DNA of 64,000 nt from contig NC_057720.1 in the NCBI RefSeq assembly GCF_004010195.1, positions 10,899,181-10,963,180 on the forward strand, read 5' to 3'. The translations under genes were made by a program, and so were the position numbers. This document shows positions 1 through 64,000 of the stretch, in pieces. Below the pieces are notes generated by a model. It was not told the origin of the DNA. It saw nothing but the letters and a program-made list of their open reading frames with translations, and did not search any database. The stretch comes from Chiloscyllium plagiosum (lineage: Eukaryota). Position 1 is the first letter of the stretch, and every line of letters begins with the position of its first letter.

Positions 1-635
1 ATCCTCCCTCAGCACAGCTGTAATGCTATCCCTTATCAAAAACGCCACTCCCCCTCCTCTCTTGCCTCCCTTTCTATCCTTCCTGTAGCAGTTGTATCCT
101 GGAACATTAAGCTGCCAGTCCTGCCCATCCCTGAACCATGTTTCCGCAATTGCTATGATATCCCAGTCCCATGTTCCTAGCCATGCCCTGAGTTCATCTG
201 CCTTCCCTGTTAGGCCCCTTGCATTAAAATAAATGTAGTTCAATTTATTAGTCCTACCTTGTCCCTGCCTGCCCTGACTGATTGACTCACGTCTGTTCTC
301 AGTTGTGCCCGTCTCGGATCGATCTCTTTCCTCACTATCTCCCTGGGTTCCAACCCCCACCTTACTAGTTTAAATCCTCCCAAGCAGTTCTCGCAAATTT
401 CCCTGTCAGTATATTAGTCTCCTTCCAATTTTGGTGCAATCTGTCCTTCTTGTACAGGTCACTTCTATCCCAAAAGAGATTCCAATTATCCAAAAATGTG
501 AATCCTTCTCCTATACACCAGCTCCTCAGCCATGCATTCATCTGCTCTATCCTCCTATTCCTGCCCTCACTAGCTCGTAGCACTGGGAGTAATCCAGATA
601 TTACTACCCTTGAGGACCTCCATTTTAAATTTCTA
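1..635 (-). mobile_element. CR1 LINE fragment (ORF1 SGNH esterase and start of ORF2 endonuclease)
   Basis: NRRIEQMNAWLRSWC..EGFTFLDNW..FW.R.DLYKKD.LH is CR1 ORF1 esterase. Confidence 0.8.
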
Positions 636-1143
636 GTTCTAGATGTTGTGAAACTTGAAAGGGTTAAGCAAAAATTAGCAAAGATGTTGCCAGGGTTGGA
701 GGGTTTGAGCTACAGAGAGAGGAGGAATATGCTGGGACTGTTTCCCTGGAATGTCGGAGGCTAAGGGGTGACCTTATAGAGATTTATAAAATCATGAGGG
801 GCATGGCTCGGATAAATCGACAAAGCCTTTCCCCTGGGGTGGGGGAGTCCAGAACTAGAAGGTTTAGGATGAGAGGGGAAAGATATAAAAGGGGCCTAAA
901 GGATACCTTTTTCACACAGAGGATGGTGCATGTATGGAATGAGCTGCCAGAGGAAGTGGTGGATGCTGGTACAATTACAACATTTAAAAGGCACCTAGAT
1001 GGGTATATGAATAGGAAGCATTTAGTGGGATATGGGCCAAGTACTGACATATGGGATTAGGCTAGGTTAGGATATCTGGTCAGCATTGATGAGGTGGACT
1101 GAAGGGTCTGTTACTGTGTTATACATTTCTATGACTCTCTGAC
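636..1143 (+). mobile_element. CR1/HER1 LINE 3' end
   Basis: LERVKQ..MLPGLEGLSY..; FFTQR.V.VWNELPEEVV; tctatgactc tail. Confidence 0.9.
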
Positions 1144-3148
1144 TCGACTAACTTTCATTGTTTTGCATCTCAAGTGGTTTACCAGATTGCGTCACAGGGC
1201 ATTGGCTAGTTGGATGATGGCATTCATGAAGCAGTTGTGTTTTGTTTAAATTAAGAGTTTGATCATTTACATGGCTTTTTTTTTACATATTACTCAAAAA
1301 TGACAAATTAATTAGATAGTTTACCTTTTTATCCTGACAGTAGTTTAAAAAGTATTTTAGATGAGGGCATGAAGTATCATCACATTCAGGCTATGGGCCT
1401 TGTATGGGCAAATGTAGGTAGTAGTATATTTTTGGCAGTACACACTTGATGGGCCAAAGGGCCTCTTTTGTACTGTATGATTTTATGATTCTCGGTGCAT
1501 TGCCTCCACTTTTGGATTATTGTGTCATGCTGTAGCCATTACTACTACAAGATTATGTGTTTAAATAATAAAACCAGAGAAAAAAACAGCTTCACAGAGA
1601 CATAGTCAAGAAACTCATGTCAAGATGAAGAAGTAGATGTGATAACGAAAGGTTTGCTTTCACAAGGGTCTTATGGAAGAGAAATGGTTCAAGAGGGAAG
1701 TCCAGGTCTTGGGCTGCAGGTATTTGACATACAGGGGTTTTGAATATGGGGTGAATAAAAGGCATTGAGGTGTTCAGTTGGCCATGATCATATTGATTGG
1801 GTTAGGGTCAACAGGCTGCACAGCCTCTCCTGTTCATACATTCCTATTTGAATGTCTGGTCACCAATGGCAGGGCAAACGGAGATGGTGGTGGGGATGGA
1901 GGAGAGGAATACATAAGAGGTTAGCAATGGAAGAATCAAAAGTTTGAAAACGTTCTCTGGATGGCTCAGATAAGTCATGTTTCCACATGTACCTCAGGTA
2001 CCCACATAGGATTTGTCCAGTCCAAATTCTACACATGCTCCAGAGGAGACTGATGCTTGACTGGTGCAATGTTGGGTCAGTAACAATGTGCTTATTTGAA
2101 GGCATGCTTTCTGCCTCCATGTTTCATCAGTATCATGGAGCTGGGATTTGATGCATTGAGGGACTGCAAGCTGACATCAGTCAGTGGGTTTAGGGATAAT
2201 GAGTGAATATGACTTCATGGCTTCATACTTAAGCAGGGTTGTAATTTTTAACTTTATAACTTTATTTCTTTACTTATCTACTCTACCTAAGTTCTTATAC
2301 TCACATACCTTTACAATTAGCATTAAAATTATGCTTTATTGTCACGTGTACTCAAGTACAAAAGTACCGGATTACATTGAAAATGGTACCATCTTAGATA
2401 CAAATTACCTCGTTACAAATCTTAGGTACTAAAATAGATTAGGTATAAAAATAGTGAAATAAGGTTAAAAAGCTAAACATTCTACATTGTAGTTCTGGAT
2501 AGAAATTAGGAAAATGGTGACATTGTACACTTTTCACTGTATTACTGTACCCCTGTCCTGGAGCACACATGTCAATAAAACCTAATTCTAATTCATACAC
2601 GAATGCAGCTTTTGGGTAAATTGAGGTTCAAGATTTCTTTTATTCATTCATTCACAGGATGTGGGTTTCATTGCCTGGGTCAGTATTTTTTGCCCATCCC
2701 TATATGCTCTTGAGAAGGTAGTACTGATCTGCCATTTCACACAATCATACATTGCCCTTCTTCCCATCAAGTCTGAACCAACAAAAACTACTCGAAATCT
2801 ACATGTGTCCATTTTCCACCACTTGGCCCATAACCTTGAGTGCTCAACTGAGTAATTTATTAAAGGTTGTGAGGTTTCCTGCCTGACTTACCCTCCCAAG
2901 CAGTGCATTCCACACTCACCCCACCCTTTGGAGTTATGGGGTGTATGGGAGGTTGTCTGAGGTAACATTGGAATTGTCATTGGGTTTGGGACTAATGACA
3001 TTTCCAAGTACAAATGATTTAGGAGCTGACCCAGGCAAAATCATAATTCAATTACAAGTAGGTACATTTGTACATCAATACCTTACCATTTTGTACATAT
3101 CCTGGGATGTACATTGCATGGCTTTGCTTCCTGGTTGTTAACCTTACT

Positions 3149-3648
3149 NNNNNNNNNNNNNNNNNNNNNNNNNNNNNNNNNNNNNNNNNNNNNNNNNNNN
3201 NNNNNNNNNNNNNNNNNNNNNNNNNNNNNNNNNNNNNNNNNNNNNNNNNNNNNNNNNNNNNNNNNNNNNNNNNNNNNNNNNNNNNNNNNNNNNNNNNNNN
3301 NNNNNNNNNNNNNNNNNNNNNNNNNNNNNNNNNNNNNNNNNNNNNNNNNNNNNNNNNNNNNNNNNNNNNNNNNNNNNNNNNNNNNNNNNNNNNNNNNNNN
3401 NNNNNNNNNNNNNNNNNNNNNNNNNNNNNNNNNNNNNNNNNNNNNNNNNNNNNNNNNNNNNNNNNNNNNNNNNNNNNNNNNNNNNNNNNNNNNNNNNNNN
3501 NNNNNNNNNNNNNNNNNNNNNNNNNNNNNNNNNNNNNNNNNNNNNNNNNNNNNNNNNNNNNNNNNNNNNNNNNNNNNNNNNNNNNNNNNNNNNNNNNNNN
3601 NNNNNNNNNNNNNNNNNNNNNNNNNNNNNNNNNNNNNNNNNNNNNNNN
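3149..3648. other. Assembly gap (500 N)
   Basis: Run of N. Confidence 1.
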
Positions 3649-4216
3649 TTCTCATAAAGTATTCTGAACAACCACTGCACTTAGTGCAGGTTAGATTACT
3701 GTACACAATTTTGTACACCAGTTCACCATTTACCTGCAGTTTTCAGGTGCAAAACAATAGAAGAGAAGTGAAGTAGATACGTTAAAAAATAACTCAAAAC
3801 TTAAACTGGTCTGCAGACTGACAGAATGACGATAGAAAACAGGATTGCCAAGACTGGAAAGTTGCACTGCATATGTATCAGCTTCCACAATGCATATACA
3901 CACTATTGTAACATTTATAATGCAGGAGGCCTTACAACAAGGGGTTGATTTAAGGAACTTACTATGTCCCTCATTTTACCACATTATATCTCCTGTAAAA
4001 CATCAATAATATAATTGTTTTATTGCATTTTATTGTCTACTAGGTCTGTATATGTCAGTATTTTTGGCTATTTGGAAACTATCCAACTGACTCTCATTAC
4101 CCTCTGTGATGTCAGCATTTGCAACATTTTCAAGGAACGTAACCTCTGCAAACAGCAAGACTTTATACGTGAAACATTTGCAGAAGTAGCTGTTGCCTCT
4201 TAATAGTCCCATTTAC

Positions 4217-4376
4217 CCCTGGTAATCCTGTTGTGTACATTATTGAAGTTGATGTCACTTGGTTCTGGTCTGGAAAGAAGTTGCAGTCAGCGTCTAGGAG
4301 CCCTGTGCTGGGATCACAGGCACGACAGGAAACTTCAGAACAAGAGGCTTTTAATCCTTTAATTTCCTTTGAACAC
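4217..4376 (-). CDS. CLCA: CLCA coding exon 5 (Cys-rich segment)
   Basis: RCSKEIKG..CSEVSCRACDPSTGLLDADCNFFPDQNQVTSTSIMY..LPG|gtaaat; 160 nt, phase 2-0; later exons not found in the window. Confidence 0.9.
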
Positions 4377-4949
4377 CTAGCAATAGAAATAAAGCACGAT
4401 GTGTAATTAATCATACTGATTTTTATAAAGTCGTTATAATATTACTAGTTTATACATCGTCTCTTTCAATAGAGAGATGATTGATGGTGATTTATCCTGA
4501 CAGTCACCACACCTTAAGGTGGGGTGGGGGGGAGAGGTTGAGATGGAGAATCCTTCATCATATCTGTAGCTGGTGAGGGAATGGGACCCAAGCAGTTGGC
4601 ATCCCTTTGCCCACAACTTATTCACCAAGGTGGTGACAGGGTAGGGCTTGGTTAGCTCAGTTGCATGGGTTCTATTCCCATGGTAGCTGAGGTCATCATG
4701 ATAGGTCCTGCCTTCTGATCCTCACCTTTGGCCTGAGCAGTGGTGACCTTCAGGTTAAACTCACCCAACCAGGGGTGTCTCTCACTCTAATGAGACAGGG
4801 GAACAGTGGTGACTTTACTCATTAAAAGACCAAATCAGAACCTCCACATTCCTCTGATTTTCATACATCAGCAGTGACATGTGGTTTGTGAGATTACTGA
4901 CAATTTACGTTTATAACTTCCAGACACTTCCAGGTTCAAGCGAGTAATT

Positions 4950-7900
4950 GTCAGAGGGAACTCTCCAGTCAGGGGCACAGATAGGCAACTCTGCAGCTGT
5001 GAGCCAGCATTGACATTGCTTCCCTGGTGCCAAGGTCACAGACATCTCAAAGGAGATATTGGGAGACAAGAGAGAGTGAGAGGCCAGAGGCTGTAGTACA
5101 CATTGGTAAGAGCAACATAGTGAGAGAAACATTTGCAGCGTGAATATAGGAAGTTATGTAAGAGGTTAAAAAGAACTTTAAAGGTAGTAATCTCTGGATT
5201 ACTCCCACTGCCACGTGCTAGTGACAGTAGGATAAGAAAATAGGGCAGATAAATCAGTGGTTGTGGAGGTGATTGGGCAAGGATGCAGATTTTTTGATCA
5301 TTGAGATCACTTCTGAGCCAGAAGAGACCTGTTCAAAAGGGACCGGTTTCACCTGAATTGGAAGGGGACCAATGAGAATTTAAATTAGTATGGGGCAGTT
5401 GTGGAGATACTAAATAATAATGAAATGAGGATGGTTCAGAAATGAAAGAGAGCAAGTTAATTAGACAAGGCAAGCAAGAACAAATCAGAGAACAAGGTAA
5501 CTCTGAAGAATTAAACTGCATTTCTTTCAATGCAAAGGATCTGACAGAAAGCTGTATGAACTCAGGGCATGCATGGGAACATGGGACTGGGACATCACTG
5601 CTCATCCAGAAACTTGGCTCAGGAATGGACAGGACTGGCACCTCAATGATCTGGGGTTCAGATGCTATGGGAAGGGTAGAAATGGAGGCAAGAGAGGAAG
5701 AGGACTGGCATTTTTCATGAGGGAAAACATCATGGGAGAACTTAGAGGGGATTGTCCAATGAAGCTATATGCATAGAACTTAGAGATAAAAAGAGGATAA
5801 TCACCTTGATGGGATTGTGCTAAAGCCACCCCAGTAGTCATCAGAAAACTGAAGAGCAAATGTGTAGAGAGATCTCAGCTATGTGCAAGAATTGTAGGGT
5901 TGGGACAGCAGGGTTTTTTTTATCTTTTCAAACATAGATGGGACTGCCATAGTGTTAAGGGCTTGGATGGGGAAGAGTTTGTTGAATGTGTTAAAGAATA
6001 TTTTCTTCATCAATATGCAGATGTACCTATTAGAGAAGGAGCAAAACGTGACATTCTTTTGAGAAATAAGGCGGGGCAAATGACTGGCATGTTAATGGGG
6101 GAGCACTTTGGGACCAGTGATCATAATTCTGATAGTTTTAAAATAGTTATATAAAAGGATACGCCCTGGATGAATAAAGATATTGAATCTCTGGTCAAGA
6201 ATAAGAAGGAAGCATATATTAGTTATCGACAACTGGGATGAAGTGAATCTCTTGAAGAGTATAAGGGGATGTATGAGGCATTCTTAACAGGTAAATCAGG
6301 AGGGCAAAAAAGAGGTAAGAGTTAGGCTTGGCAGGTAAAGTGAAGGATAATCCAGAGACTCTATAAGTACATGAAGAACAAAACAGCAACTAGAGAGAGA
6401 ATAAGATTCCTTAAAGGTCAACAAGGTCATCTATATGTGGAACCATAGGAAATAGGAGAGATACTTAAATGCATATTTCACGTCAGTATCTATTGTGGAA
6501 AAAGACATGCAAGCCAGGGAATTAGGGGAAATAAATATCGAAATCTTTAAAACAGTCCATATTACAGAAGAAGAGCATAAAGGTGGATAAACCTCCAAGA
6601 CCTGATCAAGGGTATCTCAAGACATTGTGGGAAGCTCAGGGAAAAACTGCGGGGTACTGAGCAGGGATATTTGTATCAACTATAGCCACAGGTGAGGTGA
6701 TGGAGGACTGGAGGGTGGCTAAATGTTGTACCTCTATTTAAGAAAGACTGTAAGGAGAAGCCTGGGCACTATAGAATGGTGAGTCTAACATCAGTGATGG
6801 GTAAGTTGTTGGAGGGGATTCTGAGAGATACGATTTGCATGCATTTGGAGAGTCAAGGACTGATTAGGGACAGTCAGTGTGGCTTTGTGTAAGGAAAGTC
6901 GTGTCTCACAAACTTGATTAAGGTTTCTGAGGATGTGACCAAAAAAATAGATGAGGGCAGAGTGCTGAACATTGTCTACTGGTCTTCAGTAAACCTTTGA
7001 AAATATTCCATATCATGGACTGGTTAGTAAAAAATTGATCACGTGGGATTCAGGGAGAGCCTGCCAATTGGATACAAAATTGGCTCAATGGGAGGAGAGA
7101 GAGGGTGGTGGTGGAGGGTTGCTTTTCAGACTGGAGGCCTGTGACAAGCAGTGTTCCACCAGCATCAGTGCTGAGTCCACTGCTGTTTCTCATTTTTATA
7201 ATCAATTTGGCTGAGAATTTAGGAGGCACGGTTAATAGATGACTCCAAACTTGGTGGCGTGGAGGACAGTGAAGAGGTCTATCTAAGATTAAAGTAGGGA
7301 GGTCATGTTGCAACTGTACAAGACGTTGGTCTGGCCACCTTTGGAATATTGCATGCAATTCTGGTCTCCCTGATATAGGAAGGATACTTCAAAACTTGAA
7401 AGGGTTCAGAAAAGATTTACAAGATTTACAAGAGTTGCCAGGGTTGGAGGTTTGAGCTATAGGGAGGGGTTGAATAGGCTGGGGCTCTTCACCCTGGAGC
7501 ACTGGAAGCTGAGGGATGACTTTATAGAGGTAATAAAATCATGAGAGGCAAGGATAGGGTAAATAATCAAGTTCTTTTGTCTGGAGTGGGGGAGACCAGA
7601 ACTAGGGGGCATAGATTTAGGGTGAGAGGAGAAAGATATAAAAGAGAACTAAGGGGCAACTTTTTCACGCAGAGAGTGGCCCATGTATGGAATGAGATGC
7701 CAGAGGAAGTGGTGGAGGCTGGTACAATTACAACATTTAAAAGTCATCTGGATGGTATATGAATAGGAAGGGTTTGTAGGGATATGGGCTGGGTGCTGGC
7801 ATTGGGACTAGATTGGGATACCTGGTCAGCATGGACGGGTTGGACCGAAAGGTCTGTTTCCATGCTGTACATCTCTATGACTCTTTGGTTCTATTTCAAA

Positions 7901-8100
7901 AGGTTCAATGAGCTGAGGAGTGGCAGATGGGGTTTAGGTTTAATTTGTAGAAAGATGAAGTATTGCATTTTCATAAAAAAGCAATGGTAACACTTATACA
8001 ATTAACGGGAGGGTCCTGGGTAGCGTTGTTGAACAGAGAGCTAGGTGTTCAGATACATAGTTCTTTGAAAGCTGCATCACAGACAGACAGGGTGATGAAG
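4950..8100 (+). mobile_element. Long degenerate CR1 LINE (esterase, APE endonuclease, RT, 3' tail) plus an adjacent fragment
   Basis: Remnants such as WDITAHPETWL, EHFGTSDHN, PGHYR.VSLTSV and the 3' WNEMPEEVV; many frameshifts. Confidence 0.85.
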
Positions 8101-8924
8101 AAGAAATTGAATTGGATTGAATTAGCTTTATTATCATGTACACAAATGAGTACAGTGAAAAATTTACCATTGCTGCATTACAGCGCTATCTCAGGCATAA
8201 AAGTACCTCAGTACAGATACTTAAGATCAAATACATTGGAAACAAAACAAATAGGAAAGTAAAGATATAAATAGCCCAGCATTATAGGTCAGAAAAATAA
8301 ATTAGGAATATAAAGAAGTTAAAAGTTCAGAATATCAGTCGGAATGTTGCCGTGAGAGTGGTGATTTGTCAATGTCACCTTGTCAGGATGAAGAAGTGGA
8401 AGGAGACAGAGTGTAAGCAGCTCCATAGTCACTAACTGTCCCCATTAACAGCTATTCACCCTCCCAGCCAGATTGTTATCCACTCCCTTGTCTGTCCAAT
8501 TGATCTTCCCTCTCGTTGGTCTCTATCCCCACCTGTCGTTTATTCCTTACCTCCTCCCTCTGCCCGATCTTCTGCATATAAACCGACATTTTCCTAACCA
8601 CTGTCAGGTCTGAGGAAGGGTCACCAGACACAAAAGGTTAACTTTGATTTCTCTTCACAGATGATGCCAGACCTGCTGAGCTTTTTCAGAAACCTTTGTT
8701 TTTGTTTCTGATTTACAGCATCTGCAATTCTTTCGATGTTTACTTTGCATCAAAATTAGGTCAGTTTAGTTAATATTGAGGGGCAAAAGCATGGAAATAG
8801 GCCAGTTGTACATCATTAGGGGGGTTCAGAACTCACCACTTAAACCCTAAAGAGAAAATGCAAAATGTATTTCCCCAACCTTTTCACCCTTGCCCACATG
8901 AATCAAAGGGGAAGAACATTTGGA

Positions 8925-9260
8925 GGTGGCTGAGTGATTCACACTGTTTCCTCACAGAACCCCAGGGACCCAGATTCGATTCCAGCCTTCGGCCACTGTC
9001 TGTATGAAGTCTGCATGTTCTAACCGTGTCTGTGTGGGTTTCCTCCAGGTGGCATGGCTTTCTCCCTCAGTCCAAAGATATGCAGATTAGGTGGATTAGT
9101 GATGCTAAATTGACGCATCGTGTCCAGGGATGTGTTGGTTAGGTGGATTAGCCATGGGGAATGCTACAGTTAAGGGGATGAGGTGGGGGCTGGTGGGGTG
9201 CTCTTCAGAGGGTGGATGCAGGTTTGATGGGCTAAATATCCTCTATGTGCCCTGTAGGGA
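8925..9260 (+). mobile_element. tRNA-derived SINE (HE1/V-SINE-like)
   Basis: A/B-box-like head, gggtttcctcc...cagtccaaagat core, LINE-like tail. Confidence 0.8.
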
Positions 9261-9388
9261 TTTGAAAATTCTGCCCACTAATGTGCTACTGTTATCTTTT
9301 GTAAGAATGTTCTTCAATATACACTGCACAATAATGAGACTTCTCTACTGCAAAACAGCTCTGCCATCAGAACTGAAGAATAGCCAAC

Positions 9389-9494
9389 CTGGTTGCCTCA
9401 TATGTATCGCCGACAGCATAAAAGGGTACCAGATCATTGTATTCATCAAACACTCCCCACCGAAGGTGAGCCCATTCATGGACTAATACACGAC
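9389..9494 (-). CDS. CLCA: CLCA coding exon 4 (HExxH zinc metalloprotease motif)
   Basis: [20 protein letters not shown]...EATR; 106 nt, phase 1-2, canonical ag/gt. Confidence 0.97.
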
Positions 9495-9589
9495 CTGTAA
9501 AAATAGAAACATTCATGACAACAACTCCCATTTCACTCAAAGCTAAATGGTACATTTGGAATAGTGGATTCAATTCTTGCCTCCCTGCT

Positions 9590-10213
9590 TTATGAAAGGT
9601 GTTGTGAAACATAAAAGGGTTGAGCAAAGATTTCGACAATGTTGCCAGCATTGGAGAGTTTGAGCTATAGGGAGAGGCTGAGTAGGCTGGGGCTGTTTTC
9701 CCCGGAGCATCGGAGGTTGTGGGGTGACTTTATGAAGGTTTATAAAATCATTAGGGCGTGTACAAAATTAACAATCAGACAACACCAAGTTGTACTCCAA
9801 CAAGTTTATTTGGAAACACTAGCTTTTGGTGCACCGATCAAGGAGCATATGATGTGGTGTTGTGTGATTTTTAACTTTGTACACCCCAGTCCAACACTGG
9901 CACCTCCAATCATGAGGGGCAGGATAGGTTAAATAGTCAGGATATTTTCCCTGGGGTGGGGGAGTCCAAAACTAGAGGGCATAGGGTTTAAGGTGAGAGA
10001 GAAAATGTAACATAAGGGGCAATTTTTTACACACAGAGGTTGGTGCATGTATGGAACGAGCTGCCAGAGGAAGTGGTGGAGGCTGGTACAATTATAGCAT
10101 TGAAATTTGCATCTGGACATGTGTACGAATAGGAAGGGTTTAGAGAGATATGAGCCAAATGCTGGCAAATGGGACTAGATAAATTTAGAATATCTGCACA
10201 ACTCTGTGACTCC
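9590..10213 (+). mobile_element. CR1 3' fragment with a nested Penelope-terminal element (about 9757-9905)
   Basis: CR1 ORF2 C-terminus split by the aacacca..tccaacaagtttatttgg repeat. Confidence 0.8.
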
Positions 10214-10499
10214 AAGTATGATTCTACAAAGTAATGATTATCTCACTTTTTAGATTGGAATCAATCTAAACATCAGGTCATAGACAGAGAACACAGGGGG
10301 CTAACACCTTCAACATCTTGTTTAGCTATCACCATTGTTAACAGCTAACCCGAGGTGTTGTGTGATTTTTAACTTTCTACAAAGTAAGGCTTTGATCAAT
10401 TTCACCAAACTAAGAACAAATGCGAGTGTGTTTCCAGTGAAAGAGGAAGGGATTATAGTCAACTGCATAGATGGAAGCAATTTCCTGTAAAGTTGTTAC

Positions 10500-10650
10500 C
10501 TCTTTCACCATAAACTTGGATCAGGGCATCATCTAACATGAAGTTTTGGGTAAAGTGAATGTACCGGCCCTTGTCACCACATTGGCCATACTGCAGAGTG
10601 TATGGGTCATCTCCATACTGAGTATGTGGGTTAGCAATGATCACATTAGC
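10500..10650 (-). CDS. CLCA: CLCA coding exon 3
   Basis: ag|ANVIIANPHTQYGDDPYTLQYGQCGDKGRYIHFTQNFM...YGER G|gtaac; contains the GDDPYT..CG..G.YIHFT motif; 151 nt, phase 0-1. Confidence 0.95.
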
Positions 10651-11174
10651 CTAGAAAAAGATAAATAGAGGAAATAACATCAGGGAATAAGATCATCCCC
10701 AAACTACTGTTAAATATAAACTGCAAAACCATGAATACAGAGGCAGCAAAGTGAAAAAATAAATTTTACGTCAGAGAAAGCTGGACAGTCTATATTTGTT
10801 TGAAATTCTAAGGAAACAAAGTACATTTTTATTAAATACTCCTTCTAAACATTGGACATACCTATGAATCATATTAGAACAGTGTAGGTTAGATGGGCAT
10901 CAGATTAATTTCACAGGTCAGCGCAATACCGAGGGCCAAAGAGCCTGTACTGAGCTGTAATGTTCTGTGTTCTATGTTCTATAAACCAATGTGCATTGGG
11001 CCAGTCAGCAACGTCAAAGGTAAAGCAAAAAGTATTTTCTAAACACTGTCTTCGATCATTTCGTTAAATAAAATAAAGGATAGATCATTAGAGATGCAAT
11101 ATTAGCGTGGATGATGGAATTCCACATGAAATGGGAATAAAGTAGTGGAACAATACCATTATTTCAGCTTTTAC

Positions 11175-11315
11175 CTTTTCATAAGACTGGGTGCTTGGTC
11201 TCTGATAGTGGGGCTGTGAACTCCAGGTGATGGGCAATAGGATTTTCACATCTCGGAAATAAGCTCGATGTTTGGTGGCTTTGTACAAGACGTTTGAAGC
11301 TGACCTCACCATTTC
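11175..11315 (-). CDS. CLCA: CLCA coding exon 2
   Basis: ag|EMVRSASNVLYKATKHRAYFRDVKILLPITW...QSYEK|gtaaaa; 141 nt, phase 0-0. Confidence 0.93.
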
Positions 11316-11579
11316 CTACAAGAAACACAGGTGTTGCGAAAGTTTGTGATCATTGTACTCTCACGCAAAATTGGCAACAACTCCTTCAACATATAATATA
11401 TTATCAATATATTTCATGGACTTTAGCATTGACTTTGGGTAGGGGAAGAATAGTCGGCATTTATAAACTTATACTGCAACGTTTCTGTACAATCTGACAT
11501 GGCAAAATGCTCTTTACACTCAACAAGGAATTGTAAAACAAAATTTGGCCACATAATGGAATGTTAAGAGAAAATCTCA

Positions 11580-12450
11580 GCTTATAGTCCAACAGGTGTA
11601 TTTAAGATGTGGAGGTGCCAGTGTTGGACTGGAGTGGAGAAAGTTAAAAATCACCCAACACCAGGTTATAGTCCAATTCGTTTATTTGGAAGTATAAGCT
11701 TTCTTTGGTTGAATTCTCTTCACCTGCTTCAAAAGCTTGTGATTTTAAATAAACCTGTTGGAATACTGCATGCAATTCTGGTCTCCTTGCGATAGGAAAG
11801 CTGTTGCGAAAATTGAAAGGGAAAGGGTCCAGAAAAGATCTACAAGAATGTTGCCAGTATTAGAGGGTTTGAGCTATAGGGAGAGGCTGAGTAGACTGGA
11901 ATTAATTTCCCTGGACCATCTGAGGCTGAGGGATAACCTTGTAGAGGTTTACAAAACCATGAGGGGAATAGATAGGGTAAATAGTCAAGGTCTTTTCCCT
12001 GGGGTGGGGGAGACCAAGACTAGAGGGCATAGGTTTAAGGTGGAGAAAGTGAGGACTGCAGATGCTGGAGATCAGAGCTGAAAATACGTTGCTGGAAAAG
12101 CGCAGCAGGTCAGGCAGCATCCAGGGAACAGGAGAATCGACGTTTTGGATATAAGCCCTTCTCAGGAAGGGCTTATAGGTTTAAGGTGGGAGAGGAAAGA
12201 TTTAAAAGTGATTTAAGGGGCAACTTTCCATGCAGGGAGTGGTGCGTGTATGGAATGAGCTGCCAGTGGAGGTGGTGGAGGCCAGTACAATCACAACTTT
12301 AAAAACATCTGCATAGGTATATGAATGTGAATGGTTTAGAGGGATATGAGCCAAATGCTGGTAAATTGGACTAGATTAATTTAGGATATCTGGTCGGCAT
12401 AGATGAGTTGGACCAAATGGTCTGTTCCATTTGGTACAACTCTATGACAC
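11580..12450 (+). mobile_element. Penelope-terminal element followed by a CR1 3' fragment with a nested hammerhead-type element (12044-12174)
   Basis: LEYCMQFWSP... CR1; 15-bp TSD ataggtttaaggtgg at 12029-12043 and 12175-12189. Confidence 0.8.
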
Positions 12451-13777
12451 GATGCCAATGGTGAGATTCATACAAATGAAGCACATTGAGCTGATTTTGA
12501 TCATTCCGGTGAGGAAGAAAAGCACCATACTCTCTCTTGAACACACTACCTTTCACCACAATCCAATTGATGAATTGTTGATGGAGACCTTCCTAGTAAG
12601 CTAACACTGCCTTGTGAGGTAGTGCACTCCCTCAAACCTGCTTCACCAATATCTTCATTTAACAACTTACTGACTTGAATGTTTCCTTCATTACTTGAAG
12701 AGATCCTGTTTATTAATACTTTACTATCTTTGATAAAAGCAAATTAATTAACAAGGCATCATATCTAATTGGGGCTAGTTACAGGGATAGGGTTGTCACT
12801 GGGAAATGAGAGATTCTTTCTACTTGGCTCATGGTGAGCTGCTCTCTCAATCTATGGGATGATCATGTTTGACCAAACAATGGCAACACAGCAGTGCTCT
12901 TCTGACTGATTGGGGGTTTAGATGATTACATGCCAGGAGTTAAAGTAAAAGGAAAAGTCAACTTAGCCCATGGACTGTGGGGTTACTCTCACATTAGAGA
13001 GAGATGACTGCTGGAGAGTTTAACCTGAGGATCGCCATGCCATAGATGAGGGGAGAGATTGAGAAAGTTGGACCTTTTTGGTAACCTGAGCCAATATGGG
13101 AATTGACCTTGCAGTGTTGTTCTTTGTGCACGTTTAAGAAACGTTTTGCCAAAGTGTGACTACACAGTGTGAGTTTAAAAAGCTCTCTCCCTCCCAGGAG
13201 AAGAGTGAGTAATCCAAAGGGGCTGCACTGAAGGTCCACCTGTTCTACTTGGTAAACTGTCAGGAGACTATAGTTTTCCCAAATCACACACAATTAAATG
13301 GTTTAATCGGGCAAATCCAGAGAAATCACTTTCTGTGGTGGGAGAATCCAGAACCAGAGGTCAGAACCTTCCAGAAAAATGGAGCTAAGATATTCATGTT
13401 TGATGCAAGAAACACCTCTTTACACAGAGGAACTCTCCCTCTTCAAAAAGTTATTGATGGCGAGGGTCAATTGAAACTGTTAAAATAGAGACTGATAGAT
13501 TATTGTTTAGTGAGGAGATTACTGGCTACAAGGTGGGTAGATCAAACTAAACCACAGACCCAGCCAGAGAGTAACTGGGTGTGATGACAGGATTGAGACA
13601 GCTGAATGTTGGACGTTTCTGTAACACACAAGCCCATCGATAGCCACAAAAGAACGCGCATCAAATGTCAGATTGTTAAAAAATTCCCTTTCAATTGCTT
13701 AACCTACAGCATCAATGATAAATAAAACTACTAAACACAGTCAGTGATTGCAATAGGGATTCAGCTACTGGTCCTAC

Positions 13778-13939
13778 CTGAATGTTTGTAATGAGCATTG
13801 GATCCTCTGATATTCCAGGCTTAATAGCAATGACGACATTTTCATAACCATTATTCACCAGTTTCACATCAGAACATCTTACAACATAGACACAAACCAA
13901 GCACACGAGGGACAGGAGAAATACCTTGACAGATTTCAT
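13778..13939 (-). CDS. CLCA: CLCA-family gene, coding exon 1 (signal peptide and N-terminus)
   Basis: MKSVKVFLLSLVCLVCVYVVRC signal peptide, then VKLVNNGYENVVIAIKPGISEDPMLITNIQ, typical of the CLCA N-terminus; 162 nt; donor CAG|gtagga, phase 0. Confidence 0.93.
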
Positions 13940-14000
13940 TTTTGAAATCCAACCAGAGCACCCTTTAGTCCCAAGTGAACACGTCTATGAAGTTACTGCA

Positions 14001-14007
14001 ATTTATA
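14001..14007 (-). promoter_or_regulatory. Putative TATA box of the CLCA gene
   Basis: TATAAAT on the minus strand about 62 bp upstream of the ATG. Confidence 0.5.
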
Positions 14008-14449
14008 TTGATCTGCATCAAAGCACTTTAGGTCAACTGTGCACCTATTACTGATATCTGATGCTGTATAATAAGGAAATCAACTTCAGCAGTTCTTCAA
14101 CAGCTTAATACACTACATATCTGTAGGTGAGTGATATCAGAGCTGTGGACGGGATCTTTTATCTTGTCAAGTTTCAAGTACATGCACAGATGCCTTACAT
14201 GAGTATCATATTGTGGCTTTAATGGAGATTTGGATTAAAACAGGACAGGTCTAGTTGCTAAATATTTCTAGGTATTTAAAAGAACAAAAAAATGAGGAGA
14301 AAGTACTGATTAAATATATTATCACATTATATGGTCCAGAGGATTCAAGGACATTGGCCTGGACCTGCATTCTTGAGCTGGGCAGTGGGATTTTCCAGTA
14401 TTCTCGGATTTGTACACCTAACTCGGGAGAAAATGGCAGTGAAGGTGTG

Positions 14450-14763
14450 ATTAGATTAGATTACTTACAGTGTGGAAACAGGCCCTTCAGCCCAACAAGT
14501 CCACACCGACCCGCCAAAGCGCAACCCACCCAATACCTTACATTTACCCCTTTACCTAACACTACGGGCAATTTAGCATGGCCAATTCACCTAACCTGCA
14601 CATCTTTGGAGTGTGGGAGGAAAACGGAGCACCCGGAGGAAACCCACGCAGACACGGGGAGAATGTGCAAACTCCATACAGTCAGTCGCCTGAGTCGGGA
14701 ATTGAACCCGGGTCTCTGGCGCTGTGAGGCAGGAGTGCTAACCACTGTGCCACCGTGCCGCCC
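14450..14763 (-). mobile_element. tRNA-derived SINE (HE1/V-SINE-like), near full length
   Basis: ggcggcacggtggcacagtggttagcac head; (tctaa)n tail. Confidence 0.88.
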
Positions 14764-14869
14764 ACAAGCCAAAGCCAGCTGGGAATGAGGCAACCACAGG
14801 GGCTTTCAGGTTGGAGGCGACTATTCCAAGGGAGTCCTAACCCACCAAATCTTTTTAATTGCCTCACAC

Positions 14870-15030
14870 TGAGGATTGCAGATGCTGGACATTAGAGTCA
14901 AGATTGGAGCGGTGCTGGAAAAGTACAGCAGGTCAGACAGCATCCAAGGAGCAGGAAAATCGATGTTTCATCAGCTTCTTGGATGCTGCCTGACTTGCTG
15001 TGCTTTTCCAGCACGACTGTAATCTTGACT
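14870..15030. mobile_element. Palindromic Penelope-terminal element (family A)
   Basis: gctggaaaag..cagcaggtcag..agcatcc, followed by its reverse complement. Confidence 0.75.
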
Positions 15031-15604
15031 GACACTGCACCATGGCCTTTCATGCACCCCATGTCAAGATACAGCACTTTTAGCTCATTCAACCATAGTC
15101 TGTAGAAGCGATTAACATGATTGTGACAAGAAGATGTGCACAAAAATTTCTCAAAATAACTTCAGTAAGTAGTTTTCACGAATCAAAGTGTCAATTATTC
15201 AGATCTGTTGAAATGTCAATTCCGGAAAATATAAGCACTCAAAACCTCTTCAACTTGCATAAATAAACATTGTGCAATTGACAGAAGAGATCAGTGGACT
15301 AGATCTATTAATCAAACAATGTTTTCCCTGGGACTCAGTTGTGTCTGCACTTGAATGAACAACTGGGTTCTCAAGCAGGAGCGTATGTATAAAGGGACTT
15401 CTGAATTCATCAGCTTATCTATAACATAGAAAAGGGAAAGGTTTGTCACATTCAATAAAGGAACTAATTTCCCCAAAGTGGTGCATGTTGTCAATATAAC
15501 CAATATCCCATTGAAGAGAACAAATGATGCAGCTGTTTTATATATATAAACAAACAGTGGTTTGGCTCACTGAATGTGATGAGTCAATTGAGGATCTTGA
15601 ATGA

Positions 15605-15825
15605 AAGAAAGTGAGGACTGCAGATACTGGGAGTCAGAGTGGAGAGTGTAGTGCTGGGAAAGCACAGCAGGTCAGGCAGAATCCGAGGAGCAGGAGAGTC
15701 AATATTTCGGGTATAAGCCCTTCATTAGGAATGAGTGACGAAGGACATATGCATGAAACATCGACTCTTCTGCTCTTTGGATGCTACCTGACCTGCTGTA
15801 CTTTTCCAGGGCCACACATTTCAAC
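15605..15825. mobile_element. Palindromic family A element with two degenerate hammerhead cores
   Basis: gaaagtgaggactgcagat head; tttcgggtataagcccttcattagg; inverted copy follows. Confidence 0.75.
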
Positions 15826-16249
15826 TAGGGGTCTTGAATGTCAGTGCAGGTCATTGAGGACATACCCATGGACACTTCAGTAGATTGCAGATAAATGGCA
15901 ATAAAACACACTGTTGCATCTCTGCTAATGTACTTTATCCTGGTTTATCACCAGGTTTTTGAGAGCAGTTTGGGATGGGCAATAAATGCTAGCCATCCAG
16001 CAATGCCCCTGTTAAATGGCCTGCTCCTCTTCCTATTTTTTATGGTTTATTAGATGGGAGAATAGAGGAAGCTATAGCTTCAGGGGAAGAGCACTGGGAG
16101 AGAAGAATTTGGGGCTCAAGAATTTAAACAGTGATGAGGATGGCAAACTGCCTCCTCCCTCTCTCTTTCCAAGAAGTCACACACAAGCGTTAGCAAGATT
16201 GAAAGGAAATTGGTGATCTATTATTGAAGAAAATCTATTCATTGCAAAA

Positions 16250-17637
16250 CTGTTTAAGAAGGGTGGTAAGGACAAGCCAGGGAACTATAGACTAGTGAGC
16301 CTGACATCGGTGGTGGCAAGTTGTTGGAGGGAATCCTGAAGGAGAAAGTGAGGACTGCAGATGCTGGAGATCAGAGCTGAAAATGTGTTGCAGTTCAGGC
16401 AGCATCCAAGGAACAGGAGAATCGACGTTTCGGGCATAAGCCCTTCTTCAGGAATCCTGAAGGACAGGATGTACTTGTAATTGGAAAGGCAAGGACTGAT
16501 TAGGGATAGTCAACATGGCTTTGTGCGTGGGAAATCATGTCGCACTAACTTGATTGAGTTTTTTGAGGAAGTAACAAAGAAGATTGATGAGGGCAGAGCA
16601 GTAGATGTGATCTATATGGACTTCAGTAAGGCATTCAACAAGGTTCCCCATGAGAGACTGATTAGCAAGGTTAGATCTCACGGAATACAGAGACAACTAG
16701 CCATTTGGGTACAGAACTGGCTCAAAGATAGAAGACAGAGGCTGGTGGTGGAGGGTTGTTTTTCAGACTGGAGACCTGTGACCAGTGGAGTGCCACAAGG
16801 ATTGGTGTTGGGCCCTCCACTTTTTGTCATTTACATAAATGATTTGGATGCGAGAATAAGAGGTATAGGGAGTAAGTTTGCAGATGACACCAAAATTGGA
16901 GGTGTAGTGGACAGCGAAGAGGGTTACCTCAGATTACAACAGGACCTTGACCAGATGGGTCAATGGGCTAAGAAGTGGCAGATGGAGTTTGATTCAGATA
17001 AATGAGAGGTGCTGCATTTTGGGAAAGCAAATCTTAGTAGGACTTATACACTTAATGGTAAGGTCCTAGGGAGTGTTGCTGAACAAAGAGACCTTGGAGT
17101 GCAGGTTCATAGCTCCTTGAAAGTGGATTCGCAGGTATGTATGGAATGAGCTGCCAGAGGAAATGGTGGAGGCTGGTACAATTGCAACATTTAAGAGGCA
17201 GTTGGTTGGGTATATGAATAGGTAGGGTTTGGAGGGATGTGGGCCGGATGTTGACAGGTGGGACTAGATTTGGTTGGGATATCTGGTCGGCATGGACAGG
17301 TTGACCGAAGGATCTGTTTCCTTGCTGTACATCTCTATGACTCTATGACTCTATGTTTAGGGTGAGAGGGGAAAGATATAAAAGAGACCTACAGGGCAAT
17401 TTTTTCACGCAGAGGGTGGTACATGTATGGAATGAGCTGCCAGAGGAAGTGGTGGAGGCTGGTACAATTGCAACATTTAAGAGGCAGTTGGATGGGTATA
17501 TGAATAGGAAGGGTCTGGAGGGATATGGGCCAGATGCTGGCAGGTGGGACTAGATTGGGTTGGGATATCTGGTCGGCATGGATGAGTTGGACCGAAGGGT
17601 CTGTTTCCATGCTGTACATCTCTATGACACTATGACT
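16250..17637 (+). mobile_element. CR1 LINE RT region with two tandem 3' ends and a nested family A element (16344-16450)
   Basis: ORF 16481-17005 SQHGF..YMDFSKAF..SGVPQG..KFADDTK; TSD ggaatcctgaagga at 16330-16343 and 16451-16464. Confidence 0.9.
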
Positions 17638-17920
17638 CCAATTGAAGGCTAAGTCTTAACAGGAACAAAGTCAACTACAATACATTACACAGAGGAGGAT
17701 GAAGAAGGTTGGGGGCAGGGAATGTGAATGACGGAAAACAATGTGCTAATTGTTGCAATCTTGGCTACTCATGCAGCACTGAGTATTGAATTTCCTTTGG
17801 AAAAATTAGATAAAAGATGGACTAATTCTATATAATTTTAACCTGATTTTGAATTTCATCATCTGAGTTAATACCTGGAACTCTTATGGACTGAAATGGA
17901 TTTCACAAAGGAGCCAACAA

Positions 17921-19208
17921 TATTGAATTAGGCTGCTGAACCCACTGACTGGTCAGGCTTCATGAATTAGACAGTTAATATTTTAAGTTCTAATATCTAA
18001 GTTTAATGTCTGAAGTATATACTTTCCCAAGCAACATGAAATTACCAGAAAGCCCAATTTGGGAAGTTTGAAATCTTCTTCTTTGTACCATCAAGAGAAT
18101 CATCACAAGTTGGAGATGAAACACCATCTTCAGACTGAATAAGAAAAAAAAACTGCAATGTTAAGAGGCTCTAACATACGAGCAGAGGAGGTGAATTTTT
18201 GACAGCAGAACTGAGACAGACAAATGAAGGCATGTCATTTCTCTTAAGAAGTACCAGTGACAACGTGATTGAAAAGAAACAACAAGAAAACAAGAAGTTG
18301 AAAATTAACAGTAATAATTTTACTCAAGAACAAACCACGACAAGCAGACCAAACACAGCCAGAAACCCTAACCACCTTACCATACATCAAAGAAGTTTCA
18401 GAAATGACAGCCAGACGACTAAGACCCCTCAGAATCCTAGTAGCACACAAACCCACCAACACTCTCAAACAAAAACTAACAAACTTAAAAGACCCAGTAC
18501 AATCCATGGACAAAACCAACATCGTCTACAAAATTCCATGCAAGGACTGCCACAAACACTACGTAGGACCAACAGAAAGAAAGTTAACCACCAGGATACA
18601 TGAACACCTGCTAGACACAAAAAGACACGACCCTCTCTCCCTCGTAGCCCTACACACGGATGAAAAAACCACCATTTCGACTGGGACAACACATCTATCC
18701 TGGGACAGGCTAAGCAAAGACATGCCAGAGAATTCCTAGAGGCCTAGCACTCCAACCACAACGCCATAAACAAACACATAGATCTAGATGCCATCTATCA
18801 ATTCCTCAGTTATTGAATTAGGCTGCTGAACTGGTCAGGCTTCATGAATTAAACAGTTAATATTTTAAGTCCTAATATCTAAGTTTAATGTCTGAAGTTA
18901 ATAATTTCCCAAGTAACGTGAAATTAGCCAGAAAGCCCACTCTGGGAACTTTGATACCTTCTGCTTTGTACCATCATGAGAATCATCACAAGTTGGAAAT
19001 GAAACACCATCTTCAGACAGAATAAGAAAAAAACTGCAATGTTAAGAGACTCTAACATACAAGCAGAGGAGGTGGATTTCTGATAGCAGAACTGAGACAG
19101 ACTAGCGAAGACATTCCTTTTCTCTTAAGAAAAAGTACCAGTGACAACATAATTGGAACGAAACAACAAGAAAGCAAGAACTTGAAAATTAACATTAACA
19201 ATTTTACT
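17921..19208 (+). repeat. About 400-bp direct duplication (17921-18324 / 18811-19208) separated by a Penelope fragment
   Basis: Both copies start tattgaattaggctgctgaa and end aattttact. Confidence 0.9.
18323..18809 (+). mobile_element. Penelope-like element, GIY-YIG endonuclease fragment
   Basis: IVYKIPCKDCHKHYVG.T.RKLTTRIHEH. Confidence 0.9.
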
Positions 19209-20724
19209 GCTGATGGTCCCAAAAAGTGAAAAATCCAAACATGGTCTCAGGCTAAACCCTTATTGCTGAAGGACTCAAAGTTCTGTAAACTGTGCATTCT
19301 TTTCTCTGCCTTTTGTACTGAATACCTTATAATTTTGTTTGTGTGTGGGTGTATGAGAGAGAGAAAGAGAGAGACTGAGAGAGCCCAAAAAACTGCAGAA
19401 AAATCACATGCTCAATGTCTTTTTTTTCACAGATGGTGCAGGTAATAAAACTTGTTATTCCTTTAACACAAGAAATCCTTGCAATTGGCAGCTTACTGCT
19501 ACAATAAAATTGGTATATTTCATTTGGGCCAAGATATTGCTGTGTGTAAAGGAGGAAATTAAACCTTTGCCCCCAATCTGGAAAGTTAAAAGCAGGGAAT
19601 CAATTCATGTTTCCTCACCTGTTCCAAAACTTTGGTGTTTAAGAATATTCTGATTTCCCATCGATCTACCTTATCTTTAAGGAGCTACTGAAAACCTAAG
19701 ATTAGGCCTCACAATCATATTGATTTGACCCTTGACTTCCTGATATTGATGATGACAGGGTTTGAGCGATGGAAATGCTGTTGAATATCAATGGTAAGCG
19801 GTCATGGCTTGGAACTTAAATAGCAAGTAACATTTTTGCTACATTTCAGACCAAGCTTGAACCCTGTTTAGCTCCTGCTCTATCCAGATATAAACCACAG
19901 GAGTTCTAAATAATACTGATCACAGTGCAATCATTAAGGATTATTCTACTTCCAACATTGCGAAAGAGGTTAGACCACTGATTAACCAGCTGAAGAAGGT
20001 TGGGTTTAGCACACTTGACATAACCAATAATATAAAATGGGATCATTGTACATGTATTGTTTAAGACGGTGGCCTATTTGCCATGTGGAAATGACACATT
20101 AAACAGTTGAATTTATGTAAATTCACAGAGAAGTACAATAAAACTGTTACTATCTGGGCATGTACCTGGATCAAATGCAGCAAGAAATCAAAAGTTAACC
20201 CATTATAATTTGTGGCAATCATAGGAATCAATCATAAACTTCCTTTGTTATATGCTATAGCTCTCAGAGGCTTGGACCTCCTCCAACTTTGACTCTTTTA
20301 CTGTAAATACAATGGGAAAAATTCTTCAACTTCTGTCAGTGGAATATTTTGGTTAGTGGAGGGCAAGATAGTCTGAATATTACTTATAAAGATGATTTGG
20401 AGGTCCAGACTAAATTGCAAAGTACATTGCTGTTTGAACATAACAGGCAGTGAATCATCTCTGAACCTTCTCCTGAACAATGTCTGACCCAAAGGTAAGT
20501 AATGAATGATTTCTCCACACCTTTTCCAATCATTGATCAGGAAATATAAAATCCCATGAGTAATAATTTGTAAGGAACAATTTAAAAAAGCAATGACTTC
20601 CAGAAAAAGCTTGGAAAATGTGTTCACACTCACAATTGCAATGAAAACCAATTGGCTTCTACAGAAAGCAGCTAAAATAATTTAGGTCCCTGGAACAAGT
20701 TTAAGAAATTATTTTCCTCAGCAT

Positions 20725-21505
20725 TGATTAGATTAGATTACTTACAGCATGGAAACAGGCCCTTTGGCCCAACAAGTCCACATCTACCCTCCGAAGAGCA
20801 ACCCACCCAGACCCATTCGCCTACATTTACCCCTTCCTGCTGTGGTTCTGTTCGCCGAGCTGGAAGTTTTTGTTGCAAACGTTTCGTCCCCTGTCTAGGT
20901 GACATCCTCAGTACTTGGGAGCCTCCTGTGAAGCGCTTCTGTGGTGTTTCCTCCGGCATTTATAGTGGCCTGTCCCTGCCGCTTCCGATTGTCAGTTTCA
21001 GCTGTCCGCTGTAGTGGCCGGTATATTGGGTCCAGGTTGATGTGTTTGTTGATGGAGTTTGTGGATGAGTGCCAATTGCAGCGGACAGCTGAAACTGACA
21101 ACCAGAAGTGGCAGGGACAGGCCACTATAAATGCCGGAGGAAACACCACAGAAGCGCTTCACAGGAGGCACCCAAGCACTGAGGATGTCACCTAGACAGG
21201 GGACGAAACGTTTGCAACAAAAACTTCCAGCTCAGCGAACAGAACCACAGCAACGAGCACCCGAGCTACAAATCTTCTCACAAACTTTGATTTACCCCTT
21301 CACCTAACACTACAGGCAATTTAGCATGGCCAATTTACCTAACCTGCACATCTTTTGACTGGGCTGTGGGAGGAAGCCAGAGCACCCAGAGGAAACTCAC
21401 GCAGACACGGGGAGAATGTACAAACTCCACACAGACAGTTGCCCGGAATTGAACCCAAGTCTCTGGTGCTGTGAGGCAGTAGTGCTAACCACTGTGCCAT
21501 CGTGT
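20725..21505 (-). mobile_element. SINE split by an inverted-repeat Penelope terminal element (20837-21289)
   Basis: 12-bp TSD atttaccccttc at 20825-20836 and 21290-21301; inverted arms of about 175 bp. Confidence 0.88.
21176..21215 (+). ncRNA. Minimal hammerhead ribozyme motif (family B)
   Basis: GCA-CTGAGGA-TGTCACCT-AGAC-AGGGGAC-GAAA-C-GTT^TGC. Confidence 0.7.
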
Positions 21506-21914
21506 GAGGCAACATATTAAAGCACATTGTGAGGAACCACATTTCTTCTTTTTCTTTGAACTATAAATTGGGAAATGGAAGTTGCACGCTGCTCTGTTGA
21601 TAAAATACTGAGAGAGTTCTTACAACCCAAAGATCAACTGGAATTCTGTGGTGCACACTTCAGTTCCACAAAATTTAGTTAGTTTTGCAAGCAGTGAGCT
21701 AGATACTTTAGGAGACACAGCAGCACCAAGAGTCTCTGAATATAACATAGCCGCAGTGTAGAAGAGGTAAGCTCCAGATGGAATAGTGCGTGCAGTTCTT
21801 GTTGCCACACAACCGGAAGGATGTGATTGTACTGGAGAGGCTGCGGAGGAGATTCACCAGGACGTTGCCGGGGTTGAAACTTCTCAGTTACGACGGACGA
21901 CTGGATAGGCTGGG

Positions 21915-23725
21915 GTAAAAATGAGGACTGCAGATGCTGGAAACCCGAGTCTGGATTAGAGTGGTGCTGGAAAAACACAGTAGGTCAGCCAGCATCCGAG
22001 GAGCAGGAAAATCAACGTTTCGGGCAAAAGCCCTTCATCAGCAATAGAGGCAGAGTGCCTGCAGAGTGGAGAGATAAATGGTGTGGGGGTGGGGAGAAAG
22101 TAGCATAGAGTACAATAGGTGAATGGGGGTAGGGATGGAGGTGATAGGTCAGAGAGGAGAGTGAGGGAAGGTAGCAAAGAGTACAATAGGTGAATGGGGG
22201 TGGGCATGAAGGTGATAGGTCAGAGAGGAGGATGAAGTGGATAGGTGGAAAGGAAGATAGACAGGTAGGACAAGTCATGGGGATGTGCTGAGCTGGAAGG
22301 TTGGAACTGGCGTAAGATGGGTGGAGGGGAAATGAGGAAACTGTTGAAGTCCACATTGATGCCCTGGGGTTGAAGTGTTCCAAGGCGGAAGATGAGGCGT
22401 TCTTCCTCCAGGCGTCGGGTGGTGAGGCAGCAGCGGTGGAGGAGGCCCAGGACCTCCATGTCCTCAGCAGAGTGGGAGGGGGAGTTGAAATGTTGGGCCA
22501 CAGGGCGGTGGGGTTGATTGGTGTGGGTGTCCCAGAGATGTTCCCTAAAGCGCTCTGCAAAGAGGCGTCCAGTCTCCCCAGTGTAGACAAGACTGTTGAG
22601 CAATTCATTAACTTCACCAATACATTCCACCCCAATCTTAAATTCACCTGGACCATCTCTGATACCTCCCTCCCCTTCCTGGACCTCTCCATCTCCATTA
22701 ACAACGACTGACTTAACACTGACATTTTTTACAAACCCACCGACTCCCACAGCTACCTGGATTACACCTCTTCCCACCCTACCTCCTGCAAAAATGCCAT
22801 CCCGTATTCCCAATTCCTCCGCNNNNNNNNNNNNNNNNNNNNNNNNNNNNNNNNNNNNNNNNNNNNNNNNNNNNNNNNNNNNNNNNNNNNNNNNNNNNNN
22901 NNNNNNNNNNNNNNNNNNNNNNNNNNNNNNNNNNNNNNNNNNNNNNNNNNNNNNNNNNNNNNNNNNNNNNNNNNNNNNNNNNNNNNNNNNNNNNNNNNNN
23001 NNNNNNNNNNNNNNNNNNNNNNNNNNNNNNNNNNNNNNNNNNNNNNNNNNNNNNNNNNNNNNNNNNNNNNNNNNNNNNNNNNNNNNNNNNNNNNNNNNNN
23101 NNNNNNNNNNNNNNNNNNNNNNNNNNNNNNNNNNNNNNNNNNNNNNNNNNNNNNNNNNNNNNNNNNNNNNNNNNNNNNNNNNNNNNNNNNNNNNNNNNNN
23201 NNNNNNNNNNNNNNNNNNNNNNNNNNNNNNNNNNNNNNNNNNNNNNNNNNNNNNNNNNNNNNNNNNNNNNNNNNNNNNNNNNNNNNNNNNNNNNNNNNNN
23301 NNNNNNNNNNNNNNNNNNNNNNNNNNNNNNNNNNNNNNNNNNNNNNNNNNNNNNNNNNNNNNNNNNNNNNNNNNNNNNNNNNNNNNNNNNNNNNNNNNNN
23401 NNNNNNNNNNNNNNNNNNNNNNNNNNNNNNNNNNNNNNNNNNNNNNNNNNNNNNNNNNNNNNNNNNNNNNNNNNNNNNNNNNNNNNNNNNNNNNNNNNNN
23501 NNNNNNNNNNNNNNNNNNNNNNNNNNNNNNNNNNNNNNNNNNNNNNNNNNNNNNNNNNNNNNNNNNNNNNNNNNNNNNNNNNNNNNNNNNNNNNNNNNNN
23601 NNNNNNNNNNNNNNNNNNNNNNCTTCTCACTTATCTCTCCACCCTGCCTCTATTGCTGATGAAGGGCTTTTTCAATTTTCCTGGCTGACCTGCTGTGCTT
23701 TTCCAGCACCACTCTAATCCAGACT
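21915..23725 (-). mobile_element. Penelope-like element (GIY-YIG on minus, inverted RT-thumb piece on plus), spanning a gap and nested in CR1
   Basis: VYTGETGRLFAERFREH...VAQHFNS...EERLIFRLGTLQPQGIN; FINFTNTFHPNLKFT..LPFLDL; flanked by gataggctg. Confidence 0.85.
22823..23622. other. Assembly gap (800 N)
   Basis: Run of N. Confidence 1.
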
Positions 23726-24759
23726 TGATAGGCTGAGTTTGCTTCCCTCAGACAGAGGAGGCAGGGTTGGAGGGGGCTGACTGATATATACAAAATTATG
23801 AAAGGCCCAGGTAGAACCTTTTCCCCAGAGTGGATGTGTCTAAGATCAGAGGGCTTAAGTTTAAGGTGAGGAGAAAGTGGCTGAGAGGCAATCAAATGTA
23901 AAATGCTTTTAGCTAGACAGTGGTAGAAATATAAAATGGCCTGTTTGAGGGGCTGGTGAAGGAAGATGCTCTCGCAACATTTATGAAGCATCTGGATGAT
24001 CACTTAAAATGCTAGGGCACAGTAGGCTATGGATCAAGTTCAGATAAATGGGATTAGTGTAGTTTGGCAGCACAGACAAGGTGGGCCGAAGGGCTTGTTT
24101 CTACGCAGTATGACAAATAATGATAATAGACCTTTGCACTGACTTAAGATGAAGGTTCATAATCCTGCAAGAAAGTGCATTGAGACACATCCAGAAGCCT
24201 GTAAATAACAAATGACTAAAAGACATCCCACAGACTCTCGAGAAGGAATTCCAAAACAAAAAAAGACCGAGGTCCACTTGATCAGTTCCCAATCAAACAT
24301 CGACCACTGCTCGGCCACAATGTCATGTCATTATTGTTAAGAATCAAAAGAAGTGTGAGAAACAACTCAGTCTACTTTTTTGGTCTGGCACTCTTGTGAT
24401 GCAATGTCCCTACCTCTGAACCAGGAGACCCAAGTTCAAGTCCCACCTGCTCCAAAGGATGTGCATAATATCTTTGTACACGTTGATTAGAAAATATCTA
24501 CCCTTGTAGTTTAGGGATTGATCTATAGATTTTTATTTTCCCCTTAGTATTTTGTCATCTATAATATTTCTGTTAAGGTGTCTGTCTTTGTTTGTCTGAT
24601 TGATGAATGAGTGTGTGGAGGATTGGGATTTAAAAGATATACTTTCAACTGCAAAGTCATGTACTTTTGTTGTCATTTGTTAAAGAGTACGTTTGCTTGC
24701 AATAAGCAGTGATCTCCTTGTTCATGACAAAGCCTGCTGTGAATTACACTTACACAGTC

Positions 24760-25630
24760 ATACGTCATAGAGCTGTATAGCACTGAAGAAGACCCCTTGG
24801 TCCAACTCATCCATGCCAACCAGATTTCCTAACTTATTCTAGTCCTATTTGCCAGCAGTTGCCCTATATCCCTCTAAACCCTTCCTAATCATATACCCAT
24901 CCAGACACCTTTTAAGTGTTGTAATTGTACCAGCCTCCACCACTTCCTCTAGCAGCTCATTCCATACATGCACCACCCTCTGTGTGGAAAAGGTTGCCCC
25001 TTAGGTCCCTTTTAATTCATTCCCCTCTCACCTTTCAACTATGACCTCTAGTTTTGGATTCCCTTATCCTGTGGGAACGACCTTGGTTATTCACCCTATC
25101 CATGCTCCTCATGATTTTATCAACCTCTATAAGATCACTCCTCAGCCTCAGACTCTCCAGGGAAAATAGCCCTGTCTGATTCGATTAGATTAGATTCACT
25201 ACAATGTGGAAACAGGCCATTTGGTTCAACACGTCCACACCTACCCTCGGAAGAGTAACCCACCCAGACCCATTCCCCTACCCTATATAAACCCCTGACA
25301 CTATGGGCAATTTAGCATGGCCAATTCACCCGACCTGCACATCCTTGGACTATTCAGCCTCTCCATATAGCTCAAACACTCCAACCCTGGCTACATCCTT
25401 TTGTAAATCTTTTTTGAACCCTCCCAAGTTTAACAACATCTTTCCAACAGTGGGGTGACCAGAATCGAACACCATATTCCAAAAATGGCCCGACCAATGT
25501 CCGCACAGCCGCAACATGACCTTTCAATTCCAAAACTCAATACTCTGACCAATAAAGGCAAGCATACCAACAACTGTCTTCACTATCCTATTTACTTGTG
25601 ACTCCACTTTCAAGGAACTACGAACCTGAA
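24760..25630 (-). mobile_element. CR1 3' fragment with a nested SINE tail (about 25180-25350)
   Basis: Reverse complement of the CR1 3' end; (attag)n SINE tail inside. Confidence 0.85.
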
Positions 25631-25891
25631 CTTTAGCAACTTTAATTGATTTGTTCGTTACATATTTCTGACTGTTTCTGTAATGGTGAGGTTTTGTTAT
25701 CAGTGCATTCTGCCCAAATGAGTCATGACGACATGGCAGAAACCACTAAACTCCTCTCACATCTCTATAAACACTCAAATAAATATTCACCCAGGCTAGC
25801 CAGTCGCTCTGGGATAGGTGGACCTGGTAATATCCTTGGTGCTGTGCTCTGCCTTGCCATTCAGATTATCCTGCAAATTCCTGATGAAGGG

Positions 25892-26205
25892 GCAGCGTGG
25901 TGACACAGTGGTTAACACTGCTGCCTCACAGCGCCAGGGACCCGGGGTTCAATTCCCACCTCAGGCAACTGCCTGTGTGGAGTTTGCATGTTCTCCCCAT
26001 GTATGCGTGGTTTTCCTCCGGGTGTTCCGGTTTCCTCCCGCAGTCCAAAGATGTGCAGGTCAGGTGAATTGGCTAAATTGCCTGTAGTGTTAGGTGCATT
26101 AGTCAGAGGTACATGGGTCTGGGTGGGTTGCTCTTCGGAGGGTTGGTGTGGACTTGTTGAGCTGAAGGGTCTGTTTCCACACTGTAGGGAATCTAATCTA
26201 AAAAA
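25892..26205 (+). mobile_element. SINE inserted into the hammerhead core of a family A element
   Basis: cctgatgaaggg[SINE]aagggcttatgcctgaaacatcg. Confidence 0.85.
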
Positions 26206-26422
26206 AGGGCTTATGCCTGAAACATCGACTCTCCTGCTCCTCGGGTGCTGCTTGACCTGCTGTGCTTGCCACACTTTTCAAATCTGGATGGGTGTGTAAA
26301 GCAAATTCAAACATGAATTATAAAGCAGCATTAAAATGTGTGAAGATAGGCCTGTCACAGAAAGTCTCCTGTTTACTGCAACTCTCTGCCAGGGACTCGA
26401 GTGTCCAGTCTGGGTGAAAGTT

Positions 26423-27907
26423 ATAGAGTCATAGAGTCATAGAGCACGGAAACAGACCCTTCGGTCCAACCCATCCATGCCGATCAGATATCCCAACCCA
26501 TTCTAGTCCCACCTACCAGCTCCCAGCCCATATCCCTCCAAACCCTTCCGATTCATATATCCATCCAAATGCCTCTTAAGTGTTGTAATTGTACCAGCCT
26601 CCACCACTTCCTCTGGCAGCTCATTCCATACACATACCACCCTCTGCATGAAAAAGCTGCCCTGTAGGTCTCTTTTATAACTTTCCCCTATCACCCTAAA
26701 CCTATGCCCTCCAGTTCTGGACTCCCCGACCCCAAGGAGAAGACTTTGCCAATTTATCCTATCCATGCCCCTCATAATTTTGTGAACCTTTATAAGGTCA
26801 CCCCTCAACTTCCGATGCTCCAGGGAAAACAGCCCCAGCCTGTTCAGCCTCTCACTATAGATCAAATCCTCCAACCCTAGCAACATCCTTGTAAATCTTT
26901 TCTGAACTCTTTCAAGTTTCACAACATCTTTCCGATAGGAAGGAGACCAGAATTGCACGCAATATTCCAACAGTGGCCTCACCAATGTCCTATACAGCCG
27001 CAACATGACCTCCCAACTCCTATACTCAATACTCTGACCAATAAAGGAAAGCATATAAAACACCTTCCTCACTATCCTATCTACCTGCGACTCCACTTTC
27101 AAGGAGCTATGAACCTGCACTCCGAGGTCTCTTTGTTCAGCAACACTCCCTAGGACCTTACCATTAACTGTATAAGTCCTGCTAAGATTTGCTTTCCCAA
27201 AATGCAGCACCTTGCATTTATCTGAATTAAACTCCATCTGCCACTTCTCAGCCCATTGGCCCATCTGGTCAAGATCCTGTTGTAATCTGAGATAACTCTC
27301 TTCGCTGTCCACTACACCTCCAATTTTGATGTCATCTGCAAACTTACTAACTGTACCTCTTATGCTCACATCCAAATCATTTATGTAAATGACAAAAAGT
27401 AGAGGGCCCAGCACCAAACCTTGTGGCACTCCACTGGTCACAGGCCTCCAGTCTGAAAAACAACCCTCCACCACCACCCTCTGTCTTCTACCTTTGAGTC
27501 AGTTCTTTCTCCAAATGGCTAGTTCTCCCGGTATTCCATGTGATCTAACCATGCTAATCAGTCTCCCATGGGGAACCTTGTCGATCGCCTTATTGAAGTC
27601 CATATAGATCACATCTACTGCTTTGCCCTCATCAATCCTCTTTGCTACTTCTTCAAAAAACTCAATCAAGTTTGTGAGACATGATTTCCCATGCGCAAAG
27701 CCATGTTGACTATCCCTAATCAGTCCTTGCCTTTCCAAATACATGTACATCCTGTCCCTCAGGATTCCCTCCAACAACTTGCCCACCACCGAGATCAGGC
27801 TCACCGGTTTATAGTTCCCTGGCTTGTCTTTACCGTCCTTCTTAAACAGTGGAACCACGTTTGCCAACCTCCAGTCTTCCGGCATCTCACCTGTGACTAT
27901 CGATGAT
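26423..27907 (-). mobile_element. Young 5'-truncated CR1/HER1 LINE (RT and C-terminus)
   Basis: ORFs 27499-27927 and 26503-27477 (324 aa) carry the RT motifs with a single break; ctctatgact tail. Confidence 0.95.
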
Positions 27908-28149
27908 AATCCCTTGCGGAGTCTCACTTAGATTCAGAGCTGTACTCTGCATGTAACAGGAAGAAGTACCTCAATAGTCAATATAGTGTGCAATCAACAC
28001 TTTTATTAAAGAATTAGTAATAATCTAAACATAAATCATTTTAAAACTCTTTCTATGTATATTGTACACACACGTGTATAAATATAGACTTAAAGAAAGA
28101 AAGGCAACTTCATAGCAGCACACAATGGTAACCCCAAATTGATCTAGAC

Positions 28150-28322
28150 ACAAGTGACGACTGCAGATACTGGAAACCAGAGTCAAGGTTAGAGTGATGC
28201 TGGAAAAGCACAGCAGGTCAGGCAGCATCCGAGGATCAGGAAAATCGACGTTTCGAGTAAAAGCCCTTCATCAGGAATGGAGTTGAAGGGCTTTTGCACG
28301 AAACATCGATTTTCCTGCTCCT
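28150..28322. mobile_element. Palindromic family A element
   Basis: gactgcagatactgg head; hammerhead core on the minus strand and a degenerate inverted copy. Confidence 0.75.
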
Positions 28323-28733
28323 GGCAACAGCCAAAAAGAAAACCATCAGTTCAGACAAAACAACAGCTACAAAATAGCCCTTGAGGAAATAAACAAGTTT
28401 GCACTTATTAATATTAATATTCATCACATAATCGATTAGAAGTTCAACTTTGACAAAGTAATGTTTAATAAAAATAACAATACAGGTTGCTTTAAAATCA
28501 AAAGAAAGGAAATAAAATTCTAAATATTACACACAAAGGTTAGTGACTGTAGGTTTCAGGCTTCCAAAGCAAGTGTGGGGAGGGAGATATGGTCAGAAGC
28601 AGGAAGTAGGCCTGAGACCTCCCATGATGCCAGAGGTGACACCACCAATCTGCAGGTCCCTATGTTTGTAACAGCGTACTCTAACAGCGGACCCTCATTC
28701 TAAAATATACCAGCCCACATCACATGATCTATT

Positions 28734-29287
28734 TCAGCCAACAATACCACTGTGTATTACCATGGGAACCAGTGAAAACTCTTCACTCTCAGCAAATTTT
28801 GGACAAAAGGCAGGAAACACCGGTTCCTTTAGTGTACAATAAAACGTGTACAAACACCGCACCGATTCTGCATCACAAACAGCAAGAATGTCACTGTCAC
28901 AGTCCAGATAGACTCCAATGTTCTCCAGTTGGTTTTCGTAGCGGAAATACCTCACCTCGGTGTCGTGTTGGGCACAATAAAGGCCCCTTTCCGAGCAAGA
29001 AAACACCCATGAGTTTTCCTCAGATCCCAGTTTGCTTCCTGGAAGCGTGCGCGGAATACTCTGGTAGGCTATCCCCACAGCCCAGGAAGGAATGTTTTTC
29101 ACATTAACCCCCCAGTAGTGAAGTCCAGTGATGTAGCCTGCCGTGGCAAGTACATTGAGAGAGCTGCGGAAGTGTTCTGCGTTACACCACTTACTTTGCT
29201 CCGCTTCAACAACTTCAACTGCTGTACCCTTCCTGCTTATTTTCAGCTGGAGATGAGCAGTGTTCATATCTAATTGAACAGGTTGAT
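28734..29287 (-). pseudogene. TRIM terminal exon: PRY-SPRY (B30.2) domain, reading frame still open
   Basis: QLDMNTAHLQLKIS...GLHYWGVNV...WAVGIAYQSIPR...LGSEENSW...IGVYLDCDSDILA...LYTF...EPVFPAF; acceptor ttctag|AT, phase 1. Confidence 0.92.
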
Positions 29288-29989
29288 CTAGAAGGTGGGG
29301 AAATGAAAACATAGATCAGTTAAAGTCACACTGAAACAAGAAGTGACCCTACTTTGACCAGAACCCTCAAAATTTGGAATACCTGTATCAGATCCCCTCT
29401 CAGTTCTCTTTTCCAAATAAAACAGCCCTATCAGAAGGATCACTTGGGTTGTTCTGTTACCAAGGAGCTGTGAGTAGAGCTGAACTCTAGAATCAACAGG
29501 TGGCCACCCCAAACTGGAGATCCTAATGGGGGGACAATTATTAAAATTAAGTAGCTGGAAGTGTTTGGCTTAATATCACAGTCCAAGGGACAATCGATAT
29601 CTGGTCTGTAACAACCACAAGCATCTTGCTTTTTGCCTAATCCTATGGTTCTGGCTGTTGGAAGGTGTTCACTTTGACACGTACAAATCAATATTTCTAG
29701 GATTCAATAGTGTCATACTCAGCTGATGTCAAAGTTGGTTTCTCTATGCTTTGCCCTGTCACTCAGCTCTGATGCCAATGCTTGGATCAAATTCTGTAGC
29801 CAAGATATGTTCACAAAACCTGTAATAATTAATCAAGTGGAATTTGACAAACTAGATATTATGGAGGTTAGGAAGATGAGAACTGGAAAGTACAGGTTAA
29901 CACATGCAGGTAACATTTTTTTTCCTACATAAATAAGGCTGACATAAATGACTAAAAATTAGACAAACATACATGCAGGAGCCAAGGGA

Positions 29990-30218
29990 TCCAAGGAGCA
30001 ACTTTTTCATGCAGAGGGTGCTGTGTGTATGGAATAAACTACCAGAGGTAGTGTTGGTGGAGGCTGGTACAATTACAACACTTAAAAGGCAGCTGGATGG
30101 GTATATGAATAGGAAGGATTTAGAAGGATGCAACCATATGCTGGCAAATGGGACGAGATTAATTTAGAGCATCTGGTCGGCATGGACAAGTTAGACTGAA
30201 AAGTCTGTTTCCATGCAG
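29990..30218 (+). mobile_element. CR1 3' end
   Basis: NFFMQRV..VWNKLPE; CR1 3' UTR. Confidence 0.85.
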
Positions 30219-30543
30219 TGTCCAAAGTTCTAATATAGTACAAGTTGATTTGTTTTAATTACACTAAAGTGACTTTATCCATTCTACTGTATGACCAAGA
30301 TGGAACATGACACATGAGGGTAATTGGCAGACACTTGCCAGTTCTATCCGCGCTCTTTTTCTTTAAGATGGTAATCCTCGAGGTCTGGTTTGGATGGTGA
30401 GGGAAAAAAATCTGCTAATCACACTGGGCAGCAACTAGCTCTGGTCTGGGAAAATTATATATTTATGCAATTTGGATATAACGGCACGTTCAGTTTCACT
30501 GACCCAGCTGCATATTGCACTAATGCATGCAACACTGACTTAC

Positions 30544-30680
30544 GTGAAAATAGTTCACTATAAGATGTTAAAATTCTCTGACTAATGATGCTCTTTGTAA
30601 AGTGCGCCTCTATATTTTGTAAGTCGTTTCTCACATCCTGGAGATCCTTGAAATCAAGGTCCTGTTCTTTAATCTCAGTG
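30544..30680 (-). pseudogene. TRIM linker exon
   Basis: ttcatag|C TEIKEQDLDFKDLQDVRNDLQNIEAHF...ELFS C|gtaagt; 137 nt, phase 2-1. Confidence 0.7.
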
Positions 30681-31509
30681 CTATGAAAGCATTAACAATA
30701 AAAAAAAGCACTGTATTTTCTTTTAAATTGACCACAGAAGATTGCGAATCGAAATGACAGGTTTCCAAGTTTTAAAAGGATTTCTTCAATTTTTGTTTAA
30801 ACACACACACCAAAGGCCAGTCCCTTCTAACGAATCTTAGGGAAACATGGTCTAGACAGGAACAAAATGCAACTTTGCCAGCATGCAACAAATATTTCCA
30901 TCTATCAGAAACACTGTTACTGCTTAATTCCTGTTGGGGTTATATAAAGCCCTTGTTAAACACTGTTATACTACGATGAGGCCTACTATATTGAATCCAA
31001 CATATCACAGGTGAAAAGATTTAGGTTTTTTTTGTTCATTGATGGGATGCGAACATCGCTGGCTTGGCAGCATTTATTGCCCATCCTGCAGTTAAGAGTC
31101 AACCACATTGCTGTGGGTCTGCAGTCACATGTAGGCCAGACCAGGTAAGAACATAGAGCATAGAACAGTCCTGCACAGTACGGCCAAAGATGTTGTGCCG
31201 AGCATTTATCTTAATCTAAGACCAGCCTAACCTACACATCCCTCAATTTATTGCTGTTGATGTGCTTGTCCATCAGTCACTTAAACGTCTCTAACGTCTC
31301 TGCCTCTACTACCACTCCTGGCAGTGTATTCAATACAACCACCACTCTCTGCTCCTCAGATGCTGCCAGAAGTGCTGAGCTTTTCCAGCAACACACTCTT
31401 GATTCTGTGTAATGAACCTTCCTCTGACATCTCCCCTGTACCTTCCTCCAATCACCTTAAAATTATGATCCCTCAAGACAGCCATTTCTGCCCGGGGGAA
31501 AAGTCTCTG

Positions 31510-31749
31510 GCTAGGTGAAAGTGAGGACTGCAGATGCTGGAGATCAGAGTCAAGGTCAGAGTGGTGCTGGAAATGCACAGCAGGTCAGGCAGCATCCGAC
31601 GAGCAGGAAAATCGACGTTTCGGGCCAAAGCCCTTCATCAGGAATCTTCTTATTTCTGATGAAGGACTTTGCCTGAAATGTTGATTTTCCTGTTCCTCGG
31701 ATGCTGCTTGACCTACTGTGCTTTTCTAGCACCACTCTAATTTTGACAC
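31510..31749. mobile_element. Palindromic family A element nested in a CR1-type tail
   Basis: TSD aaaagtctctg at 31499-31509 and 31750-31760; two opposed hammerhead cores. Confidence 0.8.
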
Positions 31750-32094
31750 AAAAGTCTCTGATTATCTACTCTATCTATGCCTCTCATTACCTCAGATGGC
31801 AGTTTCCTTCCCTTAGGAACGTTACTGAACCAGATGGGTTTTTCCCCTGACATGAAATAATGGATTCATGATCATCACTAGATTCCTAATTCCAGGCATT
31901 TTATTAAACTCAACTTCCACCATCTGCTGTGGTGAGATACAAACCCAGGTCCCCAGACTGTTTGTTGGGTTTCTGGATTAATAATCCAGCGATAATACCA
32001 CTAAGCCATCACCTCCCATTGAGCTAAATTGACACGTACTTATTTGTATAAATCCAACAGTAACAAAACATCAATTGTACTTCATTAGTTATAA

Positions 32095-32550
32095 AGTCAT
32101 AGAGTCATAGAGATATACAGCATGGAAACAGACCCTTCGATCCAACCCGTCCATGCCGATCAGATACCCCAACCAATCTAGTCCCACCAGCCAGCACCCG
32201 GCCCATCTCCCTCCAAACCCTTCCTATTCATATACCCATCCAAATGCCTCTTAAATGTTGCAATTGTACCAGCCTCCACTACTTCCTCTGGCAGCTCATT
32301 CCATACACGTACCATCCTCTGTGTGAAAAAGTTGCCCCTTAGGTCTCTTTTATATCTTTCCCCTCTCACCCTAAACCTATGCCCTCTAGTTCTGGACTCC
32401 CTGACCCCAGGGAAAAGACTTTGTCTATTTACCCTATCCATGCCCCTCATAATTTTGTAAACCTCTATAAAGTCACCCCTCACATCAAAATCATTTATGT
32501 AAATGACAAAAAGTAGAGGACCCAGCATCGATCCTTGTGGCACTCCACGC
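32095..32550 (-). mobile_element. Internally deleted CR1 3' fragment
   Basis: GVPQGS..YINDFDV joined directly to RGDFIEVYKIM. Confidence 0.88.
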
Positions 32551-34137
32551 AAATCTTTCTTTGGAATAGGACAGAAATTGTCTTTTACTTCCTCGTTAGA
32601 TTACTCTGAAAGAGCATGCTAGTAGTGTAAGTTTCCAAATTCAATTTCTTCAGGCATCAAAGTCAAGAGATTACAAATAAAGCTGCCTGATCTGAGGTAC
32701 AATGTTCAGTAACTTGTTATGGGTCACTACATGTGGCAACTCTAAATATCGCATGATCATGTGCTCATGGTGTGCTCTGCATTTGTTGCCATCCCCATCC
32801 CTAACTGCCCACCATTTCAGAGGATGGTTAAGAATCAACCACATTGCTGTGCGGCTGGAGTCACATGTAGAGCAGACTGGGTGTGAATGCCAGAGATCCT
32901 TTGTTAAAAGGACATCTGTGAACCAGACGGATTTAACAATGTTCGATGATAATTAATGTGCCGAATATTACTGAGATTAGTTTTATTTCCAGATTTATTA
33001 ACATAATTTAAATTACATCAATTGCTATCGCAAAGATCATTACCTGGGTCTCTATTTACTCATTATATGACAGCAGGCGCAATGGCCCTGTGGTATTATC
33101 GCTGGACTGTTAATCCAAATACCAAGGTAACTGCCTGGAGTCTAAACCAAGGTTCAAATCCTACCATGACAGATGGTGAAATTTGAATTTAATAAATATC
33201 TGGAATTCAGAGTCTAATCACAACCAGAAATGTATTGTTGATCGTCAGGAAAACCTATGTGGTTCACTCGGAAGGAAATGGCTATCCTTAGCTGGTTGGG
33301 CCTAAGAATGACCCAGAGGGCAATTACCAAAGCAGAGAATCCCTGCAGTGTGGAAGCAGGCCATTCAGCCAATTGAGTCCATACTGACTTTCCAAAGAGC
33401 ATCTCACCCACATATCCCATCCCTGTAACCCTACTAATCCACCTAACCTGCACATCCTTGGACAGTACAGGCAATTTAGCATGGCCAATCTACCTAACCT
33501 GCACATCTTTGGATTTTGGGAGGAACCTGGGAAATAAGTGCTTGTCTAAACAGCGATGCTCACATCCCATGAATGGATATTTTTAAAAAACCTCCCCAGA
33601 ATCAGAGCTGCCGAAATTATCGGTTTTGTGTGTGTGTATGAGAGAGTGAGAGAGAGAGAGAATCTCCTCTAATAGTAATCATTTACCTGTAAGATGAAAA
33701 CATAAAATGCACTCAACTATTTAGTTATCTGGGTGCCCAACTCCCTCCCATTAGTGCAGGACTGCCCAAAGTGCAGTGGGGTCCCAAACAGGGCTTTGTA
33801 AGCTGTGATACAGCCATGGTGTTCTGCCCTCTCACGCTCCTCGGTCTGTTCTCACAGGCCTTTAACTCTCCCTTTCCCAGGGGCTCCCAGAGGTCCTCCC
33901 TCTTTCATTCTCAGCTCTCATAGGTCTTAGCCTCGACTCCCAGAAACTGCAGCACATGCTCCCAACTTTCATATTTCACTGAGGGATCGCGATGAATCTC
34001 AAGCCTTAAACTGGGGCAACGGTAGAAATATTTTGTGCTTCAGTCATTAGTTTAATGCAATTTTGTTTTGGAGCAAAGAAAATCAAAAGAGTGGTTCAGA
34101 TGATCAAATCAGTTTCACATGTTTAATGTACAATTGC

Positions 34138-34460
34138 ACAGCACGGTGGCTCAATGGTTGGCACTGCTGTCTCACAGCGTCGGGCATCTGGTTTGATTCC
34201 AGCCTTGGGTGACTGTCTGTGTGGAGTTCTACCTGTGTCTGTGTGGGTTTCCTCCGGGTGCTCTGGCTTCCTCCCACAGTCCAAAGATGTAGATCGGCCA
34301 TGTTAAATTGCCCATAGTGTCCAGGGGTGTGCAGGGGACGTGGACCAGCCTGAGAAATGCAGGGTTACGGGGATAGGGTCTGATTGGGTCTGAGATGCTC
34401 TTCGGAGGGTTGGTGCAGACTTGATGGGCCAAATATGCTCTACTTGTACTGTAGGGATTC
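34138..34460 (+). mobile_element. SINE (HE1/V-SINE-like)
   Basis: gcacggtggctcaatggttggcactgctg head and family core. Confidence 0.82.
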
Positions 34461-34708
34461 TATAATTGTAGCCTGTGAACATCTGTAAAATGGCATGTGC
34501 TCTTATTTTAACTGGTGAGGTGCTGTATAAAATTAATGAGACAACAATCTTTTCAGATTGCTGCAATAGGATGGTACAACTGGGATTCTCAATCAACAAG
34601 TTCACTGACAGAGCAAAATCAAAGCCACAAATAAAGCACTATCCAACAGGCATATAGAAATTCTCTTAACCTAGCTGAAGCATGTCAACTACTTAAAGAC
34701 AAACTTAC

Positions 34709-34728
34709 CTCTTGACACTGTCCAGAAT
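34709..34728 (-). pseudogene. TRIM micro-exon (20 nt)
   Basis: tcttatttatag|ATTCTGGACAGTGTCAAGAG|gtaagt; phase 0-2 joins exon 3 exactly to the phase-2 start of the 30544-30680 exon. Confidence 0.65.
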
Positions 34729-35461
34729 CTATAAATAAGATTAAAAAATTATGATAGTTATCAACAAGTTAATTGCAGAATATACTAAAACAGGATTTAG
34801 GTAATTGGTTATTTTAATCAAGTGAACAGGCTAGTTGGCTTAATTTTACAAAATGCAAAGGGATTCAGTCCCTGACGGTACATGTTGTCCACCTACTGGT
34901 TGATATAGGAAGTACAAGGCATTCTTATTTAACCACACAATTCATGTACGTGAACTAGGAACTCCTGCGGCACAGTGGTAATGTCCCTACCTCTGGACCA
35001 GGAGGCCTGGATACAAGTCCCACTTGCTCCAGATTTATGTCATAATATTTCTGAACAGGTTGATCAAAGCAACCTGATATTGACAAGTAATATCCATTTT
35101 TAAATCTGCTAATGATAACCTTGCATGACAGAGCCAAACTAATTAAGGGTCTTTGTGACATAGTTGTAGTGTCCTTACTTCTGAGCCAGGAGGCCCAGAT
35201 ACAAGCCTTACCCTCTCCAGAGGCACGTAACAATATCTTTGAACAGGTTCATTAGGAAATATTGGCAATTTATTTGAATTCAAGCAGGTGATGAGGAAAT
35301 ATCTACTTTAATATTGCTATATCGCATGCAGCAGTTAACTGTCCAATGTATACTTCACTGATCAGTAACTAAATCACTAAAGATACTGATTTCCCATAGC
35401 TCTGCAGCTTAAATATGAAGTTACTGATTATAAGCGTATCCATTTTAAAACAAAAACCTAC

Positions 35462-35695
35462 CTGCAGCAATTGCATAGGGCTGTTGACACAAATCCTAAT
35501 CTGCAAAATACCTTTAGCTTGTTGTCGCTTTGCCTGCAATTGTTTCAGTTTCGATTTCTCACAGTCAACCATCAGATTCAGTTGGGCAGTTGCAACAGAA
35601 AATCATTTTTTCCATGCTCGCTCCACAATGTCAAGAAAAAGCTGGACTTTCTTGAAGAAATTCAAATGTGTCCGTTGCTGTTTTTCCAACTTGTC
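35462..35695 (-). pseudogene. TRIM exon 3 (coiled coil), 234 nt with in-frame TGA
   Basis: ag|DKLEKQQRTHLNFFKKVQLFLDIVERAWKK*FSV...SPMQLLQ|gtaggt; TGA at 35603-35605. Confidence 0.8.
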
Positions 35696-37435
35696 CTAAT
35701 TAAAAGAGACACGTGAAAGCACATAATGTAAAATATTGTTAGGTTTGCATTCACTAGATCATTTCCAGACCTAGGTGGCATAGAATCCATCTCTGCGTAA
35801 AACAGAACCTACAATTTCATAATGAATTAAAACACTTTAACAGCTCCTGAAGATATCACGATATGGTTCAGAAAAGTCAGAATTACAATATTGTTACAAA
35901 GGAGGCCATTTGGCCCATCATGCTTACACATATTCTTTAAATGAGCAATTCCCCAAGTATCATTCTTCCCTTTACCCCAGACATTTTTCTTTTCAGTTTC
36001 CTGTATAAATCCTTTCTGAATGCTTCAGATGAATCAACCGCTACCATACACACAGGTAAACACATTCCAGAGCCCAATCACTTGCTGCATGAAAAGGATT
36101 TTCCATGCATAGCTTTTGCTTCTTTTACCAATTACTTTAAATCTCTGTCCTTTTGTTTGGAAAACTTATTTATTGTTGCATGCTGTTACAATCCTAAACC
36201 AGGAGAAAGGGAAGACTGCAGATGCTGGAGATCAGAGTCGAAGAGTGCGGTGCTGGAAAAGCACAGCCGGTCAGGTAAGGTTTCTTACTACACTCTGACT
36301 AAATAGCACTAACGTCTCTTATAAACATTGACAAAGTTCTCTAAGAGATTTAGGGGCTGCACTAAGAGAATAAAGCCTCAAGATTCCACAGTCTTATCCA
36401 AAAGTCAATGAGCTTTACGATCCAACATGAGCATAGTAACCCAATCCCGACTGCATGTACAGCTAGGTTCAAACACAAAATTGACATGTGGTAACAATGA
36501 GTTACAGAGTATGTTCAAACATCTTACAGGGCACATCCAACAGCAAAGGAGATTGAGGCTGATCCCAATCCTAGATTTCTCAGAGACACAATAGATCAAG
36601 AAATTTCATTAAACTCCAGAAAGGATCACAATTCTTCATTTTTGCTGCTTTGGATTGAAATTCCCTTTCAAAGGCACTCTGTCATGAGGTGTCACAACTC
36701 CTGCTCTAGTCTGGTCACCTTTCTCTCCTATGTGTGTACATATATGCTCCCCTAGACTCTGAAACTACACTCACATACTTATTCACAAATATTTTATCTA
36801 AAGTCTAATATTTTTCTTGAATTTAATAATTAACCAAAAGTTACTCTTAAATATCTGTTTTATTGAAGCCTTAAAAATCAGGGAAATGCAAGCTGGGAAA
36901 AAAGTTTGTTAATTACTGGCTAGTTTAAACTAGTTAATTGAAACTTGAGTCAGTTGTTTTCAGGAAGCATAAATAGAGGCCTACCTGGAGGTGTCTTGTC
37001 TGAACTGAATGCTGCTTTGTTTATTCAGAATGTAAAGTGGGGGTTCAGTGAGTTAGAGGGAGTTTTGAGAGAGGGAAAATGGGAAGGAGGTGCTTCTTTC
37101 TTAGAATCACAGAATTTTACAGTAGAGCAGCAGGCCATTCGATCCATTGTGTCTGTACCAGTGCCTTAAACAGCTACTAGTCCCCATTCTCCACAGTCCT
37201 AATGAAGGGCCCTGCTCTTCTGATGTGACTTGACCAGCTGTGATTTTGTCAGAACCACATTTTATCGACTCAGTCCCATTCTCCAGCTTTGCTTCTCTCC
37301 CTTCCGTAACCCTCTAAATTCATAATTTTCAAATTATGGCTCTCTTTTGAAATCTCCAATGGAATTCACCTCCATACTCTCCCAGGGAGTGCATTCCAAA
37401 TCCTAAATTCAAGACGTTTCTCCTCTTCATCTGAT

Positions 37436-37730
37436 TTTAGATTAATTAGATTTCCTATATAGTGTGGGAACAGCCCTTTGGCCCAAAAGGTCCACACCGA
37501 CCCTCCGAAGAGTAACCCACCCAAACCTACTTCCCTTTGACTAATGCACCTATCCCTACGGACAATTTCACATGGCCAATTCACCTGACCTGCACATTTT
37601 TGGAACATGGGAGGAAACCCATGCAGACACGGGAAGAATCTGCAAACACAGACAGTTGCCCGAAGCTAGAATTGAACCTAGGACCCTGGTGCTGTAAGGT
37701 AGCAGTGCTAACCACTGAGCCACCGTGCCA
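37436..37730 (-). mobile_element. SINE (HE1/V-SINE-like)
   Basis: Reverse complement of the family head and tail. Confidence 0.82.
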
Positions 37731-38499
37731 CTCCCTATTTTAGGCTCCTGTATTAATTCATTTCTGTGAAGGGAAAATGGCTGATTGGTGAGTACTGGTA
37801 ATTTGTTCCATTCTTATTGCATTGAATTGATTGTAAAGTTATAGAATGACAGGTCAGTGGACTGGACATTCTGTGTTATGTGTGAAGTTATGGACACGCC
37901 ATACGTCCCAGACAAACACACGTGCAGAGATTGCCACCGGCTGCACAAGTTCAAGCTCTGGGGTTTGGAACTTGAGTGCTGGCCAATGGCAGTGTTGTGG
38001 GAGGCACGATTGGGAAATCTGCAAACGAAACACTTATTGGCCACGCCAATGGGAGTGAGTAAAGTTGCTGTTGACCGCAGGGTGACATCAACTTTTTCAA
38101 TGACATCAATCCAACCAGTGAATGGGAAGGTGGCAACTGGAGTACAATTCGGAAAAGTGGGAGGTTGTTCATTTGGGGAAAGCAAACAAAGTGAGGGGAT
38201 ATATAACACCAAGGGGAAAATATTGAGAGGAGAAGAGGAATGAGAGACCTTGGAGCGCATGTCCACAGGGCCCTGAAAATGGCAGGACAGCTAGAGAAGG
38301 TTGTGAGGGAGGTGTATAAGAAGCTTTCCTTCGTTGGGCAAGAAACTGAAAACAAAGCAGGGATGTAATGCTGGAATTAGATAAGACACAACAGTTCTAG
38401 CCACTTTTTAGGGGGCATTCAGAGGATGTGGATAGAGAACTGGTTAGCAGATTGGAAGCAAAGAGTTGGAATAAGTGGGTTCTTTTCAGTGAGGCAGGC

Positions 38500-39730
38500 A
38501 GTGGCTCCAACTAGTGCAGGGTTTCTCCCTAATTCCCACTGATTCCAGTTTTGCTCAGATCCTTGATGCCACAATCGGTCAAATACAGCCTTGCTGTCAA
38601 AGGCAGTCACTCTCACTTCACCAGAGGAGTTCAGCTCTTTTGTCTGTGTTTAGACGAAGGATGTAAAAGGGAAGGAGCTGTGGCTCTGGCAGAATCCAAA
38701 CTGGGGAGTCACTGTGCAGATTATTGCTAAACAAGTGCAGCCTGATACCATTGGTGATGATCCCTTCCATCACTACTGATGATGAAGAGTAGTCAATAAG
38801 TGGGTGCTTTTTCTGCCCGTTGCGCACAGGGCAATTTTCCACATTGTCAGGTAGATGCCAATGTTGTGCTGGATTAGCTTGGCTAAAGGCACAACAAGTT
38901 CTGGAGCACAAGTCTTCAGTATCATTGCTGAAATGTCGACAGAGGGCATCGCCTTTGCATTTTCTAGTACTGTCAGCCATTTCTTGATATCACGTGGAGT
39001 GAATCGAATTAGCTGAAGACCAGTATCTGTGATGCTAGGACGAGGGTGAAATGGACCATCCACTTGTTGCAATCACTTCAGCCTTATTTGTGCTGCGTTG
39101 GTGATAGGGATACTTGCACAGCCTCTGGCTCCAGTAAGCTGTTTCACTGTCCATTCATAACTGGATACAGCAGGACTATACAGTTTTGATCTGATCCATT
39201 AAGATGACTTGGCTCTATCTGTCACTTGCTGTTTGGCACACAAGCAGTCCTACTTTACAGCTTCATCTCAGGTACACCTGGGGCTGCTGCTTCTGCTTTC
39301 TACAACGACTCAGAGCTGACCCCCTGGCTTGACATCACTGGTACAGTGGGACATATTGCTGGGCCAAGAGGTTGCAGTTCAATATTGAATATAATTTTGC
39401 TGCCGTCAATGGCACACATCATCTCATAGATGCAGAGTCTTGAATTGTTAGATCTGTTCAAGATCAATCCCATTTGGTATGCCGCACAACATGATCGCAG
39501 GGTACCCTCAATGTGAAGATGGAACTTTGGCTGCACAAGGACTATGTGGTGGTTACTTGTAACCATGCTCTCATGGACAGATGCACCTGTGGCAAGTAGA
39601 TTCACGAGGGTGAGATCAGGTACATTCCTCCCTCTTGTTGCTTCGAATCTGCTGCAGACTCAGTCCAGCATCAACAAAGTCCAGGGCTTAACCATAGTCC
39701 AATCAGCAGGTGGTGCTGCTGAGCCATTAC
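38500..39730 (-). mobile_element. Older LINE of a different CR1/L2-clade family (APE and RT remnants)
   Basis: IRFTPRDIKKWL...LKTCAPELVVPLAKL...WKIA; VTAFDSKAVFDRLWHQG; SNHHIVLV. Confidence 0.7.
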
Positions 39731-39765
39731 ACAAAGGAAAGAGCTGCACAACAGCAATTGGTATT

Positions 39766-39938
39766 TTACAGAGGAATCTCAATTATCCGAACAAGATGGG
39801 TGGAGAGTATTTTGTTCGGAGAATTGAACATTCGGATAATCGAATGCCAGATAACACAGGTCAGCCAAGCATTGGGACCTTGCGATCTTGCTGGATAATT
39901 CAAAATTCGGATAGTCGAATGCCGGATAATTAAGGTTC
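39766..39938. mobile_element. MITE-like DNA transposon remnant (Tc1/pogo-like)
   Basis: TA-CAGAGGAATCTCAATTATCCG ... CGGATAATTAAGGTTCT imperfect TIRs; internal cggataat repeats. Confidence 0.55.
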
Positions 39939-39941
39939 TTT

Positions 39942-40505
39942 TAGAACATAGAACATAGAAGAATACAGCGCAGTACAGGCCCTTCGGCCCTCGATGTTGC
40001 GCCGATCCAAGCCCACCTAACCTACACTAGCCCACTATCCTCCATATGCCTATCCAATGCCCGCTTAAATGCCCATAATGAGGGAGATTCCACCACTGCT
40101 ACTGGCAGGGCATTCCATGAACTCACGACTCGCTGAGTAAAGAACCTACCCCTAACATCTGTCCTATACCTACCCCCCTTAATTTAAAACTATGCCCCCT
40201 TGTAATAGCTGACTCCATACGTGGAAAAAGATTCTCACTGTCGACCCTATCTAAACCCCTAATCATCTTGTACACCTCTATCAAGTCACCCCTAAACCTT
40301 CTTTTCTCCAATGAAAACAACCCCAAGTGCCTCAGCCTTTCCTCATACGATCTTCCTACCATACCAGGCAACATCCTGGTAAACCTCCTCTGCACCCATT
40401 CCAGTGCCTCCACATCCTTCCAAAACTGCACACAATACTCCAGGTGCGGCCGCACCAGAGTCTTATACAACTGCAACATGACCTCAGTACTCCGGAACTC
40501 AATTT
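39942..40505 (-). mobile_element. CR1-clade LINE 3' end with a (agaacat)n tail
   Basis: LYKTLVRPHLEYCVQFW...RGDLIEVYKMIRG. Confidence 0.9.
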
Positions 40506-41199
40506 TGACTGAGGGGTAACTTAACTGAGTTGTACAAAAATAATAAGGTGGGTGCAGACAGTTAAAGTCATTTTCCCCCAAGCACAGAGGTCAACTTTAG
40601 CAGAGGGCATAATTAAAAGCATTAGAGTGGCCCTGAGGAAAATCTTATTCACCCAGAGAGTCTGGGATTTGTCACACAGCTTGAGGTGGAAACACTGAAT
40701 TCAATAAACAAGAATTGGATCTACACCTGCTAAGCTACAGATCAGGCGTTGGGAAGTGAGGATTAGAATTATTCTGCCAGCGCAGACATGATTCACTGAA
40801 TGACTCTTTCTGTGGCAGATCTCTTCTATTGTCCTATACATCCAGTTCCTCATCCACAGTTCGCTTCAAAGAGTCAATCCTTACCCTGGGGGTTACCTCC
40901 ACCTCATGTCCAGTTGCATCACACAAATTCTGCTTGTGAGTTTGAGGACTCCACTGTCTCATAGCATGAAGTATCAATGCTCACAGGTTTCTGCTGAGCC
41001 CCCAACACAACCAGCGATTATCCAACTTTTTCAGTTCACAAAAATGTTTTCCGCGTTCTGACTTCACCACTTAACCTACTCAGTAATTCCCAGAATTTCT
41101 ATCCACATGGAGCCACCCACAGCTTTGAACTCTTCATTGGGGCTGCACTTAGGGAGGAAATTTCAGGGAGTACATCCAAAGAACTTATTTGGCTGGTTC

Positions 41200-43705
41200 T
41201 GAGAAATAAGAAAGTGGGATTGTTCTATAATTGCCTGATAGTTAGCAGGATATTGAGAAGCAAATTTCTAAGGAGTTATCTGTAAGAATAATAGGGTGGT
41301 AATGGTAGAGGATTTTAACTTTCCAATCATAGAGTGGGACCACCATTGTGTTAAGGGTTCAAATGGAGAGAAATTTGTTAAGTATGTACAAGAACATTTT
41401 CTTATTCAGTATGTGGATGTAACTGCTAGAGATGAATCAAAACCTGACCTACTCTTAAGAAATAAGGCAGGTGTCAGAGGTATCAGTGGGGAAGCACTTT
41501 GGGACAAGTGATCATAATTCTATCAGTTTTAAAATAGTTAAGGAAAAGGAAAGACCTGATCTAAAAGTCAGAGATCTAAATTGAAGAAAGGCCAATTTTG
41601 ACAGTATTCTGCAATAACTTTCAAAATTTGATTGGGGGCAGGTATTCACAAGTAAAGGGATGGCTGGAAAATGGGAAGCTTTCAAAAATGAGATAAGGAG
41701 AGTTCAGAGACAGTATGTCCCTGTCGGGGTAAAGGGCAAGAATGGTAAATGTAGGGAATGCTGGATGACTAGAGAATCTAAGGTTCTGGTCAAGAGAACA
41801 GAGAGGCATATGTCAAGCACACAGTAGTTGATTGAGTGAATCCCCAGAAGAGTATAAGGCGTAGTAGGAGTATATTTAAGAGGGAAATCAGGAGGGCAAC
41901 AAGGGGACATGATTTAGCTTCAGCAAATAGTTAAGGAGACAAATATATTAAGGACAAAGGGTAGCTAGGGAGAGAATAGAGCCGCTTAAAGATCAGCAAG
42001 GCTGCCTATGTGTGCAACCGCAAGACATGGGGGAAGATACTAAACGAGTATGTTGCATCAGTGTTTACTGTGGAGAAGGATATGGAAGCTAGAGAATTAG
42101 AATTAGATTCCCTACAATATGGAAACAGGCCCTTCGGCCCAACAAGTCCACACCGACCCTCTGAAGAGTAACCCACCCACACCCACTCCTCTCCCCTATA
42201 CTTCACCCCTGACTAATGCACCTAACACAATGGGCAATTTAGCACGGCCAATTCATCTGACCTGCACATCTCTGGATTGTGGGAGGAAACCACAGCACCT
42301 GGAGGAAACCCAAGCAGACACGGGGAAAATGTGCAAACTCTGCACAGACAGTTGCCCGAGGCTGGAATCGAACCCAGGCCCCTAGCGCTGTGAGGCAGCA
42401 GTGCTAATCAATGAGCCACCGTGCTGCCCACTTGGGGAAATAAACAGCAACATCTTGAAAAGTGTCCAAACTACAGAGGAGGAATTGTCGAACATCTTAA
42501 AATCCTGGGACCGGATCAAATTGACCCAGGAAGCTGGGGAAGTGATTGCTGGGCCCTTTGCTGAGATACTTAAATCATCGATAGCCATGGGTGAGGTGCC
42601 AGAAGACTGGAGGGTGGCTAACATAGTGTCACTACATGAGAAAGGTGATAAGGAAAAGCCAGGCACCTATAGACTGGTGAGCCTTATATCGGTGGTAGGC
42701 AAGTCATTGGAGAGGATTCTGAGGGGCAGGGTTTACATACATTTGGAAAGGCAAGGACTGATTAGGGATAGCCAACATGGCATTGCATGGGGGAAATCTT
42801 GTCTCACTTACTTGATTGACTTTTTTGAAGAAACGATGAAGAGGACTGATGAAGGCAGAGCACTGGACATTGTCTATATTGATGTCAGTAAAGCATTTGA
42901 CAAGGTACCACATGGTAGACTGGTTAGCAAGGTTAGATCACACGGAATATAGGGAGAACTAATCATTTGGATACAAAATTGCCAGAAGATTGGTAGATAC
43001 AAGGGTGGTGGTGGACTGTTACTATTCGGACTGGAGGTTTGTAATTAACAGGTACTGCATGGATAAATTTATTTCTCCACCCTGGAGGGTCCCTGCCTCT
43101 ATTCCTGATGAAGGGCTTTTGCCCGAAACGTCGATTTTCCTGCTCCTCGGATGCTTGCCTGACCTGCTGTGCTTTTCCAGCACCACTCTGATCTAAACTC
43201 TGGTTTCCAGCATCTGCAGTCCTCACTTTTGCCTGCATGAATTGGTGCTGAGTCCTCTGCTTTTTGTCATTTATATAAATGATTTGGATGTGAACATAGG
43301 AGGTATGGTTCGTAAATTTGCAGATGACACCAAAATTGGAGGTGCAATGGACGGAAAAGAAGGCTACTTCAGAATACAGCAGGATCTTGATCAGATGGGC
43401 CGAAGAGTGGCAGATGGAGTTTAATTTAGCTAAACATGAGGTGCTGCATTTTGGAAAGGGATATCAGAGCAAGACTTAGACACTTAATGGTAAGGTCCTG
43501 GGGAATGTTGCTGAACAAAGAGACCTTGGAGTGCAGGTTCATAGCTCCTTGAAAGTAGAGTCACAGGTAGGCAGGGCAGTGAACAAGGCATTTGGTATGC
43601 TTGCCTTTACTGGTCAATACATTGAGTACAGGAGTTTGGAGATCATGTTGAAGGTGTACAGGACATTGGTAAGACCACTTTTGGAATACGGTGTTCAATT
43701 CTGTA
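41200..43705 (+). mobile_element. Long CR1 LINE fragment with a nested SINE (about 42095-42430) and a family A element (about 43065-43232)
   Basis: DFNFP.I.W endonuclease; ORF 42401-42952 RT; KFADDTK. Confidence 0.88.
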
Positions 43706-43714
43706 TTCCTGCTA

Positions 43715-44040
43715 TGTTGTAATTGTATTAGCCTCCACCACTTCCTCAGGTGGCTCATTCCATACACAGCCAGCTTCTGTGTGAAAAAGTTGCCCCTCTG
43801 AGCCTTTTTTAAATCTTTCCCCTCTCATCTTAAACCTATGCCCTCCACTTTTTGGACCCCTCGACCCGTGCCCCTCATAATTTTATAAACCTCTGTAAGG
43901 TCACTCCTCAGCCTCCTATGCTCAAGGGAAAGCAGCCCCAGCCTGTTCAGCCTCTCCCTGTAGCTCAAACCCTCCAATCCTGGCAACATCCTTGTAAATT
44001 TTTTCTGAATCCTTTCAAGTTTCACAACACTTTTCCTATA
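43715..44040 (-). mobile_element. CR1 3' fragment, inverted relative to the preceding copy
   Basis: LERIQKKFTRMLPGLEGLSY. Confidence 0.85.
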
Positions 44041-44868
44041 CCTGAATGCCCAGAACTTTAATTGGATCATGGGAATGCCACTGCTCCATTACTTCCCACA
44101 AATAGAAAGACTGCAATTTTCATGTTTAGATTAAATCAGCAGAGATCTCTATTGCACCAATATCTAGACTGGTATTTTAGATAAAGTCACATCATAAATC
44201 CAGATTGTTGATTGACAGTGAAAATTTCAACTCCAGTTAAATTAAGAGAAAAAAAGTCCTAATGAAGATATCTTTTGCCATTTAAATATTTCATCACTAA
44301 TGTATTGAATAAATATTTCACACCATTAACTACTGGTCTCCATCACTAAGTTGAAATTTAAATCAGGCAAATTACCAGTAGGACAGATTGTTTTGTGTAA
44401 TTCACGGCTGGATGGTGAAGAAGTTGTATGTTAATACCATTGAATGACCCACTGCCTGATATCCATGGACACTACAAGACAGTGAACGTCTCTGTGAACG
44501 TGTGCATTGGAGTACCACTGAAAGCTGGCACACTGGTCAAATTGCTTAGTCACTTTGGATGCACCAAGGCTGTGGCAGGGACCACAAATGCAGTTCACCG
44601 ACAGACTTAAAGTCATAAAATGTCAGATGGGGAACCTCCAACAAGTTTCTTTGTACAACTGGGTATAATGTCAGGTGGGAGTTGTGTACTTGTTGAGCCT
44701 GAAGGACTGAGCGGTTCAAGGGGAAATGATGAAAATCACTGTGTACAATAATTTTACAAAGTGAAATGTGACTGTAAAAGCAAGGAGCTAAAAAGCAACA
44801 ATTTCTAATTGCCCTCCACCAGAAGTTGCAAAATTATTAACTTTCTCTTTCTGTTTCCAGCTCTGTAC

Positions 44869-44963
44869 CTTCTGAGAAAAGGCAGCTTCCTCCAACTGAC
44901 AAAGACCATTTTCCACAGCAGCCAGATCTTGGTCAACTTTGGAGAGTTGTATTTGCAGTCACT
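44869..44963 (-). pseudogene. TRIM exon 2 (coiled coil), 95 nt, apparent 1-nt deletion
   Basis: ctccag|..LQIQLSKVDQDLAAVENGLCQLEEAAFSQK|gtacag; the usual TRIM exon 2 is 96 nt. Confidence 0.75.
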
Positions 44964-45859
44964 CTGGAGAATAGTGGACATTGATAGCATTAAAAACAGT
45001 CACCAAATGAAAGCGAAACTAAACATTCCAAAACTTATATAATATTAACTTACCTAACAAAAGTTAAAATTTGCATCGTAAAATAAACAGGAAGTGTATT
45101 TAGTCATTCAGGACATGAATACTGAATAGGAGAAAATGAGGACTGCAGATGCTGGAGATCAGCATCGAGAGTGTGCTTTTCCAGCACCACACTCTCGACC
45201 ACGAATATCGAATCCCTTCAGTACAGAAAGAAGCCACTTGGTCAATTGGTCTGTGCTGATCCTCAGAAGAGCATCCCACCTAGACACACTCGCCCACTCT
45301 ATCCGCACAACCCCTCAATTACTATGGAAAATCCACCTCGCCTGCACATCTTTGGTCTGGGGAGGAAACCGGCAGAAACCCATGCAGACACGGGGAGATT
45401 ATACCAACTTCACACACACAGTCACCCAAAACTAGAATCGAACCTAGGTCCCTGGCACCATGAGGCAACAGTACTAACCACAGAACTGCCCAAATATTGC
45501 TGTGGAAACATATTCTGCTGAAACTCTTTTTCTTGCAGTTGGGACAACTTAGTTCATCATGCCAACATTGGCACTACAGACAAACTATCCACTTAGTTTA
45601 AAACCCCTATAATATGTTTTTCTCTACAATACTCCAGTTCCATTTTGAAAGTAACTGTTGAATCTGCTTCCACAATTCTTTCAGATACTTCACAGTGCAA
45701 GAAACATTCTCATCTTCTGGTTCTTTCACAAATTCTTTAGATTTACACGGTGTCTGGTTCTCTGGCCAAGAGAAAGTTCCTCTTTATTTACTCCATCGAG
45801 AAACCCTACAATTTTGAAGACCAATTAAACTTTCTGTGCTTTGAGTGCAATCTGAAGAG

Positions 45860-46043
45860 TCTAGATTAGAGTAGTGCTGGAAAAGCACAGCAGGTCAGTC
45901 AGCATCAGCACATTCCTGATGAAGGGCTTTTGCCTGAAATCTCGATTTTCCTGCTTCTCAGATGCTGCCTGACCTGCTGTACTTTTCCAGCACCACTGTA
46001 ATCTAGACTCTCCAGCATCTGCAGTCCTTACTTTCGCCTCCAG
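45860..46043. mobile_element. Family A element with an inverted arm
   Basis: TSD tctgaagag at 45851-45859 and 46044-46052. Confidence 0.78.
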
Positions 46044-46330
46044 TCTGAAGAGCCCAAGTCACTCTTCATTATTAAACTAACTGAAAACATAAAAGCAAAG
46101 TGCAGGAAATCTGAAATAAAGATGCTGGAAATGTGCATGTCTGGCAGCATCGGAGTAACAGAAAACTCTGCTCCTTTGTCCACATGGTTATAAATCACAC
46201 GGTCCAAGGTTATAGTACAACAGATTTATTTGAAATCACAGGCTTTACCTGATGAAGGAGCAGCACTGTGAAAGCTCATGATTTTGAAAAAAAAAACCTG
46301 TTGGACTGTAACCTGGCATCATGTTTTCTG

Positions 46331-46908
46331 GAAGAGAAAGTGAGGTCTGCAGATGCTGGAGATCAAAGTTGAAACTTTATTGCTGGAACAGCACAGCAGG
46401 TCAGGCAGCATCCAGGGAACAGGAGATTCGACGTTTCGGGCACAGGCCCTTCTTCAGGAATGAGCAGACAGTGTTCAGCAGGAGAAGATAAAAGGTAGGG
46501 AGGAGGGACTTGGAGGAGGGGCATTGGAAATGTGATAGGTGGAAAGAGGTCAAGGTGAGGGTGATAGGTCGGAGTAGGATGGAGGCGGAGAGGTCAAGAA
46601 GAAGACTGCAGGTCAGGAAGGCGGTGCCGGGCTGGAGGGATCCGGCTGAGACAAGGTGGGGGGAGGGGGGATGAAGAAACTGGTGAAGTCCAAGTTCATC
46701 CCCTGCGGTTGGAGGGTTCCCAGTCGGAAGATAAGACGCTCCTCCTCCGACCGTCGGGTTGTTGTGGTTTGGCGGTGGATGAGTCCAATGACCTGCATAT
46801 CCTCGGTGGAGTGGGAGGGGGAGTTGAAATGCTGTGCTACAGGTTGGTTGGGTTGGTTCGTCCGGGTGGCCCAGAGGTGCTCTCTGAATCGCTCCGCAAG
46901 TAGGCTCA
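46331..46908 (-). mobile_element. Penelope-like 3' fragment (GIY-YIG C-terminus and hammerhead terminus) nested in a family C element
   Basis: LAERFREHL...EEERLIFRLGTLQPQGMN; 13-bp TSD atcatgttttctg at 46318-46330 and 46909-46921. Confidence 0.88.
46426..46461 (-). ncRNA. Minimal type I hammerhead ribozyme motif (family A)
   Basis: ATTC-CTGAAGA-A-GGGC-CTGT-GCCC-GAAA-C-GTC^GAAT: intact core with paired stems I and II. Confidence 0.75.
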
Positions 46909-47909
46909 ATCATGTTTTCTGACCTTGTCCACTCCAGTCCAAACACTGGCACCTCCAAATCATTTGTTCACATGATGAATTTTATGAATAAAGTATATTT
47001 TTGAAGTTAAAAAATTAACTGTTTTTTCTCCACAGATACTGTTTGACCTGCTAAGCTTTTCCAGCAATTTTTATCACCTTTTCCCGGTCTGCGTATGATC
47101 CCAGACCCTGGGTGTGATCCCAGACCCTGGACAACACAGGTAACTCTTTACTAACCTCTGAAATAACCCAATAACCTACAAGGTTCAGAGGGCAATTAGG
47201 AATGGGGACCAACAGTGTGGCCTGTGAAAGACCATATTGAAAGCGCAACACGATACAGTCAGAGTTGTACAGAAACATAATCTTCAGTCCAACTTGTCCG
47301 TGCCAACCTGATATCCTAACCTAATCTAGTCCCATTTAGCAGCACTTGGTCCATACCCCTCTGAACTTTTCCTATTCATGTACCCATGAATATGATGCTC
47401 GCCATGATGTGGAGGAGTCGGTGTCGGACTGGAGTGGACAAAGTTAAAAATCAAGGTTAGTGTGGTGCTGGAAAAACACTGCAGGTCAGGCAGCATCTGA
47501 GGAGCAGGAAAATCGATGTTTTGGGCTTGATGCCATGGATTTGAAGGGTCCCGAGGCAGAAGATGAGGCGTTCTTCCTCCATGCGTTTGGTGGTGAGGGA
47601 GTGGCGGTGGAGGAGACGCAGGACCTGCATGTCCTCGGCAGAGTGGGAGGGGGAGTTGAAACGTTTGGCCATGGGGCGGTTGGGTTGATTGGTGCAGGTA
47701 AACCAGACATGTTCTCTGAAGCGCTCTGCGAGTAGTTAATAGAAAAGTTAAAGTCACACAACACTAGGTTACAGTCCAACAGTTTATTTGAAAGCACTAG
47801 CTTTCGGAGGACTGCTGGTGTTGTGTGATTTTTAACTTTTAAAATGCTATAATTGTACCAGCCTTCACCACTTCCTCTGGCAGCCAGAAAGAAGGTTCCA
47901 CCGACTCAT

Positions 47910-48624
47910 CTTGATATTAGAGGTAGCGTCAGTCAGTTTGACTACCTGGTGGTCCTGGTGAGATGCCTCACCTGGTAACATGCAGTAGGCACACAGCGGG
48001 CATTGTGGGTCTGGCAGTAGAGCTCCAAATCTTTGCCGTGCTGCTTGCACAGACAGCTACTTTGGTAGGTCAGCCTGACCAGGACGTGGTGGTGGAAAGC
48101 CGGGTTCTCCTGGTGGGGCAGGAGGTGCAGGGCACAAAAAGACTCCCCGCAGTTGACACAGGTCCTGGAGGCCTGGGTTCTCTTTAGGCCCTTGCACAGG
48201 TTCACAGCCAGGAGTGGCGGCCTCCCCCCCCCCCCCGCCTGCCACAGCCACTCGATGAGGTTGTGCAGAGTCACATTCCTCCTCAGCTCCAGGCTCACAT
48301 CCCAGCTCGCCAGGCAAAGGGGGCACGTGTAGCTGGGCATCCCCCTCAGGAGGTGTTGGCACTCTCTCCATCTGAGTCCCATGCCCAGCACTTGAGTTGC
48401 GCCACGCAGCCGCTGCAGAAGCTGTGGCCGCACGGCAGGGGAACCCAGTCCACCAGGATATCCCAGCAAACCGCACAGAGCAGCTCCGCATTCAGGGCTT
48501 TTTTATAATTTCAAAAAATATATTTTATTCATAAAATATTTTGATGATCTGTACAATTGGTCATGCCATACATCCGTAAACATTACATTTCTTGGTATAC
48601 AGAGACAGAGTAAAGGGCTTGCAT
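47910..48624 (-). pseudogene. TRIM exon 1: RING and two B-boxes (disrupted)
   Basis: MQA[insert]LNAELLCAVCWDILVDWVPLPCGHSFCSGC, then stop/frameshift near 48346, then YTCPLC...RRNVTLHNLIE...CVNCGESFCALHLLPH...CKQHGKDLELYCQT, frameshift near 48003, then CPLCAYC..H.DHQVVKL; donor reads AAG|atgagt. Confidence 0.88.
48501..48613 (-). mobile_element. Short retroelement 3' tail inserted in TRIM codons 2-4
   Basis: Flanked by the direct repeat agggctt (48494-48500, 48614-48620); ends AATAAA...aaaaaa on the minus strand; similar tail at about 46975-47014. Confidence 0.8.
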
Positions 48625-48839
48625 CGCTACCAGCTCCCCCTCCCCTCCAACAGCCAACCGAGAACCTGAGCGGCAGCTCCTGGGGAAAGGGAAACACTGT
48701 TACTATCATTGTTTCCACTTGCACTCTCCCGGATACAATGTATCCCCGGAAACCGCGGATACACTCGGAGAGTCCTTAATACATAGACCACACCCGCAAC
48801 TGCTCCGGGTTTGGAAATGTGTGAGCCCCAGCCCTCCGA

Positions 48840-49209
48840 TTCTGGGACAGATCCGGATCCAGTCTGACTGACTGGATCCAGTCTCCAGATCCTGATCCCT
48901 TCCGGGTTTTGGCCAGATCCAGCTGCTCCTGGTCCAGACTTGAATTTGCTCCCATTCCATCTGCTCCTGATCCAGTCTTGGATCTGCTCCCGTTCCACAG
49001 TCTTCTCTTTCAGAATTGGATTTGCTCCCATTCCATCTGCTCTTGATCCGGACCTGGATTTGCTCCCATTCCACCTGCTCCTGACCAGACCTGGATCTGC
49101 TCCCATTCCACCTACTGCTGATCCAGACCTGAATGTGCTCCTACTCCACCTGCTCCGGATCTGGACTGGGAACTGTATTTGCTCCACTGCTCCTGATTTG
49201 GATCTGACC
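48840..49209. repeat. Degenerate minisatellite, left part (units of about 35-40 bp, ggatctgctcccattcca...)
   Basis: Repeated gatttgctcccattccatctgctcctgatccag units. Confidence 0.75.
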
Positions 49210-51163
49210 TCGTCAGGTCCCTAGTCCTCGCCTACCATCCCATCAACATTCACATCCAGAGGGTCAGCTGCCTTTTCCACTACCTCCATGAGATGCCACC
49301 ACCAGAGACATATTCCCTTCCTCTCCACTGTCAGCTTTCCACAAGAACCATTCCCTCCAGACACTCTGGTCCACTCATCCTTCATTCCCAACACTCAGTA
49401 TCCAAACACACCTTCCAGGTGAAGCCGTGATTTACCTGCACTTCACTCAATGTAGTCAACTGCATTCGCTGCTGACAATGTGGTCTCCTCTACACTGGGG
49501 AAACGAAGTGTAGACTGGATGACCATTTCACAGAAAGTCTACATTCTGTCTGCAAAAAAGACCCTGAGCTTTCAGTTGCCTGACACTTCAACACACCACT
49601 GTGTCCCCTGGCCAATATCTCTGTCTCGGGCTTGCTGCAGTGCTCCAGTGAAGTTCAGCACAAGCTGGGAGAACAGCACCTCATTTTCTGCTTTGGAATA
49701 CTACAACCTTCTGGACTCAATATCAACATCACTAACTTTGGGGCCGAGGCACCTTCTCCCATGTCCTTACCCCAAGCCCCACACACTAGGCCTTGTTATC
49801 ATATGGTCTGCTATAACATTGTTAGCCACTAACAATCCCCATTAGAAGCCGTTCATTCTCCTAGGCTGACAGTGATCCACAAGGAGATAATGAGGACTGC
49901 AGATGCTGGAATAACACAGCAGGTCAGGCAGCATCGGAACAGTAGGAAAATCGACGTTTCAGACATAAGCCCTTCAACAGGAATATGGCATGGGGTAGAG
50001 ATAAATAGAAGGTTGGGGGTAGGGCTGGCATTGGCAAGGTTGCTGGGAAGGCAATAGGTGGATGCAGGAGCAAGCTGATTGTTATAGGTCAGTGGGGAGG
50101 GTAGAGTAGATAGGTGGGAAGGAAGCTGGACAGTGGAACAGATCAAGAGCGTAGTGTTGAGTTAGAGGGTTGAATCTGGAATGAGGTGGGAGAGGGGAGA
50201 TTTGGAAACTAGTGAAGTTGATGCTGATGTCATGTGGTTGAAGATTCCCAAGGCAAAAGATGGGGCGTTCTTTCTCCAGTCATTAGGTGGCTTGGATTTG
50301 ACGGTGGAGGAGGCCCAGGACTTGCATGTCCTTGGTGGAATGGGAGGGAGCATTGAAGTGTTTGGCCACAGGGCAGTGGGATTGCTTGGAACGTGTGTCC
50401 CAGAGATGTTCCCTGAAATGGTCCATGAGTTGGCATCCTATTTCCCTGATGTAGGGGAGACCACATCAAGAGCGAAAGACACAGTAGATGAGGTAGATGG
50501 ATGGGCAGGAAAGACTTTGCCAGATGTGGAAAGATTCTTTGGGGCCTTGGACAGAGGTGAGGAGGGAGGTGTAGGAGCAGGTTTTATACCTCGTGCAGTG
50601 GCAAGGGAAGGTGCCGGTTGTGGAGGATGGGTTGTGGGGGGTGTGGACCTAAGAAGGGAGTCACAGAGGTAATGGTCTCTGCGGAACGCAGATAGGAATC
50701 AGGAGGCAGTATGTCTCTGGTGGAGGGATCTGATTGTAGGCAGCAGAAGTGCAGCAGCGCTGCATCCGGAGATTATTGGGGTGGAAGGTGAGGACCAGAG
50801 GGGTTCTGTCTGTGTTGCAGTTGGAGGGGTGGGCTCAAAGACGGAGAAGCACTGGGGGGCATTGTTGATCACATTCGAGGGGAATACGTGGTCCTTGAAA
50901 TAAGACGATCCATCATTTTGTCCAACTGCTCTTCTCTCTCTCTCTCTGGGGTCTATCTCCACCGAAGAATTACCCCTTCCCTCCGCCCTATCTTCTGCAT
51001 AAAAAAAAACTTTATTCTAGCTACCATCAGTTCTGAGGAGGGGTCACTGGATCTGAAACATTAACTGTGATTTCTCTCCAGAGACATGCTGCGTTTTTCT
51101 AGCAGTAGATGTTTTGGACGTGGATTCTGGATTATAGTGGTGCTGCAAGAGCACAGCAGTTCA
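49210..51163. mobile_element. Composite Penelope-like insertion splitting the minisatellite
   Basis: GIY-YIG remnants on both strands, two hammerhead-type termini, flanked by ggatctgacc (49200-49209, 51164-51173). Confidence 0.75.
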
Positions 51164-51570
51164 GGATCTGACCCCACTGCTCCCATTCCTAGTTTGGATT
51201 CCCACCCCAGTGCTCCTGGAAAGCTCCTAGTCCGGATCAGAGTCCGTTCCTCCTCCTGTTCGGATTCTCTCCACTGCAATGGTCTGCTCCCACTCCACCC
51301 GTTCTTGGTTCGGATTTGGAACCGGATTCGCTCCACCGCTCCTGCTCTGGATTTGGGATCTGTCCCCAGTGTTCCTAATCCTGGACTGGATTCCCTCCCA
51401 CTGTTCCTGATCCGCTCCCATTCCGGATTGAGTCCTCTCCTACTCCGGTCCCAATGCTCCGGGTCCGGATTGCAATCGGATCTGCCTCCCGCTGCTCCTA
51501 TTCCTGGACTGGATTCGCTCCCGGGGGGATTCCTATTCCGGTTGGGATCTGCATTGGGTGCTCCCGCCAC
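51164..51570. repeat. Degenerate minisatellite, right part
   Basis: Related ctgctcccattcc / ctggattc units. Confidence 0.65.
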
Positions 51571-51604
51571 TGGCGGAAAACAAGGTCCCAAAATGTAAAA
51601 GGAG

Positions 51605-51650
51605 CCAATCAGCGGCGAGCCCTCGGTGCCCAGCAACAGCTGCTAGAGAC
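51605..51650 (+). promoter_or_regulatory. CpG-rich promoter with CCAAT box and two RFX X-box-like motifs
   Basis: CCAAT 51605-51609; GTGCCCAGCAAC 51626-51637; GCTGCTAGAGAC 51639-51650; CpG-rich context; possible non-coding exon donor near 51675. Confidence 0.6.
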
Positions 51651-51999
51651 GCGGCTTGGCCCGGGCTCCGGAGGGTGATCGTGCCCCGGGGGCTGGGGGG
51701 TATCCGAAGCTGAATGTGACCGGAGCAAGAACTGGGGGGACCCTCTTCCCAAACCATGGCTGCATTTATCTAGAGCCTGCAGAGAGGTGCGTCCGATCTA
51801 ACTGGTGTTTGATAAAGTCAGGCCTGACAGTAAAACTGAACCCGAGCAATGTCAGGCTCAGCACAGATTATCAACTTGGCTTAGTGACGGGAAACACAGT
51901 GTTGCTGGTGAAAGGTTACACTTTCCGACTGGGGAAGGTCACTGCTTACTCCCTTTCCATGATCGGCGCGTAAAGGTAAGTTACCAGAGTCTCACCTGT

Positions 52000-52180
52000 T
52001 TGTTCTCTCATGAGAGGGAGATATTGGTGGTGGTTTAACCTGAGGGTCACCGCACCTCGGGGAAAGGGGAGAGAGGTTGAGAAGGAGAGTCCTTCATGGT
52101 AACCTCAGCTGGTGCAGAGGTTGAACTCACACTCTTGGCTTCACAAAGCAGCTCTGCATTCAGCTGAGCTAACCCACCCC
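52000..52180. repeat. Interspersed SINE-like family (ggtttaacctgagggtcacc); other copies near 4740, 13020, 56140, 58415
   Basis: Shared motif tttaacctgagggtcacc...ggggagaggttgagaagg at several sites. Confidence 0.6.
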
Positions 52181-52833
52181 TCACTGTACAGGTCACAGAA
52201 ACCATGGATTTGGAACTGTGAGGGTGGTTGTGATCAGCTTCAAGGTGACAGGTGGGTTATTGGAATGTGACGATTCAGAAGGAAGGGAGAGAAATATGAA
52301 GAATTTGGGGGCTGTCTCTCAGGGAAGTACCTTTCTCGATTGAGAATAGAATGGAGCCCTGGTTTAAAAATAAGAAAAAAACGACACCAGTTTCTCACCT
52401 ATTTTCCAGAATCCACCGGCATATCTTTGGGGATGCTTGTAATTTATCTTAACTTTTTTTTCTACTCAGTCATGGTACGTGGACATCACTGGCTGGCCCA
52501 TATTTTTTATTGCCTGTCTCTAGTTGCCCTTGAGAAGGTGTCGGTGAACTGAATGATGGAAAATGTTATTTATGAGTAACACAATTGATGGTGAAGATTA
52601 TAATGTTATATATGGCTGCATGTACATTTTTCAAGAGCCCATGGTGACTAAAGTATTCTTTATTACAAGTTCCTCCTACACTTGACAATTTTTTTATTGT
52701 ACACTTAAAAAGTAATTGAACATGAATGGCTGTAAGATGGCTGGCAAAAGATCAGAGATGGCAAAAGGAAGAGAACTTTCATGTAGAGAGTAGTTAAAGT
52801 TTGGAATGTATCATCTGATTGAATATTTTAATA

Positions 52834-53165
52834 GAATTCCTACAGTGTGGAAACAGACCCTTCAGTCCAACAAGTCCACACCGATTCTTTGAAGAGTATC
52901 CCATCCAGACTTATTCGCTTACCCTATTAGTCCACATCTCCCTGACTAATATACCTAACTTACACATCTTTGAACACGTTGGGCAATTTAGCTTGGCCAA
53001 TTCAACTAACTTGCACATCTTTGGACTGTGGGAGGAAATCAGAGCACCCAGTGGAAACCCACACAGACATGAGGAGAATGTGCAAACTCCACACAGTCGC
53101 CTGAGGCTGGAAGTGAACCCATGTCCCTGGTGCTGTGAGGCAGCAGTGCTAACCACTGAGCTACC
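52834..53165 (-). mobile_element. SINE (HE1/V-SINE-like)
   Basis: Family core and head in reverse complement. Confidence 0.82.
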
Positions 53166-53639
53166 GAGCTATCACCCACTTTTGTGTTCACTGCATAAGA
53201 TAAGGTCCTTGGTTTGTGATTTGCTGATTAAGCTTCAACCTGGGCTGCTATATTTGGCAGCTGTAGATAATTACTTTGCTGTTGTATCCCAGTCTTGAGG
53301 GAAGAGAAGAGTTCAGGCCAAAGTCAGAATGGGAACTGAACCTGTGACATTAACATTCCTTTGCACCACACTCACAATCTAACCAACTGAGCTCACCACA
53401 CCCTGATGATTCAGTGACAGCTTTGAAAAGGGACTTGGAAAGCACTTGAAGGAGAAAAGAATTTAGGGAGAAACAGGAAGATTTTGGGAGTTGGGCAAGC
53501 TGATCAATTGAACCAGTACTTTCTCTGTGTTGTACTATTCCATGTGTCTGCAATGTGGCTTTTTTGAAATTATTAAAACAAAAGCTTTTCCTTAAAAAGT
53601 GACAAAGTTAATTCCTAACTTTCTTCTTCCCTCCTTAGA

Positions 53640-53744
53640 ATGAAGTCAAGATCATCTTCACCTCCCAACTATGCCCAACTTAATAAATCTGCACCTGTTC
53701 ATGTTCATATTCAAAAGCCCAAGTTATTACCTTTTGTTGTGGAA
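53640..53744 (+). CDS. ODF2L: ODF2/cenexin-family gene (probably ODF2L), first coding exon
   Basis: ccttag|A ATG: MKSRSSSPPNYAQLNKSAPVHVHIQKPK resembles the cenexin N-terminus as recalled (MKDRSSTPP...PVHVHIKK); donor gtaggt; head-to-head with CLCA like mammalian ODF2L. Confidence 0.75.
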
Positions 53745-54885
53745 GTAGGTATAAATGGTTATTATTGGTTTGTAAAAATAATCAAAATCAGGCTGCTATT
53801 AGCACAGCGACAAGAGATGACACGAGGAAACAAATTTTCCTAATCTGGCGAGTTGTCGTGATCTGGAAATAACTGCCTAAAAGGAGAGTGCAGAAAAAAA
53901 AGACCTGGATAAATACTTCAACTTTGAGGAAATAGAGGAAGAGGGACAAGGGGTTAATTGGCTGTCTCTATCAAAGTCTAAATCCAAACACATTGAGTCA
54001 AATAGCCTCCTTCTGTGCTATGTGGTGTTATCATTTCACTCACATGTCAGATTTGGGAAAATTATGTTGTTTGCATTGACTTTTTTAAAAAAGCCTTTAA
54101 TAAAGTACTGGGCTGGATAGGATCTGGAGTATGTATTGGGGCAGAAGTAGCAAATTGTATTGACACGTCCGAAACTTTGACCATTTGGGAGGGCACTGGG
54201 TCGTGGTCTGTAATTCAGAATGCTGCCTCCAAACATGGCTTTGGATGGGAGATGGGAAAAGGGGAACAGCATGTACAGACAGTTTGAGATAATTTTACAC
54301 ATTATTCTTTCATGAGCTGTGAACATCCCTGGCAAGGCCTGCTCTTGAAGATATTTCAAAGGGCAGTTTAAAGTCTGTGACTCCAGACCAATTAATGTGG
54401 GTCTGGGGTCACATGTAAGTCAGACCAAGTAAGGACAGCAGTTTCCTTCCCTATAGGACATCAGTTAATCAGATGATGTTTCTCCCCCACAGTCATTTCG
54501 TGAACAGTATTACATTTATTTCCAGATTTATAAATTTGACCGTTTACCATGATGGGATTTGAATCCAAGTTCAGAGAGTTTAGGGTGGATGAAAGCATGG
54601 TTGCCATTGGAAGGGCAATTAAAGTTGGGCATGTTGAAGAGAGAGGAATTAGTGAAGCAGATATCCTGAGGGGCTGGAATAGATCACTGAGATAAGAGGG
54701 ACCAGACCATTGAGGGATTTGTAAGGTCAAGAAATTTAGATTTAAACAACTATTTAGCCAGAGGCAAGTGTAGAATAGCTAACACCTGTAAAACAGTAGA
54801 TTCTCAGCAAATCTATTGTACAGAGACTAAAATTTTCTGATTATTATTCTCAATGTGTTGTTTCTTCCAATTATCTCGCGTGCAG

Positions 54886-54984
54886 AAAAGAAAGCACTCA
54901 ACTGATTCAACAAAAGCAAACAGAACTGTGAGGGGAAAAGCTAAGCCCCACACTCCAACCTTTGGCCAAAATGACAAACAAGAG
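54886..54984 (+). CDS. ODF2L: ODF2L-like coding exon 2
   Basis: tgcag|KRKHSTDSTKANRTVRGKAKPHTPTFGQNDKQE|gtggat; 99 nt, phase 0-0; RTVRGKAK resembles ODF2 RSVRVKTK. Confidence 0.65.
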
Positions 54985-55528
54985 GTGGATGTATCAAATC
55001 AAAATTGTAGTATTCTCTTGAACTAATTACTTAACTGTATATTGGGTGTAAAATTATTTTAACAAAAGCATCAGTTGGATTGAACCAGTTTTTTTTTCTA
55101 CTGAATTAAAAAAAAGCAACTTAAAATATATATATGGGAGAACTTCATTTTTCCAAGACCTATTTATATTGACCTGTGTGCACAGATCTATTTGTGGAGA
55201 GCAGAAACACTGCTAGTAATGGGTCCAGAGTAATGGTACTAATTGTGAGCATCCTTGTCTTTTCTTGAATACTAATGTTCGCAGCTTGTTTTATTGGGGT
55301 ATTTTGAGATGAAAAGTTCTGTGTACTATAGTACAACCTTTTGTCAAATGAGTAACTTCTGTGGAAGCTCATATTAAGGTGAGGGTAACTTTAAACAGTG
55401 AGAACACAGCTGCGACTGGAGAAAGATACAGAGGTACTTTCTGATCAGGGTCAGAAACTTGCCCTGATCAGTCAAAAAATGCACACATTTGCATTTTGAT
55501 TCGTCATATCTTTACATTTCCTGGACAG

Positions 55529-55618
55529 GAACCTTCTTCTGTGAACCAACAAATGCAAGAACGCATGCAACCAGAAGCAGAGTGGAAGAGTGTGGAATCT
55601 GCATCTCCTTCTTCAGCT
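55529..55618 (+). CDS. ODF2L: ODF2L-like coding exon 3
   Basis: ggacag|EPSSVNQQMQERMQPEAEWKSVESASPSSA|gtaagt; 90 nt, strong splice sites, phase 0-0. Confidence 0.6.
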
Positions 55619-56789
55619 GTAAGTGTGCCATACTGTGTAATTCAAATGTCCCACAGTCACTTTGACCTCAGGAGTTATCAGTATATAAGAGACATGTAGG
55701 GGTAGGCTGCTGTGTGATGTGATGAAAGGATAAGGTGGATTTGTGGCCGGGCTCGGGGGAAGGGAGAGAAGTTTGTTGGGTCTGAGCTGTTTTTGTTGTG
55801 GTGACGAGTCGGGATTTTTTTTCTGGTTGCCCAGGAGTCAGAGTAGGTTTTACAATCCTCAAACGTTTCTTGGGTAACTGGCATTTAAGTGAGTCAGAAT
55901 CATCTGAAATCCAATATTGTGACTCCAAACTGGGGGCTTTAGTGAGGGTTTGAAACACCCTCACTCAAGGTAATTTCAGTTTCCTTCACAATTCCCAAGG
56001 AGTCAGTCCCGAAATGATTTTTTTCAATTTCACAGCTCCATCTGAATGTATTACAGTGTTCAAGCATTTTAAAATTTGCATCCCAGTTCATGTTTCCAGT
56101 TGCTGAAGTAAAGACATCATAGAAAGAACCAACTGGTGGTTTAACCTGAGGGTCACCACACCTCAGGCAAGGGGAGAGATTGAGAAGGACAGTCCTTCAG
56201 CCATGTATGTATTGAACATGCTGTTGGCATAACTCTGCATTGCAAGCCAGCTATCCAGCTACCTAACCCCCATATCTACTAGGTTAAATAATTGATTATT
56301 CCCTTTGCAGAATTGATCCATTGATTGCAAATTCGGAAGAACAGTGCTTGATACATTTATTGTATGCTTAGTATTAAAATAGCCTCTTAGGGAGTTTAGA
56401 ATAAGTATATTACAAGACAGCTCTCATTTTTTATATGCAATGAAATGACTGATGATTCCACAGGGAGGCTATCTGGGGAGAAATTGAAGAGGCTGGGGCG
56501 CTGTTTTTTCTGCAATGGAGAAGGCTGAGGAATGACCTTGTAGATTATAAAAGAGTTTTATAGGGCTAATATAAGGAATATGTTTCCACTTATAATAGTC
56601 AGAAGAATTAGGGGCCATAAATATAAGACTATTACTAATAAATTCATTACTAATAAATTACTAATAATTAAAGGTAATTCGGATGAGCTCAGAGTGTGGT
56701 TAAACTGTCATCTGCTTTAACCACTCGTGTGGCTCAGTGCCATGTTTTATTTTGTGAAGCTCCTGTTCAGCACCTTCGGATTTTTAATT

Positions 56790-57065
56790 GGCAGCACGGT
56801 GGCTCAGTGGGACCCGAGTTCAATTCTACACTCAGGCAACGATCTGTGCGGATTTGTTCCGGTTTCCCCCCAAAGTCGAAAAATGTGCAGGTTAGGTGGA
56901 TTGGCCATGCTAAATTGTCCATAATGTCCAGCAATGTGCAGGCTAGGTGGATTAGTCAAGGGAAATGCAGGGTTACAGGGATGGGGTGAGTCTATGTGGG
57001 AGCTCTTTGGAGGGTTGGTTAATACTTGATTGGCTGAATGGCCTACTTCCACACTGTAGGGATTC
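56790..57065 (+). mobile_element. SINE (HE1/V-SINE-like)
   Basis: ggcagcacggtggctcagtgg head and family tail. Confidence 0.8.
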
Positions 57066-57714
57066 TTTGATTGTATTGTAAACTGCAGTTGTTGAATCTG
57101 AACCTGCAATGCAAAGCATGCTATCATTTTCATCTAGAAATTCTGCAAAACTACCTAAATGTTCTTTGGAAAGGGCACATCACTCCCTCTCTGTTTAAAC
57201 TTCTCTTGCATTTAAAAGTTGCTTAATCCTTTTTGATATAAAGAACCAGCACAGAGATGTTTGATCAAGGTCAGTGGGAAAGAAACCAACTGAGCAGTAA
57301 TCCAGTGATGCTAACTTTACGGAGGAATGTGACATTAATGTGCAAGTGAACTGGTCTAGCTATCCAATCAGCAGCGCAATGGAAGGCTTGGAAAGCTCGA
57401 AAAATGAAATAAATTGTTTTCATTGGCAGCACTGATTTTGGATTATGTCATCTTATTGATCCCAATATTCTGAATTATTGAGTGGCTCCTTCCACTTGAG
57501 TCTGTGAATAGGGAAGAGTCTGTTGCTGGGCATGTGATATGATGGGAGGGTTGAACCAGAAATGCAGTTAGCATGGAGGCAGCTTACATATAGTTTGTAT
57601 TTATACCAGTTAGATAAAGAATATATTCAAGATTGGTTTGGTGATTTAACTGTTCATTGTACTTTTTAGATATTTGCTCTTACAAATTGTTAATGGGAAT
57701 TGTTCAGTTTTCAG

Positions 57715-57868
57715 GGCACACAGCGAACAGAGAGTCTGAAGATAAAGCAAAGGCATCAAATTGGAGAAGTGAAGTTCGTGAAACTGATGCACATACTCAA
57801 TCAACCAATAAAAATGGGACTTCTCATGAGAGTTTTGACAAGTTCCAAAAAGAGTTGGACTGGACAGG
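57715..57868 (+). CDS. Probable further ODF2L-like exon (frame uncertain)
   Basis: ttttcag|...|gtaact; two frames are open across the 154 nt. Confidence 0.45.
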
Positions 57869-60800
57869 GTAACTAACTACTGTGTTTGTTCTGCCTTTTA
57901 ATACATGTCACCAAGTTTTACAGTGTAAAAAGAGACCATTCAGCCCAACGGGTCTACGCTGGCTCTTCAGATGAGCGTCATTAACTGGTGCCAATCTCCT
58001 GCCTTTTCCCCATACCATAGCACATGATTTTTGTCCAAATAAGTGTCCAATGCCCTCTTGAATGCCTCAATTGAACCTGCCTCCACCACACTTCCAGGCA
58101 GTGCATTCCATTCTCTAACTACTCATGGAATGAAAATCTCATTTTTCACATCACCCCTGTTTCTTTTCCAAATTACCTTAAATCTATGCCTTCTCATTTT
58201 TGTTCTTGTAATATAGGCATTCATATGAAATTACGTTGCTTGTTATTTTAATTGAAGCGTGAAAATGTATTTCAATGTGGAGTCATTGGGGTCAGTTGGC
58301 TGAACAGTTGGCTTAATGCAGGATGATGCAAGTGATGTGTGGGTTCAGTTCCTGTACGGCTGAATCTACCATGAAGAATTCCCCTTCTTGTCCTCTCCCT
58401 TCACTTGAGGCTAAGTGACCCTCAGGTTAAACCACCACAAATTGTCCTCTCTGTAACAAGGGAGCAGCCCTCCGCACCTGTAGCTACTTTTAATATCTTA
58501 ATGGCAAGCAGTGCTAATGGTTTACTGTTACATCTGCGTCAATTTTATTCAAATTCGGTGAAAACCATTTTAAAGTTATGGAAGCAATTAAGTTAATTGC
58601 TAAGTCGATTTCTAAAATTTATTCATAGTGTCATTGGCTAGGCTAGCATTTGTTTTCTATCTCGAATTACCCTTGAGAAGATGCTCTTGAGCTCACTTTT
58701 TGAACTATTGAATTATGTTGATTCACTGACCAAAACGAGCACTTGTTTCTCTTTAGCACCCACTGATCAAAACCTATTCTTAAAGCTAGTGACAAACTCA
58801 TGTTAATACTGAGGCTGTGAACTGGAATCAAATCTATATCCTCTTAATTACACACACAGACACCCAAGCTCAACATAAAATACCAAGTTTCTGCACAGGT
58901 TGTAGTTTCAAAAAAGGCAAAAGTGAACGAAGAGCCCCAAGCACAAAGCTTGGGAATGAAAGGTAAATTGTGATCCTTTTTTACATCCGCTGAATTGCCA
59001 GTCAATGAAGCTGAATTTCATGCGGTAGATTGATGATAAAGGTGTATTTCTGACTGCAATCAACCTGGATTCAAGTAACTGGGGACTGGTCATAAAGTAT
59101 CCCTTCTGCGTTTACCTGGTAATTTGGAATTATACTGTTATTTTGAAACTTTTTCAGCTTGCCAGGAGCATCTAATGATATTCAAGACAGAGGCTGGCAA
59201 CTTAACAACGTAAGAACTAGGAGCAGGAGTAGGCCACCTGGCCCTTCAAGCCTGCTCTGCCATTCAATAAGGTCATGGCTGATCTTTTCATGGACTCAGG
59301 CCCACTTACCCGCGCTTTCACCATTAACCTACCCACGCTTTCACCATTAACCTTAATTCCTTTACTGTTCAATAATCTATCGATCTTTGCCTTAAAAACA
59401 TTTAATGAGATAACCTGAACTGCTTCACTGGGGCAGGGAATTCCACAGATTCACAACCCTTTTGGGTGATGAAGTTCCTCCTCAACTCAGTCCCAAATCT
59501 GCTCCCCATTATTTTGAGGCTATGCCCTGTAGTTCTAGCTTCTAACCTGTCTTCTTTACATCGACTTCTGAGTGTGTAAATCAAAATTCTAAGTCCAGAA
59601 AGGGTTGTTTGGCATCCCTTAGTAGAGATCCCCTAGTCCCTTCAAAGCCAGGGAATGAAGCCAATAGACCCGATATCTAATTTTCTTGAAAGCTTTGCTT
59701 GACTGTTTCTTGGCAGGTAAATCACAGTCCACGAAAATATTGGCTTTATTTCCAACAAATCATGTGGTGAAAACCTTTCTCAATGCTGAAAATGTTCAAA
59801 TAGTTCAAGTTGTTCTGGTTTCTTCCAGACAATTCTGAAATATAAATATAGTCATCCTAGCAATTACAAAGAAAGGGTATGAGATGGATGTAAATACAAC
59901 GCTGTGGTGTGTTTTGTAGTCCTGTGTCCTGGCTGACATGTTTCCCTTGCCCAACACCAAAGCTATTTAATTGGGAATCCATCTCTTTGTTGTTTGTTAG
60001 TCTTTGTTGAGCCCAGACTAGGCTCTGAAGTTTTGCTACGTTAATGTGACAAACACTGCTACAAATGCAACTAACTGCCAATGAAGGCCTTTCAGATAGC
60101 TTGAGGTTGTAAATGAAATAACTCTATGGAGGCCGGTGTCCAGTCATTAAGTCACACTGTATTTACACATGGACAGTAACACTGCCTCATACAGAGTCAG
60201 GCACCAATGAGTCAGTATCTCTGATGAAGAGCTTATGCCTGAAATGTCAATTCTCCTGCTCCTCAGATGCTGCCTGACTGGCTGTGCTTTTCCAGCACCG
60301 CATTTTGACTTTGATCTCCAGCATTTGCAGTCCTCACTTTCTCCTAAGGTTAAAAATCACACAACACCTCCAAATCATCACTTTAATATTAGTCAGAGTT
60401 CCCTGACTGGACTGGGTTAACAATCCCAATCAAGAGACTCAATCTATGATGTCCAGTTGGCTGACCTCATTACAATCACTGCTGTAAACCTCTCCAGTGG
60501 AAAGCCTTTCACTTACTGGTTTATAAATTTGCTGAGTGTCATCAGAAGCATTGAAAATAGGAGTAGGAGCAGGCCCTTGTTTCATCAGTTATTCCACATG
60601 TAACTATTTTAGGTGTTGCATTTGAATGCCTCATTCATTCTGAGGTCCAATTCATTTCAAATCCTTCTTGATTGTTTCCAGTCCCTCTTTGTGATTAGCT
60701 ACTTGAAGTAGAATGATTAGTTTGCTGCTGCTGTCACATGGAACTTGGCCAAGTACCATTAAACTGATAACACTTCTTTCAACTGCAGCTGCACGTTTCA

Positions 60801-61474
60801 GGATTTCAAGTTCTGCAGAGCCATCTGGTAGTCGTCTCAAGATAGCCAGCATGCCTTCGTTTATTGTGATTGTATATTGAGAGTAATTTGTTTTATGCAA
60901 AGCTCAGTTTATCAATCCCAAATCAGGATACTGTCGTTTAGCAGCAGTTCAGCCAAGTAATCCCAAAGGCATTGGAATTCTGTTGCAGAAAACATGAGTT
61001 TAAATCCCATCCTGTTTTCTGGGGACAATTTGATTGCCATATTCTTTTTAAAACCCAAACTGATATAAATGCAGGAAACCTTTATATTTGTTGCCCTTTG
61101 GTATAATAGAAAGGCTACACTAATAAGTTACTTGAGAAGTTTCCTGTCATAATTTAGGAAGTTTTGCTTAAGATATGGGTTAAGCAGTTACATGTTACCT
61201 TGCTTGAGGGGGTGAAGAGGGTTGGTGGAGGGGAGTGGGGGGAGGGAGTTGGGGCAGGGGAGGGGAAGGGAATTGGTGGACAGGGGAGGTGGGGCGTGCA
61301 GAGGGAAGAAACCACACTTCTGTGCCTTAACTGCTGGAAATTTGGAATTTCCATTCATTTGTGAATATCTCAAATTGCAGAGCATAATAGAGCTTGCTAC
61401 CCTGATACAATATCAATAATGTGATAAGATGGACCTCTCCAACCCGAAAGATCCAGGAAAGATCTTGGAGAAGA

Positions 61475-63770
61475 TCTGTAGCTTGGGTTGTAAGTTTGCT
61501 GGCTGAGCTGGTGGGTTTGTTCTCAGACGTTTCATCATCATGCTGGGTAACATCATCAGTGAGCCTCCAATGAAGCGTTGGTGTTCTGTCCTGGTTTGTT
61601 GTTTATGTGTCTTGGTTTGTTGTGATGAGTGATATCATTTCTGGTTCTGTTTCTCAGACGTTGGTAAATGGGGTCCAGATCTATATCTTTGTTAATGGAG
61701 TTCTGGTTTGAATGCCAGGCCTGTAGGAATTCCCATGCCTGTGTTTGTTTGGCTTGTCCCAAGACAGATGTATTGTCCTAGTCGGACTAGTGTCCCTCTT
61801 CGTCTGTGTGTGTAGATACCAGTGATAGTTGGTCATGTGTTTTGGTGGCTAGTTGGTGCTCATGTATCCTGGTGGCTAGCTTCCTGCCCATTTGTCCAAT
61901 GTAATGTTTGTTGCAGTCCTTGCAGGGTATTTTGTATATTACGTTCGTTATGCAGGCTGTGGGTACAGGGTCCTTAAATTCATCAGCAGTTGTTTTAGTG
62001 CGGTAGTGGGTTGGTGGGTTACCATGATGCCTAAGGACCGGAGTACCTGGTGGTCAACTCTGAAATGTTTTTGATGTATAGTAGGGTGACTTGAATCTCT
62101 AGGTGTGTACTGTCTTCCTGTTTAGGTTTGTTGTGCAGGATTCGTCAGACTGCGCTTATCAGGTAACTGTTGTTCCTGAATAAGTTGTGTAGTTGCTTCT
62201 CCTCAGCTTCTCGTAGTTGTGGTGCTGCAGTGTGTTGTGGCATGTTTGAATAGTGTCCAGATGCAATTCCATTTGTGGGTGTTGGGATGGTTGCTTCTGT
62301 AGTTGAGTATCTGGTCTGTCTGTGTCGCTTTCCTGTAAACAGTGGTCTACATTGGCTTTTTATTTTCCCATGACATCCAAGAAGGGGAGTCGGTTATTGT
62401 TCTTTTCCTCTTTGGTGAATTTTATACCGGTGAGGATGTTGTTTATGTGTTTGTGGGTTTCTTCTAGTTTATCATGCTTGATGATATAAAGGTGATATCC
62501 ACAAAGCTTAGGCTGGATCATGGGAAGGGCTGTTCATTCCAACCTCTGCATAACTGCTTCTGCTATAAGTCCTGATATTGGTGATCCCATAGGCATCCAT
62601 TGATTTGTATATCGTGTCGTTGAAGGTGAAGTGGATTGTGAGGCATAGGTCCAGGGTCATTTGAGGATGCTGTCCTTGCTGATAGAGTTGGCACTATCAG
62701 GTGTCAGGTATCCTTGGTTGGTCTAGCAGTGAGGCCAGTGTTTCTTTCGCAAGGATAATGTTTATTGATGTGAGTAGGGCCATCAGGTCGAAGGAAACCA
62801 TGACCTCCTCATCCTCTACCTTGGTGTCTTTGATAATGTTAAGGAGTTCCTGGGCAGAATGATTGGAGTGGGTTGAGTCTTCTACCAGGTATTCTGGTTT
62901 ACGTTGCAGTTTCTTTGCTAGCCTGTCTGTTGGAGCGCTGGGAAGTCAGGCTACAGATCCGGAAGTGAGGGGGTGGGGTGTCCCTTGTTTGTGTACTTTT
63001 GGCAATCCGTAGAAATGGGGTGTGTCTTGTTAATTCCTGATGAAGGACTTTTGCCCGAAATGTCAACTCTTCTCCTCCTCAGATTCTGCCTGACCTGCTA
63101 TGCTTTTCCAGCACCACACTCTCGATTCTAATCTCCACAATCTGCAGTCCTCCCTTTCACCTTGTTAATTTCGTCTGCCTTGTGTAGTTTCCTCAGGAAT
63201 GCTGTAATGTGGTTTGTTAGCTGCGGAGTCAGGTCCATCGCCACCTGTTGGTAGGTGTCAGTATAGCTTAGTAGTGTGTTCGCTTTTTCAATGTACTGTG
63301 TTCCGTACAGGATGATGGTCATGCGCCCTTTGTCTGCCGGTAAAGGGACAAGAAATATTTCTGTCTTTTCTGAGTCCTTCCAGGGCTTTCTTCTCAAGTG
63401 TGTTGAGGGCATTCCCTCCTTTCTTTCTGCTTAGTGTTGGTGCTACCATCTGGTCTGCTGGGTTTCTTCTGCAAGTCTGTTGTCTTTGAGGGTGGATTCC
63501 AGTGCGGCTAGAAGGTCCTTTTTGTCTATGTCCCTGTGGTTGTAGTCCATCGTACTAGAATGGCCTTTCCATATCTTTGAGTGCTCAGTCCGACAGGTTC
63601 TTTATCCAGCTCACACACAGACATTGCTGTGTGTGAGCTTAGTTAGTTTTTCTTGTTGGGCCAGTCCTTTCTTTGTTCTGGTCTGCTGTTGTTTAATGCA
63701 GGTGGCTTATTCTAACATAGTTGTCCATTCATGGTAGGTCACATTAGTGTACAAAGGTTTTTGGCATGAA
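61475..63770 (-). mobile_element. Long degenerate Penelope-like element (RT, GIY-YIG, hammerhead terminus) with a nested family A element (63036-63160)
   Basis: PADKGRMT; EVMVSFDL.ALLTSI; GSPISGLIAEAVMQRLE; GIY-YIG remnants; TSD cttgttaatt at 63026-63035 and 63161-63170. Confidence 0.88.
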
Positions 63771-63774
63771 ATGA

Positions 63775-64000
63775 CCACCAGGTATCATGGTAACCCATCA
63801 ACCTACTACTGCACTAAAACAACTACTGATGAATTTAAATGACACCGTACCCACAGCCAGCAGAACAAGCATAATATATAAATATCCTGCAAGGACTGCA
63901 ACAAATATTACATTGGACAAACTAGCAGGGAGCTGGACACCAGGATATATGAGCTCCAACTCGTCACCAAAAGACATGACCAACTATCACTGGTATCCAT
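63775..64000 (+). mobile_element. Inverted Penelope GIY-YIG segment adjoining the 5' break of the preceding element
   Basis: Reverse-complement match to about 61810-62035. Confidence 0.8.

Follow-up and report, generated by a model that had tools for sequence, protein, structure and literature searches.

The hammerhead motifs scattered along a 64,000-nucleotide stretch of the Chiloscyllium plagiosum genome (the window) are very probably the minimal hammerhead ribozymes (min-HHRs) carried in the pLTRs of Penelope-like elements; the scattered copies are likely inert, and pairs of motifs in a parent element are predicted to cut slowly. This kind of element has already been described (PMC4209133), and the putative elements of the window are its shark members. 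An earlier reading of the letters without database searches (the sequence-only reading) had invoked Penelope-like minimal type I hammerheads, in families A to D, and the link is now established for A, B and D by the element remnants to which the cores are joined.

With a strict descriptor (CTGANGA, a stem II of at least 3 bp, GAAA, palindromic 15.2/16.2 and NUH) we found nine complete minimal type I hammerhead cores in the window, against a mean of 0.03 (maximum 1) in 100 block-wise dinucleotide shuffles of it; the loose pattern CTGANGA..GAAA occurred 28 times, against 5.7 (maximum 10). The catalytic boxes CUGANGA, GAAA and NUH are present in type I order, and the bulge after A9 (an unpaired base between A9 and 10.1 in 9/9 strict matches), the G10.1-C11.1 pair (G-C in seven of the nine rows, G-U in two) and the 15.2/16.2 palindrome are as in published min-HHRs. 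Two complete cores, 28274(-) and 20911(-), had been overlooked by the sequence-only reading; the sites it did list have the positions and strands given there, except that the one placed at 45917 starts at 45916. Its estimate (well over a dozen cores, remnants included) is borne out, because a covariance model trained on nine A, B and D cores returned 19 window sites at E<0.05, ten of them outside the training set. Rfam at its gathering score gave no hammerhead match in the window and, at E up to 10 within 42000-52000, eight weak matches with no hammerhead among them; an ARAGORN search found no tRNA.

Searches with tblastn placed GIY-YIG or RT remnants directly 5′ of the cores 22041, 46457, 49980, 20911/21179 and 61559 (Table 1). 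Neptune-like RT/GIY-YIG remnants terminate in A and D cores and Poseidon-like ones in B cores, all cores being sense to the ORF; in the longest Poseidon-like remnant, 61595-63322(-), RT and C-terminal GIY-YIG follow each other in order. The D core is tied to its remnant (49221-49739) across a nested insert by 43/58 and 127/169 identities, and none of 300 shuffles scored as high. The nested A-type element contains a GIY-YIG remnant with a CX4CxxC linker at 50118-50846, and the inverted arm of the unit 21914-23726 ends at 23649-23726(+), with the core deleted and no tail. A CX2-5CxxC linker separates Neptune/Nematis from Penelope/Poseidon (PMC8557442); we found it in the proteins P0001 and P0010/L002 and in the window at 50118-50846, and the B-type proteins P0003-P0006 are devoid of it. 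By this linker A and the C-like contigs are placed at the Neptune/Nematis level; together with D, whose decayed remnant has no readable linker, they are called Neptune-like. Pfam gave weak RVT_1 and GIY-YIG matches on the homologues, those to GIY-YIG below the cut-off. The window contains no intact parent element and no partial tandem (two direct pLTRs around a full ORF), an arrangement needed in active copies only.

Table 1. Hammerhead cores, inserts and linked element remnants in the window.
Feature	Positions	Strand	Remarks
Family A1 complete core to H17	43105..43132	+	Unit ~43067-43233 with tail; 7-bp flanking repeat
Family A1 complete core ending a Neptune-like remnant	22014..22041	-	Inverted unit 21914-23726, 9-bp duplication
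GIY-YIG endonuclease remnant, upstream of core 22041	22226..22591	-	70% to P0001
RT fragment of the inverted arm of the 22041 unit	22589..22822	+	Runs into N gap
Family A1 complete core	28247..28274	-	Head to head with short arm 28284-28322(+)
Family A1 complete core	31614..31641	-	Paired head to head (31513-31750) with decayed core 31656(+); 11-bp duplication
Family A complete core, solo stub in CR1-like LINE remnant	16424..16451	-	14-bp duplication overlaps stub start
Family A2 complete core	46430..46457	-	GIY-YIG remnant upstream, 46676-46999(-)
Family A head-to-head pair	45852..46043	.	Core 45916(+), palindrome broken; 9-bp duplication
Family A stub	60216..60349	+	Core 60221 decayed; abuts short family C end 60346-60368
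Family A stub inside RT of the B2 element	63029..63166	+	Core 63037 decayed; 10-bp duplication
Family A stub, core decayed	12039..12168	-	15-bp duplication
Family A head-to-head pair	15606..15827	.	Both cores decayed; 9-bp duplication
Family A head-to-head pair without 5′ catalytic box	14868..15031	.	
A-type element nested in the D element	49881..50907	-	Core 49980, A6 changed
A-type GIY-YIG remnant joined by deletion to partial A end	47445..47735	-	
Family A core split by inserted short repeat (25890-26201)	25876..26288	+	
Family B1 complete core	21179..21212	+	Arm with tail to ~21287; ATG at A9-bulge-G10.1
Family B1 complete core	20878..20911	-	Arm without tail in palindrome 20836-21290, 12-bp duplication; upstream lies a Poseidon-like endonuclease end
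Family B2 complete core	61526..61559	-	3′ end of Poseidon-like RT/GIY-YIG remnant
Poseidon-like RT + GIY-YIG remnant	61595..63322	-	Stops and frameshifts
Family C palindromic stub	46186..46325	.	Decayed core 46249-46277(+), AGCT palindrome
Family C stub, 3′ half of core on - strand	47742..47839	.	
Family C stub, one arm with tail extension	9755..9908	.	
Palindromic stub of family C, core deleted; tail on one arm	11604..11766	.	
Family D core	51033..51062	+	Stem I 5 bp, stem II paired, palindrome broken
Family D element: Neptune-like GIY-YIG remnant and 3′ region	49221..49880	+	Resumes 50908-51090 past nested A-type insert
Second family D copy	8426..8731	+	Core 8610-8639 decayed; homology with 49823-49880 and 50908-51080

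At least four distinct families had been proposed. Homology between A and D 3′ of the core reduces these to three sequence groups unrelated to each other (A/D, B and C), within which about six lineages can be told apart, two of them in B. The claim that their stems co-vary stood between lineages and failed within family A. Between lineages 7/8 pairs change on both sides; 87.5% of the pairing cells are paired, against 61% after shuffling (0/500 as high) and at most 47% in slid controls; and stem I is paired at 17-19 of 20 places across five lineages, a value reached by one of 120 strand permutations. These figures come from an alignment of nine sequences (two C rows excluded) from about five related lineages, with the structure chosen from the same sequences, and do not amount to an R-scape-grade test because the lineages are few and related. 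Helices I and II are supported by this covariation between families, and the reported change in stem I between B1 and B2 is real (G-C to T-A at 2.3-1.3). Within family A, none of 64 stem II cells is compensated, nine are broken and nine are wobble pairs. The helix III palindrome, read earlier as ACGT or AGCT, is ACGT in A and B and AGCT in C, but is absent from both D copies (51033 and 8610), the latter of which also lacks G12.

We noted that the ATTC/GAAT stem I, taken as the rule for family A, is found in one of 14 A copies only, that at 46430-46457(-) (lineage A2), the sole A copy with a 4-bp stem I. Position 2.3-1.3 is mismatched as T-T in 11/14 copies and as T-C in 2/14, so that stem I in its majority A1 form contains a U-U mismatch. 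The ACGT palindrome is intact in eight of 19 A copies and decays at the CpG rate, with 14/38 of its letters changed against 36/93 at downstream CpG letters. Compared with base-matched flank, the core in all 16 A copies had 5 changes against 12.3 expected (P=0.016), and in the eight non-seed copies 5 against 7.1 (P=0.29, at low power); the supposed excess conservation of the core over its flanks thus does not appear in unselected copies. The raw contrast of core and flank (2.8% versus 9.5-10.9%) was discarded, being confounded by base composition and seed choice. Inserted A copies drift, which places selection for helix pairing in the master lineages and not in the scattered copies.

Family C stubs lie where they had been reported, but both catalytic boxes are found at 46249 only, where stem II and the pair 2.1-1.1 are broken; those near 9820, 11720 and 47795 lack the CTGATGA box. 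The 46249 stub was not found by the covariance model up to E=5, and comparison with 160 retrieved proteins tied no ORF to C in the window. In two near-identical marine metagenome contigs (L001 and L002) a Neptune-like remnant terminates in a C-type core, and both contigs match family C at 82% over a 34-nt core (E 0.001-0.002). Their 3′ flank has no significant similarity to family C (21/300 shuffles as high), and the best relatives of the L002 endonuclease reach 50-56% identity. Via these two contigs, family C is likely the pLTR end of a Penelope-like element.

The inserts bear Penelope hallmarks, namely inverted arms, an optional tail of 30-40 nt and duplications of 7-15 bp; most are 90-135 bp long and stop at the hammerhead front. 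In 27 A arms the 3′ ends fall mainly into two clusters (ten at profile columns 100-106 and 15 at 130-143, with two elsewhere), and six of the seven inverted A pairs have one arm with a tail and the other without. Flanking repeats of 7-15 bp border ten of the 16 units examined, a clear duplication being lacking in six, in a search that allowed overlap into the unit ends. Where C3 could be aligned, 11/16 arms stop 0-11 nt before it, and 0/27 A arms start within 3 nt of the predicted cut site. Because arms start ahead of the core, and none of them where cleavage is predicted, the RNA that was copied looks uncut. This agrees with the in vitro result for the anole hammerhead, which is protein-assisted and dispensable for insertion (PMC11167929).

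In the mechanism that we propose, an active element in partial tandem would give rise, as in published work, to an RNA with two pLTR hammerheads. Helix III, being loop-less, would form only between two copies, via the ACGU or AGCU palindrome; cleavage after NUH would be weak and, again from published work, probably helped by the element's protein. New inserts would be copied from uncut RNA, with reverse transcription starting about 95 or about 130 nt 3′ of C3, thereby yielding the optional tail, and usually ending at the hammerhead front, while the endonuclease nick would produce the 7-15 bp duplication. Inserted copies would then drift, as those of family A do.

It is exceedingly improbable that the motifs are chance matches within ordinary repeats: although the loose pattern gives about six random matches per window and copies of one repeat are not independent, three unrelated groups have the same boxes with different paired helices, and the motifs sit where published elements carry them. 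For A, B and D chance is ruled out; family C, judged on its window copies alone, would fail such a test. The A stubs of about 130 bp could, instead, be a non-autonomous family in their own right, resembling SINEs or retrozymes, with transcription from the stub's own front end and mobilisation in trans by the Penelope-like protein. The arm starts just upstream of C3, the 10-15 bp duplications of solo stubs and the proposal that animal retrozymes are pLTR derivatives (bioRxiv 10.64898/2026.07.22.740005) would suit such a family, which we nevertheless think unlikely: the same ends are also found joined to ORF remnants of the window, stubs and ORF-linked ends alike include both tail classes, none of the arms begins at the cut site, and self-comparison and profile matches within the window revealed no head-to-tail tandem units, the retrozyme hallmark. 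We are also doubtful, if somewhat less so, that the motif persists for a structural or protein-binding role (as promoter, translation start or RT landing site) and has ceased to cleave in these shark lineages. Coding could constrain the B motif, because its ATG at A9-bulge-G10.1 begins a frame open to the element end (34 and 31 codons, with a chance of about 0.2 each by our estimate), as in the anole element; but coding cannot explain A, C and D, where the bulge is not T. The lowest-energy fold of A1 buries the core in another, non-hammerhead hairpin. ViennaRNA, which does not model the core, gave the double-hammerhead fold in 0/6 copies folded as dimers, a result counted for neither side. Published min-HHR dimers cleave poorly, with 8/9 Xenopus dimers yielding no product. 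Against this, boxes and palindrome are common to lineages with unrelated helices and flanks, and the anole motif, which is of the same kind, cleaves and responds to changes at C3/G8.

A role in the host seems to us very unlikely, whether through domestication of some solo copies or through cleavage of host pre-mRNAs by solo copies that pair with a second ACGU core on the same strand. Seven of the nine complete cores are on the - strand, that of the TRIM-like and CLCA exons, and the nearest complete cores on one strand, both ACGU, are separated by 1,130 nt and belong to two families (20911 of B1 and 22041 of A1). The palindrome, however, decays at the CpG rate and unselected copies have no core excess, as described above; between two TRIM-like exons the matches to the A/D profile are 7 + 7 on the two strands, and the RING exon is frameshifted. 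We give equally little credence to the idea that the helix III palindrome is a compatibility code, by which ACGU cores of A and B would pair across families and AGCU cores of C could not, and cross-family dimers would cut shark pre-mRNAs that contain two ACGU cores on the same strand. If it were true, relics at the density seen in the window would impose a genome-wide RNA-cutting load, and such cutting of host transcripts would give the motifs far greater weight.

The min-HHRs in the pLTRs of metazoan Penelope-like elements (Cervera and de la Pena 2014, PMC4209133), to which we assign the motifs, are alike in being type I, with CUGANGA and a bulged base, G10.1-C11.1, no loop 3, a palindromic 15.2/16.2 and a short helix I. 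They also come in several families per genome, mostly solo, with opposite-strand pairs 100-700 bp apart; the 4-bp stem II of A and its majority stem I mismatch are points of difference. Great diversity, with solo copies in the thousands per genome, had been reported from coelacanth (~4,000) and Xenopus (~9,000), in comparison with about one complete core per 7 kb in our one window. The text of that paper and one supplement file contain no mention of shark, Callorhinchus, Leucoraja or Squalus, and a literature search found no paper on shark members of the Penelope-like min-HHRs; the described ribozyme class is here extended to sharks. Repbase and Dfam may already include the families concerned. 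The diverse repertoire proposed by the sequence-only reading is right in that Rfam misses all these motifs, but it consists mostly of decaying insertion debris of three groups. It offers a dense natural set of lineages for studying the role of the Penelope hammerhead, an open question in PMC8557442.

Group B resembles the Poseidon element PAc of Anolis carolinensis (Frangieh et al. 2024, PMC11167929) in its Poseidon-like ORF, the hammerhead in the pLTR, the ATG where stem II begins, and two 3′ end classes that define a tail, and would be a second vertebrate case of a start codon within a ribozyme motif. PAc was assayed, whereas the shark copies are broken and known here from sequence, and A, D and the C-like contigs are Neptune-like. 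Inserts of EN+ Penelope-like elements (Arkhipova et al. 2013, PMC3846280; Craig et al. 2021, PMC8557442) likewise show 5′ truncation, an adjacent inverted head-to-head arm, an optional 30-40 bp tail on one arm and 8-10 bp duplications, but differ from most window inserts in the shortness of the latter and their stop at the hammerhead front. The C stubs are like a min-HHR of Chrysemys picta (PMC4209133, Supplementary Fig. S3) in having an AGCU palindrome followed by what is, by eye, a similar CCAAAUAAA stretch, although stems I and II differ. Non-LTR retrozymes, which have a type I hammerhead, are pLTR-derived and were reported in the one chondrichthyan genome sampled (bioRxiv 10.64898/2026.07.22.740005), are head-to-tail tandem units, in contrast to the dispersed and head-to-head copies of the window.

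The family A pattern had no match in viral contigs and seven in contigs of prokaryotic genomes, five of which are chance-like, with no match to a Penelope-like protein. The remaining two both score against the covariance model; one (L007) has a Neptune-like remnant upstream of its min-HHR, and the other (L003) has a min-HHR and no ORF match. These two look like eukaryotic contigs within a MAG, and not like members of the shark family.

All the sites named by the sequence-only reading are present in the window, where a strict minimal-hammerhead descriptor returned nine complete cores (16451-, 20911-, 21179+, 22041-, 28274-, 31641-, 43105+, 46457- and 61559-; core start with strand), versus a mean of 0.03 and a maximum of 1 in 100 block-wise dinucleotide shuffles. 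A loose pattern gave 28 matches (5.7 in shuffles), and a covariance model trained on nine cores of families A, B and D detected 19 window sites at E<0.05, including 10 that had not been used to train it; an Rfam search of the window found no hammerhead. Core density, a figure from this single window, is one complete core per 7 kb, and Penelope-type ends occupy 7.0% of non-N sequence (16.0% when ORF remnants are added). The motifs are real, dense and new representatives, mostly relics, of the described class of minimal type I hammerheads (min-HHRs) of Penelope-like elements (PLEs). The available text of PMC4209133 documents diverse, mostly solo min-HHR families for fishes and reptiles as well as for coelacanth and Xenopus, with counts of about 4,000 and about 9,000 in the latter two, respectively. 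A whale-shark paper, in the part available, includes Penelope among listed repeats (PMC8455134), and a preprint excerpt reports one chondrichthyan genome with hammerhead-bearing retrozymes (bioRxiv 10.64898/2026.07.22.740005); in the accessible sections of a ribozyme review, 'shark' appears only as the name of a fold (PMC6155905). The published papers that we searched include none on Penelope hammerheads of sharks; the preprint's supplements may name shark families, and Repbase or Dfam may already contain the ones seen here.

The 3′ modules past the cut site of lineages A1 and A2 and of both D copies aligned with each other better than 299-300 of 300 shuffles, and none of 300 shuffles aligned as well as B1 with B2, whereas A/D, B and C showed no convincing similarity to one another (11-260 of 300 shuffles scored as high). 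Because A and D are homologous, as are B1 and B2, and the groups are dissimilar, the motifs are assigned by sequence comparison to three groups (A/D, B and C) with about six lineages, rather than to the four or more distinct families proposed earlier. Nor did the stems ascribed to these families all hold: ATTC/GAAT stem I, given as a family A trait, occurs in only 1 of 14 A copies (positions 2.3-1.3 are T-T in 11 and T-C in 2), and the palindromic stem III is lost from both D cores. Family C survives as palindromic or deleted stubs, among which the core at 46249 alone retains both boxes, its stem II being broken.

Co-variation of the stems, also claimed from sequence, holds only between lineages. 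Among nine A/B/D cores, both sides had changed in seven of eight pairs, and 87.5% of cells were paired versus 61.1% after shuffling (0 of 500 as high) and 24-47% in slid controls. When each of five lineages was represented by a single sequence, 17-19 of 20 stem I cells and 18-19 of 20 stem II cells were paired (1 and 2 of 120 strand permutations as high, respectively), counts that rest on few, partly related lineages and on a structure selected from the same sequences. Within family A, however, the stems decay. Of 64 stem II cells, 46 keep the pair, 9 have a wobble and 9 are broken, with no compensated cell among them; the single double change in stem I among 14 copies consists of two transitions, and palindrome letters changed in 14/38 cases versus 36/93 at downstream CpG letters. 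Together, all 16 spanning A copies carried 5 core changes versus 12.3 expected (P=0.016), but the 8 copies outside the profile seed gave 5 versus 7.1 (P=0.29), so that no excess conservation of the core beyond its flanks is demonstrable. The pattern within family A is one of decay. A short interspersed repeat (~310 bp, at least 10 window copies) is inserted inside one A core (25876-26288).

Using tblastn of fetched proteins against the window, we located RT and GIY-YIG remnants. The A ends at 22041, 46457, 47527 and 49980 have Neptune-like GIY-YIG remnants on their 5′ side, and Poseidon-like remnants sit 5′ of B cores 20911/21179 and 61559, the last being 1.7 kb of RT plus endonuclease; these clade labels reflect a linker marker and protein similarity. 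The linker, CX2-5CxxC, a clade marker in the available text of PMC8557442, occurs in the A-type protein as well as the A-type remnant, and B-type proteins lack it. Another Neptune-like remnant (49221-49739), split by a nested A-type element, terminates in D core 51033, and a second D copy spans both halves of the split element (43/58 and 127/169 identities). The nested element (within 49221-51090) lies in opposite orientation with five identical bases on each side, and low-complexity repeated stretches (48918-49185 and 51126-51522) border the cluster. The named proteins nearest to the ORF remnants come from Chiloscyllium punctatum, Stegostoma tigrinum and Hemiscyllium ocellatum, which makes a carpet shark the likely host. 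Predicted proteins of Stegostoma and Hemiscyllium extend across the core regions of B2 (65% over 40 residues) and B1 (75% over 59 residues), respectively, so that, judged by protein similarity, these ends are common to several carpet sharks. In group B, the triplet made up of A9, the bulge and G10.1 is ATG, and its frame stays open for 34 and 31 codons, up to the end of the element, resembling an anole element whose ORF, in the part of PMC11167929 available, starts at stem II. Elsewhere, a ~400-bp direct repeat (88% identical; 17921-19208) brackets a Poseidon-like endonuclease remnant lacking a hammerhead end (18284-18807).

The 3′ ends of 27 A arms (end copies of the terminal repeat, pLTR) fell at profile columns 100-106 in 10 cases, 130-143 in 15 and elsewhere in 2. 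One long and one short arm make up six of seven inverted A pairs, and the same asymmetry is seen in the B palindrome and family C stubs. Flanking repeats, in a search that let them reach up to 15 nt inside the unit, measured 7-15 bp in 10 of 16 units and only 5-6 bp in 6. The window units are like insertions described in the available portions of PMC3846280 and PMC8557442, with inverted arm, tail (optional 3′ extension) and duplication. With C3 aligned, 11 of 16 A arms stop 0-11 nt before it at their 5′ ends and 5 extend upstream; the predicted cut lies more than 3 nt from the start of every one of the 27 arms. These data establish where the motifs lie and in which orientation, their structure, their insertion signatures and their decay.

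As to mechanism, the accessible parts of PMC4209133 and PMC6765202 suggest that the two pLTR copies of a tandem transcript would pair with each other to form a loop-less helix III, with predicted weak cleavage. Most paired window cores are head to head and so cannot meet within one transcript. For a Poseidon element, the available text of PMC11167929 reports that hammerhead cleavage depends on the element's protein and is dispensable for insertion in vitro, and that the tail arises because RT can start at two internal sites. The ends in the shark window agree with this model, their boundary being at the hammerhead front; the template was apparently uncut and copied up to that point, which may be either the RNA start or an RT stop. 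The Drosophila Penelope pLTR contains an internal promoter (PMC2377424, available part). In the majority A1 type (43097-43140, plus strand), the lowest-energy fold joins the 5′ catalytic box with the cut-site region in an inactive hairpin, which is not favoured in predicted folds of A2 and could be an off state.

A family C motif pattern built from two window stubs matched two marine metagenome contigs, L001 and L002 (99.6% identity over 677 bases), each with a fully paired C-type core ~820 nt past a GIY-YIG domain that carries the linker motif.

C-type cores on the matched contigs
Feature	Location	Source
C-type core in Neptune-like element	L001:964-1004	marine metagenome contig
C-type core in Neptune-like element	L002:1328-1368	marine metagenome contig

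The match of this core to window 46243-46276 is 82%, but its 3′ flank has no significant similarity to that of family C, and family C is thus likely to be a Neptune-like element end. The near-identity of the cores may be due to common ancestry, to transfer or to convergence. One prokaryotic MAG also includes two contigs with min-HHR motifs (L003:1494-1533 and L007:1494-1534, both minus strand), one of which adjoins a Penelope-like ORF remnant. Both contigs appear to be eukaryotic contaminants.

The window also holds host exons. A TRIM-like gene has a RING/B-box exon (47945-48560, minus) with a frameshift inside RING and, 19 kb downstream, a PRY/SPRY exon (28737-29315, minus); a pseudogene or a misassembly is the likely explanation. 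A further exon (9370-9510, minus) matches the CLCA N-terminal domain (Pfam E 4e-14).
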